Shown here: in pieces, positions 1-64,000 of the stretch
How the letters are laid out: every line of letters starts with the position of its first letter
Position numbering within the stretch: the first letter of the stretch is position 1
DNA from: Marsupella aquatica
Taxonomy: Eukaryota > Plantae > Marchantiophyta
Reading direction: 5' to 3'
Length of the DNA: 64,000 nucleotides
NCBI GenBank assembly: GCA_973895155.1
Contig: OZ316891.1
Location: forward strand, 21,752,513 to 21,816,512
Made by a program: the position numbers and the translations under genes
The notes under the pieces: model-generated
Database searches by the model: none
The model's input: only the letters and a program-made list of their open reading frames with translations
What the model was told of the DNA's origin: nothing

Positions 1-446
1 TGAAGTCTTGACAGGTCCGGGATTAGAAGAGAACTAAGCACACCAGGATATACAAGAGTGACTGAATGAAAGTTGAAAGGATGTCGATCCTTCTCCAAAA
101 TTGCTGCTAGACATTTGATTCAATTTATCCCGGGGATCCATCACCGTATCCCCAATGCTTAAAGCTCCGTGTTGAACGGAACCACTAGGTCAAAGGTTGA
201 GTACGTTTTGGATGGACGTGGCAATCCAGAAAACGGCTATGGAATAGGCCCCTCATCGTTTAAGGCTAATGCCTTTAGGTTAACAGTACTCCTTTTGCTC
301 CATGGGGAGCGCCATGAACTGGATGGCCACCTGGTAACCGTACAATTTGCCTGAACATATATGTGAGATTCATTTCATGCACACTCAGGCACGATCTCTA
401 AACTCTATCCAGGCCGGCCCATATCCAGGCTGGCCCACTTCTCTCG

Positions 447-1680
447 CCAATGAAGAGGACACATGGATAAAGTAGGGAAGCCCCTTGAGCTTGCCAGGTG
501 GTAACTTACAATTTGCCATCTTTCCAGCCTGAAAACATTCGATCCATTGTTTCAGAAAGGTATGAGCTCTAATTGCAAATCTATCGATCTAAGCAGGAAT
601 GCACATTTGTCCTAGCCTGCCAATGACAAGAGGACACATGGACAAGGTACGGAAGACTCTTGAGCTTGCCACATGGTAACTTACAATCTGCCATCTTTCC
701 AGCCTGAACATTCAATCGATTGATCCACAAAGGTACGAACTCCAATTAAGTACAATTAGCTCTATCTAAGCAAGAATGCCCATTTCTCCTGCCAATGAAA
801 AGTGAGTACATGAACAAGGTGCGGAAGACCCTTGAGCTTGCCACGTGGTATCTTACGATTTGCTATCTTTCCAGCCTAAATTAACATCCCGCTGAACATT
901 CGACCCATTGTTCAGAAAGGTACGAGCTCTAAGTATAACTCTATCTATGCAGGAATGCCCATATGTTTCTCCTGCCAATGACAAGAGGTGAAATGGACAA
1001 GGCACGAAAATACCCTGAGCTTGCCAGGTGGTAACTTACAATTTGCTATCTTTCTAGCCTGAATATTAGATCCATTGTTCCAGAAAGGTAGAGCTCTAAG
1101 TACAACTCTATCTATGCTGGATTGTTTGTTTCTCGATCCTGCCATTGACAAAAGGACACATGGACAAGACACGGAAGACCTGTGAGCTTCTCAGATGGTA
1201 ACTCACAATTTTCTACCTTAATTTCCTGCAGCCTAGACATGCAATCCATTGTTCCAGTCAGGTTTTAGCTCTAAGTACGACTCTATGTATGCAGGATCGA
1301 ATGCCCATTTCCTGCCATTGACAAATGGACACAAGGACAAGACACACGGAAGACCTCTGAGCTTGTCAGGTGGTAAATTACAATTTGCTACCTTAATTTC
1401 CTGCAGCCTGAACACCCGATCCATTGTTCCAGTCAGTTCGAGCTACTAAGTATAACTCTATGTATTCAAGAATGCCCATTTCTGCTGCCAATGACAAGAG
1501 TACACATTGGACAAGGAACAGAAGACCCTTGAGCTTGCCACGTAGTAACTTACAATTTGCTACCTTTCAGTCTGAACATTAGATCCATGGTTACAGTCAG
1601 GTATTACGGGCTCTAAACTCTACCTATGCACATTTCTGTGTCCATGCAATTACAAGAGGACACATTGACAAGGCTAGGGA
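447..1680. repeat. Tandem array of ~7 diverged ~170-180 bp units
   Basis: The block CCAATGACAAGAGGACACATGGACAAGG...CCCTTGAGCTTGCCAGGTGGTAACTTACAATTTGC recurs at about 447, 620, 792, 974, 1142, 1314, 1488 and partially at 1647. Confidence 0.9.
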
Positions 1681-3042
1681 TGGAAGGTATATTAAGCACC
1701 ATGTATGCACCCTGTATTCCCCTTTCTATTACCAATGACAGGAGATCAAACAAGTGGACAAGGTTAGGAGCCTCAATCATCAAAGTTAATCATGTAGCCG
1801 TCAATTTGATCCCCACTGAGGTTTCTGTTGTTGCTGTATTTGTGTTCTTAGTTGTCCTTAGTTGGTTTTGGCCTGAAGACGTCAGGTGTCGGGTACTTAG
1901 GGGCAAAATGGCTAGCTAGCTCCACACCCATGCTGGGTAGGAGAATCTTGGCAACAGAAATGGGAATACATTTTCCCAGGATCAGAATTAACAATATATG
2001 ATTGGGAAAGCGCACAGTTTGTAAAATAAACTTTTAAAGAAGTTGGGAATGTGCCAAGTGTGTGGTAGGGTCCAATCTCGTGATCACCACATCCTACTCT
2101 CAGCATACACTACTGCACATGCATATGAATATAATGAAGAAATTGTTTTCTTGAAAGCAAAGGAGATTCTAAACCAACCATATGGGTACTTCCATGATCC
2201 CCGCCATGATCAAGTTACCTGGGAAGACTTGATTTTCACAAATCTCTGCAGTTCTTGTTGGTGTAGTTTTATTGGTTACAATGCAAAACTTTTCAAATTT
2301 TGAGTAAGAATATAAGGCTATTTAAAATCCAAATTTGAGACTTATAAGAGATTTGTTTGAAGAGCCAGCCCTTGGTTATGTAAGTTTGCTGTTATTCAAC
2401 AACTTGAAGTGATGTAGAGTTTCATATTGAAATAGGTCTAAATATTCAGATGAGAGGACTAAAAGAGAAGATTGTTCATGGTAAAAGTCCATGCAAATGT
2501 CCCCTTGGTACTAGCTAATGATGCATGACACACATGCCTGCACTACATTTACATAATTTAATTCCACACAAGAGAAATAAGAAGTTTAGTCTTTGTAACT
2601 CCGTTTGTAAGATAATATTGAACTAAGTCCTTAATCAATCTTTCTAATAATTAAGTGAATTATTATTCATCACATATATATGAACATTTGAACAATATTA
2701 AGTGTAGTGTAGATTTGGCTTTCAAAAAGTGTTGGGCAAGCAGCAAAGGTTGATCACGGCCAAATTTTAGGCGTACCACCATCATGTTTATCCTTTATAA
2801 ATGAACTAGGACTAGACTCCTTCTAGCTAGTAACATTTGGTCCTTTTTCCCTTGTCAAGTTTATAAATTTTAATTGACCATTTAGCTGTAGAGTACTGTA
2901 CGTACATTTTAGTGTCAAAACATGTATATTTAGAGACCAAAAAGTGAACAATTAGAGGCCTAAAAGTGAACAAAAGAAAATATGCTTTTAATGAATAGAC
3001 TAATCTTAGCCTTCTCTTTTGGCTGGTAATTTTTGTACTTTA

Positions 3043-3389
3043 GGTCAATTGCAAGATTGAGGGGGGCAAAAGGACGCAAAAAGGATTAGCTCATAAAGGA
3101 GAGAAAAAGGACTCAAAGATCATAAAGATTTAGTTGAACACCACTTCCATAAAGGTTGGACACACTTCCAAAATTGTTGTGCACACTTCCAAGAAGATTG
3201 GGACTTCATAAAATCCTGGACACACTTCCAAAGACTTGGCATGCAAGATCTCACCATCCAATCTCAACAAACTAATCCTAGCCATTTGGTGTAACACCTT
3301 GTCCACCCCTTGTAAATTGGGAAGGACTGGAATCCTTTTGGTGGAGAAATTGGACATCCTTTTTGCCCCCCTCAAGCTTGCAATTGACC
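3043..3389. mobile_element. MITE-like element, ~32-bp TIRs
   Basis: GGTCAATTGCAAGATTGAGGGGGGCAAAAGGA at the left end; its near-perfect reverse complement ends at 3389; TTTA flanks both sides (3039-3042, 3390-3393). Confidence 0.8.
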
Positions 3390-3999
3390 TTTAGTGGTTA
3401 AGGAGAATTGCAAATTTTAGATGAGTGTAGTCAAAGGATGCAAAAAGTATTATCTCAAAAAGGAAAGGGAAATGCATGACCCAGACAAGGAGAGGAAGCA
3501 AGACCTAGTGAACATGGTGTTAATTCCTTAACATTCAACATGCTCTTGATCTTACAATACAAAGCACTCCACAAGCCATATTAAGATAGTCAGAGAAAGT
3601 AACATTCAGGCTCCTCAGCAGTCAAAAGAAAGCTTGTTGGGTACCAAAGGAGGCACTAACAACTAAGGACAATGCCTTCAAGTCCAAGGATGGCAAGGAC
3701 TCATGATGTACAAAGTCCCAAAAGGTTGAGTTTACTTTGGACAAAAGGTCAAGGACGATTCCAAAAATGTTGCACACAGTTCCCAAAAGAGTAACTACAG
3801 ACTTCCAAAGATTTAGTATACAAGCTCTAACCTTTCAACCTCATCAAAGCAGACTTGGTCATTCCATGCCATATTTTTGTGATTGTGGAATAATATTATA
3901 TTAATTATTAAAAAGGAGCCAGTTCTTTCTGTGGGGAAAAATGGAGAAACTTCAGTACCCCTCAAGCTTGTTTTTGACAGCAACCTAGTTTCCCCTTTA

Positions 4000-4700
4000 A
4001 TGGAATATATGGCTCCCACTCATCACCTCCAATGTACTAAGCACCTAGTAACCTTCATGGGAGCGAGAAAAAGTCTACAATTTACCACTCTTGTTCAGGG
4101 AAACCTTTGCACTCTTGACCATGACAAACCCCTCACAAACTCCACAAAACTGATTTGTGTAGCATGATTGGGGTCGCCCAGAAATCTAGAATTATTCAGT
4201 GCCAATCCTCCCAGTCAGAAAGAATTTTGAAAAGAAACTCAGTCTATGTTGAAAGAAGCCCCGGAAGAAGCTCAATCAGCCTATGTTCTCACAGCAGATG
4301 GTTGGGGCACACCATCTCCAGAAGAAAAACTGGGCTAAATAAAGGCATGATTGTAGCCTTTGAAGGTAAGAACACATAGAAGATGTATGTTGGGTTCTAA
4401 TAAGCCACTGCATGTGCAAGCTTAAATGCTTTCCGTGCACCATTCTCACTAATAAATTAACTCCAAAAATCCAAATCTAAGCTGAGATTTTAGGCTCCTC
4501 TAGATCTGGCAATCTACAATCTGCCCACTGTTTTATGAAGAGACCCGCAAGGTAAACTTCAATCAGAAACTTTGTGGTGGATGCAAGACACATAAATGGT
4601 TCCTGGGATAAGCTTTTCCTGCTGTGCCCTACTTACATTTACATTTCAACCTTGCCATTCTTACTACAACATAGTTTTTTAGTAACCATCATTTGACCAT
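4000..4700 (-). pseudogene. Possible degenerate LINE ORF1 remnant
   Basis: Frameshifted minus-strand reading RFLGDPN..NQFCGVCEGF.HGQEC resembles the L1 ORF1 zinc knuckle; boundaries approximate. Confidence 0.3.
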
Positions 4701-4875
4701 GGGCTCCTGCCCCCAACTATCTCACCATGATGCCTTTGATGGAGCAAACGGAAGTGCTATTGGATTCAGCTTAATGTTGGAGGATGATGCCTACAATCTA
4801 CAGTCACAAGGAGAATTCATGGGCTCAAACTGATTCTCCTTCAAGGGTAGATATATAGTTTCCTATCAAATTCCT

Positions 4876-5396
4876 AGATTGCCACATTTTTTGGCATAAT
4901 ACATACTTTGCCACTAAATTTCTATATTTATCACTATGTCACTCTTTTTGTTTGTGGGTTAAGAAAACTAATCGAGGTTAGCTCCTTCACATCCAATGGC
5001 TATCATCACACTCAATTTTATGATAAGATGGCCTGAGCTGGTCTCCCTCAAAGTGACTTTGACCGTCTTGAGGAGGACTAGGGCAAAGGCTCCGCACGGG
5101 GCTCAGCACAGTTACAGGCTGGCATTAGACAGAGGCCATGCATAGGATGTGGGGACATGACCACCCAACCCACGCTTGGTCAGCTGACCCAAGGGTACGT
5201 GGTCAAGGTCATCTTGAGGGAGACCCGGGCCGTTTGATTTGGAAACTGGGTTACAGTCATGATAGCCATTGGACATGAAGGGGCTAACCTAGGTCAATTT
5301 TCTTAACCCTCTAACAAAAGAGTGGAGTTGTGATAAATAGAAAAAAATGGTTGGCAAGGTACATATTATGCCAAAAATTAAAGAGTGGCAACCTGG
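4876..5396. mobile_element. Foldback / long-TIR non-autonomous element
   Basis: Imperfect inverted arms of ~190 bp (TTGCCAC...TTGGCATAAT...TCCAATGGCTATCAT...GGTCTCCCTCAA versus TTGAGGGAGACC...ATGATAGCCATTGGA...ATTATGCCAA...GTGGCAA); no clean TSD. Confidence 0.75.
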
Positions 5397-6508
5397 TAAA
5401 TCCTAGCTGATGGATTCAAGTTTGTGAGGGTCCCAATGATCTTGAGACTTGTACCGTCGGGTTGTGGCAGTTGGCTGCTTTCCTGTGTAAAGTTGTTTTG
5501 GTGGAGCAAGTGGGTACAAAATCTGTGTGCCAAGTACTTTCAATCTGCTGCAGCTCTTGCTCAAAATGGTGACGCTGATCGTGGAGTGCTGCTGCTGCTG
5601 TTGTTGATGTGGCTCAAGGGCTCAAACGGATTCTCAGTAGGCAGAGTGTCCCGTCACAGTTCCTGGCATGGATTCAAGCCAAGGAGACAGTCAACAGCGA
5701 AATTAGCCAGCATTTGAGGGTTTCTATTAAAAAACTCAAATTTTTTAGTAATGATTACAGTAATAAATTTGGAAGAATACTTTAATCTAATGTGGAAAGA
5801 AGAGTAAACCCAAACTTTGTAGATGACCCCACTAATATTAACTGGAAAACCCTATTTTTAATAACCTAAACCTTTCAGGCCTTATCAAAATGTAGACCCT
5901 TGCCTAATAACTATACAACAGTTTCATATCAAGGCTGAAGCAACCACACTTGGAAAAACGGGTTACATTAAGTGACATTCAATGACTCTGTCAGTGTTCA
6001 AATCTAGTGCAATCCCACAAGGACCCAAAACAAGAGGCAAAACTAGGGTTATTTCGATTATCCTATGAGGGTCAGAGTCTAGGGATTGCTAACCATACTT
6101 AGTATGTACATCAATCTCGATTTTTGTTGGCGCATTGACTTGGTTGGCTTGGTCATCCCGCAAGATTATGTACTCTCCCTCATTTCTTAGCTTGAGTGAG
6201 TGGGAGTGGGTATCTTGGTTGGTCTAGCCTGGCCATTCCCTTCCTCCCTTGCATGCTATAGTGGGGTGTCCTGGTTGCTCCAGCGTGGCCAATCCCTTCT
6301 CCGGTGCCTAGCTACCAAGTTGAGGCGCGGCCAGGTGTCTTGGCCCTAAAGTTCTATCTTCACTAGTGCATCAGTCTCCAGCTGACTTTTTCGTCACGTC
6401 ATGGAAGATGAAAATTGATTTTGAGTGCAGAGTTTACTGCTGCTCTGTAAACTTATAGTCCAACGGAGTTACATGAGGGTTAGGTCTAAACTGTCAGGGG
6501 AGTCCGTC

Positions 6509-8211
6509 ATGTCACATGTGGGGGAAATATCGGGTTTGAGCAAGACCTCTGCTTCTACTCGTGATGAAACCAGGGAAGCTATAGAGATGGAGGGCGATCA
6601 CTCAACGGACGCCAGAACAGAGCAAGCCCAGTCCGTAGAAGCTGACAGTAACTACTCTGATGCGCAACTGCTCCACCTTCTCTGCAACAAAATCGCTTCA
6701 GCTAGTGATCCGCATGCAGTACCGGATGCAGTCATCCAAGAGGTTCAAAGAGATGTAGACCTGCATCCCAACGCCATTTTGACAGCTCTTGGTAAGAAAG
6801 TGGTTGAATCGTTTTCTATGTTTCCAAATATGATAATGATTTCAGTATGTCATAGCTGAATGGCTACATTGCAAGTTTTCAATCATCTTCTTAAAATTAA
6901 AGAATAGCTACAAGTGACCATAGGGGATGGAGCATGTGCAGTACGTACGTAAGTGGTCACCTTTAGACTATATTTAGGCTAGGAGTAGCTTAGGTACTCA
7001 CGCTGTGGTGGTCCAGGACTACATCTGTCATAACAGATCTAGTACGGTGATGGCTTCAGCTACATCTTTCAAAAGAGATCTAGCACCCTGATTGTAGCTG
7101 GCTTTGTACATGTTTTAAAACAGATCTAGCTCACTGATTTGTAGTCCATGGCATTATTTCCACCTATTGTGTCTTGAGGGACGTTGAAAGTTTTGTTCTA
7201 TAGACCATAGTTTTGATCGAAATGCAGCACTGGAGTCTAGACGCTGGAAGTTCTCTTTCATCAGTCATGAAGTGCAGTAGTGCATCGTGCATACATCAGC
7301 TACAAACCCCGATATGTGTTATCTGCTACGATCAGAAAATTAATAACAGGATCTGGGGGTATGTATATTTTCTGTTCATTGCTAGCTTCCCAATTTTGTT
7401 TGTGTACGTAGGTATCGACTTCACGAAGGAGCTGGGAGATTGCTACCATTTCTTTGCATGGACACGCTACCCAAGAGACAAAGCAGTATTCACAAGAGAT
7501 AGATCGACCAGATATGGCCGTCACTGCTGGTCACAAGGAGGAGGAATGTTCCCAATCATGGATGGTAGCACAATGATTGCTCAAAATCTTATAGGATGCA
7601 AACGGAAGTTCAGCTTGGTGGAAATGCCTCTAAAGAAGAAAAAATCGAACGTGAGGATTGGTCTAAACTCTTACAGTTTCAAGTTAGAAGAGCTCCTAAC
7701 AGCTGAAGACGAAGAGCAAGAGAAAACAACTTCCTCGAAAAAAAGGACTCCAGAAAGCTTCCTTTGTGTGTACAGGCTCTTCCCTTTCCTTCAATCCAGA
7801 CTGAGAAGGAAAAATCCTCAACCTCCGGTTCAAAGTTCTCCATTGATCCTTGACAGCCAAAGTCAAGCATCCCCAAGAGCATCAAATCTCCCGTCTGCTG
7901 AGGCGCTACTTTTGGATGTTGAGACGCCAAGGACAGGAGAGGCTTCAAAAGAACCTGCAGAAGAGTCATTTGTGCTTTCGCCATTTCTTTCAGAACCACA
8001 TCTAAGAAGCAAGCATGAGTCTTCTGCAGAGATCCAAGGTAACGATTCGAGTCACCTCTCGGATCAGCCAGCAACCCTGCCAGTAGAACTGGGCAGTAGA
8101 TGGAAGGAGAGTGCAATTTACGATCCTGAAGAGTGGAATAACCCACAGTTGATACAGTACGTACCAGGCCTTGAGGAGAGAGTGCCACACGCATTCCTGA
8201 AGAGAGTATGA
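6509..8211 (+). CDS. Divergent NAC (NAM)-domain protein, 2 exons (6509-6791, 7412-8211), ~360 aa
   Basis: A phase-1 GT-AG intron joins ...TALG|IDF... in frame at the usual NAC intron-1 position. Motifs SDAQLLHLLCNKI, YHFF..RYP, RDRSTRYG..W..GG, IGCKRKF and FLCVYRLF map to NAC subdomains A-E, followed by a Ser/Pro-rich tail. Confidence 0.7.
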
Positions 8212-9299
8212 TCTATCGAGAGTCCATGGCATGGGCCCATTCGGAGGGACAATCTTTGGCTGTGAGAAGACCAGGAGGAATATGATATTTTGGTACTGAC
8301 ATCCTACCAATCATTGAACAGCATTTTCATTTTCATTAATTACTGCCAACGATCGATAGATGCTCCTTTTTCTTCAGACTTTAATTTTGGTTTGTAGACA
8401 TCTCATTTCATCAATTTAGCTTCGAGCTGGTTTTTGCATTATGAGCATAGACCTTTGGCCCTGGCCTTACTTACTTTTCAGAATGAGATCATCTCAAAGT
8501 CTCTATTCATTTTCGTGAGCCACTTATACATCTAAGTAAGTGAAAGCCCCGACCCTTCCTATACTTATGTATTTATTTTGTGCTTCCCTCTTTTGGTTAT
8601 ATGACTCTCCAGGAAAGTCATTGCTCATTTGAAGAAATTTTCATGTATTGCGTAAGGTACTTCAACTGAGAGAAGTTACAAAAGGGAGGAGAGGCCGAGA
8701 TCACCTGATCGAGAAACCGGAGAGATAAGCCCTGCAGAATGACTGAACGGGAGAACGGCCAGATTAACGTAAGAACTAATAAGAGAATTCATGCATTATC
8801 TGCCTGATACGACCAAGCAGAACACCTTCACATAAGAAAACCTGACCGTCACCCTAATTTATTACCTCAGTCAGCGAGACATATGTGAAGAACGGTGACA
8901 TACAGCTGAAGTGATGGCTCCTGTGATCAACAGCTACTTCGAGTAGATGTGAGGAGATTCGCACCGAACATTCAGTTCACATAGACGGGCATCTATATGT
9001 CTTGGGAAGAATGTGAGCCACGCATAGAATTCCAGTACGTGCAATTCGAGTTTGAATCGAGGATGACTCCTGGAAATCAATTTCGTCCACTGATCTCATC
9101 CCAATTGTTTTTTGGATGATGTTCAAATTAATTTGATCCGGGGCATGCAGCACTTTTGTGAGAATGTTCGCCTGCAGTTGATCATGAGTCGAAACACTTA
9201 GAACAGCGCGCTTGATAGTTCACCAGCAAGTTTATACTCGCGATCTTCCACGTACGTGTGAAGTGACAATGTATCTCTAGGTGTCTTGTTCTTGCATGA

Positions 9300-11700
9300 A
9301 AGACAGGATTCTTTGTAGTTGGATCGAGAGCGCCGACAGATGTGGTCACATCTTATGTGCAGATCTTGCTGAGTAGGAATATGAGACGTCCGTAGATCAT
9401 CTTATTGTGGCAATCTTGCACTTTATATATCCTTTCAGACCGTGGGAGGGCATGCTGCCATAGCTCTTAATTCAGTCAACCGTTTGAGCTGCCATAGCTC
9501 TTAATTCAGTTAACCGTTTGAGCTACCATAGCTCTTAATTCAGTTAACTGTTTGAGATAGACTCCCTCTTGAGGCCCATCAGACAAAGCCTTGTCCTCAG
9601 CTTCGGTTGTTGATCTGGACACTGTAGATTGGCATTTGCTGCTCCACAGAAAGGGACCTGATGCGAGAGTAAATATGTATCCTCCGTTTGATCTTCTAGC
9701 GTTGGAGCAGGAATTTCCCCGATCAGAGTGAATCCTTGCATTTGCCAATCAAGGTCAGGACACCGGTGAAAGAAAATCCCCAGGTCTGCTGTGCTTCTTA
9801 TGTATATGATTTGCTGCGTTTCAGTGAGCTTGCTGATGATGAGACATGAACCTGCTGCCAAGTCGACCTCAAAGGAAAGATCTGGCTGCCTGTACGTTAG
9901 TCACGCTAGTAGATGATCGAGCTTACCCACTCATTAACTGAGAGTAAGTGGTTGCGTTGATGTCTCAGTTCCGGTTTCAGCAGACAAAGTGAGGCTCTCA
10001 GGGAGGGGAGTCTTTGTTGGTGGACACATGCAGTTCCTACATGTTGTAGTCTCGTAGCATGTGCCTGGAACCCTCAATTTGGTGCATGCTGATTATTCCA
10101 TAATTTGTGACAGTGAAATCTACCCCAAGATGTATTTTTCCCAGCCCTAGATCTATCAACTTCTACTATGTGTTTAGCTTTGATTTGATCAGCGAACAGC
10201 GTGAAGCTTGTGCCTGCAGTGATGAGTAGATCATCAACAAACAGCAAGATTACAACTAGCTAATTTCCAGATATCAGCGTTGCCCACATAAAGATTTGGA
10301 TCCAAAGAACTACGTTCACAGTGGATTTAGCGGAGGAACTGAGTCGCGCGATCTCATCGTACCATGCTCTCGGGCTATCAATATTTGCTTTAACGTACTC
10401 ATATCATGACTCAAAATAACATTTCTATTTGCCTTTGACTGCAAATATGGTAGGTTGGTCGATCCATGAAGATGTTTTCCTTCAGGGTGCCATCTAGAAG
10501 TGCTGTTGTCACTTTCATTAATTTGAGATATTGACCATTCATATATGCAGCAGACATATCGAGCAGTTATCGATCAGTCTCATTGTGGACCGGTACCATT
10601 TGACTACTGCAGGTGCAAGTGTTTCTTCAAATCCAATTCAAGTCTCTGCTTGTTACTTCTGGTGGCAACTCAGGCCTTGTGCCTGATGTTTCCTTCATGG
10701 TCAACTTTTGCCCTATGTATCCATTTGGCCGAGAGACATTTTTCACCAAATGGTAGATCTACTAGTCCATCCATCTTTATTTTCATAACAATGTTCCACT
10801 GCTTGTCCCGAATTTATTTTACTTGCTGGTTCAGCCATAACTATATGCAATAGCAAGATCATGGTTTGTTGATACTAGGTACAAATATATAGTGATCCAG
10901 AAATCTGTGATTATCTGACCTGATGAGAGGATGGTCAAGGTGGACGTAAAGGTCGAGACCTTCGAGATTTTGTGGTTGTCTGAGCTTTTCAGGCACCTGC
11001 TACGAGACTACAACAATTTTGTGGTTTGGTAACCTGCTGTGACGGCTCCTGTGTAGCATCTGTCTGTCCTTGATCTGGTGCATGTATCCAGTTCGTGAAT
11101 ACCGAGCCCTGGGTCAGCACTTGCATCAGGTCCCAAATCAGCATTTGCGTCGAGCGTGGAGTCTTGTCTCTGATCTTCTATAGTGTCTCTCCTTCTTGAT
11201 GGTACGTTGGTGGAACCATCAATAATTGATGAGGGAGTAGAAGGCTGCAATAAACTTTTGTCAAGTAGAAACATGTCGAGAATGCTAACTGACGGAGTAG
11301 AAGCAGTAGAGCAATCACCGGGTGCCCGCAGTGTTGCTTGACTCATCAATGATCACATCTCGACTGATGAGACTGCAATGGTGGATGGGATTGAATTAAC
11401 GGTATGGTTTGCTTTGTTCATATATCATAGCCTAGCTACTAGACCTGATTTTATTGACCTGGCGCCAAGCTTGTGTCGTCGTTAATGTCGAGGAACATGG
11501 ACAAATAACGCAATGCTGCCAATACTCTGACATAATCGAGATTATACACAAGACAGTATGTACCAAGCTTCTGAATGGCTAGACTGCAACAAATTGCTAG
11601 ATATAAAGGGAAACGTACAATCATATATGGCCTTGAGAGCACTGTCTTGCTGCGGGATACAACTTATTGTGAAATAATGTCATCCTACCCTTTAAACTTT
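9300..11700 (-). mobile_element. Degenerate Ty1/copia pol remnant (integrase C-terminus, RT, RNase H)
   Basis: GYIFTLASGPFLWSSKCQSTVSRSTTEAE (RNase H), LFVDDLLIT (RT YVDD box at ~10220-10250), PLGEKCLSAKWIHRAK; many stops and frameshifts. Confidence 0.85.
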
Positions 11701-11799
11701 TTCCTTAGTCTCCTACAAGAAGTAGTTTGTTCCCCTCAGCTACCAAACCTACATTGCTGCTGTGTTAACAATACTCATGTATCAGTTGGACTGTTGTCT

Positions 11800-12120
11800 G
11801 TCGATAAAGACAGCAATTTCCTCAGCAACGTGACAAGCTCCCTGAAATCCTCTCATGGTGTGAGCCCTGCTGCAGACAGTCCCTTCTCCCCTTTCCATCA
11901 TCCTGCAGGGTATGCTACCTTAGGATCTCCAGATACGTTGAGCAAATCTCCTCCCTGCAGCCATATACACAAGTTGCTTTTGTACCCTGTTGCCACGATT
12001 ATTGCCTCAAAATGCAAATTTTCTTCGTTCACTAAAGGGAGCTCCTAGATCAAAGAAACTCTTAACACCAGGCACAACCTTGATATGACCACTTTTGATC
12101 TTGCTTAGAGCATATCCAGC
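11800..12120 (-). pseudogene. YUCCA-type flavin monooxygenase C-terminal fragment
   Basis: ALSKIKSGHIKVVPGVKSF / FEAIIVATGYKSNLCIWL / WKGEKGL / RGFQGA, with frameshifts and stops; ATGY motif present. Confidence 0.85.
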
Positions 12121-12484
12121 GGGACCGCAAACAGCCCCGCAACCTCCATTCATATATTGCAAGTAGCAGGCTCTTTTGCCGGCAAGCCCTACCACCGCCA
12201 CCCGACAACCTCTATCACAAGGAGGACATGCATAGTATGGGTGCAAGGTATTTCCCAACATTCCCCCGGGAATTCATTGTTTGATAACAAAGAAGTAGAT
12301 ATTCCGGTCATCTTGGAGTAATGCACCCAAATTACCTACGTAAGCCCACAGGTACGAGGGTATATCACATTTAGTGTATTTTGACCTCGCCCCTACGTGT
12401 CTCCGGGTAATACACCTATGTACAACCACGCCTCTTTCATGGGGTGATCCTTGGTGTGTTTTGCCACCATTATCACCCATTGAA
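12121..12484 (-). mobile_element. 3' end of an old Ty1/copia element (RNase H tail, PPT, start of 3' LTR); target site of element A
   Basis: Minus strand reads CCGGGGGAA|TGTTGG at 12260 (PPT followed by LTR start). A degenerate VDN...AKHTKDHPMK...VHRCITRRHV reading continues across the GAGT TSD from 38788. Confidence 0.55.
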
Positions 12485-12488
12485 GAGT

Positions 12489-12512
12489 AACCCCTATTTA
12501 GATAAAACTGGA
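12489..12512 (+). repeat. Element A left TIR
   Basis: AACCCCTATTTAGATAAAACTGGA. Confidence 0.9.
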
Positions 12513-12970
12513 CAATTAGTGAAATTTTGGATTGATTGAAATTACAATTAAATCATATTTAAGCAAAATAAATTCATTATTACTAAGTTAACACTTGCAT
12601 GTACCAAAAAACCATATATATTGGTACACACTGTCATAATTAGAATTATTGTAATATGCACAATTTAGAATGAAAGATGCACAATCCATGGTCCAATAAT
12701 GAATAAAGTGGTACAAGGTGTACAATCACATTAATGTGCATAAATTTACTAGTAAGAGTGAAATGCATAATCCATGATCCAGTCATGAATAACCATCCAC
12801 ATATGGAAATCATTCAATGCTAGGTTGCTTTCTTGTGATTGTTGAAGAGAAGAATTTTATTGAAGAATTGCTCTCCCCTTTTTAATATGTCAAATCAACC
12901 AAATAACAAGGTGATGATGATGATTTACAATTACTTATCCTTCTACTAATAAAACTACACTGTCTAAGTA

Positions 12971-15900
12971 TCATGAAGTTGATGCTGCCTCATCCTCTAA
13001 GCATCTATTCAAATTGTCTCTTGCTTTCATTGCATGACTTTTTGCTATTCTAACTAAGCCACTTTTGGCTGTGGTCCGTCCCTTGAAACACCATAGTACA
13101 GTGTTCACACTTATTGTCTCAGTGGAATACCCTGGATCACGTTCCCATTGTTGATTCCAACAATCTAACCACCGCTGTCGTGGCTCATATTCTGGCTGAC
13201 CACGTTTTCTTAGCATGTAAGGTCTATACCACTCCACAATACACACATGTTCAAGTTGATTGTTGGCATTCAACTCTCCTTCTTCCACATTACTAATCAC
13301 TTTGCCCAAATAAATTGGGTAAATATCTAGGTCAGCTGTGTCTGGCCGAACCAAGATATAATTATCTTTCATGATATCTACCCTTGGGTTAAAAGTTTCA
13401 TGAGGTTTGTCTTTCCTTGGTCCCACATACCCAATCTTTGCATCCAACTCACATGCCACATTGCGGTATTGCAAAGGAACACTATCTCTCCATTTTGACA
13501 TGGGCCAAAATCCATGAACCAAGTGTTCCTCTCCAGATCTATATTGCACCGCCTCTGTCTCCAAAGTATGGATAATTTGATTCCAGTATTGTATCAGTGC
13601 CACCCATCTACCCTTTCCTTCTTCTGAAGTAGTTCGATTGCAGACAAAATTAAAAAATTTCACTTGCTTATGTAGTCCTTGTCGCACCTCCTCTACCATG
13701 GCCATTTCTATCATTGGTAATCTTTTTGGTTCTCCTACGGGAAGTTTTGGACTATTATCATCCGTCCACGACCACATCTCAATACCTTCTCTTGGGAGCC
13801 AATCATCCTCTTGGCATTTCATTTTGTATTGAAGGCATGGCATACCATCATCACGCACATACAATCGAAATAGTCATGGTTGCAAATGCCCCACCAATGA
13901 GTCCCCTCCTTTAAGCAAGTATGGTTCCAAGTATGATTTAAAATTGGGCACCTCTTGCACGAAATGGGGAACTGGATGTGGAGTCCTTGCCCCCATTAAC
14001 AATGACATTAGATCTGCCAAAGAATAGGTTGGGTTACGCATTAAACTTTCAGAGAAATGGCCAAACATAGCATCAACATCCTCATGAGTATGTCCGACCA
14101 TGAGAAATCCCAGATGAATCTCTTCAAAAACATCTCTTGCCGTCAGTAGGGACAAATAACCCAACACATATCTGTTTTTGTTATCTCCTGCACAATTGTC
14201 AAGTTGTAACTTCAAAACTCTTGGAAGAGGCTTGAAGGTAGTAGACGCATCCAATGAGTGTGACTTCGCTGCAAAAATTTAAGAACCATATATATTAGGG
14301 TCAATAATTAATTTAGAGCCAAAACATTTTCATAGAGCCTACATATTTTCTTAGACATATAGAATAACCAATAATATACCATCATGGGCAACGATTTATG
14401 AACATAAACTCAAATGAACTATAGTTTCGAGTCTGAAATAAATAGTTAACGGTTCAAGCCATGGTTCTCACTAAGTTTTGCATACACTAACAACAAACCA
14501 TGGGTCACACTTTCAATAAGCTAGTTACAATGAACCATGGTTTGTGCTCTCAAATAAACTAACAATAAAAAATGGTTCATACTTTGAAATAAACTATCAA
14601 TGAACCATGGTTTGCACTTATCACATAAAATAACAAACAAGGATATATCCTAAGAAAATGACTCTCACATGAGCGAATAATAACAATCTTTATGTCAACT
14701 GACAATGAACTCTGGTTGACACCTTGGAAGGTCACATCACTTACAAAGGAAGCATGGTTGATACTGAATATGGCATAAAAATAACAACACTTATTTGCAT
14801 TGAAGTGAAATAATTACCTAGATTTGATATTTCGTCCTTAAATGCTTCACGAAGTTTTCCCTCCAATATAGGTCCTCGCCCCTCAAGCAAGTTTTCAAAT
14901 AGTTTTGTGGAATCTGGCCCTTCCACTAAAGATTTGATCATCGGTTCTGGATTTTCCAACATTCGAAGTATTGTGTCAAGTGAACCAATTGTGGCATTGG
15001 CATCAGGTGCCCACACTCCAACATTACATTGAGCAATAGCTTTTGGACCATGGCCATGAGTCAAAATACCAGTCAAGGTAATTGGAAGTTTAATCGCACC
15101 ATCCACTTCTTTCGGGCAAAAGGGCATCCTTGGTAGTGCAGTCTTACAATGATCCATTTTATCATGAATTATGCATAAGACCTGTTTTGGATTATCAACA
15201 GACTGGCGTCTCCAAGAGTGATATAATAATCTGCCTTCGGTATGATCACGATGATGAGCGATTTCATCCCTCTTTAAAATCTCAATCTCTTCTTTCACAC
15301 CGGTCAGATTTGCTTTCCGTTGCATCAACTCACTACAAGTTGTACACTTGGAAAAGTTATTGCCTTTCTTATGAATCGTCACTTCCTTGAAGTACTTTTG
15401 ATGTAAAATACTCAATGTGGACTGGGAGATTGGTTGAAGACCAAGCTCTAAATTTGTAGCATTGAGCTTGTTCCTAATACTTTCCCAAGTATAACTTGTA
15501 GGTAGCTCCTTTAAAACTTGTCGAGATTTGTCTGCAGTCGTCCTCATTTTTGCAGGATGAAGATCTGCGCACTCATCAATCAACCCATGCAATGACATAT
15601 AGGCTTGAGAAACTCGTTCAGTCATCCTTCTCTTTCCTTGGTTTCCATGATAAGCTATCCTCACCCCATTACCCACAGCCTTTCTGAGCTCATAGAATTG
15701 ACTTCGCCCTTTGGAGTGCAAAATCCTCCATGCCTCCAAGCATATTGCCTTCCCTTCAATGATGATTAGTTTTTCAGTATTAGATAGTTCCAATATATTG
15801 ACAATAGCATTGATCTCATACTCTTTTCGCATCTCAAATGATTTCTCCCAATAGTTCTCCCTAATCCCCCTTGCCACATGAGGGTCAAGAAGATGGCAGC

Positions 15901-16738
15901 ACCGACGAAGGCAACATTTCTGTTTTCTGATTTCCTCCACATCTTCTTTGGAAAGGGACTTGTCTTTCTTTGACAAAGAAAGAGAAGGTTGTTTTCTTTT
16001 TCTGGTTATTGGAATGTATGATCTCTTTCGACTTGAAGCATCTAGATCCTCCTCCTCTGCATCTACAAAAAATGAGGCTAATAGCCTTCCGTTACTTGTG
16101 ACGAGCCTATCCAATGGCCATGCCCTCAAACAATCTCTATGTTTCAGGTGATCATTGGTTGCACCTTGAATATATTCATCAATCAAGATTCCCACATGTG
16201 TATTTCGAAGAGTAGTATCTCCCAATGTCACTTCTGGATTAACAGCCATTACTCTTGCAATGGCAAAGGCAAAATGTGTTTCATCAAGTACTTTAACAAC
16301 CATTCCCATCCATAAACTTGTGGATGAAATTCGAAGAGGATTTCCACTAGATTCAACTCCATTCTCATTTGACCACTCCGGTTGGTTTCCTTGAGCTTCG
16401 TTCTCATTTGAGATCTCTGGTTGGCTGGTATCACTTCCATTGCTCGTTGAAGCTCCATTCTTGTATGAGGTATTAGGTAGGTATCCAGTAACCATTTCAA
16501 GTTGCTGAAGTTGACCTTTTTTCCAGACTAGAAAAGATCCTATCATGTCAGCCAAGCTTTCACCATGATCCCATTGAATTTCCCCATCAAATACTTCTTT
16601 CAAAGTAACAAGAACTTGAAGAGGAACATTATGGCAAATCCGAGATGGATCCACACTTTGAATGATACCCTTCGCAACCATTTTATTTGATATGCACAAA
16701 CCTACGGTTTCACCGACAATAATCCAAGATGTCGCCAT
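12971..16738 (-). pseudogene. Element A transposase, 2 exons (16738-14818, 14268-12971), ~1070 codons, one premature TGA at 13874-13876
   Basis: Putative triad IIHDKMD / LQLDNCAGDNKN / GHTHEDVD (41 residues between 2nd and 3rd Asp); Cys motifs CCLRRCC and FSKCTTC; splice CTAG|GT..AG|CG is in frame; the TGA aligns to Arg in the paralog at 62.2 kb. Confidence 0.88.
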
Positions 16739-18040
16739 TATTTTATCTGCACATTCAATCCAAATCAAAGTTAACCTCTGTTCCTAAGATATAGTTGTTG
16801 TTTTTTTCTCTGAATATACCCAAGGGACCGTATACTTTTTGTCTTAGTTTTCCAGACCTACTTTGTTTCCCTTGTTTCTCAATAGCCTTGAACTCTCGTG
16901 TAATTGTCTGAGATGAGTTGCCCTCACAACTAAGTTGGCAGGTTGTTACTTACCATTGAGTTCAAGAAGCATTGTGTACATTTGACCCAAAACCCTAAAC
17001 TACTACATACTTAAATGATGTCTTACCACAAGATGGCAACTGCAAACCATGGTTCGCTCCATTAATGAGAATATAAAAAAAGTACTAAGGCGTATAATTA
17101 CCATGACTATCTTTTATCATATTATAGATATGAAGTGTTTCTTATGGGGTGTTTTTATAGTATTGTCATCAAGAAACAGTGTTCAGGCTAGGTTTAAATT
17201 CACCATGAATGATACATGTTAAAACAAAAGCAAATCAGTATTACAAGAGAAAGTCATCTTGCATTATAATTGTTTGATGTATAATAATTCCATCAGTTTA
17301 GAATTCATAAGAAAGTCTTTATCAAATGTATTCTATTGGACTTATGTATGAGTTTCTCTTGACCAGAATGTAAACAATATTAAAGAGAGTTATAATCATA
17401 CTTAAGCAAAGCAGGAGACTGCGGTTCATGTATCATATAGATCATGTGACTATGAACCATGGTTTGTGGCCTTTGGTCATAGTCACATTTTTATTTTTCT
17501 AGCTAGGAGTATACTAGTCAGTTTGGTAATTTACTCCTAGTTTTAGATGATGCTGTTAAATAAGGCTCATTAATTCAAGGGCTACGTACCATGATTTGCA
17601 CTCACCTTTCATTTTCCCATCTACAAGTTGAGTTAGTTTGATATGGTTTGAACCATGGTTCGAAGTCACTTTTTACATGTAGGTGTAGAGTTGGTTCACT
17701 CCGAGTATTAGATAATTAATGCCATCAGATAAGCCTCTTACTAGGCACACGAACCATGGTTCATGGTCACTTTTTAAAGTTTTGATCATCTACTTGAAGT
17801 ATTAGAGGTTTCCTAGTCACCTCAGAAGTCATTTGTTTAAGAAAACCACAACATGACAAAGGTAGGGCTCATGTACCAACCACAAATACTTATCATAATA
17901 ACATTCTCCCACAAGTTATTTGGTGTTAAATCTAGGAGAAAGCACATACATATATGTTACTTTCATTCAAGTATCTTTGTTTGCTTATATGCGTTCAATT
18001 TTAAATTATGTATGTCAAGTAACCGTCACGCTAGTTAGTT

Positions 18041-19250
18041 TGTGAAAATCTACACTCAGGTAGATTATGATTGAAGTTGAACAGGTTAACAAAAGATTAA
18101 CCTCATCAAACATTAGAATGAATCGGATATATTACTCAGTTACAAATACAATCTACAATCTTAATGATTAAATTCTCACTTAAGTTCGAGTTAGGGAATG
18201 ATTCTTGAGTTCAAGATTCATATATATTATGAAGTGAATTGAGTTCACACATCACAATCTAATTCATCAATTCAATCTCTCATTCTAAGATTGAAGAAGA
18301 ACTAATGCAAAAAGGAAGAACTCGAATGGATGGTTACTTACAGTTTCAAGACACATACAGCTTGTATATCTTCTCTGCCACTCTAGACAGTTCACTCAAT
18401 CTTCATCAACAAATAACTCGTGCAGTCTCTTGCCAGTTCCTCTATAGTCGCACACTATGACTCTTTGATGAAGGCTGACTGTCTAATCTCCTCGATCGCT
18501 CTTCAATGTTAATCCCCGTGTTAATCTCTATCTCCTTGAACAATCTGTACTCTAAGAACTCCTCCCAGCTCTCCTCTTGAAGTATCCCCTCCCAGCACTT
18601 GAAGCACTCTCCTCGCAGCTTGAAGCGCTCTCCTCGTAGCTCTCCTGAATCAAAACCCTTTCCTAGTAAATGAACTCCATAGACGATCAAAACAGACTTA
18701 ACATTTTTGACTCCACAAGAGGATTCTAGAAGTTCGCATTTCAAAATGAAACTTTTGGGGGGAATTTTGAATTTTGACCTGGTTATGATTGCCTTGGCCT
18801 TCAGTAACTGATTCTCATGCCCAATCGATCTGATGCAAACTGATCATATCTTGTCTTGTAAATGCCCGGAGGTACCCTTCGAGCAGAGAAAAGTTTACAA
18901 GGCCTTGGCCGTAAAATTAATAAAATTTTCAATTATATGCTTGTAAATTGAAACAAATTTTTAACTTGCTATGGGGATCCTCACCTAATCTTTTAATTTG
19001 CACCCATTATACATTTACTACTAAGGTAACTTACTTCCTTTACGATTAAATTTACCATTTGTACTACCATAATTTATTTAACCTCATTTAATATTTTTAC
19101 TACCATCATTATTTAACCTACTAAGGTAACCTCATTCAATCTTTTTACTACCATAATTTATTTAAATTACTAAGGTAACCTGATTTGTTCTTTTTACTAC
19201 CATTATTTAATAGCCTATAACTAAGGGTAATACTCGCCTAAGATTTCACA
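18041..19250. mobile_element. Probable LTR-derived insertion inside element A
   Basis: TGTGAAAATC...GATTTCACA inverted termini and LTR-like composition; no TSD found. Confidence 0.35.
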
Positions 19251-20045
19251 ACACATATGAATTATCAGTCTTGTGCAACCATTATTTATTTGTACAATTA
19301 ACCCAAAGTCATCTTAGCTAATTTCTATGAAAAATACATGTTTTGGATCGCACGTGGTTCCTAAGATTTTTGATAGTCAACCCCCCGAGCATCTTAGGAT
19401 TAAGGACTGTTATCGATGTTTAGGCTTAAGGTTAAATAGAGTTAACCTAAGTAATGTTTAGGGTTCTAGGGTTTCATATTCAGGGTTCAGGGTTTAGGGT
19501 TTTTAAGGGTTTCAGCCTAAACCCTAACTAAACCCTAGCTAAACCCTATAACTAAGGCTAATACTCGCCTAAGATTTCACAACACATATGAATTATTAAA
19601 CCTACTCAGGTAAACACCCCTTAATCTTATTATATCTAAACCCTAAACCCCTAAACCCTAAATCTGATTATATATATTATGTGTTTAAACCCTAGGGTAA
19701 CCCTTGATCTCTTAATCCTTGTGCAACCATTATTAATTTAACTTACTACAAGGGCCTCTCTCAGTCTTGTGCAACCATTATTTATTTGTACAATTAACCC
19801 AAAGTCATCTTAGCTAATTTCTATGAAAAATACCTATTTCGGATCGCACGTGGTTCCTAAGATTTTTGATAGTCAACCCCCCGAGCATCTTAGGATTAAG
19901 GACTGTTATCAATGTTTAGGCTTAAGGTTAAATAGAGTTAACCTAAGTAATGTTTAGGGTTCTAGGGTTTTATGTTCAGGGTTCAGGGTTTAGGGTTTTT
20001 AAGGGTTTCAGCCTAAACCCTAACTAAACCCTAGCTAAACCCTAA
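19219..20045. repeat. Local tandem duplication (~290-330 bp) with TTTAGGG/CCCTAAA telomere-like motifs
   Basis: 19265-19547 is nearly identical to 19761-20043; each copy contains GGGTTCAGGGTTTAGGG followed by CCTAAACCCTAA. Confidence 0.9.
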
Positions 20046-22250
20046 AGCCCCTGAACAACCAAGTAGTCAAACCTCATTGTGGGCGCCCATGTGGTCTCTT
20101 GTGACATGTCCATTTCAAAATTCCGGGCCAATGGTTGTGCCAGATCCAAACCTAAACAAATACAAGGTCCATTTGTGTTTGTTGTGAAACTATTACAATT
20201 TATAATTTGTCTCGGGAACTCAGGGCCAAAGAGAATTCAAATTTAACGTACCAAATAAGAATGAGGAACTTTAAACCAACCATACTTTAAATTTCTTAGT
20301 TATTCTTTTTGAGTTTTCACTATGTTTATTTAGTTCTACTCGGGTACATTAGTATTCAAAGGCGCATTAAGAGAGTTTTGGCCATTATTTGCTGTGGGTC
20401 AAAAGCCCGTTTGGGTTGAGAGTTTTTATGTTGCAAATTGGGGTTGCTCAAGCTTTTGTTGAGATTCAACCATGTACTAATTATTGAAAAATGGTATAGT
20501 TAGCTAGGAGCACTATAAACCAACCATACTTTAAGTTAGTGGGTTCTTCTTATTGTGTTTTAACCATTCTTTGTAAGAGAGAGGCAGGTGGGTTTCGGGC
20601 ACCTAGTCGGATTCCTTTGCTTAACCCTCCTATGCAGTTTACGACTGAGCTTGACCAGGCTCTTCAGTATGTTGATAGGTAGGGTTTGGTTTTTGTGTGT
20701 CCTCTTATGCGGGAAACCCTGCCTGCTGTTAACCCTAAACTGATAAATGTTTTGGCCTTTTTTGTGTTCTCCCTTGATTGGGTTTTTGGCCTGTGGAATC
20801 TTGTCTCCCAGTTGGGCGCCTTCTGCTTTTGGCAGTTTGATATAAAAAATTAGTGCTATTAGCATATGTTGATATCCAAAGTATTTCAACCTTGCACATT
20901 TTCAACTGTTGAAAGAAGCAAAAATTATTGGTGACAAAATGTAAAAGATTAAGGTCCGGATTAAGGTCCAAGACAGTCCATTATTGATCAAAATGTTGTA
21001 TCAAACTATTCCCAGATGGATAATACATGATTAATATTTTGGATGAAGCTAGGAACTTGCAAATGACACTGTTCAAGTCTTGTCTTGATCATTTCATTGA
21101 TGGTCTCTTTTCTACTTGGCGAACCCTTTGTTTTCATGGACCTGGGGGAGAATGTAAAAGTAGATTAAGGGTCCAGGCATTATTGTAAGTGTCCGTTATT
21201 GCATTGTAAGTGTCCATTATTGTAAGTAGATAATTTGTGAGTGACTGTGGGAACTAAGCAAAGAGATAGCACTAGTCTAAACCCTAAAGCCCCTGATTCA
21301 AACCTTAACCTGGGGTTAGCCTTAGTCAAACCTCATTGTGGGCCCATGTGTGGGCCCTTGGGGCATGTCCATTTCAAAGTTCCGGGCCAATGGTTATGCC
21401 AGACCCAAACCTAAACAAATACAACTATGTGTGTTTTTTGTGAAACTACTACAATTTATAGTTTGTCCCGAGAACTCAGGGTCAAAGAGAATTCAAAACT
21501 AACGTGCCAAATAAGAAGGAGGAACTTTAAACCAACCATACTTTAAATTTCTTAGTTATTCTTTTTGAGTTTTCACTATGTTTATTTGGTTCTACTCGGG
21601 TACATTAGTATTCAAAGGCGCATTAAGAGAGTTTTTGGCCATTATTTGTTGTGGGTCAAAAGCCCGTTTGGGTTGAGAGTTTTTAAGGTGCAAATTGGGG
21701 TTGCTCAAGCTTTTGTTGAGATTCAACCATGTACTAATTATTGAAAAATGGTATAGTTAGCTAGGGGCACTATAAACCAACCATACTTTAAGTTAGTGGG
21801 TTCTTCTTATTGAGTTCTAACCATTCTTTGTAGGGGAGATGCAGGTGGGTTTCGAGCAACTAGTCGGATTCCCTTTCCTCCTAGTATGCAGTTTACTCGT
21901 GAGCTTGACCAGGCTCTTCAGTATGCGGATAGGTAGAATTTGGTTTTTGTGTCTCCTCTTGTGCGGGAAACCCTGCCTGGTGTTAACCCTAAACTGATAA
22001 ATGTTTTGGCCTTTTTTGTGTTCTCCCTTGATTGGGTTTTTGGCCTGTGGGATCGTGTCTCCCAGTTGGGCGCCTTCTGCTTTTGGCAGTTTGATGTAAA
22101 AATAAATTAGGGTGTGTTCATGGACCTGGGGGACCATGTAAAAGTAGATTAAGGGTCCATTATTGTAAGTGTCCATTATTGTAAGTAGATACTCTAATAA
22201 TTTGTGAATGTGGAAAGCAAGGAGATAGCACTAGTCTACACCCTAAACCC
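20035..22250. repeat. Direct duplication of a ~1 kb block
   Basis: 20035-21290 is repeated at 21280-22250 with an internal deletion; the ORFs at 20560-20889 and 21817-22176 are near-identical. Confidence 0.9.
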
Positions 22251-22436
22251 TTTTGATGGCTTTGATTAAAGCTGCTGTTGCATACCGTGAAGCTGGTAGA
22301 AAACAATTGAAGTCTTTTTCAAAACAAGTACTGTATAAAAATGGTAATTATGCAACAGCAGCTTTCGGCGAAGCAGGTTTAAGCAACACAGTCAAAAGGG
22401 TATGCAATAGCAGCTTTAATCAAAGCCATCAAAAGG
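22249..22436. mobile_element. Small MITE-like hairpin element, ~38-bp TIR
   Basis: CCTTTTGATGGCTTTGATTAAAGCTGCTGTTGCATACC versus GGTATGCAATAGCAGCTTTAATCAAAGCCATCAAAAGG. Confidence 0.8.
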
Positions 22437-23458
22437 ATAATTATGTAAGAGCAATGCCATGCCTAACGGCAAAAAAATGGAGTACAAGAGCAAGTCCCAG
22501 AGCAAGTTAGGATGGGTTTACCTCAAACTCCCTAGTAGAATAATCACAACTGAAGATACTTAGTTGAATCCGGGGTTGAATCCTGATATGTCTAGTTAAT
22601 CTGTACTAGAAATTGAGAACTCCAAGTTGTGTTGAATCAAATGGTTATACCTTGGTTCTTCAGCTGACCATAAACAATACGTTTGAAGACCATCGCATAG
22701 GAACCATCTACCACCCCTACAGAACCAAGATACATTAAGTTGTCAGATGAACTACTGCATTTTGATAAACCTTAAAAAGAACCTAGCTTTCTTATAATGT
22801 GACAAGCATACTACGGCTTAGAGAACAAATTTCTAACCACAACACTTCAAAATCCAGAATTAGACTCCTGGACCAACATGAAAAGATCTCACTGGACGAT
22901 CAATCTGTTAGGTAGAGACATAACTATTATCTCCAAGTTTCCCCATAAGTTCCACATAGTGATTAAGTCTTTACTTTGTTACTCTACTATATAGGTTTTG
23001 ACTCTCTGTTTTGGCTTTTTGTAAGTATGTGGTGTTGTGTTTGCAAATTGTTGTTGTGTTTGAATTTGGCATTGTGAGATGAAATCATAGTGCTCAGGGT
23101 CTCCAGGAGCATTACCAGGACGGAGCTCAAATGCATTGTACGTTCTCAATAATAGATTAACACTTGAAAAGTTTGAGGAAAACCCTGGGTAGTTGTGAAA
23201 ATAAGGGTATTTTGGTAGGAAGCACATCCATGAGGTTATAAATATCTCCTTAGGGATAGTTAGCTCAATGAATCTTTGTGTGACCAAAAGCTATTGGGAG
23301 ACAAGAAATATCCTTCAAGAGGGCCTCTTCTTTTGCTCAAAATTATATAATTTCCAAAATCTTGATATTATTTTTAAGAAACCAAGGGTCATAGTCAAAG
23401 AAGGGGAGTGTCATTTTTCTATTTGTCCACAAATCATTATGCAATTTGATCATGTAAA

Positions 23459-23486
23459 CCCTAAACCCTAAACCCTAAACCCTAAA
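23459..23486 (+). repeat. Interstitial plant telomere repeat (CCCTAAA)4
   Basis: Four perfect copies. Confidence 0.9.
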
Positions 23487-26400
23487 GTCACACATAATAA
23501 AAATTGAAATGATTGCCTAAAGTAAATGATTAGTCATGGGGATTAGGGGCAGTCTAGGGGTGGGGGCCCTGTGCCCGGGCCCTCACTCTATGTATATTAA
23601 GTATATCGTTGTTATATGTAAAAAATTAATTTCTGATAACGTTTTACACCCTTAGGTGCCTTATAAAACTGGTGAAATCTATATTTGAAAACCCATTCAG
23701 GAATTATAATTAGGAAAACCCAACATAGGGCTAGCATACCAGATACACAAGTATTCCAAACAAAAGGATGCATACAGTCACACATACAATTTATATAATT
23801 ATGTTTGAATGACCAGTTTGGCCAAACTGGTCCCCAAAACTGGTATAGGCTCTAAGACAAAAGATCTGGACCTTTCAAGACTTTGATCTGTGCACTCCCC
23901 ACAAAACTCTGAATCTGTCATACCAAAGCCTTTCCCAAACTTACCCCCTCACTAAACCCCCAAAACCCTTTTACCCCTGCTTTTACCTTAGGATAGGCGC
24001 ACCCATTAAAATGGAAATATAAGGATTTGCCACATATTGCAAAGAGACCTTGCCACATGGACCACTTATACAATGACGCATGGCACATACATTATAAGAC
24101 CCCTTCAGTCTGATTAATATGCCACCACTTTGGAAATATCTTTCTGACTTATAAACCCAAACTTGTATAAATTTGGAGGTTGGTTTGTTGTAATTTAATT
24201 ATAAAAATTAGTCGGAATGGGATTAAAAACACCCTTCAAGTGGGCAAGTTATACTCATTCCCCAAAGTTAGCTCAATGAACAATCTGAGTTGGGTTAAGT
24301 TTTATGAAATGAAAGAAGTATCCTCGAACTAAACAACTCTATGGCAAGCAGAAACAATTGCCAAACTCTTGAGAGTCTGCGTTATGTATTCCCATCATTC
24401 CCTAAGCGACCTGAGAAGTGACCTTGTTGTGACAGTTTCTATGAGGGTTTTATTTATGTCTTGTGGGTTAGCAATCACCAAAACCTGGAAAGGCCCAAGT
24501 TTGGAAGGTATTAGTCTCCACCCGACTGCCAGCCCGACTCTGCACCCCTAATACTTCTTGTACTTTGGAGTCAATTGTATTTATAATGACAAATTGAATA
24601 CTAAATTTTGATAGCATACCTCTTTGCAAATGAAACATAATCTTTATTCTTTCTTGATTCAGATAGGGTATGTTTGTCCGCATGCAGCAAACACAATATT
24701 TGTTTTTACTTGTTCTAGGAGGGAGACAGTGTCGGAGTCTTCTCTTTTATCATATGTGCTAAGTCAAGAATTTAACTAAGTTCTTTTATTATTCTTTTCT
24801 CTTTTGTCATGTAATGCAGTCATTGCGCTTTCATTCCTTTACTATTCACTTTTTAAAGATTCTTTCCTCCTTTTCAACTTAAAAAATAGTTTAGTCATTG
24901 CCCTCTTATCTGCTTACTGTTCATTCTTTTATAAAATCACATTTTTCTACTTTTCAAGTAAAAACGTCATGTTTGCGTCTTTTCACTCTAACTCTATTTA
25001 TTTTTTGCTTTCTTTGGCACATGACACTATTGTATGTAGTGAGGTACCCCCTCTTGGCCCTCCCTTGCCTTTGCCCATTGAACCACTATGTTCACGGTTA
25101 ACTAAGAGTTTTTCAGGTAATGAAAAGATATGTTACTCCTGACTCATTGGAGAGTCATTCATGTGACTGTGGTAAGTAAGTCAAAAGGATTTGATGATAA
25201 GTAGCATAAGGACATTACAATTTAGTTCTATACCTAAAGAACTCAATTGTGCCATGGCTTAAGTTATTTAATCTCATGGTGTACATTAATTTGCGCCAAA
25301 TATAATTAATATACCCTTTCCCCAAATGTGACCCATTGTTTATGACCAAATGTTGGGGATCAGTAAGTTGGACTACTGTTTTGTGTAAGAGGATGCACGG
25401 TTATATCAATGGGAACTTCCACGTAACAGTTGGCTCCATTATCTTCGATCAATGTCTAGTGCCGACCATCTGAACAACTTGTGCCAACTCAAGACTTTGA
25501 GGGAGGTTGGCACTAACCAATGCCACACTTTACAATGTCATATTTTTCAGTAGTGACACTAACCAATATGGCCTTGAACCATGTAAACCAATAAGGCATC
25601 TCAAAGTTTCAAATAATGTGTCTCAAAGTTGCTTACATACAGACATCACAAGTTATGGACAGGCGGGTGGACAGTTTATGGGCAGAACAAGTTATGAACT
25701 ACCGAAGTCATAATTTATCACTTTTTGCCATAACAATTGGATATATGTCTTGATCATAAGTGAATGAAGAGGTTACTGAAAAATAAAAAATAAACCTTTT
25801 GAATAATTAAGTTTGTGCAAAAGCTATGGCCAGCCATCCTCCGCTTTTCCTTATGGCCAAGCCAAATTTGATGGCAAGGGTTCCCTCCATTTCCTCTAAC
25901 TTGAATTAATGTCCCATTTTTCAGTGCATGTCTCCCGCTCATGTTTTGGGTGAAAAGTTCACATTGAGTGGATTTCTTGTGCGCACTGCTGTGTGAGTGC
26001 CTGCAAGGTAGGGCGTGCTAGGTCAAGTAGCAAGTATAGTGGGAGTTCAAAATCTGGAATTCGATCTTATGAGTAAGGTGAGTTGCGGGAAAGTTTGGAG
26101 CGTGAGCTACATCAAGTTAGTTTGCTAGGTCAAGTAGCAAGTATAGTGGGAGCTCAAAATCTGAAGGTCAATCTTGTGAGTTGCGGGAAAGTTTGGAGCG
26201 AGAGCTACATCAAGTTGTGCTTTGGTGGAAGTGCTGAGACCCTGAACTGTGAGTTGGAGCTGAAGAATGATTTGGACTCAACCGTGAGCTGGAGTTGAGC
26301 TAAGTTTTGGCAAGATGGAGCTGGAATACAGGACTGTGAGTCATTGCTGAGTGAGTGCTAGGACTGTGAGTAATCGCCGAGTGAGTGCTGCGCTGAGGTG

Positions 26401-29400
26401 ACTTGATGTGAAAGTGATGGAGAATAGGTGAGCTAGCCTGTATGTGGAATGTATGTCGTCACTTTGCATCTATGTGTATAATTTTGATATCGACCAAAGT
26501 GAAGCAGAGCCTTGCTGCAGGGGTTTGCTAGCAGTTCCCATCACCTGCACTGTTTTTCATTCGTTTCTTCCAAGCAGAGCCTTGCCGCAGGGGTTTGCTA
26601 GCAGTTCCCATCACCTGCGCTGTTCTTTATTCGTTTCTTCCTGGCTCCCGGTTGTACTGGAGGATTGATGTTCCTTCAATCTCCTTCTCTGACTTGTCTT
26701 CCGATCTCAGTGTTTACTCAACAAGAAGTCTTGCTCATGGGCTTGTTTCAAAAGCATTTGAAAATCCTTTCCAACGATGCCTTAATCGCCTGTTTTCATC
26801 CAGTATTATTGAAAATCGTGTCACATTGACCCAGTCAACATTTATGCATTTTTCTGTGTCTAGCTATGTTATTTTTGCATTTTTTCGCCTACTTACGATT
26901 CATACTGCGTCTTCCTCTTTCTCTCAAAACCTGAGTGTCTAGGTTTGTTGGATGCGGCTTGACTTCTTCTTTCCAACGGTATAAAGAATGACACATTTGG
27001 TTTCCAGATCTTCCTACTCCGTAACATTTACGTGCTTTCATTGGAGCTCTGCATGACAGCTACATTTTTTCTATTCTCCTAACACTATGCCTGCTTCCGT
27101 TGGACAGGAGCGCTGCATGTCGGCGATGTATTTTATTGTTGCGCCTCTCCCAGAGAGCTAGTTTCTCCCAACAGGTATAGATCTCGGTTTTATTCTGAAG
27201 GTTATGTGATCGTTGGAAGCCAGGTACAGTAGTTCCCTATCTATTTTTAACGTTCTTAGCAATCTGATTGGAACAAGGATAAGACGAATTGACCATACAG
27301 TGTTATTCAAACTTAGAAAGTTTGACAAAGCTTGCAATAGATTAGAATTTAATTCTCAATGTCGATGTCAGCCTGACAAAAACTAGAATCTAGATCCATG
27401 CGTGAGATTATCTAACAAATGCCAAATTTTAAAACAATTCTGTAATCAGAAGGATAGCTACACAGCATAAAATTAAAATAGTAGTACATTTGTCTTGTGT
27501 GTAGATGGACACATCTTCTTTATTCTTCTGATGTCATTTGTACTTCCATTGGACAGGAGCGCTGCATGTCAAATATGTAATTTAGTGCTGAGATCCTCCC
27601 AGGGATGCTATTCAGAGTTAAACTACTACTTCACCAACAACGTACTTCACCAACAACAGAAGGTAGATCTGGTTTTCATTACCAAGGTTATGTGATTGTT
27701 AGGAAGGTACTTCCCTGTCTATTTTAATATTCTTACCACTTTGATTGGAAGAGGAATATTGCTCTCCTAGTTTTACGTCAGACAACACAAATTATGAAAC
27801 TATAATGTACTCTACATATTGATTCATCACTTTGCTTCCGACATGTGTTCTAACCAAGAGCAATGGCATTGATAAATTGTCTTGTAGACGTACATGAATA
27901 TAATTTGTAAAGTTTTTTATGTGCATCTCATCGTTTTCTGCTGCATGCAATTAAATACTGTGGTGGGTTTGCCAAAGTTTCAGTTCATTGTTTTAGCTTG
28001 TTGAAAATTATATTCACTATTTATCTTCTTTAGTGGTGGCCTTGTGATACTAAAGTTTGTTGCCTGGACATGTAGGTCCAAGACAACTTTGACTTCAACA
28101 CAATAGAGTGAGCAACAGGCGTAGCCGTTGACAGTAAAAGCACAGGTCAGATTTGGGTATGCACTAAACTATTATTGGGCAACTGCATATAATTAGCCTC
28201 TACGTGCCAGAAGTCAGCCCTGTCAATAATGCTAAAGAGTCCATAGATCGAGTCACTCAAGGAGAGGTATCTTTGTTGGGACTGTGTATGGATCGAGTAT
28301 CAATTGCAAGCATTCTTAGCACAAGGCTTGGTTTCTGTGCAAAGACAACTCAGACTAGTATATGGACGTACGTAGAGTTTAAGAAATTAATCTAAAAATT
28401 TGCTGCTAATTCATAACTAATCAATCGATCATGGCAAGAAGCTGAATATTTAGTCTGATATATCGAGGGCTTAGTTTGAGGTAAATTAAAAATGACTAGA
28501 TCAAATATTTTGGGCCAGATTCTGGGCCTTCTAAGATCTAGGAATTGATCTCAGTCAGTAAGGGTCGATAATGTATATATTGGCATATATGTGATTGAGT
28601 AGAGTAGAGTAGAGTAGAGAGGTCGGGGGGACGACTACCTGTGTCACAACATGAACTCATTTGTCCAACTTGCACGTCTTGGTCTAATTTAACATTCACA
28701 CTCTCACAGTCTGCAGTCTACCCGGCTGTCTACTCAGTTCAGTGTACAAGAATCAAGTGCCTTAGTTTCATTACGATGCTACATGTCGATAATATGCTTG
28801 TCAGAGTGTATGCTTGGCTGTGCAAACAGACCCATTCAAACAATTAATGCAGCAAACTGTTGTTGCTTACTGTTGGCAGCCATGTGGAAGATAGTAGCTT
28901 AGAGCAACACTCAACAATAGAGTTTCCAAGCACGCGGTAGGAAGACTAAATTTTGGTTGTATGTTTTCATTTGGTTCTACAAATCTCACATGCTTTTGAT
29001 CAGATTGTCTTTTTTTCCCTTCAGAAGTGGTTGTTCTTTAAATTAGTGTTCCTTTGTCACCTCCGCCCTTGCTATTTGGGTGGATTGACTCATTTGTTGA
29101 TCATGCCTCTCAGTATTGAGTCGTGTTCTTGTAACTCTTTGTGATTGGTAAGAGTTTTAATGCTCAACTTTTGGTTTTGTTCCTTTGTGTGGTGCAGTAT
29201 GCTGCGTAAAGGCGTGGAAGGCCAGGACTATTCTCACATGCTGTGTGAAGGCCAGGACTATTCTCAGTGGTAAGTGCTGCTACATGATTATACTGTTGGA
29301 CATCCTTAAGTCTCTATCGTTGTTTTGGAGCCTTTGTTAATTGGAAACTTCTTGTTATGGCATATCTGTTTGAATATATACCCTTTGATATTGGCTTTGT

Positions 29401-30099
29401 GAGCACATGATGAAGTGTGATCTTGGATGTGTTTGGCAGTCTAGGAAGGTGGATCGCGCTACCCCTTCTCATCTCAATAACTGGCCTAAACGTGGCATAT
29501 ATCCCTTTTTCTAATCCCCATCAGCGCGGAGTTGTTGAGGCTTGAGCTGGTCTGAGCAGGGTTGCTGAGCTAACTTGAAGTGCACTTGATCATAGGTAAC
29601 CTGCCCTCAATCTCTGTAGTCCAGAGTGTGCTGAAGATTGCCATAGCAAGATTTGTCCTATTGTGCTTGACTATTCCTAAAGGTCATTTTATGTTCATTA
29701 ACAATAACCAAAGTCTAAACTTGGAGGTCACAACTAAAAGTTTATGGAGGATTGTAATATCCCCTTCTTCCCACAATCCTAACTCAATCCATGAATCCTT
29801 CAAGTAAGTTGTTACGGACTATACACCTTATCAAAGAAATCATCCCTGAGGCCAGCAGCTAAGTCGTTACGGCCAGTGCATTTCCTGAATCCGTTCCATG
29901 TTGTGGAGTCCCAATAAAATCACTCCACTCCTAAGTCAGCTATCATTCCAGCAATCCCACTTTATGAAATGGATTGCATTTTATCCCTACCAGCTCAAAC
30001 CATGATGTGCAATTCAACTGTCTCTCACATCGTGTCCCCTTGGCCTCTCTGTGGTCAACTGAGCTAGCCTTCCTTTGAGGCAATACATTTATCAATTGC

Positions 30100-31000
30100 T
30101 GCATGAACCATGGCTTGTGCTGCGAAGCAAGTGACCTCGATTATCCTCCCAGTCGGCCCTGTCTCTGAAATAGATTTCCATGATTTCATATAGCACAAAC
30201 CATGGTTTGCACATCTTTATGTTAAGTCTAATTCCACCACTCTGACCTCAACTCACCTTCCTTTGAGGCATTACATTTTCCAAACCTGGTGCCTTGTACC
30301 TATCGTGGCACAAACCATGGTTCGTGCTGTGAAGGGGTAATATGTGACTCCCACTATCACAACTCACATCTGGACTTGGCTGTCCTTCCAGCCAACAATT
30401 TTCTAGCAAATGGATTTACATTTGTACTTGCAGCACAAACAAGGATTTGCACATCATGCATGTCCACCCAGTCCAATTTCTAATCTTAATGAAGCTCAAT
30501 TTTGCTTTCAAGGGCATGAACCATGGTTTGCTCTGAAGTTTATCTTCCTAGTCAATTTTTCTAGACCTTGTTGCACAAAGGGACCTATTGATATCCGAGC
30601 CTTATTACTTCATGTTCATTTTGATTGTTAGTGTTGCCATTCATTTAAGGTGAAAGTCATATCATTTGCAGTGCAAACCATGGTTTGCACTACTGAGAAT
30701 AAGTATCACAAGCCCTCATTGCACGAATCTTGGTTTGCAGTGTCCCCATTGATTTGTCCTGAAGTTCATTCCCTGTAACCATTTGCAGAGCAAACCATGG
30801 TTTGCAGTACAAAGAATAAATACCAGTCACAGCTAGCTATCTTGCACGAACCTTGGTTTGCACTGTCCCAGTAGTCTTTGATTCAATTCATTTAGATTCA
30901 AAGCTAAATATTATTCCATGAACCTTTGTTTGCACTATCCCTAGTCATCTTTGATTTCATCTAGATTTAGAGCTTGCAGCATGAACCATGGTTTGATGAT
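30100..31000. promoter_or_regulatory. Cluster of element-A palindromes (RCGAACCATGGTTCGY) upstream of the cargo gene
   Basis: About ten copies, e.g. ACAAACCATGGTTCGT at 30310, GCAAACCATGGTTTGC at 30673, ACGAACCTTGGTTTGC at 30846; function inferred. Confidence 0.6.
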
Positions 31001-31190
31001 CTACATTTTGCCAGAATCCAAACTACTCTATGCTGTCCCTGGGAGAAAATTAAGTCAAACATTTCAAAATATCTGGTTTCTTTGAACATTCAACATGTTC
31101 TTTAAAGAATATCCTTGACACATCTTGCCGACAGTATTCTTATGATCAAATTTGTTTTTGTTGTGAAGCAGAGCGAGAACGCACATAGTC

Positions 31191-34100
31191 ATGGCATCCG
31201 AAGGAGAAACTAGCAAGAAGAAGCGGAAGTCTTTGGAAAAAACTGATGGAAGCCCAAAAAAAAGGAAAGCGAAAGTTAGAAAGGGTGTCACAGGAGTGAA
31301 TTCCATCACTAATTTTTGTGGGAGGAAGATGACATTGAAATCCACCATCACCGATACTGTTGTCCGAGTTGAACAGAAAGATATGAAGCACTGGGGAGTG
31401 GTGCTTGATAAGAATGTTCTTCGGATGTGCGTCGCTTCTGAAGAGGGGACTTTGGTATTGTCAGACTCTCGAATTCTCAGTTGTGTTTATGAGAAAAATG
31501 TCAACCTGAAAGACTGTCAAGAGGCTTTGGTCCTTCTGGTCGAGGAGGATACCGTCGATGAATCACAAAACAATAGGATTTGCTATTGTTTCTCCATAGA
31601 GGTATTTGGGATGTTTGACCAAACATACATTGAGGCAAATTGTAGATTATCTCCGGAGGCATTCTCAACCATTTTGGATCCCACATTCCCAAAGGTTTCT
31701 ACACTCATAAATGGCCCAAGCATTGAGAGGTACATGTTATCCATCTTGGCATGGGCAAAATGCACCTTCCCGGAAACATTTCGTGTTGGAAAGAAGGAGG
31801 AACTTGAGAAGCAATCCAAGTTTGAAACAGGAGAACTTCCAAAAGTGATCACTGGAGAAAACATTGGAGATCTTTGCAAGAGTTTCAATGGTGTTTATAA
31901 AAAAGCAAACATCTTTGATAGTAGAGTTTTCAATGTTGAAAATTTGAAATGCCACATTGCACCCAATGTTGTAAAATGTAGAGGACATGACCCTGATTAC
32001 TCAAGGGACCTTGCCAACTCGATGAAATTTCAGTCGTTGGTAAATTTTGAGAAGCGGGTTTGTTTCCTCATCCCAGTGCTTTGGGATGAGAGCAGGAGCA
32101 CTGAAGTTGGCTATTGTGGGACTCCATTGTCACACCCACCGATCCTTGATCAAATTGACAATTATCATTTTTGGATAATTGGAGGCCAGCACACAGTAAT
32201 AGCTTACCGATTACTTTTGAATGATGAATCAGTGGATGCTGCTATTCATCAAAAATGCCTTACAATTGATGCCGTGATGTTTTGGGCACCATATGATTTG
32301 GCTGGGAACCTGGTAATGATGGGATTATCAAAGACATTGAATCATGTCCATCACACAGCGATGGATGAATCCCAATTTTTCTTGATTGCAAGACAGGTCA
32401 GAGATATTTGGAAAAGTTATGGATGTCCTCCTTCAGAGACAAACAGCACCAAAGATTCAAAATGGAAGGTAAGAGTCATATATTTCATAAGTTTATTTTT
32501 ATTCTTGTTTAACTTCTGCTAGTGCATCTGAATGCAATAGAATGTGAAAAGTATAACAGTGTGAACCATGGTTCGTATCCACCTAATGATTTTAGTTGTG
32601 TGTGAACAACACTTCTCAAAAGCAGCAATGATCGTCATCCCTTGGGCTAAAGAGGAGAATGGAAAATTTAATTTGGGTGAACTTGGACCTTTCATCTTAA
32701 ATATGATAGATTCCACCTTCAACTTGTGGATGAAAGTTTACGAGATGTCAAGAGAAGGAAAATTGGTTGCTTTCAATGGGTTCTTACAGAGAGATGTTAT
32801 TAAGAAAGATTCTGCTCAAGGAGCTTGGGAGGTGGCACGAAGAACATTTCGGGATTTTCTTGGTGTTGAAGATGCAGTGTTGATGAAGATTGCAAGGTAT
32901 CTTCTTACCAATAAGAAGATCTCACTAATGAAGCAACGAAGTAGCGGAATTGCAAAGAAGATAGATGCAGTTCCTATCGAAGAAGATTTCATTGCTCTTG
33001 ATGAGTATTGCGTTCAAAAGAAGCAGGATAAGGAGTTTGAGATACTGCTTTTGAAATATCTTGCAAAAGATAATATGCCTAAGGGGAAACTACGAGCGTT
33101 GCCCATGGAGCAGAGAATCGAGAAGGTGAATGCAATGCGAGCTTTTTTTAAGCTTACTCCAGATAAAGTTGAAAAACTTTGAACTACGCTTGGACCTGCA
33201 GTAATCCCAAAATCATTAACGAAGAACACTGGAAATGACGAGTTGCAAAATCTTTTGCCTGGAGTTTTTAAGAGTTTGATATGGTCAATCAGGGCTTCAG
33301 TGGATGGAAAAGGTAATCCGGTGGTTGTGAAACTTGACCCAAAACTTAGGTTTTGTTCAAATGAGGGATTTGGAACTCCTGCATTTTTTTGTCCAATCAT
33401 CTTGGAATTGAAAGAAATGGCAACATTCATATTCTTGGATGCTACCATGATACCTGGAATAAGTCCCATGACACGGAAGACATATGAAGCATTCTTTGAT
33501 GCAGCTTCTATGATTGGGTCCAAACCATCTCATGTCGTGGTAGTGATATCATCTGCGATCGACTCTTTCTTTGTGATGAGTGCCATTTCAGCACACCCAC
33601 ATTATGTTGCATTCACAACACAATACTGGACACAATCTCGACCGTCATCTTCTACATCGACAATTTATGATGTCAATTGTCTTTTTGTAACTTATGCATT
33701 CTTCAAAGTGTCATTCACTGAAGAATGTGAGGCAGATGAGATTTCTGGAAAAATTTTGTTAAGCTTTAAGAAAGCAGGATGTTTGAAGAATTATGAAGAG
33801 ACAACAGAAGATGTTGCAGAGCAGACTCAGTTTGGGGAGAAAAGCAAGAGTTTCTATGATAACTTGACTTCTCAACTTGTCTCATTTGACAAGTTTTCTG
33901 TCTGTTTTGGAGATGGCCGACATCTGATCCACTCCCTTTTGGTATGAGTTTTTAAACCCCAAACCTTACAGTTGAAAGTTCATTTAATTATTCAACTATA
34001 TTGAAATCCCAAGTATTAAAACTCAGTCTCATGGTTTTGCAGAACTTGGGAGCTCGGGTACGTTCATATTGTGACGAGTCTAATCACGAAGGACTTACGC

Positions 34101-36660
34101 AGTTCTTTTCTTCCACAAACAAGTTTAATCATGATCAGCCTGAAGAAGCATCATGTGAACTTCGAAGTATTTTAGAGAAAAATATTGCCAGATTGATGAA
34201 GTATAATTTGGCCAAGAAGAATATGAGAGAGGACATTATTGAGCTTTGCAAAGATACCTTACACCTTGGTGAAAGTAGTATTGCTCGTGTGATCAAGGAA
34301 TATGGATTGGGCAACATTCCTGAATCAGATGACAAAGTCTACGAAATGCCAACCAATGTTCCTACTGATCCACTTGGAGGTTAATATGACTACCATTTGT
34401 TATAAACTACCATATTCAATAGCTAATGATGAATTAAGTAGCCAAACTTGTCATATGCCAGATATGAATCATGAATTATAAATCGATGTTCTCAAGAGAA
34501 TGATGTACATGATTTGATATAGAATGATTGATTGATGAAAATATTAGAATGAACCATGGTTGGAACAAGTTGGATGTGTGAAGTTAGATAAATTTATCAA
34601 GACAATATAGAACCTATTATTTGGTATAGTCCAAACATTTCAAATGGATAATAATTCCAACTAGAGTTGAAGCAAATACTAATACGAACTGAACAACCCA
34701 ATCATAGTTTTAACTTGTCAAATGAATCGCTTAAATTCTATAAATAGATTAACTTACTCTGGAATTTTGTGAAAAATTAGATTAGTACTTAACATAATAT
34801 AGAAAACACTTGTCTAATACATCATGTAGTCATTGAAATTAGGCAAAGCAAACTAATAGCGATATTTAATAAATAAAAATAATTAGAAGTTTATTGGTTC
34901 ACCATATTTATCTATTGTTTGTTGTTTTGGTTGTAGGAGATGAAACCAATTCTATTGAGGACGAGAACAAGGATGAGGACGAAGAGGATAACATTGATTC
35001 CCCGAATGCTTGGCAGCCACTAAAGTTGGATCACGTGGAATCACCAAATGATTCAATGGAAATTCTTGACTCGTTCAGGGCTTTCCAAACCGAACCAGAG
35101 CTCAATGTCGAGGAACAAGGAGTTTCAATGACCAAAGGAAGATGCCCTACCTCAAATCTAAATGCAAAGAATGTTAAAAATATCCAATCAAATTGTAGCC
35201 GTGCTGGGGTGCAAGAATCAAATCAAAGAAACAAAAATGAAGTGGCATTTGATGAAACCAAAAGTAAAAATGAGCGAAGAATGATTGTCCGCAAATTTGT
35301 GTGGGAAAATTATATTCCTGATCAGGAAACCAGTTGCCCAGATCACATTTCTACAATAGATTGGGATGAGTTCTTTCGAAGCGAAGCTCAATTTCATGGG
35401 TGGAAAGCAAGAGCATATTGGCATGAAGCTTTGACTCATCGCTCCGGTTTGGAAACCCCTGAACAAATCACTAATTTACAAGATAATGTCTATTATGCAA
35501 CAGAAGTATGTGAAATGGTTGGAGATCCTCCTATTGATGTTTTTGCCATTCAAAGTGAACCTAAAAGCACTATTAACAAATGGACTTGGATGAAGGAGTA
35601 TCAACTAATCTCCAACCCTATCACTAACTCTATAGATACACCCGTGTCTAATCTTAATGATGCTACACTAGATACATGTGCAGTTTATCAAAGTGATTAT
35701 GAACAAGCAATCATCCAAGATTTGGGTGTGAAGAGAGATGATTCTTTCATTCCAAACGAGGAAACAATAAGAGACAATGCTTTGGTCGTGAATCCAATGG
35801 TGGAGCAGATGGATCCTTTACTGGTTGAAACTAACATTTTGGGCACGTCTCCCATATCGACAGAGCAAGTAAATGTTGATGGTGATCCAGTGGAGAAGAA
35901 AATGGATCCTTCAATGGTTGAAACTAACATTTTGGACGTGCCTCCCACATCGACAGAGTCAAGAAATGCTAACAACAACCTAGCAAGGGAGCAGATGGAT
36001 CCTCTAGTGGTTGAGACTAACATTTTGGATGTGCGTCCCACATCAACAGAGCCAATAAATGCTAACAATAACCTAGCAAGGGAGCAGATGGATCCTCTAG
36101 TGGTTGAGGCTAATATTTTGGATGAGCCTTTCACATTGACAAAGCCAAGAAATGTTGACAGCAACCTAGCAAGGGAGCAAATGGATCCTCTAGAGACAAG
36201 AAATGTTGAAATCAATGCACAAGTGGATCCTGTTATGATTTTGGCCGAAAAACCAAAGGTGTCTCACACATCGATGGACCCTAAAACAAATGAGAGTGAT
36301 TTGTTGGTAGATAGTGAAGAACATCCTTGGATCCAACAAGCCACTAACCTTGAAGATCAAGACATACCGGAGGTGGGAAAAATTGCGCCTTGGGAAGAGG
36401 AAGCATCTGCTGCAGCCTACGCTGATGGATTGAATGAATTACCACCTCCTTTTTTGGGGATCCCATTAGTTTCAACTTCTCATGGAGATTGTTCACAAAC
36501 GACTCCGGCAACAAGAATGGAGCTTCCTAAGACTGGTTCCAAGGTCATTCCAGGTCGTGCCACTCGACGGGATTCAAAGAGACCCTCGGTGATAGAAAAA
36601 GTTACTATGCTGCCAAAGGTGAAGAAGACACCTCAGCAGATTTTGCGCAACAAGAAGTAA
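31191..36660 (+). pseudogene. Element A cargo gene: NLS, ParB-like domain, degenerate amino-MTase-like fold, acidic/repeat tail (4 exons)
   Basis: KKKRK/KKRK NLS; YHFWIIGGQHTVIAY; FIFLDATM...EKSKSFYDNLTSQLV...CFGDGRHLIHSLL|NLGA; donors at 32469, 33942 and ~34380; premature TGA at 33180 (Arg in the paralog); homologous to 49229-44450. Confidence 0.75.
35803..36192 (+). repeat. Coding tandem repeat, 93 bp (31 aa) x ~4
   Basis: EQMDPLVVETNILDVPPTSTESRNANNNLAR-like units. Confidence 0.9.
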
Positions 36661-36778
36661 TGATTTTATTTTGACTATACTTAAAATGTATAATGTTTTT
36701 CATAGTGCTATAAATTGTTTGATTGTTTAGGTGCAATCTGAGCCCAAACCAGCAAATTGGTCATAATGGTTGTGAATA

Positions 36779-37589
36779 GTGTATAGTATCAAGGAAACTT
36801 ACCCATTATGGTTGCAAAAGTCATTGCAACAAGATAAGAGGGAACACTTCCAAATATGGATCAATACTCAGTATATTCGTGATCATGGAGATAGAAATCA
36901 TTCAAGGAGATTCCATGTGTTTAATAATCAGGGTACATTTTGGACTACTTATCACACTTATTTGTAGAATGAACCATGGTGCATAGTTAATTTATGACAT
37001 ATTTTTGGGTACTATTCTAAATCTCATCTGTGTGTGTTGTGTACAGGTGAGAGTTGAAAAATTATTCAGGAAATTACTTGTCATAAGTATCAACAAGTTC
37101 CTCATTTACACAACTGGGGTCTCTCGTCATTTGAAGAAGACATCATCTTTCCGAGTTTATAACAAAATGATCTTTCCGAGACCATATGTACAAGAATTTC
37201 TTGAATTTTGCACTTCAACTTTTGATGTGGTTCTTTGGGCACTCACTGACACATGCAAACTGGCTGATCAAATGGATCCAATACTCACAGATAAAGCTTT
37301 GAGTTTTTCTGGTCTTAAGTATCTTACATCAACTTTGATGGACATGAAACAGATCAATGATATTTATCCACAATATCAAAGACAAAATGTTATATTTTTA
37401 GAGTGTTATCCATCATTTGATAGTGTAAATCCAATGTATTCAAGGCTGTATCCCAAGCCGTATTATGGTAATTGTAAAGACAATTTTCTTAGAGGCACAC
37501 TTATTCCATATTTACATAATCTAGAAGATTCTGGTCAGACAGCGCATAAGTTTATTAAATATCACTATCCTACTTGGTCTGAAGTATGA
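36779..37589 (+). CDS. FCP1/SCP (NIF)-like HAD domain exon (37047-37589) plus a C-terminal remnant of a second one (36779-36920)
   Basis: KLLVISINKFL...FPRPYVQEFLEFC...FDVVLW...DNFLRGTLIPYL; catalytic DxD replaced by SIN. Confidence 0.75.
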
Positions 37590-38759
37590 GACAGTATCAA
37601 TAGAAATGTAGTAAAAGAAACCACAGCTTGTGTGGTGTAGTGTTTAGAATATATTCAAATGTATTCTTTTTGGATAATAAAAGTTACATTATTTACGTGA
37701 AAAATTGAAATGATTGATTACTGCATTATATATTCATGAATGATTACTTGTAATGTTCATTTTACTTCATAATGTCGAATGCCAAAATGTCTACTTGTAG
37801 AGCAAAAATTCTATTCTTGAACTCAGTTTTGGCAGCACCCGATAATACTTGTAAATTCAGTCTTTATATTCATAGTGTCTGATGCGAAAATAGATACACA
37901 TAGTATAAAACTTGTCATTTTGTAGAGATCTACTAGTGTTAAATGCAAAAAATTTGGCTTAAGTTTCTTTTAGGCCCTTGGAACTTATTGAGTATTATAG
38001 CCAATATTAATTCTCAAATTCAGTAGATACCAATTTAAATGAAAACTTTTTGTTTACTCACTATCAGTGTATTGCATTGAATATGCATTTCACCAACAAA
38101 TTAGAATACGAACCATGGTTTATTGTATGTTTTGACACTTAATTTGGTTTACTTCTTTTTTTGTTTGGGGAGGGGGGGGGAATAAAACCCGCAAAAACCC
38201 ATGGGAAGGGGGGCCCAACAGGGCAACAAAGACAGAGGCAGCAAAATGCAAACCTATGAGATGGAGAGAGAGCCCCAATGAGCAAGGACAAAAAAAGATG
38301 CGGTCCATGCAAGCAAGGAAAGACACAATCCAAAAGAAAAGTGTCCAAGCGTGTGACCCACCTAAGATGTTCCTGACTAACTAATTCTTTTACTCTAAGT
38401 AATCTAGTATGTTTTCTACCAAGACCCGAGGCTTTGCAGAGGCCATGCAAAGAGTCTAACATTTATGAAAGGAGTAGATTCAAGTTAAACACTCAATTTG
38501 GTTTACTTTGTTTAAATTGTTCCTATCACATGTGACTGAACTTGGATCCATCAGGTTTTTGTTGATGTCCTGGAGCATACCATACTTTCAAACTAGAGGA
38601 AAAGAGTTAATACAATGGGGGAAAATGGAAGTCTTGGACACTTCCCCCTTATATATGGCCCGTGGTGGTTTAAATTTATTTATTTATTTATTTAAATGAA
38701 TTAAATAAATCAGTAATATCTTTGTAAAACTTCATTTAAGCATTTATGGAATTGAAAAT

Positions 38760-38783
38760 TCCACTTTTATCTAAATAAGGGTT
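38760..38783 (-). repeat. Element A right TIR
   Basis: Reverse complement AACCCTTATTTAGATAAAAGTGGA, 22/24 identical to the left TIR. Confidence 0.9.
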
Positions 38784-38842
38784 GAGTGTTGTCAACCTAC
38801 ATACGTTGAGTTATTGTTGGGGTACTCATAATGTATTTATCG

Positions 38843-39107
38843 CTCGGGGGTTTCACTTCCACAAAAATGGCATATCACGTGCGACGAAGTATAGGGTCAT
38901 TTTATTGGTTCAAAGGGAAGACTTAAGAATTTTCTGAGAAGAACAATAGAGTTTTTTAAATCAAATTTTGATACTTATAAGAACATTAGTATCCTTATAA
39001 TCAAAATTTAACTTTATAGGGGTTGATTTTTTTTTTAAAATTCTTACATTTGAGGGGGTCCAAGGCCTAAAATGATGAGGAGGCATCCATATAGTGAGAC
39101 CCCCGAG
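38843..39107. mobile_element. MITE family M, copy 1
   Basis: TIR CTCGGGGGTTTCACT / AGTGAGACCCCCGAG; 8-bp TSD ATTTATCG / ATTTATCA. Confidence 0.9.
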
Positions 39108-39115
39108 ATTTATCA

Positions 39116-39800
39116 GATGTTGTCAAATTGGAGGCATCCAGGTGTAATGCTATGGCGTCCGTGGATCTATTGGCGGATAATGTGCATCCCCGTGTGCATC
39201 GCAACCATCAAATTTCCCCATTTGAGGATGGTATACATCCCACTTGTACGTGACGGGGTATTGTTGGGCTATTTTGACGTATGTGCTCCAATTGCTTTTG
39301 TGCAGGTGTAGGTTGTGGTGTTAGTGGATCTATTGGCAGATGATGTGCATCTCAACCATCCAATTTCCCTCCGTGAGGATGGTGAGCATCCTACTTGTGA
39401 GGGGGTATTGCTAGAGTATCCTGACGGATGTGCTCCAATTGCTTTTGTGTAGGTGTAGGTTGTGGCGTCTGTGGATCTATTGGCGGATGATGTGCATCAC
39501 AGCCATCCAATTTCCCCCGGTGAGGATGGTCTACATCCCACTTGTGAGGGGGTCTTGCTGGAGTATTCTGACGCTATTTGCCAAATGTGGTCCAATTGGA
39601 GGCGTGCAGGTGTATGCTATGGCGTTCGTGGATCTATTGGCGAATGATGTGCATCAAAGGCATCTGATTTCCCCCCGTGAGGATGGTGTACATCCCACTT
39701 GTGAGGGGGTATTGCTGGGGTATTCTGATGGTATTTGCCAGATGTGTGCCAATTGGAGGCATCCAGGTGTCCACGGTGTGGCATCCGTGGATCTTGTGTG
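39116..39800. repeat. Tandem array, ~150-160 bp x 4-5
   Basis: GTGGATCTATTGGCGGATGATGTGCATC...CATCCCACTTGTGAGGGGGTATTG at about 39161, 39324, 39471, 39628 and partially at 39787. Confidence 0.9.
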
Positions 39801-39949
39801 CAGGTATTTTTAAGGTATTTTGGAGTTGTAGTGTTATTGGAGGCATACATGGGAGGTGGATCCATGGAAAAATTCATGGGGTACTTGGGGTTACTTCATT
39901 CAAATTGACAGACATAAAGATTTGACAATGTTTGATTATTTAGGAGTCA

Positions 39950-40592
39950 CAAAACTAGACATATATAATCCCCAAGCCCCTTCACTAGACAAGCTTCTAG
40001 GTATCTAACTACCTCAGTCTTCACCAACATTCTGTACAACATTCTTGGGGAAGATCCTTTGCTTGCCTTTGGAACCGGTAGATCTCTAATGATTACTCTG
40101 TTCTGCTCTAGAGCCCACCTGACCACCATGTCTAATAACTCAAACGCAATCTTCTAGAGCGTGTTTGGTGAAAGGGTTGCCCAGGGAAGTCTTCGATCAC
40201 TTGTTTGTATCTCCAACAAACATGCGCAGCTTGGCGTCCACTTCGCATGTCTTCATCAATCCCATGGCTCTCATGCAGACCACTAAATTGGCGTCTTTAG
40301 TGAGACAGTGTGTCAAAGTCCTGCAAAAGTTTCAGAAAGATAGGGTGGATGTTTAAAAGCACAACAACGGCCCTCACATCCGAAAAAAACTTACACAGCA
40401 TATGATGTTGAACAGGATTTTTATATATGTCACGTAATGCGGCTGATTGAACTATGTATTTACTATGTTTGAGTCTTCAGCAACGTGTAATTTGCCACTT
40501 AATCTGCTCCTGGTTGGGCACGCATGGAACTTCTACCTGGTTTTCCTGAATATATATAAAATGGCCGGGCAGATCATGAAACCCCAAGACCA
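39950..40592 (-). pseudogene. Highly degenerate Ty1/copia RT segment (old host element)
   Basis: MVLGFHDLPGHFIYIQE...C*RLKHSKYIVQSAALRDIYK resembles MDV..AFL.G...IYM.QP...CRLKKSLYGLKQA.R.WY; VVRYL lies further downstream. Confidence 0.55.
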
Positions 40593-40864
40593 TTATAACC
40601 CCAATTTAAGGAAAACCAAACTTTGGAAATTCCGAAAATAACTAAATATTATTATTTTAATAAAAAAGGGGCGACATGACGCGTGGCTGCGCGTGAAACC
40701 CTGAAAATGACTGCAACGTCACATTTTAACCAATCCAACTTGACGGGACCAAGAGACATGCTCACGCGAATAATAGTAATAGAGAAATAAATCTTTGAGA
40801 TCCTTTATATATGATAATCAGTATATAAGGAGTTTACAAATGGTTTCTAGAACGACAATACAAA

Positions 40865-41600
40865 TTAATTTGATCTCATGCCGACTATTATTTTGGAAGC
40901 GTCCAAAATTGGGCGTCTGTTAAATTGCTCTACTAGATATCTATCTCCATGCCTCAAAATCACAGGGTCTTCCCATAGAGTATGATTATAATCATAATCT
41001 CTAAAAATATATTTAACTGACCAATTAGGATAATCTCTTCCATTGGCAATGACAAGCGGCTCACAAGAGTTTGCTAGCTTGCTAAGATACGGAATCAGCA
41101 AGTTAATCAGGAAACTGTCGTCGACCGACCCAAAATATTTGGGCGGAAATAATGATCCAACAACAGGATCTAAACAAGCATGAAATGCATCGGATTCGAT
41201 AAGCATTATATTTTGCTACAGATATGCCTTCGTATAAATTCCAACCTTCTCAAAACACTTCAAAAATATCCGCTTATTTGATGTCACCCCATCGCATAAG
41301 TAACAATGAGACTGATCCCAAATATACTTAAATGAGGCCATTTCCATCGCAGTAAAAATAGATGCTAAAATTTGATCTAAAAGGTTCTTCCCAAGAGAGG
41401 ACCAGATCCCTACATCGAAATTCTCAAAACAAAATCTCAAGAATTCATGAAGATGAGGCCTTGGAAAAACGTATATATTCCCATCTGAATTCCAGTTGAG
41501 ACCGCCATCAGTCGGGAATGCGGTGCAGTGTAATAGAGTATATGCTCCATGTCTAAAACTATGAGCCCAGGCATTTTCTTTGCTGCAATGAATCTCCTGT
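40865..41600 (-). pseudogene. FCP1-like HAD domain #3 (element B)
   Basis: LIVLDMEHIL...FPRPHLHEFLRFCFENFDVGIWSS...DDSFLINLLIPYL; frameshift, and TAG at 41216. Confidence 0.8.
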
Positions 41601-41682
41601 AGAGAAACACAAGAAGATGCATGAGCCCGTATGGATGTAGTCACGCGAATGGTCGCGTCACATATTACAGAGACAACATCCT

Positions 41683-42390
41683 CTACACTCTGGCCATTGA
41701 TAAGTGACGTCTGTTGAAGTGCTTGATAAGAACTTGATTCGCATGTCTCTGCACGTACAGATTCTCCCATATATCCTCGTTCAGATCCCAATCTCGATGT
41801 AGATTTCTAATCGACCAGATGGGATAATCAAACTTGTTAGCAAACGCAAGACAAAGCCCTGAATTTGATAGCTTTTGTAAATATGGAATGAGGTCATCCC
41901 TCAAAAAGACATCATCCAACGATCATTGAAACGACTTAGCGAACAATAATCCGCATACAGCTGTCTGGCATGTATGGGAAGGATAGGCATCAATTTGGAT
42001 TATATTCTCTGGTTGATAATCTTGAAACATATCATGTAGTCTCTCGATAGATTTGAAGACAACAGTCTTATAATTTTTCTTCACATAACCAAGATTCCAA
42101 CAATGATCCTACGTGAACACATATATCAACTGCGACAGGTCGGTGCTCGACAACACTTCTGAAAGTATCTAATAAACCAGTTTATCATTGAGAATAGACC
42201 AGACCATCACATCAAAATGATCATAACAGAATTTTATAAGATCATGAAGATGCGGCTTCGGAACGACACATAGAGATCTGATACGAATTCCGGGTGTTGA
42301 CTTGAGCTGAGGAGTATATTTTGAAACAGAGCACAGGAAGTTTGCCAGTCCTAAAACCAGAAGTTGACGCGACCTGCTCCACTTAGACAC
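41683..42390 (-). pseudogene. FCP1-like HAD domain #2 (element B)
   Basis: QLLVLGLANFL...PKPHLHDLIKFCYDHFDVMVWS...DDVFLRDDLIPYL; in-frame stops. Confidence 0.8.
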
Positions 42391-42521
42391 CTATAAATGA
42401 ACAATTCGATTCTCATATTATGCAATTGCAAACAACCACGCGATCGGGCGCGTCACTCCCAAAATATAAAGTTCAATTTCAATCAATTTATAAATAATAA
42501 TTGATAATAAACAATAAATGT

Positions 42522-43292
42522 TTACTTATTGGACTTATCCCGGGCTTCTATAGCATGGTCTTTTTCGGCAGATAAGTATTTCATAAATTTGTCAAACTTT
42601 TCTAAATGGTCTTTATTCCCCTGATTACGAATGATCACATTTCTCCTCCAAAGATTTGTCTTATCAATATAATCTTTCTCAAGATTTTCTTGAGAGAACG
42701 TTGGAATCCCATATCCACTAAGGAGCTCGCGGAATGTCAACTTGTCAATTGACATGTCGCATAGATATGTATATAGTTTCTTTCTAAAAAATAGGTCATC
42801 ATCGAGCCCAGAATATGCATCGGGATACAGCGATGAATAGAAGTCATTAAGGCTCGTCTTATATGCAGCATCATCGATAAGAATGACATTCTCGATGTTG
42901 TAATCTTTAATATTGGCGGCAATGTTGGAGAGACATTTGACAAATAAGGGGATGTCATTATTATTCTTCCCAATAAGTCGAGTTGATTCTTGTCCCCATA
43001 TAAATTTAATACGTTTCAAAACTTCGGGTCGAAGTATCAGCCTTACACAAGATAGAATATTTCGTTTGAACATGCACGACCAGATCGCAATGTCGTATAG
43101 ATCTACCACCTTCTCAAGAAATTCCATTAAATCAGGCCTTGGATAGATAACCTTGTGCATCTGTCTCACACCCCTTGACCGAATGGGCATCCCAGGGCTG
43201 ATCTTCTCTGACCAGATAAGTACCCGATTCAGATCAAAAATTACAAGTCTCTTTTGAACCGGTGACTTCTTTGCCGATGGATTAGGCGCCAT
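42522..43292 (-). CDS. FCP1/SCP (NIF)-like HAD domain #1 (element B)
   Basis: KRLVIFDLNRVL...YPRPDLMEFL...YDIAIWS...NVILIDDAAYKT; the exon probably starts at 43427, spliced in frame to ULP1. Confidence 0.85.
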   Translation of the reverse strand: MAPNPSAKKSPVQKRLVIFDLNRVLIWSEKISPGMPIRSRGVRQMHKVIYPRPDLMEFLEKVVDLYDIAIWSCMFKRNILSCVRLILRPEVLKRIKFIWGQESTRLIGKNNNDIPLFVKCLSNIAANIKDYNIENVILIDDAAYKTSLNDFYSSLYPDAYSGLDDDLFFRKKLYTYLCDMSIDKLTFRELLSGYGIPTFSQENLEKDYIDKTNLWRRNVIIRNQGNKDHLEKFDKFMKYLSAEKDHAIEARDKSNK

Positions 43293-43513
43293 CCGTACCT
43301 GTGATTTTTGTGCCGCAGGGTTTGGAGAACGTACTAGAACGGTCTATTTGTTTCCCGCCTCCGGACGATCACCGGACTTCCGGACTGGTGCCTTCGATAC
43401 TCGATCAGGGGGTTTCGGGATAGGCTTCTGTAAAACATTAAGAAATGAAAATAAGTTTATAACGTGAACGGTCGCATGACTACAAAGGAAGACACTAAAA
43501 TGAAGTGTATTAC

Positions 43514-44303
43514 CTGTACAAGACGGTTGTTCAGTGCTGGAATTCCGCCGGAAATGTCAATCATAGCAGCACGGATCCCGGTAACTAGGTTACTTGCGGA
43601 TGTTGGCTTGCGGAAGTCCATGTCAAATAACGACAAGACTATCTCCCTACGAAATTTCTCAATTTGATCCAAGGAAAAATTAATTCTGTTTCCTTGACAC
43701 AAGCACTTGGCGTATCTCAAGATAAACACACCACAACTGTGGCCGTCACTCTGGTGAGGAATATCATTCCGATATATCCGTTCCCAACCTGAGAGATCCA
43801 AGTTGACACCAGTTCTCCAGCCAATTTTGTCGGCGTAGTACTTCCCAACAATATCTAGCACCCCAGGATTTTGTTGATTATGAACTAGAGAATCTAGGTA
43901 CCCGAGCCGTTTCTCCTTCGGATACACAACTACCAATGACCAATGTTCTTTCACAGCATTGTGTACTGAAAAGACCAGTTTGTCGTATTCACTGATTTTT
44001 AGCGGAAACTCCTTTGTCCAAGCTGCTCTCTCCTCATCGAAAATGGTAGGATCCATGGAGAGAAGCTCAAAATGGTGTGTTTGGAAGAATTTGACAAGGT
44101 CTGACTTTCCAACTCTATCGAGAATCAGTTTGAGAAAACTCAAATAAGCGTTAATTATATCATCGGTGAGCAACTCGCGCGGTCTTAGACACATCATATG
44201 TTTCCTCTTGATCGAGTGTTGTAAGAACTTGGTCAATAGCTCTTCCATATCCTTAGAAGGATCAAGGCATTGATCTATTCGACTAGCCAAATTTTCAAAA
44301 AAC
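43514..44303 (-). CDS. ULP1-like SUMO protease (peptidase C48) domain exon
   Basis: LLTDDIINAYL, EHWSLVV, YLDSL, QSDGHSCGVF: intact His-Asp-Gln-Cys catalytic residues. Confidence 0.92.
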
Positions 44304-44449
44304 TGTAAAAAACAGAGATTTCAGTACGCCTTCAAATAACGTACTGAGGTTGTAGCCTAAGGGTTCTACCTCAAAAAACAGAAACAATAACAAATCAATA
44401 ATAAAATAATGACGTCTATAATAGAAACTTTAAGCTTATAGCTTGCGAA

Positions 44450-47400
44450 TGACCTTTGGATTGGGTGGATCCGGCCTTTTTGCAGCTGATCTCTTGGGTG
44501 CCTCAATCGCAACAACATCCTTCAGCCCTCCTCGAGACCGCAGTGATCGCTCCACCGGACCAGTTTGCGAAGGTTGGAGCGATGAGGCGGGAAGACCTTC
44601 AAATGGTTGTGGCATTTGATTCAAATATTCCACAATCTGGGAATCCGATTCCAAAATATCCGGTGCCACAATTTCTGCGCGAGTGACCTGTGCAATATAT
44701 CAGGGTCAAGACCACGAACCCGGTCGTGTCAAGTCAGCTGTTAGTATCTTAACGACTTGAGCCGAGTCTGGTGCCAAAGACGTTCCCAGGTCTTGCACTC
44801 GATTCTCAAAAAAGCGGACATTATTGATGATTGTCTCCATTCTGGATGTGCAGTGGTAGTCTTCTCCTCGGTAATCAAAAGACCCTTCCAATATTGCAAA
44901 GCAAGGACTGCCTGGACTCGGAGCTGCTCCGGTGAATATTTATTCCAATCATCCAATGAGACCGTACTTAAGGGTGGATCGTTAAATTCAAACTCCGGGC
45001 GAAGAAAATAGTCTAATATTTTCTTCTTAACTGCAACTGAGGGTGAAGAAGGCTCCTTCAAATTTAGCTTTATTTTTGGTAGATGTTGTGCCTCAGGAAT
45101 AAGCGAAAGATCCTTAGCCCTCTCGGCCTCCTTCCTCGCTGCCTCCAGTCTTGCGGCTTCTTCTCTCTCCAGTCTTGCGGAATTGACCTTTTCCGCCTCC
45201 AACTTCTCCGCCTCCACCCTCTTCGGTCTTGCGGTCTCGTCCGCCATCCTCTCGGCCAGCAGCCTCTCAGCCGCCACACTCTCCGCCTTGGCCCTATTTG
45301 CCTCTGTCACTAAAAGGACTCTCGTAGCCTCCGCTTTCTCAGCCTGGGCTTTCTTCGCCTCCGCTTTCTCAGCCTCGGCTTTCTCAGCCTCGGCTTTCTT
45401 TGCCTGGGCTTTCTCAGCCTGGGCTTTCTCAGCCTGGGCTTTCTCAGCCTGGGCTTTCTCAGCCTCGGCATTCTCAGCCTCGGCTTTCTCCTTCTTCTTT
45501 GCGGCAGTTGCTTTTCTAGCTACCGCCTTTTTCTTCTTAGCCTCCTTCTTTTGAAGCTCCTCTTGTCGGGCCGCCTCTTGTCGGGCCGCCTCTTGTCGGG
45601 ATGCCTCCTCTTGTCGGGCCGCCTCCTGCCGGGCCTCCTCCTGTCGGGCCGCCTCCTCCTGCCGGGCCGCCTCTTTTTTTTGAAGCTCCTCTTGCCGGGC
45701 CGCCTCCTGCCGGGCCTCCTCCAGCCGGGCCTCCTCCTCCTACCGGGCCGCCTCCTCTCGGTCCACCTCATGTCGAGGCTCATGTGTGGCCTCTTCATCA
45801 GAGTCTCAGCGTCCTCAGAACCCTCCATCTCCTCGTCCTCTTCATCAGCATCCTCAGCGTCCTTCATCTCCTCTCCGTCACTCTCTTCATCTCCTCTATT
45901 ATCGGAATCTCCGACGTCGTTCTGCGTATCGGTCATCCACTCTAGATCTTGGTCATTGACATCCCCATCCGCGTCACCTTCCGTGTCACCTTCCCCCTCA
46001 CCATCCGCATCACCATTGCTCCCTGCATCCTCAACATTGAAGCCGCAGTCGACTTGATCTTAATAAAATCAGATCATTTGATAAGAATGACTCACGCGCA
46101 TATTCGCGTGAAAAGAAATGTTAAGAATGTCCACGCGCATGTTCGCATGATGCAATAAAAAGTAAGAGGTTTCAAAAGTAACCTATCTTGGATTGGCCCA
46201 CTAGGGTACTCCGTTGGTCGAATGTACAATCGATCGGAATCTTCAGAGAGTGCATACTCTTGCAATAATTGATTACAAATATTATCAGGGATATGTTGTT
46301 CGTGGAGGACATCCAAAACATCAGCCCTGAGAGCAGTTACGGATGGACGGTACTTCATTAATTTATCTATACATTTTTCTATACTAGCCCGTACTGGGTC
46401 AATCAATGACAGCGTTGTATCAATTGTCACCGTGGTGTGTTGCAAGAAACAAGACAACTCCCTATGCATTGCCACAAGGCAGTAATATTTTACATTGGAT
46501 CCAGCATCCTGTAAAAAAAGCCAAAATTAGTTCACAATATTAATTGAGAATATAATAATCTAAATAATCTTAAAATCGAAACCCCAAAATATAAATCTCA
46601 AAACTTACCATCAAGCACTGGATCAAGTTCGTTCCCTCACCGAAGCATAGAGCCCATTCCCCACATTGGACGAATTGACTAACAATACTTTCAAAGAATG
46701 GAAGTATCTTTTCTGGGGAAGGTGTCGTGAACTCGCCGCTCTCTTCAAGATTGGCTATCTTCTCAATCCGATATTTGGAGACCAATTGGAACTCGAGGGC
46801 TTGTGGATCGCCCATTGTGTTGAAGGCCAAGCTGTGAAAAGCGTAGGTTACAATAAGCTTCTTCTCCTTCGGCCGCTTCTAAATATAATGGCTATCGACA
46901 GCAACGTAGTGTGTGTACTTCCCTAATTCCCATTTGATTAAGTAAGACTCAATGGGAGAGGCTACAATAATAACCACATGGTGTGGTTTTGCCCCTATCT
47001 CGCTAGTAGCACGAAATAACCCCTCATAGAATGAGCAATTTGGCGCACGCAAATCTCCCATTGATGAGGGATCAAAATAAATCAAGCTCGCAAGGTTCTT
47101 GTCTTCACGTATGATACAATCCGCAAACCCAGCATTTTGTATATCCTACAGGGATCGCAATTTCAGCCTCTCACCAACCGGCCGCACTAGTTGGTTTCCT
47201 TGACTATCAACTGATTTATGTATTCCTTCCACCAACCTGTAGAATATCGGGTCGATCTCTTTCAACAAATTATCATTATTAATATTTACATTTAAGCACT
47301 TCTTCAGATAACCACTCAACGCATCTCTCAACTGCTTCAACACCATCTTGTCGAGCTTAAAGCGATCAATCATTCCTTTGACCCGCAATTTCCGCGCTGA

Positions 47401-49229
47401 ATCTGTCAGACTTTTCAGCTCCGTCCGGGTGGATGTATTCCCGTTGAGTTTACTCAATAATAAAATCTCAAACTCAACTTTCGTCTTCTTCTTTATACAT
47501 AATTGCTCCAAACTCATGCTAGTCGTTGACAACATTGGAGCCTCAGAGGACTTCCTCGCCTTCCCAGATTTCACTTTGATGCTTTGGTTTTTGAGTATAG
47601 ACAGTCTTCCGCTCAACATATATTCTGTTGCCTTTCGAAGAACCGAGTTTGAGCACCCTTGACAAGAATGGAACGTCTTCTTCAGAAAGATGATAAGCAC
47701 ATGGATTATCCGCAATTTTGACGGCGTCCCTCTGTAAAATTCCGTTGTAAATTACAAGCTCTCCTGTCCTTGATAGTTTGTAGACCTCCATCCACTTCTT
47801 GAATGTTTTGTCCTCCATGTAAAGAGAAACAGAGCCAATTCTCCAAATTTCATCATTTCGTTCATCCCCATTTGAGCCCATGGGCAAACAAAACTCTAGC
47901 TCTCATAAATACCTGAAAAACAATGGAAACATGACAATTCTAAGATTGACGCGACCGTTCGCATGAGAAAAATTCTAAGCTTGACGCGACCGTTCGCGTG
48001 ACAAAAGTTTAAATGATAATGTGATCGAAGAGGATTATTTATATACCTTCCAATTTGGATGATGATAATGTGATCCAGGCCGCCCAAATGAGTTCCAGAT
48101 ATTACGACACTGTTGTACAATGGTGAGAAACTGTCCTTCCATTGATGTTTGATGACAGTGGTTCAGAGCTTTCGATAATCCCATCAAATGAACATTATTG
48201 TCGTTGTTGAGCGTTGCCCAAAACATTACAGCTTCTACAGTACCGCAAGCGTCTCGTACAACTTGGCTGACTTTGTCGTCCTCTTTCAATCAGCAATTTG
48301 TACGCCATTATTGTGTGCTGGCCTCCGAGTATCCAAAAATGACTGGTCATAATGTCCTCCTCCTTTGGCGCCGAATCGTAGGGCGCCCCATTGTAGTCAA
48401 GATCTCTGTCGGCCTCCGACTGAACCCACTTCACAGGGACTAAAAAGCAGCATCGCTTTTCAAACTTTATAGTCGAATGAGAGAGGAGTGAATTCTTTAG
48501 CCTACCTGTGTAATCATGATTCCACTCTCGGCACTTGATATGGTCCGGTGCAAGATGACAACGTGATGTCTCAACAAAAAATGACTTGCTGTTAAATATA
48601 TTCACAGCACTATATTCTTTGAGGAAAGAATCGAATAGAGCCCCGACATTCGCTGAGGTAATTACTTTCGGAAGATTCTTCGCCGAGTATACTTTAACCT
48701 TGGTCACTGGCGGGGCCTTTCCCAAGCGAAATCCCTGGTTGAAAGGAACTCTCTAGAACTCAAGTACGTCAATAATGTATTGACAAATCAAATCTCCCGT
48801 TGATCCCTCTGGATCGGAAGGATATCCCACACTAGTAACCTTTTCCAAGGCGTGCCTTGCATCTAGAAGATCATCGATTTTGGACTGATTGAAGGTTACG
48901 TATTGCGTTTGATCCAAACAAATGCTTATTTTGTCCTCTTGCTGGTCGTCGCTAACTAGCAGAACCAATCCCTCTGTACACTCTTTAACTTTCATGTTCT
49001 TCTCAAAGAAACACCCAAGAATTTGTGATCTCTCCAAAACTGTAGCTTTATCATTTTTTGCCACCACAAGACGGACAACCTCATTGCGAACAACTATTCC
49101 AAAATCGGATATCTCAGTCGATTCAAAGAGATGGATACTCTTTGTCTCCGTTGTTCTCTCTCTGATTGACTTTCCTCGATATGCTTTAGATGAATCTCTT
49201 TTCCGCTTTGAAGTTCCGGTAGGATCCAT
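44450..49229 (-). pseudogene. Element B cargo gene: ParB-like, amino-MTase-like, acidic and EK/AR coiled-coil regions (continues into ULP1)
   Basis: HFWILGGQHTIMAY; LIYFDPSS...PSPEKILPFFESIVSQFVQCGEWALCFGEGTNLIQCLM|DAG; in-frame TAGs at 48753, 47146 and 46879 plus frameshifts; collinear with 31191-35500. Confidence 0.78.
45300..45760 (-). repeat. Coding low-complexity repeats (15-bp AEKAE/Q and 18-bp EEAARQ units)
   Basis: GCTTTCTCAGCCTGG and GCCTCTTGTCGGGCC arrays; minus strand reads EEAARQ and AEKAQA. Confidence 0.85.
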
Positions 49230-49304
49230 TCTGAAATAGACAAATATTGAAAGTTAAACGTTTATTATAAAATACTAACACGCGCATGGTCGCGTCGTGC
49301 CGAA

Positions 49305-49780
49305 TTACATTTTAGGAACGTTTATCTTGACCCAATCTTCTCGCTCATCTTCATCTAACCAAAACCAAAGGTTCCTAAATGTGTCAAGTTTAGATCCTTC
49401 AAATCCACCCAGAATGTCCAGTGGCGGGAGAGTTCTGATGGATTCTGTAAATCTGAATGCTACACTCCGTGAAGGCAAATGCCTTTGAAGCGATTCATAT
49501 CCTGGTCTATCAGTGAAGTCGTAAGCTACCAAGGTGACCGTCGCCCAAGTACTACTATAAGTAACTATGTGGCACCACTCCTTACTAACTGTTCGAATGG
49601 CGATCAAGTCCATGACCCGATTTTTAATCGCATTATCCGAAGACAGTGGAAAAACTCTTTGACTAATGGCCAAATATATTTCTCGACAATATCGTCCGGA
49701 AGACCGGGTATCAGGTCTTCAGCTTGACTCCATATCATGTTTTGGTTCATAACCTTTGCACGTGCAATGCGCTCCATCAT
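49305..49780 (-). pseudogene. F-box-like unit 3
   Basis: LIPGLPDDIVEKYIWP...LIAIRTVSKEWCHIV, with a frameshift. Confidence 0.6.
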
Positions 49781-49889
49781 CATTTGATGATGAGATTTCG
49801 ATTCATGTCAAAGGACTGCAACATAATATGGAAAATATTAAGAACAAGAACCTATCCATTAAGAACTGGGACCACCTAGATTCTGAGAA

Positions 49890-50425
49890 AATCTACCAAA
49901 CCTTTTGATTAGAACATCTCGTTCTTCCTCATCTAAATAGTTATATTTGTTCGTAAACAATAAGATTTTGTCAGAAGTAGTAGTCCCAAGAACAAATATT
50001 TCTGGAAGCATAGAAATATCTTGTCAAATAACTCGACAGATTGAGTCAAACTCCAACTCGTCAGTTTCAGGTATGTAGTAAAGTGCTTCATTTGCGTCAT
50101 CGACAATCCGGTTTGCTTGTTTGAGGATAGCCCATAACCTTGTATTTGTAACTAAAAAGTTCCACTTCTTGCTACAAGCTCCAAGCTGAATAAGGTCTCG
50201 GACCCTATCGATAACCAAATCGTTATCGGGGTGTCGATATCGACGCAATCCTTCAATTGAAATAAAGTGTTTGTAGAGTATTGGCCAAATGTTTGAAATG
50301 ACCAAAACATCTGGTATTCCTCCAATGAGACTAGAGGAGGTTTCATCCAGCGTATCCCATATTGTTTTCTGTTTCCTTTCATGAGATGAAAGGAAATCTC
50401 GAGCCTCATTCAAAAGTTGGCTCAT
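49890..50425 (-). pseudogene. F-box-like unit 2
   Basis: LIGGIPDVLVISNIWP...LGACSKKWNFLV; stop at 50024 with homology continuing beyond it. Confidence 0.6.
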
Positions 50426-50490
50426 CCTGCTTTTATCATATCACAAAACATTGTTAGAAGACATATGATGCGCTTGGTCACATAAGTTAA

Positions 50491-51042
50491 CTAGAATTCC
50501 TTAAAAGCGTAGATGTCACCCTCAAGGTATCCAACTTTGTGGCATCTGACTATAAATTTCCATTTTTCAAGAGGGTGAAGAGCATCGTAAGTCTTCGTGA
50601 AGAGTTCCCTAAGATCTCTGGACATTGACCCCATGAATTTAATTCTTGGGTATTTCTGGAAGAAACTTTGAACTGTCGATGAGAGAGACTCATTTCCGAT
50701 CGGTTTAGTAGGATTTCCTGGGAAAGCCAAATCTAATAAACTCAACTTGATTACACCCAGAAGATAGGTATTCCCAACAAGGTGGCGCCATCTGCGACAC
50801 ACCGAAGATAGTCCTACAAACTCATCCAATTCCTTTATTGAGAAATTTCTTGCATTAGCCAAGGAATTAAAAGACTCCTTGATCCGAGGCCATATCAATT
50901 CTGCGACAATGAAATTTGGAAGTCTAGGTAGTAGTATTTCAACAAATACAGAATATACCGCCAGTAGACCATCTTGGCTTCTGTCCAAAACGTTAAATAT
51001 TGGGCATAGATATCTGAAGCTCTCCAGACCAGGTTTGCCCAT
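50491..51042 (-). CDS. F-box-like unit 1
   Basis: LLPRLPNFIVAELIWPRI...LSSVCRRWRHLV. Confidence 0.65.
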   Translation of the reverse strand: MGKPGLESFRYLCPIFNVLDRSQDGLLAVYSVFVEILLPRLPNFIVAELIWPRIKESFNSLANARNFSIKELDEFVGLSSVCRRWRHLVGNTYLLGVIKLSLLDLAFPGNPTKPIGNESLSSTVQSFFQKYPRIKFMGSMSRDLRELFTKTYDALHPLEKWKFIVRCHKVGYLEGDIYAFKEF

Positions 51043-51183
51043 GACTCTTTTCAGCCAAATGATATATCCCAGAGATTATTTTCACGCGACTGGTCGCGTC
51101 TACAAATCAGAATGTATAAACAATTCTTTGAGAGACTGTGATTTTGTCGGGTCACAACGTGACAAATCATAAATGTTGCTTCG

Positions 51184-51910
51184 TCCTCTAACAGAACCAG
51201 TCAATGAGAGAGCTACCTCAGACGCGATTGGTCGCGTCAACTGATCCTAAATGGAAGAGTACCTCCTCTAACAAAACCAGTCAATGAGAGATCTACCTCA
51301 GACGCGACTGGTCGCGTTAACTGATCCTAAATGAAACCTTACCTCCTCTAACAAAACCAGTCAATGAGAGATCTACCTCAAACGTGACTAGTCGCGTCAA
51401 CTGGTCCTAAAAGGAACCTTACCTTCTCTAACAAAACCAGTCAATGAGAGAGCTACCTTAGATGCGACTGGTCGCATCAACTGAACCTAAACAACTATAT
51501 TCACTGAACCTTCCTTGTGGAGATTTGGATATGGTACGCGCTCAGTAAATCTATCTAGTTTCCTTCTCACATGCGACTGGTCGCGTCAACTGATCCTAAA
51601 AGGAACCTTACCTCCTCTAACAGAACCAGTCAATGAGAGAGCTACCTCAGACGCGACTGGTCACGTCAACTGAACCTAAACAACTATATCCACTTAACCT
51701 TCCTAGTGGAGATTTGGATATGGTATGCGCTCAGTAAATCTATCCTGTTTCCTTCTCACACGCGATTGGTCGCGTCAACTGGTCCTAAAAGGAACCTTAC
51801 CTCCTCTAACAGAACCAGTCAATGAGAGAGCTACCTCAGACGCGACTGGTCACGTCAACTGATCCTAAATGGAACCTGACAATCTTTTCACGCGACTGGT
51901 CGCGTCAACA
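51184..51910. repeat. ~80-bp tandem array carrying the element-B palindrome ACGCGACTGGTCGCGT
   Basis: Unit CCTCTAACAAAACCAGTCAATGAGAGAGCTACCTCAGACGCGACTGGTCGCGTCAACTGATCCTAAA; palindromes at about 51222, 51302, 51382, 51462, 51571, 51651, 51760, 51840, 51890. Confidence 0.9.
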
Positions 51911-51943
51911 GCTCAAACAACTTTTGGACACTATGATAATACA

Positions 51944-54095
51944 GTGATACAACTGTGATTACTGACCCGTATGGACAAGGACATCCGAGTAAGCATGATT
52001 TCATTCATTGGTATTCATTCATTGGTATTCATTCATTTATATTCATTCATGAACTTTACAATAATTCAGATGTTTGAGCTCTGTCATTGTGAAACTATTA
52101 TATATCAAAAGTTTAGAGAATGATTCAGCAAAGATGATTCAATTTAGCAATCTACTGGTTGTATTCGTCAATTAAAGGATTCAGGGTAATGAGATTCACA
52201 TAACATGAGAGTTTATATGATTAAATTCACAGCGTGCAAGTTTGTGATGACTTACTTAAGACGATTCAGGTTGTATTTTAATTAGTGAGTTTGTATGATT
52301 CAGACATATTTGAGTTTATAGACAAATCGCATTATGAAAACTCAGCTTAACAATCAAGAGAAATTTTAGCAAACAACAATCAAGAGAAATTTTAGCAAAC
52401 AACAATCAACACCAACAGAAAATGTAGAAATTGCACCTGAATTCTGAAAAATTGATGTAATCGTCTGAGAGATTGACGTCCAAGCACTTGAAGACCTTGT
52501 TGCGGCATTCCAGAAAGTAAATATAAGATTGAAGATATTGATATGCTAAGCAACAACAACACAGCTTCTATACTTCTATACATAGAGCTTCGCTGCCACC
52601 AATTGAATAACATGTGCTTAATGCTAAGGAACTCATTATGTTGAGTTAAAAGACTCTTTCAAAAGTACAATCAAAGTTGTCGATAGACAAACTGAGCATG
52701 AATAAAAGCGCACTAAACCTGAAGATTGAAAGAGGTGAAACAAACCTGAATGATGAATGGAAGGAGCTGAAACAAGCTACCAAAAAGTAGTTCGAGCTAC
52801 TGAAACACGTTGATCGAGCTGATATGAGCTTAAAATTGGCTGACACGAGCTGATACGAGCACTCCCAAAAAACTAGTTGCATCAAACCCAATGGGCTCCT
52901 AAGAATCCCTTCGAGCAAACTAGAAGTGAATACGAGCTGTAAATGCGAGCTGCAACGCGCCAACGAGCTCCTGGTTGAAACGATCGACAACTACTAAGAG
53001 CTGCAACACGCCGACAAGCACCTGACCACAATGAACGAGCTGCAACGACAAAAATGAAATCCAGGGCAGGAGCGAGAGCGAGAGCAACGAGAGCGAGAGC
53101 AACGAGAGCGAGAGCAACGAGAGCGAGAGCAACGAGAGCGAGAGCAATGAGAGCGAGAGCGACGAGAGCAATGAGAGCGAGAGCAACGAGAGCGACGAGA
53201 GCGAGAGCAAGAGCAAGAGCGAGAGCGAGAGCAAGAGCAAGAGCAAGAGCGAGAGCAAGAGCGAGAGCGAGAGCGAGAGCGAGAGCGAGAGCGAGAGCGA
53301 GAGCGAGAGCAAGAGCGAGAGTGAGAGCGAGAGCAACGAGAGTGACAAGAGCGAGAGCGAGAGCGACGAGAGCGACAAGAGTGAGAACGAGAGGGAGTGC
53401 AACGAGAGCGAGAGTGATGAGAGCGAGAATGAGAGCGAGAGCGACGAGAGCAAGAGCGAGAGCGACGAGAGTAGGCACGCAAAAGTCTAGGGAGCGAGAA
53501 ACAACAACAATGAACAGTGAACTCGAGACCGTGGGCGCCGACACTAAGGAAGGACTAATTAGGGTATTGTTTTAGCATAACCCTAATAACAGCCTAGCAA
53601 CAGGAAGGTTCCAGATGATCTCCGTACACTCCACCATCGACTCAACAAACTATGCAATCGTGAAAAAAAGATTACCGGATTCCTTTTGATTTGCCGTACT
53701 AAAGGAGATTTCTATTTGATCGCCAATTTGAAATTTAAACCGGTAATTATGCAACTGTGAAAGATTGTTAGTGGGAACCCCCGGATCCGTATCTTCACTA
53801 TATCTGCCAATTCAAATCCAAAATGTGAACGAACAACAACTTTCTCACGATCGTTCCATCACGTAGTGGAGGCAAACTTCAAAATCATTCCATTTTGGTA
53901 GTGGAGACCATCGGATCCGGATCCATACTCCACTCTCTATCTTGCCAATTCAAACCCAAACTCTAAACAACGTAAAACGATTCTCACGGTCGGGGAGAAC
54001 CAATATTCAAAATCAATCCTGTACAATGATTTTCACGACTGGAGACTCAAGCAATTTTCAAAATCAAAATTGAGTCCAGATGAACACATCCTTCA
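51944..54095 (-). mobile_element. Truncated LTR-retrotransposon 5' region (LTR ~53545-54095, PBS-like site ~53530-53540)
   Basis: TAAGGA...TCCTTCA termini; minus-strand CGGCGCCCACGG is PBS-like; no coding remains recognised. Confidence 0.4.
53070..53472. repeat. (GAGAGC/GCGAGA)n microsatellite
   Basis: ~400 bp of hexamer-based repeat, which produces the poly-RA/LA/LS ORFs. Confidence 0.95.
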
Positions 54096-54415
54096 TGGAG
54101 TCAATAGACTGATCTCATTGCTCACGGATCATTCTTCATTTTCAGTTTCTCCTGACCAGGATACTAGCTGGGCTCTCAGCGGAGGCTGATCCAAGGCACA
54201 TTTGAGGTGGAGCAGATTGGATCATTCGACTATTCCAGTCGGAGGCGGAGCTCATTCAAGCAACGCTGGCGTAGTTCTTGTTGTATCACCTTCAATCTTG
54301 GGGAGAGCACATCTGATCAAGCGGGAGAGTTGTGACGAAGCGAGACGACAAAGATTTAGAACCTCCATAGTCTGCCTCATTCATCGAAGCATTCTAGCGG
54401 ACCAACAAAGAGCGG

Positions 54416-56286
54416 CTATTCTGAAATCAAAGACCCTAGCATCTGTGGTCTAGGGATCTTCTCCGCATTCACTTGATACACTTCACAGTCCACACTGGCT
54501 TGAGAAACAATTGAACCTTCTCCATCTTCATCAACATCAGAAAAAACCTCCATTCCCAAGGCATGAGGTCCTTCCTTGTAAAATCGTTTTTGTTTCACCT
54601 TTGCAAGTAATGCATCTTGAGCCTTGGAGTTCATGCAAGCAAAAAACTCCTCATTGGTGACTCCGCTCACCTCCGTTTTCCAAAACTTCTCAGCAACTTG
54701 ATCATACGCAATGTGCTGCTCAACATCTCTTCCAAGGACTCAACCAGGTCCTTTTTTTTCCACTTTCTCTTTTTTACCACTTCCATCTCCTTTGAGGATG
54801 AAGGAGTCAAAGTAGGCTCCTTTGTTGTACTTCCTCTATCTTCAAATCGAACACTCCTCCTTGTTGGGACTCTTGATGATGACTGCAAAATAGAGGGTCC
54901 AGGCTCAACCTTCTGTTTTCCTTTGGCACGTTCTTCCAAAGGTTCTGACGACTTTCGTTTCTCCTCCACCATAGAATCCCATAGAGATCCCACTTCTGCA
55001 GTGAAAGAAGAGATCAACACTGGATCACTCCAACCTGACTTTCTCCTTACAAACTCTGCTAGTCTCTTCTTGTCTGTCTATGTTGATGAAGAACTCCCAA
55101 AGAAGGTGTAAACATCTGCTTCATGCTCATCCTGATCTCCAAAAGCTGCTGCAATGGCTGAAGTATGATGTTCAGTCATTCTTCTCTCCACCAACACCTT
55201 CATACCGCCCTTGTTTGTATTTACTGGAATAAGCTCTCCTGAATCATGATAAGCAAGCTTTCTTATGCCATCATGATCAATGAACTTGACTATTCTCTCT
55301 CTCAGAGCAATAGAAAGCTCCTCGCATTCACGCCTTGAGTGCTCGTTACTATCACACCAAATACAATTCCAACTCCTTGCTCCGCCAATGGAACTCCCGG
55401 CTCCTGGACCACCTCTTGGTGCTGGTCTCGATGCACCTCCTCCCATCTACTCGAAGGCTTGGGTGGCAAGAATGGTAAGATTTTTCATGAGTTCAGACAA
55501 CTCATCCATTTTGTCCATGCTTTTCTCACCCATACCAGTTGTTGACTCCATTTGCTCCATTCTCCTCATAGAAGTCATAGGTGCAACCGCATCTAGAGCA
55601 CCTTCATGACTCAACTTCTTTCTTCTATGCTTTTGGCTGACCCTAAGCACAGCAATTTCAATCTCCTCCCAAGTTGGTGGACTGGCTCCACGATTTGGGT
55701 TCATCAATTCTAGAGCAAGCTCCAACTCGTCTTGAAGCTTCTCATCAGTAGCTCGGATAAGTAAAGTAGCCTTCTATACCTTGATAACTTCATAACCAAT
55801 CTCAAGAAGCTGATTGAACTTCTTTGTAAACTCCCTTATCAGCTCTTGAGGTCCCAACTTCTTGTTTTTATTGGCCACCCAATCAAGGAAAGATGCTTGA
55901 GTAACCCGATCTGGATCTTCAAGCTGAAATTCTTCTTTCATTTTTAACTCAAAGACTTTTCATGCCTTCTCTCCAGTAGCTCCATCTATCAAGGTAGTAA
56001 CAATTTCCTTGAGTTCAGGTTCTACTAAAGATACAAACTCCTTGATTGCAACTTCTACATCAATCTTATGAATTGTAGCCTCCGTCCAGTATCCCTTGAG
56101 ATACTTGGTTACATTCCGCCCATCAAATTCTCCTTGCTTGGTAAGAACCGAGTGTAGGTACTTTGTGGTCCTACCAAGCAACTCCTTCTTGTTCTCCTCC
56201 ATCTCCTTCTCCTTCATTCCATGTAAGTAAGTAGCAATCAAAGATGAAAACCTCTCCATGTTAGTTGGATTCATCTCAGTTTCCAT
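54416..56286 (-). pseudogene. Ty3/Gypsy gag (bryophyte-type), degenerate
   Basis: FDGRNVTKYLKGY, MKEEFQLED, zinc knuckle CIWCDSNEHSRREC; in-frame stops. Confidence 0.85.
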
Positions 56287-56432
56287 GATTGCAATTCTTC
56301 CCTCTTGACTTAGTAATATAAATAATTTAAGGACTCAAAGTTCCAAAAACATATCTCTTTCCATCTATTAGAACTTAAACATACACAAGCTAACTTCAAA
56401 ATCCAGCGGTTTCCCAGTATGGTCGCCACTTA

Positions 56433-57589
56433 TGTCCGGGTGACCGTGTTTTCTGGCAAGAGCATGTTGGCTCTTATGAAGTTAACCTTGTATGCTCATA
56501 AGTTCTACACTAAAATCAAAATGATAATTCTAGTAACAAAGGTAGTGGGTATTAAGAAAGGTTTAGGTGAAACTAAAATATTGTTAAACCATACTTCACC
56601 ATACTTGCGGACCAACACATCACGAAAATTAGTTTTCTTACGACATATGATCCTAATATCTCCAAGAGAAAATGAAATAGGAATATCATCCGGACTCCTA
56701 TTCAGATCCATGACTTCAATAAAGAACAAAGATGATGCATTCTCACTCCTCTCGGTACGACATCACTAGGTATATTATTGGCTCGTTAGAAACCATAACA
56801 GTAGTTGCAAACTGAGCTCCAAAATGATAGGTTAGATGTTGCCTCATAGATGGTTTGTCTAAAAGATGAACTCTAATCAAAAACGGATTACGAAGGGGAA
56901 GATCAGGGATAACTCTCTCTCCTGGATTCATGATGGCTCTCCTATTCCTTTGCTATCCGGGCCAAAGGACGCCCCACCCCTATATTCTCAAAGAAACCTT
57001 ATTCCCTAAGGTCTCATCTATAAGTCTACCACTCATTCCTTTGCTATCCGGGCCAAAGGACGCCCCACTACTATGTTCAAGGCACAAAAGAGCTTCACAA
57101 CCTTGAATGATAAATATTGCGGAATGAGGGGAGAGTGCCCCTCACCACTTGATTTATAGTGCACACCAAGAAGGCATGGATCAAGCCCAAGCACTTGGAT
57201 GAAGGCCAAGTGTCAAACATCTAATACCTAAGAGTGTGCTAGTACTGTTCATAGTTGGTGAAACTACTTTTAGTAGGTGGAACTACCATGCGTTGGTGGA
57301 ACTACTATGCGTTGGTGGACCTACTATGCGTTAGTGGACCTACTGTGCGTTGGTAAAACTACTATAGTTGATAGAACTACTATGCGCTGGTGGATCTACT
57401 GTGCGTTGGTGAATATTATTGTAGTTGGTGGAACTACTCATATGCATTGGTGGAACTACTATAGTCCGTTAATATAGCTAAAGAAGTTTAATAAAATCTA
57501 AATTTAATAATCTAACTACTAAATTACTTATATAATCTATAGCATATTAAAACAAACAATTTTTTATAACTTAAGAGAAAATCACGACA
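56433..57589 (-). mobile_element. 5' LTR of the Gypsy element, with adjacent PBS
   Basis: TGTC...GACA termini; minus-strand TGGCGACCATACTGGG just inside the LTR; internal ~20-bp tandem repeats at 57255-57465. Confidence 0.75.
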
Positions 57590-59150
57590 ACGTGATGTAT
57601 GTTTGTTTTGTGTGATGTCCCATGTATATCGATCTACTTGTTTGAATTTTGTATGTTGTACTACATCCAGTACGGTCCCTTCAACAAAAATAACTTAGCG
57701 TACACAGTAATATATTGTTCATGCATGAATGCTACTACATTCCTTCCATCCTTCACCCCAAGACATTTTCAATGTGACAAACAAATCTGCTGCACGTTCC
57801 ATTTTGGCCACTAGTCATGCGGACACCCACATCGCCAACAAGGAAAACTTTAGAACGTATTGTGAGGATCTGGTTTTCCACATACAAGACCAACAAGGAG
57901 ATCTACAAATACCTTAGTGCAGACTTCAAGTCTAACATAAAAATAAAGGAGAAGTGCAGATTGTATATTAGGAGTAGAATGCATCATGAACTTTGTGCCT
58001 CTAAAATTTGTGTGTCCCAAAACATTGCCTAAACATGAGATGTCTTGGCTAGAGACCTTTCTCTTTGAAGTGGTGAAGAATAGAGTCTTGATTTATGTTT
58101 TGTTTGAGAGTTCATCGCATTAATGTGTGCACAATCCTGATCTCCAATTGCACGTACTTCAAATGCAGGTTCCCTAAGTACTACTGCAAAAAGCGGGGCA
58201 AAAAGAGGTGATGATGACTTCAAAAAAATGAAGGTACAGGCAGATGAATATGAGGTTTTGGCCATTAAGTATGGACAGTCATACCCCAAGTATTCGGTGG
58301 AACTTTGTGCTTATGCCTTCAAGCCCACTTCTGGCAGAATTGCAAGTGAGAGACATAGATAAATTGGTCAAATATAGGGAGCAGTGTAGTGGGGTAGTGG
58401 TTGGTCGTGGAATACCAGAGAGCATCCACCTTATTAAGAAGGTAAGGTGGTGGAAGCTGAAGTTCATGGAGGCCATGTTTGATGGTGATAAGTCAAAGTT
58501 TGCATATTTCTGGGTGCCATTGATGACACCAGTAAAGGGTCTCAGATGGTACATACAGTTTGGGAACTTAAAGGCAATAAGTATGCACCGACCTTATCTG
58601 AAGTACATCTTGAATGTTGAGTACATTGTAATTTGAAAGCTACTTATGGAATACGTTTGAGGCATGAGTGGGGCATATCTAGGGTACAAATGGGGTACAA
58701 ATGAGAATAGGAGTGGGATACGAATGGTGCGGGTGGGGTAATAGGGGTACAAGGGGGTAAAAGGTTATTTGTGGCCTACTTGAAATTTATACTTTCCCAA
58801 TATCTTATATTGCATTGTGGACCCTAATTATATTGTCATGTATAATTTCCTGCAGGGCATGTTAAGTTTTGTTCCAAGGGCATATTGTTCCATGAGCGCC
58901 AATCTGGCTTGTAAATTGTGCCATGGGTATTCAGGACTTTCTCCCCAGGGTTTTGCCATCTTAGGGAAGGCTTCCAACAATGTGGCCTCTAACCTCTGTC
59001 CTACCGACAAGCAATAGCTGCTTTCAGAAGGGAAGAAACCTTTGAGATCCCCATCTGCATCAACGGACCCGAAAGATGATGCAAGACAAGGAGGGGAGGT
59101 AGAGTTGTTGTCACCACTCTTGCATAGCCACTTGTTTTCACAGCAGGCAC

Positions 59151-59442
59151 CCTGGGGTCCTCACTTCTTTTCTTCCTACCCATTATGCATGAATAAGTAT
59201 AGGGTTTTTTATTGGGTTTAGTGAAATACTTTTAAATTTTTGTTGAAGAACATTAAGGTTATTTTAATCCAATTTTGAGAATTCTAAGAATCATAGGGTT
59301 TTTTAAAATCAAAATTGGGAATATTCTTAGAATATTCCATTAAGTTAGGGGTAAAAAAACTTTATTGACTTAACTTTTAGGTGTTTATTCCCCCAAAACT
59401 TTGCGCGTGATATGGGACACCCCTTGGATTGAGGCCCTCGAG
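59151..59442. mobile_element. MITE family M, divergent copy
   Basis: Perfect 8-bp TSD GCAGGCAC (59143-59150, 59443-59450); termini CCTGGGGTCCTCA / TGAGGCCCTCGAG; internal similarity to the other copies. Confidence 0.8.
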
Positions 59443-59876
59443 GCAGGCACAAGAAATTCAAGTAGATGAGGAGGTTGCACATAACAATGGAGATGAGGAT
59501 AGTCAAAAACAATTGTCGACGTCGACTATCAACTTGCATACATGTTGATTGCTTAAGTCCGTCCACCCAGATTTACATTCAATCTGATGAGGATGATGAA
59601 AGTTTATTTGAGCTCTAATGATAAAACAAAACCACAAGTGGTAAGCAACTACCGTCATGCTGCACTCTTGTATTATATTTTATAAATGTATTGCACAGTG
59701 ACAATACTAATTCAATCAATTTATTCAATCAGTTTATGGTATGTACATATTTCGCAGGTAAGAGGCAAAAACTTGACTGCAATATTGTAGACCAAAACAC
59801 CCTTTCTTGTACAAGGTACAGATCTGAACGGGTAATATTTCATTCTGTAGGTGGATATAATGTGATTAGGTTCCCT

Positions 59877-60158
59877 CTTGGGGGTTTCACTTCCACAAAA
59901 ATGGCAAGTTACCACATGCGACGAAGTATAGGGTCATTTTATTGGTTCAAAGGGAAGACTTAAAAATTTTCTAAGAAAAACACAGGGTTTTTTAAATCAA
60001 GTTTTGATACTATCAGAACATTAGGGTCCTTATAACCAAGATTTCAAAATATTCTAACCTTATTGGGGTTGATTTTTTATTTTTTTTACATTTTAGGAAG
60101 TCTAAGGCCTAAAACGTCGCAAGTGATGGGGAGGCATCCATATAGTGAGACCCCCGAG
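59877..60158. mobile_element. MITE family M, copy 2
   Basis: CTTGGGGGTTTCACT...AGTGAGACCCCCGAG; TSD GGTTCCCT / GGTTCCTC. Confidence 0.9.
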
Positions 60159-61328
60159 GGTTCCTCTCGGATATAATGTGAAAAGTTTCTTAGAGCTACT
60201 TTTGAGACGATTGATGATTTGCGATGTGGTAGGTAAAGATTGAGAAAGACAAAGAACAAGGGGGAGTCCTCGGAAGCATTGGTAACCTCAATTCACCCCT
60301 GACAAGAACACGACAAGGCAAGGTTCCAAATCCAGGCAAAGAAAATGTACCTTCATTTAGGGTAATTTCAACAAAAGTACATGAAGATGCACGACAACGG
60401 TTGTTGACTAGCAAGAACATGGTATGATCACACATTCCATCCATTCAAGATGTTTTTTGTTTAAAGTAGTAGCAATTCATTTGTGTATAATGAAGTGGAG
60501 CTAGAACATAAAACCCCAATTTAAGGAATACTGAAGTATTAGATTAATTCCAATTTTATCTAAATATTATAAGTTAATGAATGATCAACCTCTTTAACAT
60601 TTGGTGGAATAGTCAAAAACTTCAAATGTTTTGTTGCAAGATCTTTATAACAATGCATCACTAAATGATATCAAGTACCTCTTGATCCATGCACAAATCC
60701 TTAATTAAACTGTCATTCATTGTTTCAATTGTCTATTTAATTACTATAGGGTTGAATACAAAAAAGATTGACCACCCTTTACAACAATTAATAGGATTGT
60801 TGTATATTACAATGTCTACTGGACATTCATTTGAATGTCAATAATATCATGCCTTAATATCACCAAACTAACGCCCCACTGTCTAACTAATATTATATCT
60901 TAAATAAACTAACCAACTAACTAACTTGTCTATTTAATTACTATAGGGTTGAATACAAAAAAAGATTGAAACGCACCAGGGTGCGTGACCTACATTAATC
61001 ATGGTATCACCCTTTAATTAGTTAGTTTCTATTGCTTTGACTCAATCAGGCATGGAACCATATAAAATCAGAAATCATTGAAAGTTGAGTTCACTTGAAG
61101 GTGTAACTATAATTATTACTTATTAATAGGATTGTTGTATATTACAATGTCTACTGGAAATTCATTTGAATGTCAATAATATCATGCCTTAATATCACCA
61201 AACTAAGGCCCCACTAACTAATATTATATCTTAAATAAACTAACCAACTAACTAACTTAGACGATAAGACTTGTCTAAACTTGAGTTCTCTGGCTACTAC
61301 TATTCTGAGTTGCCTTTTAAACTGTATG

Positions 61329-64000
61329 CTAAACTACATGCTTCATTACTGTCTGGGATTTGTCACTTGCTATGCATGTCAAGAGATAGTCTCTTGCCTT
61401 GATAGCAACATTCTTTGGAATTCCTACCAGCCCTGTCACTGGTCCTTTGCGTGCTTTGAAACACCACAAGGCAGAGGAAACATCTATTGTCTCAGCTTCC
61501 TTGTATATTGGAGTTGGATCACGTTCCCATTTCTTATCCCAAGAATCTGCCCGCCGCTCTCTTGGCTGCCAGTCTGATTGACCACGTTGCTTCTTTGCCA
61601 TAAATGGTCTAAACCACTCAACGCCACATACATGAGTAAGAAGGTTTTGTTCATTCACTGGTCCTTCTACCACATCTGTAACAACTAACCCCATATGGAC
61701 GGGATAAACATCTAGGTCTGAGTCATCCGGCCGTACCAACACATAACAGCCCTTCACAACATCAACCCTAGGGTTAAAACTCTCAGGAGGTTTATCTTTT
61801 GCTGGTCCCACATAATCCACTGTTGCCTCCAACTCACATGCCACATTTCGATGTTCTGGTGGAACGTGCTCTCCCTATATTGATAAAGGCCAAAACCCGT
61901 ATTCCAAGTTGTGTGCACCTTCAGGTTCATATTGCACCTGCTCACCCTGTAGAGTATCTACAATGTCATTCCAATAATTGATGAGAGTTGTCCAACGTCG
62001 CTTTGGTTCTTCCTCTTTTGTTCGCTTTAGAATAAACTCAAAGAATGACACATGCTTCTTCAACCCTGTCAGCACTTCAGGAACCCTAAATCATTGGTAG
62101 CCGTTTGGGCACCCCAATTGGGATGTGAGGAATTTTGTCATCTTTCCATGACCACATTTCAATACCTTCCTTGGGTAACCATCCCTGATCAGTTGACTTC
62201 ATTTTGTATTGGAAGCATGGCATACTATCATGACGAACATAGAACCTAAACAGCCTGGGTTTTAAATGCCCCACCAATGCCTCAGGGCCCTTCAACATGA
62301 ATGAAGCTAAGTAGTTTTTGAAATTTGCGACCTCGTGTAGAAAATGTGGGACTGCATTGGGTGTCCTTGCTCTCATGAACAAGGACATTAACTCAGGCAA
62401 TGAGTATGTGGGGTTATGCATCATAGACTCTGAAAATGGCCCGAACATACCGTCAACGTCCTCATGAGTATGCCCAACCACCATAAAACCAAGATGAACC
62501 TCTTCAAACACCTCCCTTGCCGTCAACAATGACAAATAAGCCATCATATATCTGTTCTTGTTGTCTGAGGCACAATTATCCAGTTGTAGCTTCAATACTC
62601 GTGGAAGGGGCCTGAACTTTGGTGCCTCAGGTGCTGCATCACAATGTAACAATCTCAGAATGCTTTTAAACAAAACCCTAGTCAGACCCTAAACCCCAAT
62701 TTAGGGTTTAGGGTTTAAACCCTATTAATGAAACCTTGGCTAGGAGGAGCAACAACTACACAACGTAGAGTGTCAATGTGTGTGAGCTTATATTATTAAA
62801 TAATAATAAATTAAAGGATTGTGAGTAGAGTACCTAGGCTTGAGATGTAGGCAATGTCATCCTCAAATGCTCTAAGGACACTTGCCTCCAAGATATCTGC
62901 TCTCCAAAAAAGGAGGTCTTTAAAAAGACTTGTCGAGTGTGGCCCCTCCACAAGCTAGTGATTTGATCATTGGATTTGGGTTTTCCAACATCCTTAGTAT
63001 TGAATCAATTGACCCAATAGTGATGTTGACATCACCTGGCCACACTCCAACATGATATTGGGCTATGGCCTTGGGACCATGACCATGAGTAAGGATACCA
63101 GTGACAGTAATTGGGAACTTTTGGGCACCATCCACATGCTTAGGATTGAAGGGCATTCTTGGGAGAGCTGTCTTTGAATGCTCGGGGATTTCACTTCCAC
63201 AAAAATGGCATATCACGTGCAACGAAGTATAGGGTCATTTTATTGGTTTGAAGGGAAGACTTAAGAATTTCCTGAGAAGAACAATAGGGTCTTTTAAATC
63301 CAGTTTTGGGACTTATAAGAACACTAGGGTCTTTATAATCAATTTTTTGGAATTTTTTGAGAATATTCCAACTTTATAGGGGTCAATAAAATAAGTTTTT
63401 TTCTTACATTTTAGGGGGTCCGAGGCCTAAAAACGTCGCAGGTGATGGGGAGGCATCCATATAGTGAGACCCCCAAGTTTGAATGATCCATCTTATCATG
63501 AATAAGGCATAACACTTCCTTTGGACGATGGATGGACTCATATCTCCAGGTATGATAGCACATTCTTTGCTATGTGTGGTCTTGGCGATGTTCCTCCTCG
63601 TCACGCCTTAGGCCCTCTAACTCTTCCTTAGCTCCTGTAAGGTTTGCTTTCCGTTGAAGCAACTCACTACTGAAAAGTTGTTGCCCTTTTTGTGACATGA
63701 GAACTCCCTGAAATACATCTGATGTAGATGACTCAAGGTGGGTTGGGAAATTGGAGGAAGACCAGCCTCCTAGTTGACAACATTAACCCTGTTTCTAATA
63801 TTCTCCCAAGTAAGATTTGTTGGCAATTCCCTCAAAACCATCCTTGTATTATCTGCCATGGTTCTCAACTTGGCTGGATGATGATCAGCTGCCTCCTCAA
63901 TAATCTCTTTCATTGACATGAACACTTGAGATACTTTCTCGGACATACGCCTTTTTCCAGCATTACCATGGGTACCTATGTTCATTCCAGCCATCACAGT
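61329..64000 (-). pseudogene. Second Sola-like/DUF7869-type transposase, degenerate and MITE-disrupted
   Basis: LQLDNCASDNKNRY...GHTHEDVD; intron 62833-62634 at the same position as in element A; frameshifts and stops; 5' end lies outside the window. Confidence 0.9.
63181..63477. mobile_element. MITE family M, copy 3, inside the transposase
   Basis: Perfect TSD TTTGAATG (63173-63180, 63478-63485); interrupts HDKMDHSKTALP. Confidence 0.93.

Follow-up and report, generated by a model that had tools for sequence, protein, structure and literature searches.

At positions 12489..38783 of the window, the whole 64-kb stretch of DNA that was analysed, lies a 26.3-kb multi-gene element. Sequence and predicted structures together point, with a probability of roughly 0.6, to a complete Sola1-like transposon whose ParB-methylase-like cargo protein would bind a palindrome of the element's own and likely regulate the element's genes. 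The design as such is already known; the palindrome, AACCATGGTT, and its placement in non-coding DNA are a new observation.

Element boundaries and copy number

The outer limits of the element are set by the following features.

12485..12488: left target-site duplication GAGT, identical to 38784-38787
12489..12512, plus strand: left terminal inverted repeat (TIR), beginning AACCC (AACCCCTATTTAGATAAAACTGGA); 22 of 24 bases match the right end
38760..38783, minus strand: right terminal inverted repeat; similarity to an X5 contig stops at 38783
38784..38787: right target-site duplication GAGT, the same 4 bp as on the left side

This 26.3-kb stretch is almost certainly a genuine DNA transposon, bounded by inverted ends and by a 4-bp target-site duplication (TSD). 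An earlier, sequence-only reading had proposed an element of this size with 24-bp TIRs and the TSD GAGT, and the proposal holds: the ends pair at 22 of 24 positions, GAGT stands on both sides, and among 77 x 73 candidate ends a single AACCC...GGGTT pair with a 4-bp duplication lies above the score cut. The left edge is also visible from outside, with an X5 contig match that begins at 12489 next to a different flank and an X2 contig that starts at 12488. X5, a set of contigs under a second organism label, reproduces the edges at 12489 and 38783 exactly. In X2, two contigs follow the left flank up to 12488 and then continue with GTCGTCAAC, 8 of whose 9 letters are as in the right flank, forming an empty-site-like join. 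A search for an empty site within the 64-kb window found none.

The whole 26 kb is covered by tiling public contigs, whose depth is 6-8 times that of the flank. For example, the flank contig in X1, possibly the source of the assembly, has a depth of 17.7, as against 103-152 for near-identical contigs across the element. Contig depth does not equal true copy number; the X1 depth implies several copies, and the transposon has likely been amplified recently. No contig in any run examined joins the transposase to the cargo, and beyond the window the evidence for their linkage is the equal depth together with the shared ends.

The transposase

The left arm carries the transposase gene.

14818..16738, minus strand: transposase exon 1, with N-terminal domains, an FSKCxxC motif and the first catalytic motif, IHDKMD
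14269..14817, minus strand: transposase intron, predicted GT-AG and in frame, with four palindrome sites at 14457-14612 (two exact) and a weak site at 14750
12971..14268, minus strand: transposase exon 2, with the second and third catalytic motifs, QLDNCAGDNKN and GHTHEDVD, and a TGA at 13874-13876

A two-exon DDD transposase of about 1070 codons facing the left TIR had been described from the sequence, and it is borne out on the minus strand. The proposed exons (16738-14818 and 14268-12971) join into 3219 nt, or 1072 codons plus stop, and match DUF7869, which we take to include the Sola transposases, with an E-value of 2.9e-35 in a Pfam search. All three acidic motifs are present here, and 14 of 17 homologs share them. 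Enzymes of the DDD type cleave DNA at the inverted ends and insert the element, a step that duplicates 4 bp of the target. The TGA in exon 2 is specific to the window copy, with G at 13876 in all covering contigs in four of four runs.

Where does the element belong? The transposase tree, which is poorly resolved at depth, consists of DUF7869 proteins without names plus a single mussel protein. A 4-bp TSD is common to the window element, Sola1-1_Ec32 and also Sola2-1_Ec32, and the termini read AACCC-GGGTT here, as against AACCG-CGGTT in Sola1-1_Ec32 (the sole Sola1 reference) and GGCGG-CCGCC in Sola2-1_Ec32. The element probably sits on the Sola1 branch.

The cargo gene

The right arm carries the cargo gene, read in the opposite direction.

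31191..32468, plus strand: cargo exon 1 (426 aa), with a weak PH-like fold and a ParB/Srx fold containing the motif FWIIGGQHT; homolog P0001 at 53%
32610..33941, plus strand: cargo exon 2, with a helical region and a beta-class methyltransferase fold without DPPY; TGA at 33180-33182
34043..34384, plus strand: cargo exon 3 (predicted), homologous to 46095-46526 (E 1e-11)

The sequence-only reading had seen a divergent set of ParB-like, methyltransferase-like and FCP1-like genes. All three parts are present, but the first two are exons of one gene rather than separate genes; joined, the exons would encode a protein of about 983 aa. The exon 2 acceptor was placed by homologs and is non-canonical (AA) in the window copy. 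The TGA in this exon is likewise specific to the window copy: the base at 33180 is C in three of four runs, and X2 has no contig there. Autonomy of the copy at 12489..38783 was considered and rejected because the transposase gene and the cargo gene each contain an in-frame TGA codon; the earlier reading had missed both. We infer that this copy is inactive and that its siblings supply the transposase.

The predicted structure of the first part is ParB-like (Z 10.1, rmsd 3.8, 119 residues aligned to Myxococcus xanthus ParB), and the top 14 rows of the fold comparison for exon 1 are all ParB, Noc, PadC or KorB; Foldseek gives this part an E-value of only 4.8e-3. The methyltransferase part resembles CcrM (E 1.4e-5; Z 13.7, rmsd 3.7, 175 residues), with the beta-class N6A/N4C fold and the order motif IV, then motif I. 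Sequence comparison lends no support to either fold. Pfam searches with the cargo and its homologs found neither a ParB nor a methylase family, PDB sequence searches with the cargo returned nothing relevant, and hhalign gave no match to P1 ParB. Atlas assigned exon 1 to DUF3723 at 0.92, a weak lead with low recognition, and made no assignment for the methylase part. Full-length cargo homologs of 787-2245 aa were not found, which is weak evidence.

The catalytic signature of the methyltransferase part has been lost. Motif IV, (D/N/S)PP(Y/F/W), is absent from all 12 covering rows; its D is retained in 11 of the 12, and PPY or any aromatic residue at +3 occurs in none of them, although all 11 of the 11 reference methylases have Tyr there. 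Motif I is altered to an FG[ED]GR type. The register of DATM onto DPPY leans on a weak alignment together with the fold, since hhalign of the cargo against beta-class methylases reaches a probability of only 0.8%. Because the predicted fold is without its catalytic motif, the cargo protein likely has no DNA methylation activity.

The gene's motifs are kept in 49 cargo homologs, many of them single-exon calls from possibly decayed copies. That the cargo belongs to the element's design, as had been proposed, is upheld by the even contig depth and by homologous cargo and ends under the second organism label.

A palindrome confined to non-coding DNA

Besides those in the transposase intron, the palindrome sites fall into three groups.

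17045..17761: four exact AACCATGGTT sites upstream of the transposase start
30106..30993: eight sites (six exact) upstream of the cargo start
32564..38120: single sites in non-coding gaps of the cargo arm, at 32564, 34552, 36972 (one mismatch) and 38111

All 15 exact sites lie inside the element (shuffles: mean 0.10, maximum 1). At up to one mismatch, 21 of 21 sites are non-coding (p about 3e-4). The second cargo module in the window has a different palindrome in comparable places, namely upstream and in the first intron. The observed/expected ratio of CpG is 0.24 near palindromes and 0.38 away from them, and the lower value is a misfit with protection from CG methylation.

Other parts of the element

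19214..22436: internal non-coding duplications (19265-19548/19761-20044 at 98%, 20064-20848/21323-22102 at 92%) and a 38-bp hairpin, without a long ORF
23455..23486: plant-type telomere repeat TAAACCC, 4.6 copies, at very high depth in four of four runs
34873..36660, plus strand: acidic 595-aa ORF with a 93-bp tandem repeat
37047..37589, plus strand: NIF/FCP1-like domain without DxDxT (PF03031, E 8.5e-10)

The middle 14 kb of the element are non-coding, and Rfam gave no match over 12000-40000. The sequence is depleted in CG/CHG, and it is this depletion, along with the telomere-type repeats, that makes a land plant the probable host. The acidic ORF matched no Pfam family. DxDxT is the catalytic motif of NIF/FCP1 phosphatases; in the alignment, its place is taken by LVISINK in this element and by LVIFDLNR in the second module.

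Related sequences nearby

40597..51906, minus strand: decayed related cargo module, with a TIR-like 17-mer at 40597, three NIF-like domains, a Ulp1 protease and a low-complexity ORF
Within 40597..51906, minus strand: the rest of the decayed module, with a broken ParB-MTase gene (49232-46092) and weak F-box-like ORFs
60512..64000, minus strand: separate related transposase with frameshifts and a 300-bp insertion, running out of the window; TIR-like 17-mer at 60512

The broken cargo at 40.9-49.2 kb is 43% identical to the element's over 155 aa, and its module contains 13 sites of the palindrome ACGCGA-N4-TCGCGT at up to three mismatches. The second transposase (61.3 kb to the window end) is 72% identical to that of the element over 123 aa, and 70% in exon 2 nucleotides. 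No homology links the acidic 595-aa ORF with the second module's low-complexity ORF. The earlier reading had proposed a second, diverged member of the family in the window, equipped with the same module. Homologous cargo and transposase are indeed present, but they share the minus strand, are separated by 12 kb and are not divergent. Treating the stretches at 40.9-49.2 kb and 61.3-64 kb as a single element of like design was rejected on the shared strand, the 12-kb distance and a CpG observed/expected ratio of 0.90 versus 0.30. The argument for fixed cargo from a second copy is weak, because the neighboring cargo has no divergent transposase linked to it.

Proposed mechanism and alternatives

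How might the element work? First, DDD transposase from sibling copies would act on the inverted ends and paste the element, duplicating 4 bp. Second, the ~983-aa cargo protein would bind, as a dimer, the AACCATGGTT sites of promoters and introns. Third, the bound protein would maintain transcription of both genes in a host with CG and CHG methylation, like VANC for VANDAL, and would likely do so without methylating DNA. Binding to the palindrome is slightly favored; a transcriptional or anti-silencing role, suggested by analogy, is a tentative assignment at somewhat under even odds.

It is improbable that the cargo is instead a transposition helper, loading at palindromes like a ParB clamp and aiding the meeting of ends 26 kb apart. 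The ParB fold, palindrome sites on both arms and the great length of the element would suit such a role, but the sites are at promoters and introns instead: the first 1.9 kb from the left end are free of them, and a single site comes as close as 0.66 kb to the right end. True ParB clamps have a CTP-binding motif with arginines; the family motif GGQHT, found in 8 of 10 covering rows, lacks them in the presumed register to ParB.

The chance is lower that the cargo works as an N6-adenine or N4-cytosine methylase and marks the DNA of the element itself, at the palindrome or close to it. Its beta-class fold, with active enzymes as best matches, and the retained motif IV Asp are consistent with activity, and methylation is predicted for the Ectocarpus protein in the available text of its description (PMC12477816). 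The missing PPY in 12 of 12 rows and the altered motif I argue otherwise, and an inactive methylase domain on a transposon has a precedent in DIRS1 (PMC4738411).

Quite unlikely, too, is neutral baggage, with the palindrome a site for the transposase or a host transcription factor. Captured genes are frequent in plant DNA transposons, and the non-coding middle 14 kb are unconserved in X5, but the X5 cargo exons are about 82-86% conserved where that middle is not, the 49 homologs retain the gene's motifs, comparable designs occur in algae, and the palindrome differs between the two cargo variants. Finally, a chance pairing of a transposase element with unrelated cargo, or an assembly artefact, is very unlikely even though no contig spans the element: the end pair with its TSD is unique, X1 depth is even over the full span, the edges are exact in X2 and X5, and a single palindrome is restricted to the span.

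Extending the regulatory reading further, a land-plant giant Sola with a bacterial-derived ParB plus dead-methylase protein and a family-specific palindrome in promoters and introns could be a second, independently evolved anti-silencing system beside VANC, programmable by divergence, with two protein-motif pairs in the window (AACCATGGTT and ACGCGA-N4-TCGCGT). This is speculative and, on balance, doubtful.

Comparison with known systems

The evidence supports a giant, multi-copy, Sola-like cut-and-paste element with integral cargo, in line with the sequence-only reading. The suggestion in that reading that such a family had not been described does not hold for the design: the same design is present in Sola1-1_Ec32 of the brown alga Ectocarpus, reported in 2025 (PMC12477816), and the window element extends it. 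In the available text of that report, Sola1-1_Ec32 is a giant element like the present one (21.5 versus 26.3 kb), with a 4-bp TSD, AACCG-CGGTT termini (AACCC here) and Sola1-1_PPa as best blastp hit. Compared by description, its gene for a ParB-like and N4C/N6A methyltransferase protein likewise lies on the strand opposite the transposase (1104 versus about 983 aa). Unlike Sola1-1_Ec32, the window element has TIRs of 24 rather than 282 bp and a probable land plant as host, has lost DPPY, and has gained a NIF-like gene and an acidic ORF. Its palindromes are dispersed; the available text mentions none for Sola1-1_Ec32. Sola1 has been recorded in a land plant, Physcomitrella, with no mention of giant size or cargo in the part of that source consulted (PMC9033089). 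Searches of openly available full-text papers found no report of a land-plant giant Sola with ParB cargo.

Two further systems are instructive, each as far as the accessible text describes it. The Plavaka (EnSpm) elements of Bostrychia (bioRxiv 10.1101/2025.02.11.637652) carry PAG2/PAG3; PAG3 is a ParB-like gene beside inverted-repeat arrays. These 17-19-kb elements resemble the window element in this accessory gene and its repeats, in an N6-adenine methylase and in the binding of own DNA proposed there. They differ in transposase superfamily, in fusions of ParB with a 2OG-oxygenase and of the methylase with SET, and in the tandem layout of the arrays. Arabidopsis VANDAL, likewise a multi-gene plant DNA transposon, has short motifs, particular to each family, in its introns and intergenic DNA; VANC binds these non-coding motifs, and related families use different ones (PMC5735166). 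Unlike the window element, VANDAL has an unrelated protein, non-palindromic motifs in tandem repeats and a Mutator-like transposase. VANDAL/VANC is a working analogy, with an anti-silencing function demonstrated there and tentatively proposed here.

What does the present element add to these systems? It is nearly intact, was likely amplified recently and offers a sharply defined candidate site; a second variant with a different site accompanies it, and this combination makes the accessory-gene proposal testable by cross-binding. It also suggests that the methylase part may lose catalysis while the gene persists.

Boundaries and copy number of the giant element

The giant element at 12489-38783 is a real, complete and likely recently amplified transposon. 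At its left end, GAGT is followed at 12489 by AACCCCTATTTAGATAAAACTGGA, and at its right end a near-inverse of the left terminus runs up to 38783 and is again followed by GAGT. The paired inverted ends and 4-bp GAGT duplication proposed in the sequence-only reading are borne out, because the terminal inverted repeats are identical at 22 of 24 bases and, among the 77 AACCC and 73 GGGTT sites in the window, 12489/38783 is the single pair with a 4-bp duplication above the score cut. The insertion target is a multi-copy repeat (12270-12488 and 38788 onward), and a tandem array with a 147-157-bp unit follows the right flank at 39193-39794. TAAACCC repeats also occur in the window, with very high contig depth there, and CG and CHG are both depleted in its sequence; together these features suggest a land-plant host.

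Other copies were examined in contigs from public sequencing runs (the transposase region in six runs with three organism labels; five runs compared). In run X1, which may be the source of the assembly, a 7.1-kb flank contig has a depth of 17.7 versus 103-152 for element contigs bearing 0-5 differences; while depth does not equal true copy number, this suggests that the whole 26 kb is present in ~6-8 near-identical copies. In run X2, one contig begins at 12488, and two contigs depart from the left flank at 12488 into GTCGTCAAC, with 8/9 letters as in the right flank. Judged by its sequence, this join is empty-site-like, in the repeat that received the giant element. In run X5, which carries a second organism label, the match begins precisely at 12489 with another flank and terminates precisely at 38783; the transposase (depth 90) and the cargo exons (depth 60-92) are present, and the non-coding middle is nearly missing. 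No contig joining transposase to cargo was found among the contigs of the compared runs.

Transposase and cargo

Coding features of the giant element and its relatives
16738-14818 and 14268-12971, minus strand: transposase exons, in-frame GT-AG model of 1072 codons
31191-34384, opposite strand: cargo, a single gene of ~983 aa with ParB-like and methylase-like parts as its exons
40.9-51 kb, leftward, in a second cargo module spanning 40.6-51.9 kb: broken cargo homolog (43% over 155 aa), accompanied by a Ulp1 ORF, three NIF-like ORFs and ORFs weakly resembling F-box
61.3 kb to window end, leftward: second, related transposase

The gene model agrees with the earlier proposal of a two-exon transposase of ~1070 codons directed at the left end. 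The protein matches DUF7869, and IHDKMD, QLDNC..NKN and GHTHEDVD are all found in it and in 14/17 longer homologs. A TGA at 13874-13876 interrupts the transposase of this copy, and position 13876 lies in a sense codon in every covering contig (4/4 runs). Hence, this copy is likely dead and the transposon family as a whole likely is not. Sibling copies in X1 and X5 have nine extra bases at 16618 in exon 1, indicating a small in-frame deletion in this copy.

The ParB-like, methyltransferase-like and FCP1-like parts described earlier are all present, but the first two are exons of one gene rather than separate genes. A TGA at 33180 is limited to this copy (X1, X5 and X6 lack the stop; X2 has no coverage), and the exon 2 acceptor, positioned from homologs, is AA here. 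A full HMMER search gave 49 cargo homologs; exon 1 was aligned to 26 of these and exon 2 to 22, omitting P0093. Structures of both exons were predicted confidently (pLDDT 81 and 83). In exon 1, residues 245-426 match the fold of ParB, Noc and KorB (Z 10.1), and residues 59-192 have a weak PH-fold likeness (Z 4.5). For the last part of exon 2, the structural matches are beta-class N6A/N4C methylases, the best being CcrM (E 1.4e-5, Z 13.7). The catalytic motif is covered in 12 of 23 rows; with the register set by a weak profile alignment (probability 0.8%) plus the fold, Asp is present in 11 and PPY or an aromatic at +3 in none, and reference methylases have Tyr at +3 in 11/11. Based on sequence and predicted fold, the methylase part is likely catalytically dead. 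Two further features lie downstream of the gene: an acidic 595-aa ORF that belongs to no family, and a NIF-like domain in which DxDxT is absent.

Palindromes and proposed working

The giant element carries dispersed palindromes that are missing from the earlier list of features. The window contains 15 occurrences of AACCATGGTT, every one within the giant element; shuffled sequence has a mean of 0.10 sites (maximum 1). All 21 sites inside the element at ≤1 mismatch are non-coding (p about 3e-4). Their clusters lie in introns and 5' of both the transposase and the cargo, and extension to palindromes of 14-20 bp is frequent.

How might the element work? First, the DDD transposase of such elements excises and pastes the element, producing 4-bp duplications, and that of intact siblings would do so for the giant element. 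Second, the prediction for the cargo protein is that it sits on the palindromes as a dimer and controls the transposase and cargo genes, probably without DNA methylation. Regulation is favored over end pairing because the sites are in promoters and introns, not at the ends. One observation speaks against an anti-methylation role: CpG is no better preserved near palindromes than away from them (observed/expected 0.24 versus 0.38).

Second module and other repeats

A second family member with the same module had been proposed. A related cargo and transposase do exist, but not as one element of the same design: both point leftward, 12 kb apart, and CpG observed/expected is 0.90-0.91 in the second module (40865-49232) versus 0.30 in the second transposase, with 0.42-0.47 in the giant element. 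From their sequences, they are best read as the ends of two separate relatives. AACCATGGTT is absent from the second module, which instead has 13 ACGCGA-N4-TCGCGT sites (up to three mismatches allowed), 5' of its cargo gene and in the first intron. A TIR-like 17-mer, AACCCCAATTTAAGGAA, lies 3' of both the second cargo (40597-40613) and the second transposase (60512-60528); no inverted partner was found in the window, and these sites may mark the termini of two sister-family copies. The second module preserves CpG despite many frameshifts. It has a Ulp1/C48 protease domain (43457-44320, E 9e-18, H/D/Q/C motifs), which the giant element lacks, and 5' of its cargo gene (49305-51075) are three short ORFs whose resemblance to F-box is weak and scores under the cut-off.

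A ~300-bp high-copy repeat is found at 38842-39110, 59877-60158, 63180-63480 and 59195-59381, and one copy breaks the second transposase. In X1, 150 contigs have loose ends at 38842-38846, so this repeat is probably a small mobile element. Two MITE-like elements have inverted ends, 3043-3389 (35 bp, with a 4-6-bp duplication) and 4888-5377 (about 170 bp). The minus strand of 52400-57100 has broken ORFs that include a (GAGCGA)n array and a stretch of the form CxxC..H..C; a Pfam search of these ORFs gave no match, and the region is possibly a decayed retroelement gag-like gene. A tandem array at 446-1673 has ~6.7 copies of a 175-bp unit.

Relation to known systems

The family had not been recognized as a described one; novelty is not supported at the level of its giant multi-gene design. 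PMC12477816 reports Sola1-1_Ec32, a 21.5-kb element with AACCG-CGGTT termini, a 4-bp target-site duplication and, on the opposite strand, a 1104-aa ParB-like plus N4C/N6A methylase gene; its best match is Sola1-1_PPa. Other sources describe parallels for single features. For example, giant Plavaka elements have ParB-like accessory genes adjoining inverted-repeat arrays (Bostrychia preprint), VANC binds non-coding motifs in a family-specific manner (PMC5735166), and DIRS1 elements contain inactive methylase domains (PMC4738411). Sola1 is recorded for Physcomitrella (PMC9033089), and the portions available of PMC5751038, PMC6431247 and bioRxiv 2021.09.26.461848 give no further defining Sola features. 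Full-text searches of the open literature found no land-plant example of a giant Sola with ParB cargo. The giant element is probably a Sola1 and, compared by the published description, would work like Sola1-1_Ec32. It differs in its host, its likely dead methylase and its family-specific palindromes.

Follow-up and report, generated by a model that had tools for sequence, protein, structure and literature searches.

Within the 64-kb window, by which we mean the whole stretch of DNA analysed here, a 16-bp palindrome is confined to the non-coding DNA of one 26-kb transposon (element A), where its copies gather upstream of both genes of the element and in introns. We propose that the accessory protein encoded by this element, whose front domain has a predicted ParB fold, probably binds these palindromes and would thereby regulate copies of its own family.

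Palindromes in the non-coding DNA of element A

Element A occupies positions 12489-38783 (26.3 kb, 26295 bp). Its left terminal inverted repeat (12489..12512, + strand, 24 nt) is 92% complementary to the right one (38760..38783, - strand), and the 4-bp target-site duplication GAGT is found at 12485..12488 and again directly after the right repeat (38784-38787). Transposons of the Sola superfamily have a 4-bp target-site duplication and terminal inverted repeats, and the GAGT copies on both sides and the 24-bp repeats of element A show this feature. The transposase gene (12971..16741, - strand, exons 16741-14818 and 14268-12971) matches DUF7869 (PF25273, E 2.9e-35), which we take to be Sola-like and which is the only transposase family matched here; no Mutator or VANC-type family was matched among the frames profile-searched. 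An identity with GingerRoot was rejected, that element being described as integrase-like and not DUF7869. The script-built transposase model spans 1073 codons, of which codon 773 is an in-frame stop, and both genes of the element, transposase and cargo, are interrupted by a stop in the present copy. The middle of the element (17765..29994) is free of the motif and contains a duplicated 1.25-kb unit and telomere-like TTTAGGG runs, with no long open reading frame. No ParA partner was found in the scan, which covered 30 of 87 frames and left the short frames of the middle outside; a bacterial helicase match of one frame (P0020, E 1e-4) was discarded as chance.

The exact word AACCATGGTT occurs 15 times in the window compared to 0.10 expected, a count reached in none of 100 shuffles, and all 15 copies lie between 14533 and 38120. 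With up to three mismatches allowed, the 16-mer RCGAACCATGGTTCGY has 22 matches in the window (0.44 expected), 21 of them inside element A and the remaining one at 60971, in a related element. The full 16-mer has no exact occurrence in the window. Nonetheless, RCGAACCATGGTTCGY is a reasonable reconstructed consensus because the half-site variants show a pattern of CpG decay: positions 2-3 of the 42 half-sites read CA (18), TG (13), CG (9), CC (1) or TA (1). The first-pass annotation had described about 20 copies, varying mostly by CpG transitions and private to the element. Both the number and the kind of variation are confirmed, and privacy, judged in the 64-kb window, holds except for the variant at 60971.

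Scoring by matrix gives a total of 24 sites in element A, 9 of which accompany the transposase gene: four in its intron (14454..14615, at 14454, 14493, 14530 and 14600), partly in a 72-bp tandem unit, and five upstream of its start (17042..17764, at 17042, 17452, 17584, 17648 and 17749). A cluster of 11 copies (29995..30996), in which no tandem array was found, ends around 195 bp before the cargo start. Single copies follow in cargo intron 1 (32561..32576), in cargo intron 3 (34549..34564), ahead of the NIF-like frame (36969..36984) and at 38108..38123. These positions agree with those first annotated. The placement in cargo introns stands for 32561 and 34549, but is not established for 36969, because the long exon has already ended in its stop ahead of this site and the NIF-like frame follows only after it.

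None of 21 palindromes falls in the exon intervals of element A, which make up 8459 of its 26295 bp (p ~3e-4, assuming independent sites). The flanks of the palindromes are near random (mean identity 0.31 versus 0.29); therefore only the word itself is kept, and an origin from a small repeat was rejected on this ground. The outermost copies stop 1965 bp short of the left end and 660 bp short of the right one, 12.2 kb in the middle have none, and the sequences of palindrome and terminal repeats are dissimilar. A subterminal repeat array was rejected since the sites are far from the element ends.

The cargo gene and its predicted ParB-like fold

The cargo gene is long and lies on the strand opposite the transposase. 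Exon 1 (31191..32468, + strand) encodes an N-terminal part followed by a predicted ParB N-terminal domain (~31923-32351). The AlphaFold model of this domain has a pLDDT of 80.7, and its best Foldseek match is ParB-CDP (E 4.6e-3, prob 0.99). The exon 1 model aligns with Myxococcus ParB over 92 residues (Z 10.1, rmsd 2.1). In the VIA structure comparison, the top 12 rows all belong to ParB, Noc, PadC or KorB (Z 8.2-10.1; KorB 8.2-8.3), sulfiredoxin scores lower (<=6.6), and 7BNR is among the best fold matches. Structure prediction accordingly supports the ParB-like nature proposed for the protein in the first-pass annotation: exon 1 is predicted to encode a ParB/Srx N-terminal fold.

The ParB-like domain has no match in Pfam, and no significant sequence match to the cargo was found in PDB, Pfam, PHROGs, NCBIfam or phage records, the best lead being the ParB-like phrog_1033 (E 0.12). 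No full-length relative of exon 1 was found among 2459 candidates, which is weak evidence. A search for relatives with P0015 returned 2 proteins, and the structure-atlas search with P0015 used a model of pLDDT 0.35; P0154 was excluded from the folding alignment.

In Caulobacter ParB, the substitutions R103A and R104A are reported to abolish CTP binding (PMC8367383). The arginine pair of the CTP pocket is absent from the alignment of ParB-like proteins, which reads GGQHT or DGQHS throughout (GGQHT at 32181-32195, + strand, in cargo exon 1), the equivalence of GQHT/GQHS and the ParB arginines being taken from the motif and not from a residue-level superposition. From these residues, a CTP switch in the cargo protein appears doubtful.

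Exon 2 (32610..33941, + strand), with a start set by homology, has AA instead of AG at its acceptor in the present copy and an in-frame stop at 33180-33182; position 33180 is C in the contigs of three of four runs, the fourth having no cover. It encodes a helical region at the place of the ParB DNA-binding domain, followed by a methyltransferase-like region whose motifs are degenerate. The exon 2 model (pLDDT 42) has no detected helix-turn-helix and no ParB DNA-binding match, and its weak fold matches are led by methyltransferases (CcrM E 0.25; Z up to 5.9). A DPPY-type motif is the catalytic motif expected in such methylases. Its place reads DATM in element A, DPSS in element B and DFRN in the relatives outside the window, conservation of the region is 17-29%, and no methylase match to the cargo was found in Pfam, PHROG or NCBIfam.

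Exon 3 (34043..34379, + strand) has an open frame in the script model, and exon 4 (34937..36660, + strand) is acidic and of low complexity, with a 93-bp coding tandem repeat. The gene model ends at 1556 codons. Further on, a NIF/FCP1-like phosphatase domain (37047..37589, + strand; PF03031 E 8.5e-10) lacks the DxDxT motif and reads ISINKF; script gene modelling found no in-frame join of this frame to exon 4.

Other palindromes in related elements

Element B (40597..52100, - strand) has a similar terminus at 40597; its right end was not found. It carries a ParB-like paralogous cargo (49229-46606, - strand) that is 36% identical to that of element A, together with an Ulp1 protease, three NIF-like frames and weak F-box-like frames. 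Its own palindrome, ACGCGACYRGTCGCGT, is found in 17-19 copies (17 compared to 0.07 expected). At a threshold of >=12 bits, 24 of 25 sites of the A matrix are in element A and none in B, while all 19 sites of the B matrix are in element B and none in A, both matrices being scored on the sites they were trained on. The two palindromes are mutually exclusive. Element C (60512..64000, - strand) runs off the window and has a second DUF7869 transposase and one palindrome, ACGCACCAGGGTGCGT, at 60971. The termini of B and C have 17 bases in common and their palindromes differ, that of C being a single site.

We also analysed ten metagenome loci (L001-L010) fetched by similarity to the cargo protein alone (~20% identical). 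Nine carry yet other palindromes, of a third motif type. Their 78 sites lie ahead of the ParB-like gene and in introns, and none falls in the exon-1 intervals as set; the motif-free tenth locus is almost entirely exon. Together the loci hold 35 perfect 16-bp palindromes in 34,566 bp compared to none in five controls. A GAGC-centre variant marks one clade of their proteins, a single event. No transposase was found in these contigs (1.4-6.1 kb). Because they are short and were chosen by the ParB gene, they do not separate a motif tied to that gene from one tied to a transposase. Viral contigs gave no relative and no match to the motif of these loci.

In element A, in B and in the outside loci, palindromes are packed most densely in the stretch immediately ahead of the ParB-like gene, and the own motif of B and of the outside loci is likewise found in cargo intron 1. 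A family-specific tag beside the ParB-like gene is a lineage-wide trait, because element B and nine of the ten outside loci carry different palindromes in like places. This bears out the expectation that, where the ParB-like gene of a related element has diverged, its palindrome would differ too.

CpG content differs between the elements. In element A the CpG observed/expected ratio is 0.38-0.43 (0.19 in the palindrome cluster) and CG is kept in only 9 of 42 half-sites; the element shows no sign of protection from CG methylation. The ratio is 0.84-0.89 in element B and 0.63-0.97 in the outside loci, as expected if these escaped methylation or are young. For anti-silencing of the VANDAL type, suggested in the first-pass annotation, the evidence is thus mixed: CpG is kept or less depleted in B and the outside loci, but depleted in A.

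Possible roles and comparison with known systems

Taking sequence and models together, we consider it likely that the cargo protein binds the palindromes. Because the related elements each carry a different word, the protein of each family probably recognises that family's tag. By analogy with ParB, Noc and KorB, a dimer may bind by means of the helical region that follows the ParB domain. The protein would act as a scaffold and not as an enzyme, because its arginine, methyltransferase and NIF phosphatase motifs are all degenerate. Given binding, we lean slightly towards an activating or anti-silencing role, in which protein bound at both divergent promoters and in the introns would keep transposase and cargo expressible in a methylating host, possibly in the manner of VANC on VANDAL. 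Joint divergence of protein and motif would keep control private to each family.

A bound protein could instead be structural, bridging or compacting the 26-kb element and joining its ends, or could repress its own two promoters like KorB. The evidence for binding is common to these readings, KorB is among the fold matches, and the CpG depletion of A fits no anti-methylation role. Nevertheless, the layout is poor for end synapsis because the sites crowd at gene starts and introns, leaving the 12.2-kb gap and both ends bare, and CpG is kept in B and the outside loci; we regard such roles as unlikely. Somewhat less probable again is that the transposase binds the palindromes as a sequence-specific activator. 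The nine sites in or upstream of its gene would fit, and the AtMu1 transposase, reported to activate its own family, is a precedent (10.64898/2026.08.24.746577). AtMu1, however, is described as binding at terminal repeats, while the sites here lie inward and are unlike the terminal repeats, B and C combine common termini with different palindromes, and the clusters are densest at the ParB-like gene.

The motif could also be a site for a transcription factor of the host or a signal in RNA or splicing, or a tiny repeat could have left it as a neutral trace. The clusters are partly in tandem arrays (72 bp in the A intron, 74 bp in L003, 80 and 189 bp in B), and such arrays can multiply whatever word they contain. 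We find this explanation very improbable: the flanks are unrelated and isolated copies occur in distant introns, a palindrome that differs per family is unexpected of one shared factor, and copies are found not only in transcribed parts but also upstream of genes. An active N4-cytosine or N6-adenine methylase marking DNA around the palindromes, as proposed for Sola1-1_Ec32 (PMC12477816), would suit the methyltransferases leading the exon 2 matches, but the altered DPPY place, the low conservation and the missing profile match make it the most improbable of these readings.

Returning to binding by the ParB-fold protein, we tentatively extend it to a wider possibility: giant transposons of seed-free land plants may run a domesticated ParB/parS code in which every family has evolved a palindrome of its own together with a matching reader derived from ParB. 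Such a reader would have lost the CTP arginines and the methylase chemistry; from sites in promoters and introns it would spread over the element, shielding or activating its own family only. If true, plants would possess, independently of VANC, a second anti-silencing system, one of bacterial origin, and its proteins and palindromes would form a natural library of orthogonal pairs. It also raises the question of whether a ParB fold can work on chromatin without the CTP switch.

ParB and Noc are reported to bind palindromes as symmetric dimers, with few residues switching specificity (PMC7383237). The ParB/parS, Noc/NBS and KorB/OB systems resemble the present one in the N-terminal fold, the multiple palindromic sites and the divergence of specificity between paralogues (PMC8367383, PMC7383237). 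The cargo differs by the missing signature arginine pair, long insertions and large extra domains, and the system by the absence of ParA among scanned frames and by another site sequence.

VANDAL has been called the only transposon known to bind and modify its own sequence (10.1101/2025.02.11.637652), and motif binding and demethylation were shown for VANC of Arabidopsis (PMC5735166). Common to both systems are family-specific short motifs in non-coding DNA and introns, partly multiplied in tandem and diverging with the accessory protein. The VANDAL motifs, however, are 9-base and arrayed in one orientation, with a Mutator transposase (PMC5735166), whereas our cargo has a predicted ParB fold, no VANC-type Pfam match and putative binding.

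We found no land-plant report of a self-tagged ParB-like transposon in the literature listed by our searches, subscription journals and Repbase aside. The closest systems are algal, and self-binding was proposed for both in two 2025 papers (PMC12477816, 10.1101/2025.02.11.637652). Sola1-1_Ec32 of Ectocarpus is likewise a giant element (21.5 kb compared to 26.3 kb), with an accessory gene opposite the transposase strand that encodes a ParB-like and then a methyltransferase domain (PMC12477816). It differs from element A, which has a probable land-plant host, degenerate-looking methylase motifs, an added NIF-like domain (also Ulp1 in B) and family-specific palindromes; the accessible text on Sola1-1_Ec32 does not mention palindromes. 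PAG3 of red algal Plavaka elements shares the ParB-like N-terminal domain, with 7BNR as best HHpred match, and inverted repeats near the gene (10.1101/2025.02.11.637652). By contrast, PAG3 has a 2OG-oxygenase domain, is found in EnSpm/Plavaka elements and has its repeats as tandem arrays beside the gene, whereas ours are dispersed over introns and both promoters.

The design is thus already proposed, though untested, for Sola1-1_Ec32 and PAG3; new here are the exclusive palindrome of element B and the palindromes of the outside loci. The window makes the idea testable: two paralogous proteins and two exclusive palindromes adjoin, and with two more motif types from relatives they form a cross-specificity matrix. 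The design is thereby extended to what is probably a land plant of the bryophyte type, a group with tractable models.

A palindromic word in the non-coding DNA of element A

The palindrome of element A is a real feature. Its 10-base core has 15 copies in the window against 0.10 expected, all inside 14533-38120, and the exon intervals (about one third of the element) contain none of 21 palindrome sites, which bears out the dense non-coding copies described in the first-pass annotation. That annotation also took the motif to be private to element A. This holds within the window for 21 of the 22 matches to the 16-base consensus with at most 3 mismatches (0.44 expected), the remaining match lying outside, at 60971. 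Likewise, a symmetric matrix, trained on the same element A sites that it then scores, finds 25 sites of at least 12 bits in the window, 24 of them in element A.

The full 16-mer has no exact copy in the window, but the form reconstructed earlier, RCGAACCATGGTTCGY, is plausible as an ancestor. Half-site positions 2-3 read CA 18, TG 13, CG 9, CC 1 and TA 1, and the rarity of TA is expected from single deamination of methylated CG. Selection by a binding protein could also produce this pattern. Flanks of 30 bases per side have a mean likeness of 0.31 compared to 0.29 for random sequence, so the palindrome is a word and no small repeat.

Element A (12489-38783) has 24-bp terminal inverted repeats with GAGT at both sides. 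Its left gene encodes a DUF7869 transposase (two exons, 1073 codons, one in-frame stop), which the 4-bp duplication suggests to be Sola-like. The cargo gene on the right runs in the opposite direction (1556 codons in four exons, with a stop at 33180; the first acceptor in this copy is not AG) and is followed by a NIF-like frame without catalytic aspartates. The stretch 19265-23486 contains runs of TTTAGGG like those of telomeres, a unit of 1.25 kb in duplicate and a small element that forms a hairpin (22249-22436), all apparently common to near-identical copies. The TTTAGGG runs, the CpG depletion and the only named homologues, from the liverwort Calypogeia fissa, suggest that the host is a seed-free land plant.

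Contigs of public sequencing runs show few differences from element A (2-5 per 1-2.6 kb). Depth in one run, X2, is 110-150 for element A versus about 12-15 for flank-specific contigs, a depth that is not a copy number, and position 33180 reads C in contigs of three of four runs. These observations hint at a young multi-copy family with the cargo frame open in other copies. They also imply that most decayed motif variants are common to the family. Another run, X1, contains a deeper sister family (window 13210-18000; about 94-95% identical). Its alignments are interrupted where intron and promoter bear the motif, so these stretches turn over faster than exons.

Palindromes of diverged relatives

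If the cargo protein reads the palindrome, diverged relatives should bear other palindromes at the same places. Element B (40597-52100) encodes a cargo paralogue with 36% identity over 310 residues and carries 17 matches to ACGCGACYRGTCGCGT (0.07 expected). They lie upstream of the ParB-like gene, in front of its start and in the first intron; two of the 17 fall in stop-to-stop frames that may include coding sequence. The A and B matrices find zero sites in each other's element. From 18 aligned relatives that share about 20% identity with the element A protein, we obtained ten metagenome loci. Nine have a palindrome of type TTTGGGTCGATCGACCCAAA or a variant of it centred on GAGC, 78 sites in all. 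The exon-1 intervals contain none of these sites, which form clusters upstream, immediately ahead of the start codon, and in the first two introns. Perfect 16-bp palindromes number 35 in these loci versus 0 in five controls. The GAGC variant is limited to one clade of near-identical proteins; it is a single event and by itself no demonstration of co-evolution. One locus also has a duplicated 140-bp hairpin-forming unit amid palindromes upstream of the ParB-like gene (L001:1509-2036).

CpG observed/expected is 0.38-0.43 in element A, equal to its flank, and 0.19 in the palindrome cluster, compared to 0.84-0.89 in element B (about 0.4 around it) and 0.63-0.97 in the metagenome loci. This methylation record is mixed, and the difference could also come from age or host.

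Element B further encodes a Ulp1 protease (E 8.9e-18). It also has three frames that resemble NIF but are degenerate at the catalytic motifs, and three with a weak likeness to F-box; its right end and transposase were not found in the window. Element C (60512-64000) also has a DUF7869 transposase, whose identity to that of A is about 50-77% by segment, and a terminus with 17 bases in common with that of B. Its one palindrome (60971) is B-like in the outer bases and A-like at the centre. The small repeat that interrupts element C (63180-63480) is one of three copies of a MITE-like repeat of 270-300 bp (also 38843-39107 and 59877-60158) that is very deep in public runs. Elsewhere in the window are tandem arrays at 446-1603 and 39193-39794 (units 175 bp and 147-157 bp), three small elements between inverted repeats in the left flank (10042-11015, 4888-5377, 3037-3395) and, after a GAGCGA-rich array (53070-53465), broken gag-like frames at 53500-57200, which resemble an LTR retrotransposon.

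The cargo protein and candidate binders

Sequence searches with the element A cargo protein gave no significant match. The second half of exon 1, modelled with 42 aligned relatives (pLDDT 80.7), has ParB-CDP as top Foldseek match (E 4.6e-3). A second aligner, which re-scored Foldseek's candidates and is not an independent search, gives Z 10.1 with Myxococcus ParB (rmsd 2.1, 92 residues), its top 12 rows being ParB, Noc, PadC and KorB, with sulfiredoxin at most 6.6. Exon 2 begins with a helical region at the place of the ParB DNA-binding domain, for which the poor model (pLDDT 42, 10 sequences) yields no helix-turn-helix match. The end of exon 2 resembles an amino-methyltransferase by eye, and methyltransferases lead the weak fold lists (CcrM E 0.25; Z at most 5.9). 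An active methylase is nevertheless unlikely, as DATM, DPSS or DFRN stands where a DPPY-type motif would be expected. The ParB signature position reads GGQHT or DGQHS; since CTP binding by Caulobacter ParB requires R103 and R104 (PMC8367383), a CTP clamp is doubtful.

We propose that a two-fold symmetric cargo protein would bind its cognate palindrome after the manner of ParB and Noc, both described as symmetric proteins on cognate palindromes (PMC7383237), with VANC acting on VANDAL as functional model (PMC5735166). Sites are dense at both divergent promoters, occur once per intron and are absent from the ends and the 12-kb middle of element A, a layout that fits gene control more than end recognition and speaks against the transposase as binder (an alternative based on 10.64898/2026.08.24.746577). 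The short metagenome loci contain no transposase; having been picked by their ParB-like gene, they do not argue against such a binder and are compatible with it. A structural or repressive role of the cargo protein, an active methylase and a host or neutral origin of the palindrome are further rivals. Given the mixed methylation record, we consider binding by the cargo protein probable, and the whole explanation, cognate binding with VANC-like control of the element's own genes, somewhat favoured. The earlier proposal of ParB-like recognition thus gains from the different palindromes of relatives and the modelled fold, and its CTP switch is in doubt.

Comparison with known systems

Iyer and colleagues (2011) are reportedly the green-algal source cited in the papers on Sola1-1_Ec32 and PAG3. 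Sola1-1_Ec32 of Ectocarpus shares the layout of element A and has a ParB-plus-methylase gene, for which self-binding was proposed (PMC12477816). PAG3 of red algae has a ParB-like domain, next to which inverted repeats form arrays (10.1101/2025.02.11.637652), and chlorophytes and chytrids have ParB-type HTH fused to methylases (PMC4738411). PMC5751038 adds nothing on Sola termini. No land-plant case of this design was found in the literature searched. Element A would seem to be of a known kind, a transposon with a ParB-like accessory gene, for which binding has so far been proposed only. New here are the probable land-plant host, the added NIF and Ulp1 cargo, catalytic motifs that, judged by sequence, are degenerate, and a palindrome that diverges family by family.

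Follow-up and report, generated by a model that had tools for sequence, protein, structure and literature searches.

What does a ParB-like domain joined to a degenerate methyltransferase do in a liverwort transposon? The question is raised by a gene in a 64,000-nucleotide stretch of the Marsupella aquatica genome (contig OZ316891.1, positions 21,752,513 to 21,816,512 of the forward strand), referred to below as the window, to which all coordinates apply. Very probably, the gene is a Sola1 accessory gene that combines a ParB domain with a pseudomethylase. As to its role, we consider it somewhat probable that this accessory gene of a giant Sola1 element encodes a putative self-recognising, VANC-like long-range regulator that would keep the element expressible by way of the element's own palindrome.

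To locate the element, the window was scanned for terminal inverted repeats. The result showed that only one pair carries a 4-bp duplication and that this pair encloses the gene, which bears out, for the transposon designated element 1, the claim of an earlier note that the gene is transposon-encoded. The termini of element 1 are of the AACC type (AACCC...GGGTT), the yardstick being one published element, Sola1-1_Ec32, and GAGT flanks both ends as a 4-bp duplication, as for Sola1. The ParB-methylase-like gene and the DUF7869 transposase gene lie in divergent orientation, the latter with an in-frame TGA at 13874-13876. The features of element 1 are:

12489-38783: element 1, Sola1-type transposon, 26.3 kb, based on terminal repeats 22/24 alike and a 4-bp target duplication
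12485..12488, no strand: left target-site duplication, 4 bp, GAGT
12489..12512, + strand: left terminal inverted repeat, begins AACCC, 22/24 match with the right end
38760..38787, - strand: right terminal inverted repeat (GGGTT end at 38783) and right GAGT duplication
12971..16783, - strand: Sola1-type transposase gene, DUF7869 domain, one intron (Pfam PF25273, E 2.9e-35)
34873..36660, + strand: cargo open reading frame, acidic, low-complexity, 93-bp repeats, without Pfam match
37048..37589, + strand: cargo gene, NIF/FCP1-like HAD domain (Pfam PF03031, E 8.5e-10)

The accessory gene of element 1 has three exons (31191-32468, 32610-33941 and 34043-34384, + strand), of which structure models cover exons 1 and 2:

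31191..32468, + strand: exon 1, basic N-terminus, tentative PH-like domain (aa 42-198) and ParB/Srx domain (aa 242-390) with GGQHT (model pLDDT 79.6; Foldseek, VIA)
32469..32609, + strand: intron 1, donor GT, acceptor CAA, one palindrome at 32564
32610..33941, + strand: exon 2, helical region (~240 aa) followed by a beta-class methyltransferase fold with degenerate motifs (model pLDDT 83.4)
34043..34384, + strand: exon 3, after a GT-AG intron 2, likely the final methylase-fold strands plus a helical tail

The start and the locus given earlier for this gene (31191 to 34380) held, and its end was corrected to 34384, where the stop codon finishes. The motifs reported for the gene were found at their claimed places, namely FWIIGGQHTVIAY (32169-32207), FIFLDATM (33426-33449), GEKSKSF (33834-33854) and CFGDGRHL (33903-33926), all on the + strand; 3′ of intron 2, NLGARVRSYCD is encoded at 34043-34075 (+). 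The junction of exons 1 and 2 is supported by the homologues P0006, P0011, P0021 and P0060, which are continuous across it. Element 1's own copy of the gene is broken by a premature stop (TGA at 33180-33182, exon 2) and a lost splice acceptor, intron 1 ending at 32607-32609 in CAA where CAG is expected and where homologues have Gln. At position 33180, contigs from four of four runs carry C for T, and the codon there is Arg.

The protein part encoded by exon 1 is predicted to be a ParB/Srx domain. As the earlier note had proposed by eye, the exon 1 model matched the ParB/Srx fold in VIA and Foldseek, with proteins of this fold filling the top seven VIA rows and the top ten Foldseek rows, each at a middling score (Z below 8; Foldseek E 0.009). 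The best VIA match was PadC (Z 7.9, rmsd 2.8, 98 aligned), with KorB as joint best (Z 7.8, rmsd 5.0, 120 aligned). Further matches of the ParB region were weak ones to DndB, GmrSD_N and TIGR03187, and an Atlas score of 0.92 to ParB_N; the PH-like domain appeared in VIA rows at Z 4.2-4.7 only. The box of the ParB domain reads [DG]GQH[ST] in 13 of 13 aligned rows (one a duplicate), and an upstream Arg and a downstream Asn are also kept; in the same 13 rows the phosphate-binding Arg of the GxxRxxA / DGQHR box is replaced by Thr or Ser. The helical region of ~240 aa was without a structural match in searches that barely test that region.

The exon 2 part is predicted to adopt a beta-class amino-methyltransferase fold. 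Its model matched beta-class N4C/N6A methyltransferases in permuted order, with motif IV ahead of motif I, and both the fold and the catalytic-motif-first order suggested earlier were thereby supported at the level of predicted structure (CcrM: Foldseek E 4.3e-6; VIA Z 13.6, rmsd 3.5, 173 aligned, model residues 243-444 on CcrM 3-227). The outcome that the earlier note named as refuting, structures fitting neither fold, did not occur. At the sequence level the link to methylases was non-significant (local E 0.2, reversed control 0.26; global E 0.0034, probability 3.9%). The motif-IV Asp is kept in 17 of 17 aligned methylase domains and PPY in 0 of 17; as a control, [DNS]PP[YFW] is present in 23 of 29 beta-class enzymes, and none of the 129 fetched proteins has the catalytic motif. 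Motif I (FxGxG) is recognisable and variable across the family (CFGDG, CFSEG, NVFGGS, SLYAG), a motif-I-like stretch being kept in some lineages (NVFGGSK, DIFGDGS). From these residues the methylase half looks catalytically dead across the family. The earlier description "catalytically dead" applies to this half and not to the ParB half, where constraint is strongest and G-Q-H is retained with the upstream Arg and the downstream Asn. An aspartyl-protease identity for the methylase part was considered and rejected, as Atlas scores to such clusters were all 0.80 or lower.

Purifying selection acts on the ParB, helical and methylase parts, the ParB part being the most constrained (dN/dS in three locus pairs 0.11-0.15), followed by the helical region (0.23-0.31) and the methylase (0.33-0.59). 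As the methylase appears dead and yet is retained in the plant clade, the point is likely recognition rather than mark-writing. An alignment comparison on disjoint sets gave E 6.9e-14. Searches of prokaryote genomes (with one exact pattern) and of GenBank phages found no relative, profile searches of PDB sequences gave chance matches only, and a viral match, L020, was marginal (26 residues); the suggestion that the module is prokaryote-derived draws on its fold. No long relative turned up in word-seeded searches at 747-2130 and 1013-2890 aa, which counts as weak evidence. In the window protein, Pfam detected neither a ParB nor a methylase domain; as the accessory gene escapes both Pfam and NCBIfam, routine annotation does not show it. 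None of the fetched loci reaches a transposase, and an active methylase gene was seen in neither element 1, element 2 nor the fetched loci.

Element 2, in the same window, carries a second copy of the gene:

40597..40616, + strand: Sola1-type end of element 2, begins AACCC, 16/20 to the element 1 end; CpG content rises here
40865..44320, - strand: cargo, three NIF-like domains (Pfam PF03031) and an Ulp1 protease domain (PF02902, E 8.9e-18)
46092..49253, - strand: second ParB-methylase-like gene copy, more decayed

Homology between the two gene copies is far above chance level (tblastn E 4e-71 and 1e-48, 29-54% identity). In the element 2 copy, too, the reported motifs stand where they had been placed (- strand: FWILGGQHTIMAY at 48338-48300, LIYFDPSS at 47085-47062, EKILPFF at 46713-46693 and CFGEGTNL at 46647-46624), in a sequence interrupted by three in-frame TAG codons and by several frameshifts. 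Neither a transposase nor a partner end of element 2 was found in the window. A third Sola1-type end, 19/20 alike to that of element 2, lies at 60512; the transposase at 61.3-64 kb was not assigned to element 2, since it has the wrong orientation, lacks the element 2 motif and is low in CpG.

Each element proved to carry its own palindrome:

14533..38120, no strand: palindrome AACCATGGTT of element 1, 15 exact copies, in clusters upstream of the two genes and within introns
41643..51905, no strand: palindrome ACGCGAC-N2-GTCGCGT of element 2, 11 copies (at most 1 mismatch), 0 copies in element 1

All 15 copies of AACCATGGTT lie inside element 1 and none within coding exons, and in the right arm of element 1 the top palindrome count was 9, whereas shuffled sequence gave at most 4. 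When five motifs were set against nine sequences, the matches formed a clean diagonal; a sixth palindrome was found upstream in L010. Across four loci, coding exons hold 1 of 46 motif copies, and in four lineages copies lie in introns of the accessory gene itself. Each of six lineages thus has a private non-coding motif, palindromic in five. In L011, L013, L015, L016, L018 and L019, no palindrome rose above the shuffled level.

CpG content, an indirect sign of methylation, was then compared between lineages. CpG is retained in element 2, L001 and L003 and not in element 1, L009 and L010; the observed/expected ratio is 0.77-0.9 in lineages with a CG-bearing motif and 0.27-0.4 in those with a CG-free motif, a pattern of three lineages versus three whose hosts differ outside the window. 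CG/GC counts are 449/459 for element 2, 364/877 for element 1 and 245/563 for the left flank in the same window. Element 1 (0.37-0.39) is as CpG-poor as its flanks (0.43) and its breaks are of the C-to-T type in CG/CHG context, indicating that it is without protection from methylation. The causal arrow may be reversed, a CG-bearing motif persisting only in unmethylated DNA.

Taken together, the private motifs and the ParB fold suggest that the accessory protein probably binds the motif of its own element, which would serve it as parS serves ParB. Lying between the two domains, the helical region may read the motif sequence, the ParB domain with its altered site (Arg to Thr/Ser) could bind a nucleotide and gate loading, and the dead methylase may have a structural role, for example in dimer formation or DNA contact. 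The DNA-binding scaffold proposed in the earlier note is likewise a conjecture. The outcome would be anti-silencing or activation, as with VANC; anti-silencing itself is put forward tentatively. A more elaborate model, in which giant Sola1 elements of land plants achieve self-recognition with bacterial parts, a nucleotide-gated clamp with a dead-methylase dimer spreading from the private palindrome and excluding host CG methylation, is speculative and, taken whole, somewhat unlikely.

The motif might instead serve transposition, the protein coating the motif array and joining the ends 26 kb apart for the transposase. TnpA of En/Spm is the model for such a factor. ParB-fold proteins are described as loading and spreading on DNA (PMC10164549), and the published accounts show ParB-like accessory genes recurring in giant elements from more than one superfamily, in which long-range synapsis is difficult to achieve. 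However, the motifs cluster at promoters and in introns, away from the element ends (the exact AACCATGGTT copies closest to the left and right ends are ~2 kb and 0.7 kb away, respectively), and we judge this role unlikely.

It is less likely still that motifs and CpG content are unrelated to the accessory protein, with the transposase or a host factor binding the motif and element 2 being Polycomb-silenced or a recent arrival from a less methylated genome. Polycomb silencing of transposons occurs in liverworts, 6 of the 15 motif copies lie in the transposase region of element 1, and the transposase by the 60512 end is CpG-poor (0.30) although that end resembles element 2's. On the other side, the ParB fold, the intron copies in the accessory gene of four lineages and the pairing described for a red alga implicate the accessory protein.

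An auto-repressor would bind alike with the opposite sign, damping the element's own genes. KorB of plasmid RK2 represses via dispersed operators in this way, and its place as joint best structural match, the motif clusters upstream of both divergent genes and the absence of CpG protection in element 1 agree with repression. Such a role leaves the CpG-rich island of element 2 in a CpG-poor genome unexplained, and we regard it as decidedly improbable. That the methylase is still active, or the silent partner of an active enzyme placing 4mC/6mA marks on the element as proposed for the algal proteins, is very improbable: the invariant motif-IV Asp, the motif-I-like stretches and inactive partners such as METTL14 in this fold class (PMC4738411) speak for it, but PPY is lost in all members, motif I varies freely in what is the least constrained part, and the elements and loci show no active methylase gene.

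The self-recognising regulator favoured here has published counterparts. A gene architecture of ParB plus methylase is already published for algal giant transposons. In the published description, Sola1-1_Ec32 of Ectocarpus has a ParB plus N4C/N6A methylase gene opposite the transposase, termini AACCG-CGGTT and a 4-bp duplication (PMC12477816), and thus shares with element 1 a Sola1 length of more than 20 kb, AACC-type termini, the duplication, the gene's position opposite the transposase, the domain pair and a protein of ~1,000-1,100 aa. The likeness is one of domains and layout, and the host differs, an alga there and a land plant here; the methylase there is proposed to modify the element, whereas PPY is lost in all plant members seen. 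The string "palindrom" is absent from the main text on Sola1-1_Ec32 (PMC12477816). In the giant Plavaka transposons of Bostrychia, which have the accessory genes PAG2 and PAG3, the ParB-like PAG3 adjoins inverted-repeat arrays and the ParB-like product is proposed to bind its own element (10.1101/2025.02.11.637652), but these transposons use an EnSpm/Plavaka transposase, their ParB is joined to a 2OG oxygenase, and a gene of its own encodes the adenine methylase together with a SET domain. Algal ParB-type accessory genes have, in these accounts, been guessed to methylate their own element.

VANC of Arabidopsis VANDAL elements is likewise element-encoded, with a short motif that is concentrated in introns and in upstream sequence and that differs among related elements; VANC21 targets are described upstream of genes and in introns, matching the palindrome placement here (PMC5735166). 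This trait, an element-specific motif dense in non-coding DNA, is present in the family. VANC is of a Mutator-type element and its demethylation is reported (PMC5735166), whereas here demethylation would be the presumed effect, and the two are likened by motif pattern. Bacterial ParB/KorB/Noc CTP clamps and DGQHR-type DndB, GmrS and DpdB share the ParB/Srx fold, the [DG]GQH box, the upstream Arg and the downstream Asn (PMC4619093, PMC10164549); the protein here differs in a box ending in Thr/Ser rather than Arg, no assigned helix-turn-helix, no ParA partner, introns and a eukaryotic host. The beta-class enzymes CcrM, M.MboIIA, M.RsrI, rotifer N4CMT and Marchantia DN4MT1 have the permuted fold, co-linear over ~170 residues (Z 10.9-13.6), but (D/S/N)PPY is absent here and no sequence-level link to the tested bacterial and phage enzymes was detected; DN4MT1, an active host enzyme by its preprint, retains TSPPY. 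In the literature searched, no dead-methylase plant clade, lineage-private non-coding motif or CpG retention with CG-bearing motifs was found.

If the more elaborate model is true, this ParB-parS-like system would add a second anti-silencing system, sequence-specific and independent, in which protein and motif change together. A sliding clamp that shields chromatin would explain the persistence of very large transposons in methylating genomes and offer a programmable locus-wide epigenetic tool. With its separate motifs, the set of lineages lends itself to a direct test of binding, protein by motif; elements 1 and 2 form a contrast in CpG content within one genome.

The studied gene lies on the plus strand in repeat-rich, intron-bearing eukaryotic DNA, probably of a plant given its TTTAGGG runs, and the gene model has three exons:
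31191-32468, plus strand, exon 1
32610-33941, plus strand, exon 2
34043-34384, plus strand, exon 3
The exon 1-2 junction was confirmed, as the homologous proteins P0006, P0011, P0021 and P0060 are continuous across it. The window copy is broken by a TGA at 33180 and by CAA as the acceptor of intron 1. Position 33180 is C in contigs of all four public runs (4/4), some of these contigs being near-identical to the window copy (3-4 differences per about 300-350 bases), indicating that the TGA is private to the window copy or allele. The same runs also contain, at higher depth, gene copies about 82-85% alike. Among the top-listed exon 1 differences (the best rows of a longer table), 22 of 35 are at the third codon position.

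A phmmer search of 1.84 billion representatives (E up to 0.001) returned 49 proteins, and the liverwort Calypogeia fissa was the species of two clusters among 10 looked up. With a ParB profile, 34 further proteins were recovered from 4,027 candidates, and 19 metagenome loci from 34 pattern matches. These distant members, of the DGQH type, have the same domain order and intron place as the window gene, whose exon 2 shows homology to theirs (E 6.9e-14 over 378 columns, disjoint profiles).

Element 1, which carries the gene, is 26.3 kb long and ends in a 24-base inverted repeat (22/24 match, at 12489 and 38783) with GAGT flanking both sides. Of the 14 inverted 24-mers at this level in the window, this pair alone has a 4-bp duplication; the rest stem from telomere-like runs or from the two gene copies. 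The DUF7869 transposase of the element is encoded on the minus strand and has one in-frame TGA; after it come about 12 kb without assigned genes, the ParB-methylase gene, a low-complexity ORF and lastly the NIF gene. At 40597 an end resembling that of element 1 opens element 2, whose genes are of NIF, Ulp1 and weak F-box type; neither a second end nor a transposase was found for it. Upstream of its gene copy lies one group of features:
49305-51075, three weak F-box-like ORFs (Pfam E 0.004-0.02)

According to the account of Sola1-1_Ec32 in PMC12477816, this 21.5-kb Ectocarpus element has AACCG-CGGTT termini, a 4-bp duplication and, opposite the transposase, a 1104-aa protein with ParB and N4C/N6A methylase domains; the Bostrychia preprint describes a ParB-like gene adjoining inverted-repeat arrays (10.1101/2025.02.11.637652). 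These reports already publish this kind of system; the studied gene is real and is a variant of it. Literature searches turned up nothing on a clade in land plants, on a methylase dead across the whole family or on motifs private to lineages; their coverage excluded Iyer 2011, subscription papers, the FASTA files of the Ectocarpus study and the supplements of preprints, sources that may bear on this point.

The earlier note had proposed a ParB-like domain fused to a degenerate beta-class amino-methyltransferase, and its motifs were located where it had placed them in both gene copies. Exons 1 and 2 were modelled separately, exon 3 in neither. The predicted exon 2 structure (24 sequences, pLDDT 83.4) matched CcrM (Foldseek E 4.3e-6) and, in the VIA search, aligned model residues 243-444 with chain residues 3-227 (Z 13.6, rmsd 3.5, 173 aligned), permuted-class enzymes filling the first 19 rows. 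Comparison with viral structure models gave the same outcome, suggesting a beta-class amino-methyltransferase fold as proposed. The predicted exon 1 structure (28 sequences, pLDDT 79.6) likewise points to the ParB/Srx fold: its top matches are all ParB, Noc, sulfiredoxin, PadC and KorB, every one middling (Foldseek E 0.009-0.03; best VIA match Z 7.9, rmsd 2.8, 98 aligned). Weak sequence matches point the same way, with DUF6551, a relative of ParB, in 7 of 13 ParB-domain rows, DGQHR TIGR03187 in four, DndB and GmrSD_N in one each, and ParB_N at 0.92 in an Atlas search. A helical region of 240 residues separates the two domains, and residues 42-198 have a weak PH-domain likeness (Z up to 4.7).

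Language-model features also place the ParB-like domain (exon 1 aa 240-426, window 31908-32468) beside clusters of fungal DUF3723 proteins (score 0.95). PF12520 is present in 78% of the cluster members; Pfam scans found it in no member of the ParB-methylase family. PMC9156397 describes DUF3723 as conserved Starship cargo of unknown function, and its main text lacks the word 'ParB'. DUF3723 may be a ParB-type domain as well.

The ParB box W-I-x-[DG]-G-Q-H-[ST]-x-x-A is present in all 13 rows (one duplicate), with an Arg upstream (11/11) and an Asn downstream (12/12); a lineage variant outside this alignment has DGQYS. The replacement of the box Arg, noted earlier, holds throughout, with Thr or Ser in 13/13 rows, and alters the site, because His and Arg of the corresponding sulfiredoxin box contact phosphates in the account of PMC4619093. 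In a forced global alignment, by itself not significant, the Asp of DPPY is kept in 17/17 family methylase domains and PPY in 0/17 vs 23/29 control enzymes. Across three locus pairs, dN/dS was lowest in the ParB domain (0.11-0.15), higher in the helical part (0.23-0.31) and highest in the methylase fold (0.33-0.59); for the closely related loci L001/L002 the values were, in the same order, 0.24, 0.34 and 0.36, figures with few changes behind them. The methylase fold has been retained, but its chemistry likely not; alternatively, it may have residual activity.

The element 1 palindrome AACCATGGTT has 15 exact copies, all within element 1 and none in coding exons. Private palindromes occur in element 2 (11 copies) and in the lineages represented by L001 (13), L003/L004 (10 and 11) and L010 (5), and L009 has a non-palindromic repeat (12 copies); each lineage's motif is absent from all others compared. 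Across four loci, 1 of 46 motif copies is exonic, and six other loci had no palindrome above the shuffled level. The layout, at promoters and introns and not at ends, resembles that of the targets of VANC21, an Arabidopsis VANDAL anti-silencing protein, as described in PMC5735166. The ParB-methylase protein is likely a self-recognising regulator, a candidate function in which it would probably bind its own element's motif as a putative site, the ParB domain would serve as a nucleotide-dependent switch, the role of the dead methylase would be structural, and the protein would help its element stay expressible. It may instead bring element ends together or repress its own element, or the motifs may be used by another protein. 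A universal anti-methylation role is opposed by the CpG poverty of element 1 and the deamination-type breaks of its gene copy.

CG/GC is 0.98 in element 2, 0.42 in element 1 and 0.44 in the flank, the step coinciding with the element 2 end. CpG is 0.77-0.9 in lineages with CG in the motif vs 0.27-0.4 in those without (3 vs 3; hosts uncontrolled outside the window), which fits a link in which cause could run in either direction. The region 40597-54000 forms a CpG-retaining island (o/e 0.8-1.1; 0.13-0.64 in the rest of the window) whose genes are nonetheless broken.

NIF-like genes lie downstream of the ParB-methylase gene in loci L016 and L018, as in both window elements. NIF/FCP1-like HAD domains accompany it across distant lineages (window 37048-37589 and 40865-43343; L016 4519-6805). 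Active enzymes of this type have DxDxT as first motif; here it looks degenerate (LVISIN, IFDLNRV, IFELNNI), and by sequence the cargo could be pseudo-phosphatases. Telomere-like TTTAGGG runs with 0.5-kb and 1.25-kb duplications are nested in element 1 (19265-23486). A GAGAGC-type low-complexity tract (53026-53492) followed by decayed ORFs, gag-like by eye (54400-56400), and an open frame of 335 codons that belongs to none of the elements (7204-8211) had no Pfam matches. A third Sola1-type element (60512-64000) has an end 19/20 alike to that of element 2 and a decayed DUF7869 transposase with about 70% DNA likeness to that of element 1, split by a short repeat. An element of roughly 290 bases, likely a non-autonomous transposon, has three copies about 80% alike (38843-39110, 59877-60158 and 63180-63480), one of them inside the third transposase.

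Follow-up and report, generated by a model that had tools for sequence, protein, structure and literature searches.

A palindrome of about 20 bp that recurs in the non-coding parts of a Marsupella aquatica DNA transposon is, with a probability that we put at roughly 0.6, a family-specific parS-like candidate site for a dimer of the element's own ParB-like protein. The window, that is the whole stretch of 64,000 nucleotides that was analysed, holds this element (B) together with elements A and C. Within B the sequence ACGCG-N6-CGCGT (motif B) is present in 11 exact copies and, with at most one mismatch, in 17, against 0.06 expected and a count reached in 0/100 shuffles; once CpG decay is allowed for, the total is 20 copies. 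Exact dyads with these arms were found only at spacer 6 when spacer lengths of 0-12 were tried. The 20 copies carry 13 arm mismatches in total, each of them a C>T or G>A change at CpG; three of the copies were chosen by a decay-aware pattern and the six single-mismatch copies without it. The complete motif spans about 20 bp, TS-ACGCG-MMYRKK-CGCGT-SA, and its N6 spacer is constrained, contrary to the first-pass annotation, which had the spacer tolerating changes.

Element B belongs to a DNA-transposon family with multiple copies, and the copy in the window has decayed. Its left end (40597..40618, + strand) is terminal-repeat-like by its likeness to the ends of C and A: it shares 15 identical nucleotides with element C's end (at 60512; 19/22 overall) and 16/22 positions with A's terminal repeat. 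The 15-mer is found at the B and C ends only, and contig depth climbs over 40.3-41.3 kb, across this end. A gene remnant at 39.9-40.6 kb was dropped as a part of B once the end was found at 40597. Between 37.6 and 61.4 kb no second end of B was found, nor was a DUF7869 transposase found inside B within the window. Element C was rejected as the source of a transposase for B: it possesses a separate end, oriented like that of B, and its CpG observed/expected ratio is 0.32 versus 0.88. The ratio of 0.88 in B also compares with 0.31-0.43 in its neighbours, which speaks for the self-recognition reading but may simply be youth. The CpG-rich B-type DNA gives way to a retroelement-like stretch near 53.6 kb, and a (GAGCGA)n tract at 53070..53465 is the probable 5' leader of B.

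The genes of B lie on the minus strand. Three NIF/HAD phosphatase-like exons separated by short intron-like gaps (40868..43427; tblastn, translations and Pfam NIF, E 3e-10, 1e-9 and 0.08) do not keep the DxD motif, and an Ulp1 SUMO-protease-like exon (43516..44307; Peptidase_C48, E 9e-18) has the His/Asp/Cys residues present. Linker exons, acidic and rich in Ala/Glu/Lys repeats (44453..46059), separate these from ParB/Srx-like, helical and methyltransferase-like exons (46185..49229) that are collinear with those of A at 28-54% identity. Stops and frameshifts break this copy of the ParB-like gene, and its indels at 47686 and 48286 are missing from many contigs. Three F-box-like reading frames (49310..51066) match one another in tblastn and Pfam F-box at E 0.004-0.05, below the cut-off.

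Motif B occupies the gaps between these exons. The copy at 40679..40694, exact, lies 82 bp inside the left end. Exact copies also lie in the NIF2-NIF3 gap (41643..41658), in the NIF1-NIF2 gap (42438..42453) and just 5' of the ParB-like start codon (49280..49295), and the copy in the intron that precedes the NIF exon (43462..43477) carries two deaminations. Intron 3 has two copies at 39-bp spacing (46094..46148), where position 46147 is G, giving a perfect motif, in most contigs of 4/4 runs; intron 1 has two in a 35-bp tandem (47949..47999), and contigs read G at position 47963. A 3-mismatch copy at 50468 lies between the first two F-box-like frames, and an upstream cluster (51084..51905), at which the summed contig depth is about tenfold, comprises one single copy and nine in an 80/189-bp array. 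Every position listed in the first-pass annotation thus holds a copy, with 46132 shifted to 46133 and two mismatches at 43462, and its "about nine more" in the upstream array are exactly nine, at 51222-51890. Footprinting of intron 3 was limited by the uniformity of the family, X1 and X3 having 4-7 variant places; a single arm base was changed, in one shallow diverged contig. Loose ends suggest one-copy versions of this intron.

The restriction to introns and spacers noted at first reading is borne out, since 8/11 inter-exon gaps of B hold the motif and 0/11 dispersed copies are in coding DNA, which makes up 86% of 40597-51150 (P ~5e-9, computed on nine independent sites and with exon borders taken from homology, good to a few bases). 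That short intron-like gaps hold most dispersed copies could also be expected of small RNA hairpins aiding splicing or processing of a long transcript. This is very improbable: 14/33 spacer pairs are complementary, though the spacer is constrained by sequence, the arm sequence itself is kept beyond mere pairing, and half of the copies are situated 5' of the genes. Scarcely credible, in turn, is a neutral origin in which a small repeat multiplied by local duplication and left the palindromes as its relics. The array and two tandem pairs are indeed plain duplications, and the 35-, 39- and 80-bp units agree with the earlier proposal that tandem amplification seeds new sites. The nine dispersed sites, however, lack common flanks (mean flank identity among dispersed copies 0.34, with nothing common beyond 2 bp, tandem units excepted), and the same pattern, built on different palindromic words, is seen in three other families; the neutral reading is largely refuted already.

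One of these families is that of element A, a complete transposon of 26,295 bp (12489..38783) delimited by inverted ends and a target duplication. Its terminal inverted repeats of 24 bp match at 22/24 positions, a score also reached by 1/30 random window pairs, and GAGT on both sides forms a 4-bp target site duplication, which we take to be a trait of Sola-type transposons. Element A has a DUF7869 transposase-like gene (12971..16783, - strand; PF25273, E 3e-35) and, on the opposite strand, a ParB/Srx - helical - methyltransferase-like - NIF gene (31191..37589, +). Element C (60512..64000, - strand), whose end resembles that of B, is a separate and older DUF7869 element. Pfam thus finds DUF7869, presumably equivalent to Sola1, in A and C; no Mutator-like (MULE) transposase match occurred among 42 frames scanned, and a phage tblastn with a transposase piece, possibly out of frame, gave no match. 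Motif A is present in A in 20 copies, none coding, which read RCGAACCATGGTTCGY with 7/40 outer CpGs left; the 16-mer first written down for it has 0 exact occurrences. The intron of the transposase gene holds four copies, and motif A is also present in intron 3 (34552) and in the pre-NIF intron (36972).

The palindromes might alternatively be binding sites of each family's DUF7869 transposase, for transpososome assembly or regulation. Binding of internal repeats by transposases is established, the transposase is likewise family-specific and could covary with the motif in the same way as the ParB-like protein, and both the four A copies in the transposase intron and the B copy that lies 82 bp inside the left end would fit. 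No transposase was seen for L001 or L002, two further loci described below, any more than for B. Most copies are nevertheless kilobases from the ends and grouped around the ParB-like gene, A's first lying 2 kb inside the left terminus. No repeated dyad shows in the intron of the C transposase, and the ends of B and C are near-identical, yet the motif fills B alone. We consider this explanation unlikely.

The two motifs are mutually exclusive under strict patterns (13 versus 0 and 0 versus 15), and in the orthologous introns 1, 3 and pre-NIF each element carries its own motif, A or B; neither motif is present in intron 2 of either element. Two metagenome loci (L001 and L002), unrelated and with more distant ParB-like proteins, both have repeated palindromes in the same intron 1 (2/2), and these differ from motifs A and B. 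Family specificity, as first proposed, is supported, and these loci add two further palindromes. The intron 1 dyads of each locus were equalled by 1/300 shuffles, the motifs having been spotted by eye before testing, and their exons are without such dyads. L001 has two copies, possibly one duplication, and L002 is not significant at arm length 4 (56/300 shuffles). The repeated-dyad test misses intron 1 of A, with its one copy, and that of B (252/300 at arm 5 and 18/300 at arm 4). This distribution also bears on the proposal that the palindromes are host transcription factor sites driving element expression. Copies are located in introns and upstream of genes, and the half-site of motif B resembles what we take to be the CGCG box of CAMTA-type factors, a known plant element type. 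Against this, one orthologous intron holds four words that are unrelated or only pairwise related, the dyad spacing is strictly 6 bp, lone half-sites are rare (three outside the copies) and 50 kb elsewhere contains a single 2-mismatch site. Host factors are accordingly a quite improbable source of the pattern.

Co-divergence of motif and protein, proposed in the first-pass annotation, is seen for one pair and is not evident for the other in a comparison that covers four families. The sister proteins of L001 and L002 are identical at 54/103 positions (52%) and their motifs are related (p 0.006 and 0.001). The A and B proteins are 50% identical, as close as the former pair, but the columns of their motifs are no more alike than chance would give (p 0.23 and 0.41); motif and protein trees therefore agree in 1/2 pairs. 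For the same reason the "architecturally matched" palindromes of A and B are weakly matched, though they share a CG at equal distance from the axis.

According to the structural models, the protein of A and that of B each combine a domain of the ParB/Srx fold with a degenerate domain resembling N6-adenine methyltransferases. For the ParB-like domain (pLDDT 85.5), the best nine matches in VIA are all ParB/Srx-type chains, led by PadC (Z 8.1, rmsd 2.8, 96 aligned), and Foldseek ranks Noc and ParB best (E 0.008-0.01; Noc 0.008). Sequence searches of Pfam and PDB gave no match of the protein to a ParB or methylase family. A GGQH box is conserved in the ParB-like proteins and lacks the arginine that we assume to be usual in ParB's CTP motif. 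In exon 2, modelled at pLDDT 57, Foldseek places CcrM first (E 0.0018), followed by M1.HpyAVI and RsrI, and VIA aligns CcrM over 270-443 (Z 6.5) with generic SAM methyltransferases scoring higher. These structure matches are confined to the methyltransferase part. Residues 1-230 are predicted to be mostly helical and are covered by no match; the best atlas score of this part, 0.81, is a lead only, and neither fold search of exon 2 matched a helix-turn-helix, the model being weak. The catalytic motif of beta-class N6A/N4C methyltransferases is (D/N/S)PP(Y/F/W). The methyltransferase-like part is without the DPPY motif: the corresponding residues are DATM in A and DPSS in B, both read from decayed copies, and YASI in the Calypogeia protein. 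Relatives come from a liverwort and a fern; a full-length relative over 770 aa was not found, which is weak evidence, and viral contigs gave six pattern matches, none of them to a relative. The DUF3723 cargo of fungal Starships scores 0.95 against the ParB-like domain, and the same module may recur there.

If the palindrome is the site of the ParB-like protein, the helical region would read the half-sites, and the protein, once bound, would place its Ulp1-like and NIF-like domains on the element that encodes it and keep that element transcribed or unmethylated. Sites would multiply through tandem duplication and drift along with the protein, with the result that each family would act on itself alone. 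A fuller version, less likely than not at present, is that giant transposons of land plants took over the ParB-parS principle of bacteria as a private addressing code, in which loading on the own palindrome and spreading would deliver SUMO protease and CTD-phosphatase-like activities and unsilence only the own family. The window and two relatives provide four candidate site-protein pairs, with which the self-recognition idea can be tested directly by reciprocal binding; if it is true, the pairs would serve as mutually orthogonal DNA address tags native to plants.

In the accessible text of a red-algal preprint, self-binding and self-modification of transposons are described as proven for VANDAL only (bioRxiv 10.1101/2025.02.11.637652). 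The closest counterpart is Sola1-1_Ec32 of Ectocarpus, a giant DNA transposon of 21.5 kb whose ParB-like and N4C/N6A-methyltransferase gene runs opposite to the transposase strand; for this element and algal ParB-like accessory genes self-binding is proposed, the sections available naming neither a binding motif nor a cognate site (PMC12477816). Element A shares the giant size and the ParB/methyltransferase-like gene opposite the transposase strand. As far as that text goes, the present elements differ in their degenerate methyltransferase motif, their added Ulp1, NIF and F-box-like cargo, their liverwort and fern relatives and their family-specific palindromes. PAG3 of red-algal Plavaka is a ParB-like protein of a giant DNA transposon, with adjoining inverted-repeat tandem arrays as proposed sites (bioRxiv 10.1101/2025.02.11.637652). 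Unlike the proteins of A and B it is described there as fused to a 2OG oxygenase, with the methylase a separate gene and another transposase, and the available part of the preprint gives no intron-by-intron or family-specific motif comparison such as that made here. Bacterial ParB and Noc recognise related 16-bp palindromes, their specificity being fixed by four residues according to the portion consulted (PMC7383237). The resemblance of the present system to ParB-parS and Noc-NBS lies in the ParB/Srx fold and in related proteins with related palindromes; it differs in having no ParA, no helix-turn-helix match, an altered CTP motif and a eukaryotic, intron-containing gene. In VANDAL/VANC of Arabidopsis, the published excerpts describe short family-specific motifs of introns and spacers that are tandem-amplified and differ between sister families; VANC motifs are 8-9 bp and non-palindromic and belong to Mutator-like elements, for which both binding and demethylation have been proven (PMC5735166; PMC10398659). 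The likeness to VANDAL/VANC drawn at first reading is an analogy only: the present elements are of the DUF7869 type rather than Mutator-like, with a ParB/methyltransferase-like protein whose binding and anti-silencing are hypothetical, and what the two systems have in common is family-specific non-coding motifs in tandem repeats.

Element B carries a repeated palindrome, ACGCG-N6-CGCGT, which occurs 11 times exactly in the window and 17 times at up to one mismatch against 0.06 expected, a count reached by none of 100 shuffles. Allowing for CpG decay yields 20 copies between 40679 and 51905, of which 11 are dispersed and nine lie in an 80/189-bp array, and the first-pass annotation had correctly described both the palindrome and about nine further copies in the array. 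Exact dyads have a 6-bp spacer only (spacers of 0-12 were tried), each of the 13 arm mismatches is a C>T or G>A change, and two decayed sites visible in read data, 47963 and 46147, are perfect motifs in most contigs. The full motif spans about 20 bp, TS-ACGCG-MMYRKK-CGCGT-SA, and this consensus shows that the spacer is constrained, not free as first proposed. Flanks of dispersed copies, tandem pairs excepted, have nothing in common beyond 2 bp (mean identity 0.34). Within the spacers, complementary bases face each other in only 14 of 33 pairs, and a role of these inverted repeats as RNA hairpins is very improbable. None of the 11 dispersed copies touches coding DNA (P ~5e-9, for a coding share of 9,111/10,554 bases with exons set by homology) and 8/11 gaps between B exons hold a copy, a gene remnant outside B being excluded from this count, which agrees with the earlier description of copies in most introns and spacers and none in exons. 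That the palindromes are neutral relics is hardly credible.

The element belongs to a larger setting. Element A (12489-38783) has 24-bp inverted ends, 22/24 matching, a GAGT duplication, a DUF7869 transposase-like gene (E 3e-35) and, on the opposite strand, a ParB-like gene at 31191-37589; DUF7869-type elements are here presumed to be those labelled Sola. Within A, the 19000-24000 stretch has runs of the telomere-like repeat AAACCCT and a duplicated 785-bp segment (20064/21323, 92%). The left end of B at 40597 matches A's end at 16/22 positions and the end of a third element, C (60512), at 19/22. B has a gene collinear with the ParB-like gene of A (28-54% identity), a Ulp1 protease domain (E 9e-18), three NIF-like domains and three F-box-like frames scoring below the Pfam cut-off. 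Introns in the window are GT-AG, and splice-like borders suggest that the ParB, Ulp1 and NIF exons encode one protein. Neither a transposase nor a second end of B was found within the window. The reading of the palindromes as transposase sites is unlikely.

In all four runs, contigs span every one of the 30 bins of 37.8-52.9 kb; two runs supply thousands of them. Many contigs are free of the frameshifts in the window's copy, and B is therefore a decayed member of a multi-copy family. CpG observed/expected is 0.88 in B (40597-51150) against 0.31-0.43 in its neighbours, and 0.86 in B exons against 0.41 in A's matching exon; CNG depletion is barely present too (0.99 over 40597-51150). The high CpG fits protection of an active lineage and, equally, a young family, and the window's own B copy is in decay.

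Several further features were observed. A lone ACGCA-N6-TGCGT dyad at 60971-60986, 460 bp inside C's end (one seen, 0.1 expected), could be either a motif B copy that has undergone two deaminations or a third motif local to this region. A high-copy MITE of 270-300 bp, which has short inverted ends and an apparent 8-bp duplication, is present three times, at 38843-39110, 59877-60158 and 63180-63480, and one of these copies interrupts transposase C. Tandem arrays of 147/157-bp and 175-bp units occupy 39108-39794 and 446-1603. Directly outside B's end is a broken intron-containing gene remnant (39900-40590, minus strand), of which one open piece was scanned and gave no Pfam match. A truncated stretch at 53600-57590 with 19-bp repeats is LTR-retroelement-like as judged by eye; no second terminal repeat was found within the window.

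Each family has its own palindrome. Under strict patterns, motif A occurs 13 times in A and never in B, and motif B occurs 15 times in B and never in A. In the ParB-like gene of each element, introns 1, 3 and pre-NIF contain that element's own motif, A or B, and intron 2 has no copy in either. Motif A reads RCGAACCATGGTTCGY; its outer position is A in 22/40 half-sites, and the 16-mer first written for it has no exact occurrence. The distribution and family specificity of the motifs are direct observations, as is the gain of sites in tandem, which the first reading had anticipated; here loose ends hint at versions of intron 3 with one copy. A single metagenome scan matched eight stretches, two of which, the unrelated loci L001 and L002, encode more distant ParB-like relatives. 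Both share this intron 1 and have repeated palindromes in it: three CAYGGGGCGATCGCCCCRTG-type copies with unrelated flanks in L002, and in L001, where the contig stops within the intron, two copies of TCATCG-N3-GATC-N3-CGATGA that may be one duplication. These palindromes, spotted by eye before the shuffle test, were each equalled by 1/300 shuffles with 5-bp arms, at which none of the eight other regions tested, the L001 and L002 exons included, stood out from its shuffles in this way; with 4-bp arms the figures were 11/300 for L001 and 56/300 for L002. GCGATCGC, the cyanobacterial HIP1 word, lies inside the L002 palindrome (L002:361-550), probably by coincidence.

The proposed co-divergence of motif and protein held in part. 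An own palindrome is present in 4/4 families. Over about 103 residues, protein identity is 50% for A-B, 52% for L001-L002 and 25-31% for cross pairs; motif similarity has p values of 0.006 and 0.001 for L001-L002, 0.23 and 0.41 for A-B and 0.16-0.62 for the four cross pairs. From these comparisons the motif tracks the protein in one of two sister pairs, L001-L002 and not A-B. Host factors as the proteins recognizing these family-specific sites are doubtful, and less probable than a transposase.

A profile search gave 47 relatives of the ParB-like protein at E up to 0.001; they share a W-I-I-x-G-Q-H box and most stop at the same intron position. Among ten clusters looked up, two named species appeared, the liverwort Calypogeia fissa and the fern Adiantum nelumboides, which together with the GT-AG introns make a seed-free land plant the likely source of the DNA. 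The folds of the ParB-like protein are predicted. For the AlphaFold model of the ParB-like domain (24 sequences, pLDDT 85.5), Foldseek returned Noc, ParB and sulfiredoxin at E 0.008-0.07, none under 0.001, and rows 1-9 in VIA were ParB/Srx-type chains (best Z 8.1). Atlas scores were 0.91 for a ParB_N cluster and 0.95 for DUF3723 clusters, the latter score being carried by the domain at 31830-32468. DUF3723 is a common Starship cargo gene and may be ParB/Srx-like; none of the papers listed in a literature search mentioned both DUF3723 and ParB. The C-terminal part of the weak exon-2 model (pLDDT 57) resembles beta-class N6-adenine methyltransferases (CcrM, E 0.0018), with CcrM at Z 6.5, below the generic SAM enzymes, which reached 8.9. 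Since no DPPY motif was found in this domain of A, B or the Calypogeia protein, it is probably inactive. No match was found for the helical part between the ParB-like and methyltransferase-like parts. The NIF domains lack DxD, and in the Ulp1 domain His, Asp and Cys are conserved.

The palindrome is most likely, with a probability of about 0.6, a parS-like site for a dimer of the element's own ParB-like protein. Such a dimer would bind the palindrome of its own family, could then spread, and might protect the element from silencing.

Motif B is a real feature of a kind already known but unproven. In Ectocarpus Sola1-1_Ec32 the same ParB-plus-methyltransferase gene lies opposite the transposase, and self-modification has been proposed there (PMC12477816); in red-algal Plavaka PAG3 a ParB-like domain adjoins inverted-repeat arrays (bioRxiv 10.1101/2025.02.11.637652). 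VANC recognizes non-palindromic 8-9-mers in non-coding DNA and in tandem repeats (PMC5735166; PMC10398659), ParB/Noc can switch specificity (PMC7383237), algal methylases are linked to ParB (PMC4738411) and Sola is present in Physcomitrella (PMC9033089). Family-specific palindromes in land-plant ParB-bearing transposons were not found reported in a search of mainly open-access literature. The advance lies in the comparison of orthologous introns over four families, which provides named candidate site-protein pairs.

Follow-up and report, generated by a model that had tools for sequence, protein, structure and literature searches.

A decayed multi-domain accessory gene, predicted to bind and shield its own element, in a giant TIR transposon of the liverwort Marsupella aquatica

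Element B, in a window of 64,000 nucleotides from Marsupella aquatica (the whole stretch that was analysed; contig OZ316891.1, positions 21,752,513 to 21,816,512 of the forward strand), is best explained, with a probability that we put near one half, as carrying, in decayed form, a single predicted large accessory gene of a giant TIR transposon, whose intact product would have bound the element's own 16-bp palindromes and shielded the element from silencing, as a VANC-like or ParB/parS-like module. In the mechanism that we propose, nine exons would splice into one protein of ~2,450 aa. Its ParB-fold and dead-methyltransferase half, common to the neighboring element A, would read the palindrome as ParB reads parS, and the coiled coil would dimerise or space the modules. 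At the element, ULP1 would strip SUMO from proteins of chromatin or of the silencing machinery, and the catalytically decayed NIF domains would serve as binding modules for partners. The active lineage would therefore have stayed CG-unmethylated and kept its CpGs, and the dead copy would have been methylated since and decayed.

The gene is predicted on the minus strand (Table 1). Read from the N-terminus, it encodes a PH-like domain, a ParB/Srx fold, a putative degenerate methyltransferase fold, a coiled coil, ULP1, and three FCP1/NIF domains. A first-pass annotation had read the region as one multi-domain gene divided by short AT-rich GT-AG introns, and this one-gene architecture is plausible. 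All eight modeled introns are GT-AG and 69-152 nt long, although two lack AT-richness (0.52 and 0.53). Six of the eight joins are in phase 0; at intron 7 the frame is preserved only if an alternative acceptor is used, and at intron 3 it is lost. The spliced homologs P0024, P0020, and P0032 agree with the intron-1 join. The proposed splice from the LVQ end of the ULP1 exon (GT donor at 43513) to KPIPKP was borne out, being a phase-0 join across an 86-nt GT-AG intron, and the join to NIF 2 is indeed less clean, as the obvious acceptor at 42391 is out of frame and those at 42377 or 42374 are in frame.

Table 1. Features of the window; exons and introns follow the predicted gene model of element B.
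Feature	Position	Strand	Details
Element A, complete TIR element, 26.3 kb	12489..38783	.	24-nt TIRs (22/24), 4-bp TSD GAGT
DUF7869 transposase of element A	12974-16783	-	DUF7869 match
ParB-MTase-repeat-NIF gene of element A	31167-37589	+	Homologous to B gene
Left terminus of element B (TIR-like)	40597..40620	+	7/24 mismatches to A's left TIR, 4/24 to element C's left end
CpG-rich island matching element B	40600..54400	.	Sharp, 14-kb; edges near 40600 and 54400
Exon 9: NIF domain 3 (motif DME, shifted frame)	40865..41596	-	TAG at 41218; end at TAA 40865-40867
Intron 8	41597..41688	-	Palindrome B at 41643; phase-0 join
Exon 8: NIF domain 2 (motif I lost)	41689..42373	-	3 stops
Intron 7	42374..42525	-	Palindrome B at 42438; in frame with acceptor 42374 or 42377
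Exon 7: Pro/Lys linker and NIF domain 1 (motif DLN)	42526..43427	-	TAG at 43344-43346
Intron 6	43428..43513	-	Palindrome B at 43462
Exon 6: ULP1/Peptidase_C48	43514..44302	-	Open frame, triad intact
Exon 5: linker	44454..44687	-	Phase-0 join; intron 4 removal takes out two TGA
Intron 4, 69 nt	44688-44756	-	4-mismatch palindrome-like site inside
Exon 4: acidic stretch and EAARQ/AEKAE coiled-coil repeats	44757..46058	-	TAG at 45742, switches near 45810 and 44847
Intron 3	46059..46182	-	Palindrome B twice (46094, 46133); out-of-frame join in this copy
Exon 3: end of MTase-like region	46183..46508	-	Phase-0 join; no Pfam match
Intron 2	46509-46608	-	Palindrome-free
Exon 2: helical region and degenerate methyltransferase-like domain	46609..47912	-	2 TAG, 3 frame switches
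Intron 1	47913..48046	-	Palindrome B twice (47949, 47984)
Exon 1: PH-like and ParB/Srx-fold domain (GGQHT motif)	48047..49229	-	TAG at 48755, frame switch near 48288
Second cargo: three F-box-like ORF pieces, upstream of large gene	49308..51075	-	F-box E 0.004-0.02, under Pfam cut-off
Tandem array, 80/189-nt units, ten palindrome B copies	51084..51905	.	Repeat and motif scans
Decayed low-complexity, coiled-coil-like ORF, pointing away from array	52400..53500	+	Six-frame translation; no Pfam match
LTR-retrotransposon fragment, right boundary of B	54419..57500	-	Gag-like ORFs, PBS-like site near 56420, high-depth LTR-like end

It is conceivable, though very unlikely, that the region instead comprises two or more separate genes (ParB-MTase-coil, ULP1-NIF1, and NIF2-NIF3) with no single fused effector. 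The out-of-frame intron 3 would suit such a division, as would exon 7, which meets a TAA at the intron-7 donor and could end naturally at 42525. Moreover, searches for a full-length homolog found, among longer proteins, none of 5,975 candidates with the element A ParB query and two of 1,544 with the ULP1 exon, both Ulp1-RT retroelement proteins, and an exon-2 profile found one of 6,406, namely the Calypogeia protein itself; no loci in metagenome or viral contigs were obtained. However, the gaps between coding blocks are no longer than the introns given above, seven of the eight can be joined in frame, and element A connects the same N-terminal half to one NIF domain in the same order.

This copy of B is dead, far from near-intact. 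The single TAG reported earlier at 43344 is present, but it is one of nine premature stops, and frame switches number about eight. Related contigs lack most of the frame shifts and carry a 2-nt indel at 44847; since the family does not share most of the frame switches seen here, the frames were kept in the source. Relative to this copy, 265 of the 442 places at which run X1 differs are T>C or A>G, and among the listed X1 differences 30 of 36 fall in a CG/CHG context, against a 35% background. CG>TG changes also mark the array motifs of palindrome B. By these substitution patterns, this copy is itself methylation-decayed, a point against the shielding reading.

B has its N-terminal half in common with A, at 37-44% identity over exon 1 (E 8e-70) and 30% over exon 2 (E 2e-29). 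Its ParB and methyltransferase domains, both named in the first-pass annotation, have no Pfam support in B but are predicted as folds in the element-A homolog, on models of which the assignments were made with modest scores. For the ParB part of that homolog (pLDDT 79.5), every one of Foldseek ranks 1-12 is a ParB, Noc, Srx, or PadC structure (prob 0.97-1.0, E about 0.015), and the top eight VIA rows are ParB/Srx-like (Z 4.8-8.0; KorB Z 8.0, PadC Z 7.8), with PH folds at Z 4-4.8 for residues 50-200. Its Atlas neighbors are DUF3723 clusters at 0.95, although the corresponding profile, PF12520, gives no HMM match. The NTP-binding Arg of the P-motif GxxR is replaced by Thr, and GGQHT is invariant in all eight rows. 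The ParB/Srx fold is a nucleotide-binding module, not the sequence reader, and no HTH that might read the palindrome is apparent in the modeled parts of the ParB-MTase half; this and the lost Arg speak against palindrome reading by that half. The methyltransferase-like part found no match in sequence searches of Pfam, PHROGs, NCBIfam, or the PDB, nor a usable one in Atlas; its low-confidence model (pLDDT 40) retrieves CcrM first in Foldseek (prob 0.99, E 6e-3), among mostly SAM methyltransferases. Beta-class N6A/N4C DNA methyltransferases carry the catalytic motif (D/N/S)PP(Y/F); at the presumed DPPY position B reads FDPS, A reads LDAT, and the Calypogeia protein reads FYAS, and the motif is thus lost.

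The ULP1 exon is recognized by PF02902 (E 8.9e-18, 65.4 bits against a cut-off of 20.7). It aligns to SENP1 (E 6e-17) with His, Asp, Cys, and the oxyanion Gln in place, confirming that the catalytic residues are intact, and with Leu for the Trp of the SENP1 WLNDE motif; it is thus a candidate deSUMOylase. Diverged contigs cover the exon and bridge both flanking introns, so that ULP1 is a family trait of B, connected to both neighboring exons. Of FCP1-like domains, two had been claimed and are present, but the number is three, all NIF domains above the PF03031 cut-off (E 2e-10, 1.8e-7, and 3.1e-12 for NIF 1, 2, and 3). The catalytic motif of FCP1/SCP enzymes is DxDx(T/V), and motif I has decayed in all three (DLN, LGL, DME). 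The only PDB match of NIF 1 is UBLCP1 (E 0.0017), and subfamily profiles give HAD-IIID at E 1.6e-4 versus FCP1_euk at E 0.027, all far under cut-off. With decayed motifs and best matches to UBLCP1 and HAD-IIID rather than FCP1/SCP, the suggestion that these domains are CTD-interacting is unsupported. NIF 2 is the nearest of the three to the single NIF domain of A (E 7e-24).

Element A supplies the natural comparison. Its TIRs and 4-bp TSD would suit a Sola1-type transposon, yet GAGT differs from the AWWT hallmark; the GHT motif of its transposase may be a Sola1 likeness. As the first-pass annotation had it, A is without ULP1 (best tblastn E 0.99) and has a 31-aa repeat in the corresponding region (93 nt, 4.2 copies, 35802-36193). 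The modular difference between A and B is therefore real, but whether it arose by exchange is another matter, as one pair cannot tell gain from loss. Element B is a truncated, multi-copy relative of A; its own transposase is not in the window, and a single end of it was found here. That left edge coincides with a jump in CpG o/e in the 200-bp bin from 40600 and with a depth increase, seen in each of the four runs, from the 40136 bin to the 40670 bin; the F-box-like pieces show the same raised depth and CpG content as the rest of B. On the right, the LTR-retrotransposon fragment has a CpG o/e of 0.31 and a depth peak at 56014-57516; its gag and PBS assignments are presumptive, made by motif likeness, and its gag-like ORFs have no Pfam match. 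B itself is unlikely to be an LTR retrotransposon, given eight sense-strand introns and a TIR-like end; a second LTR is absent from the window and the CpG content breaks at the gag boundary. The transposase at 61332-64000 was rejected as the driver of B, for it belongs to a separate element with its own left end at 60512, which a low-depth gap separates from B and which is CpG-poor and without motif B.

Each element carries its own palindrome, restricted to its non-coding DNA. Palindrome B (16 bp, 6-N4-6, at most two mismatches) has 19 matches, all at 40679-51890 inside B and none elsewhere in the 64 kb, as compared to 0.125 expected in B and 0-3 in 15 whole-window shuffles; because the motifs were chosen by eye from the same sequence, these shuffle figures are optimistic. 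Within the gene, all seven matches fall in introns, which make up about 10% of it. The palindrome of A has 15 exact matches, all inside A (0.08 expected) and none in its coding blocks. A family-specific palindrome in non-coding DNA and tandem repeats corresponds to the VANC-type motif layout. Could the palindromes instead be sites for a transposition helper, in the way that CACTA TnpA binds element ends? Such a protein, possibly acting as a ParB clamp, would pair the ends of a 25-kb element or autoregulate its genes, with ULP1 acting on transpososome or repair proteins and CpG richness as a side effect. We consider this rather unlikely. It would accommodate the clusters of motifs just upstream of the cargo gene in both A and B, as well as the fact that A has motifs and the ParB half without CpG protection. 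There is also precedent for it: a role in transposition has been suggested for the Ulp1 that TEs commonly capture (PMC2836005), and DUF3723, a cargo gene conserved in Starships, has been compared to DNA translocation modules (10.1101/2021.12.13.472469). Yet the motifs are scattered in introns rather than concentrated at the ends, and the match of the CpG island to the edges of B is left unexplained.

That island is the second support for self-targeted DNA binding by the B protein, which, together with the intronic element-specific palindromes, makes such binding likely. CpG o/e is 0.78-1.14 in the nine 1.5-kb bins from 40501 to 54000 and at most 0.65 in the other 33 bins; it is 0.80 in B exons versus 0.39 in coding DNA of the remaining TEs in the window (Fisher p 3e-8), and, over homologous exons, 0.83 in B versus 0.45 in A (p 0.005). 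Element A carries that ParB-MTase half too, along with palindromes of its own, and is still CpG-depleted; binding is therefore not enough for protection, and what links CpG retention to ULP1/NIF is this one A/B pair. Alternatively, the CpG richness may reflect a recent arrival of B from a lineage or host in which CG methylation is low, its domains being a capture mosaic with no targeted anti-silencing role. CpG retention in one element only, the frequency of ULP1 capture by TEs, and the decayed catalytic motifs of the NIF and MTase domains are compatible with this idea, which we nonetheless regard as quite unlikely: the termini, gene layout, and intron positions of B are those of the CpG-poor A in the same window, the source kept its reading frames, and two distinct element-specific palindromes require a reader.

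If the accessory gene did shield its element, a broader scenario could be entertained, possible though doubtful, in which giant DUF7869 transposons of bryophytes independently made a VANC-like system from a phage-type ParB-methyltransferase, with a parS-like palindrome of its own in the introns of each family, and in which one family, having gained a SUMO protease and three NIF domains, escaped CG methylation long enough for a 14-kb CpG island. The candidate effector has a recognizable SUMO protease, a readable target motif, a fossil methylation signal, and, in element A of the same genome, a natural control, features that make the question of SUMO and silencing directly testable, and it might yield sequence-specific tools for epigenome editing.

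Outside subscription journals and Repbase, we found no literature on DUF7869, and searches combining ParB, liverwort, DNA transposon, and accessory gene returned solely the Bostrychia paper and no description of the B family. Phage ParB-N6N4-methyltransferase fusions and ParB/parS systems place a ParB fold before a methyltransferase fold, as is predicted for B, and use palindromic sites (10.1101/2025.10.10.680097), whereas in B GxxR reads GQHT, DPPY is lost, and PH-like, ULP1, and NIF domains and spliceosomal introns are present. DUF3723 of fungal Starships is also conserved cargo of giant eukaryotic elements and provides the Atlas clusters nearest to the ParB part (10.1101/2021.12.13.472469), but B has no PF12520 HMM match and Starships move by tyrosine recombinase. 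Mutator and Ginger1 elements carry a captured Ulp1 catalytic domain on a DNA transposon (PMC2836005); in B it forms part of an accessory gene with a ParB fold and is neither attached to a transposase nor on its own. Red-algal Plavaka elements, with the accessory genes PAG2/PAG3, are giant DNA transposons that pair a ParB-domain gene with inverted-repeat arrays and carry an N6A-MTase-type gene; self-modification was proposed for them (10.1101/2025.02.11.637652). In those EnSpm elements, however, one gene joins ParB to a 2OG oxygenase and another joins the MTase to SET, whereas in B a single predicted gene combines ParB with a decayed MTase, ULP1, and three NIF domains, and motifs occur in introns as well. 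The Arabidopsis Mutator system VANDAL/VANC likewise combines a TE accessory gene with a short family-specific motif that occurs in introns, between genes, and in tandem repeats, related families having different motifs (PMC5735166). It differs in that the related element A has a DUF7869 transposase and a 4-bp TSD, that the predicted B product is a ParB-fold protein with enzyme domains, and that the palindromes are 16 bp long, as against asymmetric VANC motifs of 8-9 bp.

The element B cargo gene (minus strand) is modelled as nine exons running from 49229 to 40865, about 2,450 codons long (the segment sum of 2,489 includes overlaps). The exons are interrupted by eight GT-AG introns, each between 69 and 152 nt long, six of which join in phase 0. 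The first-pass annotation had spliced LVQ in frame to KPIPKP, and that join is phase 0; it had also called the join into the second FCP1-like (NIF) domain less clean, and intron 7 is indeed in frame solely with acceptors 42377 or 42374. The intron 3 join is out of frame in the B copy, and three spliced homologs (P0024, P0020, P0032) continue through the intron-1 position. Pfam matches both the ULP1 SUMO-protease and NIF domains, the latter numbering three instead of two (stops translated as X). Aligned to SENP1, ULP1 retains its triad and oxyanion Gln, as proposed, and has Leu in place of the Trp of WLNDE. The suggested link of NIF to the polymerase CTD is unsupported, because motif I has decayed and the domains are closer to UBLCP1/HAD-IIID than to FCP1. 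Element A, the comparator transposon, does lack ULP1 and does carry a repeat (93 nt), and diverged contigs (records 21 and 25) connect ULP1 with its neighbouring exons, so ULP1 is a family trait. That the region instead holds separate genes is quite improbable, the out-of-frame intron 3 notwithstanding.

This copy is not near-intact. Where a single TAG was noted earlier, premature stops number nine (eight TAG and one TGA), and the frame switches about eight times. In four public DNA runs, contigs span all of the B stretch at raised depth (in one run, X1, 430-490 vs 15 and 9 in two exact-match flanking contigs); contig depth is not a copy number, and we call B multi-copy and no more. At least six frame switches (41568, 44847, 47686, 47817, 47896, 48286) carry frame-changing indels in related contigs, from 12 of 56 indel rows. 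In X1, T>C or A>G accounts for 265 of the 442 sites that differ, and 55 go the other way; among the rows listed, leaving out those outside B, 30 of 36 such changes lie in CG or CHG context (background 35%). From this excess and its context, the B copy, judged by sequence, is dead and has since decayed through methylation-type C>T change. Insertions of 4 nt relative to related contigs at 41568, 48286 and 62953, the TSD size of this element type, are possibly excision footprints.

Exon 1 has no Pfam match and 30 relatives. A structure model of its element-A homolog (28 alignment rows, pLDDT 79.5) matches ParB, Noc, KorB, PadC and sulfiredoxin (E near 0.015, Z no higher than 8.0), preceded by a PH-like fold (Z 4-4.8) that had escaped earlier notice. 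The Atlas places the ParB part near DUF3723 (0.95), present in 78% and 31% of the members of two clusters; DUF3723 is described as a conserved Starship cargo gene (10.1101/2021.12.13.472469). The P-motif reads GGQHT, without the Arg that NTP binding by ParB folds requires (10.1101/2025.10.10.680097). The adjoining MTase-like assignment gains nothing from HMM searches; with a low-confidence model (pLDDT 40), CcrM still comes first among hits that are mostly SAM methyltransferases. The catalytic motif has been lost.

Palindrome B, a 6-N4-6 motif, has 19 matches in the window (<=2 mismatches), all from 40679 to 51890, with 0.125 expected in B; shuffle figures for this and element A's motif are too favourable because both were picked by eye from the same sequence. 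All seven intragenic matches are intronic (821 bp across the seven introns modelled at that stage vs 7,544 bp of exon), five of the eight final introns contain the motif, and ten copies form a tandem array upstream of the gene. Element A's different palindrome has 15 exact matches, all within A and none in coding blocks, likewise clustered upstream of its cargo gene. We give a probability of about 0.5 to the B product being a self-targeting anti-silencing protein, whose ParB/dead-MTase half would read the palindrome while ULP1 would strip SUMO from silencing factors at the element. Against this count that element A has reader and motifs yet lacks CpG protection, that methylation acted on the B copy, motifs included, once it was dead, and that models of the ParB and MTase-like parts reveal no HTH. 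A transposition or autoregulation helper is a less probable alternative.

CpG observed/expected reaches 0.78-1.14 in the nine bins that span 40501-54000 and does not exceed 0.65 in any of the window's other 33, the island's edges coinciding with the B terminus and the gag boundary. B exons stand at 0.80 and the remaining TE coding DNA at 0.39 (p 3e-8), and homologous exons at 0.83 in B vs 0.45 in A (p 0.005). Because A's reading frames are more intact than B's, copy age does not explain the contrast; this one A/B comparison suggests that it reflects the B lineage's past. Recent transfer out of a weakly methylating host would give an identical CpG picture; neutral domain capture with recent arrival seems unlikely to us. 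TTTAGGG arrays in the window are plant-like, and the only named cargo homolog is from the liverwort Calypogeia fissa (one named plant record among 10 clusters looked up), which makes a bryophyte host likely.

Element A has a DUF7869 transposase and a nearly intact, homologous ParB-MTase-NIF cargo gene; the roughly 13 kb between them hold duplications (19265-22102) and telomere-like arrays. Its nearest superfamily would be Sola1, by the 4-bp TSD and a transposase motif that we take to be Sola1-like, the TSD differing from the AWWT hallmark. Element B's left terminus (40597) resembles A's; its right end and transposase are absent from the window. A transposase at 61332-64000 was considered for B and rejected, having its own left end beyond a low-depth gap. 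In that element, C, a 6-N4-6 palindrome at 60970, 3' of the transposase, has 4 mismatches to motif B, and contigs show a duplication there. Joints that jump over 63172-63478 and 59142-59443, sharing 5-8 letters, point to a TSD of 8 bp for the MITE. The broken ORF outside B is probably another repeat into which B inserted; were the F-box-like repeats true F-boxes, B would carry, with ULP1, two ubiquitin-family modules.

Elements and repeats in the window
Feature	Coordinates	Strand	Remarks
Element A, complete	12489-38783		26.3 kb; TIRs alike at 22/24; TSD GAGT both sides
Element B right limit	about 54400		start of LTR-retrotransposon fragment
Element C, third DUF7869 element	60512-64000		own left end
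MITE, ~300 bp	38843-39108, 59143-59443, 59877-60158, 63181-63477		very high-copy
F-box-like repeats, three	49308-51075		weak; upstream of B cargo gene
Broken ORF	39996-40331	-	directly outside B left end; raised depth; no Pfam match
LTR retrotransposon, 5' part	54419-57500		no pol, no second LTR within the window
Tandem array, 175 nt	446-1603		outside A and B
Tandem array, 147-157 nt	39193-39794		outside A and B

This set of domains, the element that carries it and the pairing of palindrome with CpG evidence did not turn up in searches of the literature outside subscription journals and Repbase. Each ingredient has a precedent. These are VANC (PMC5735166), Plavaka PAG2/PAG3 (10.1101/2025.02.11.637652), phage ParB-MTase fusions (10.1101/2025.10.10.680097) and ULP1 carried by Mutator and Ginger1 (PMC2836005). 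Layouts like those of the A and B palindromes are described both for VANC target motifs (PMC5735166) and for red-algal Plavaka, with inverted-repeat arrays beside ParB genes (10.1101/2025.02.11.637652).
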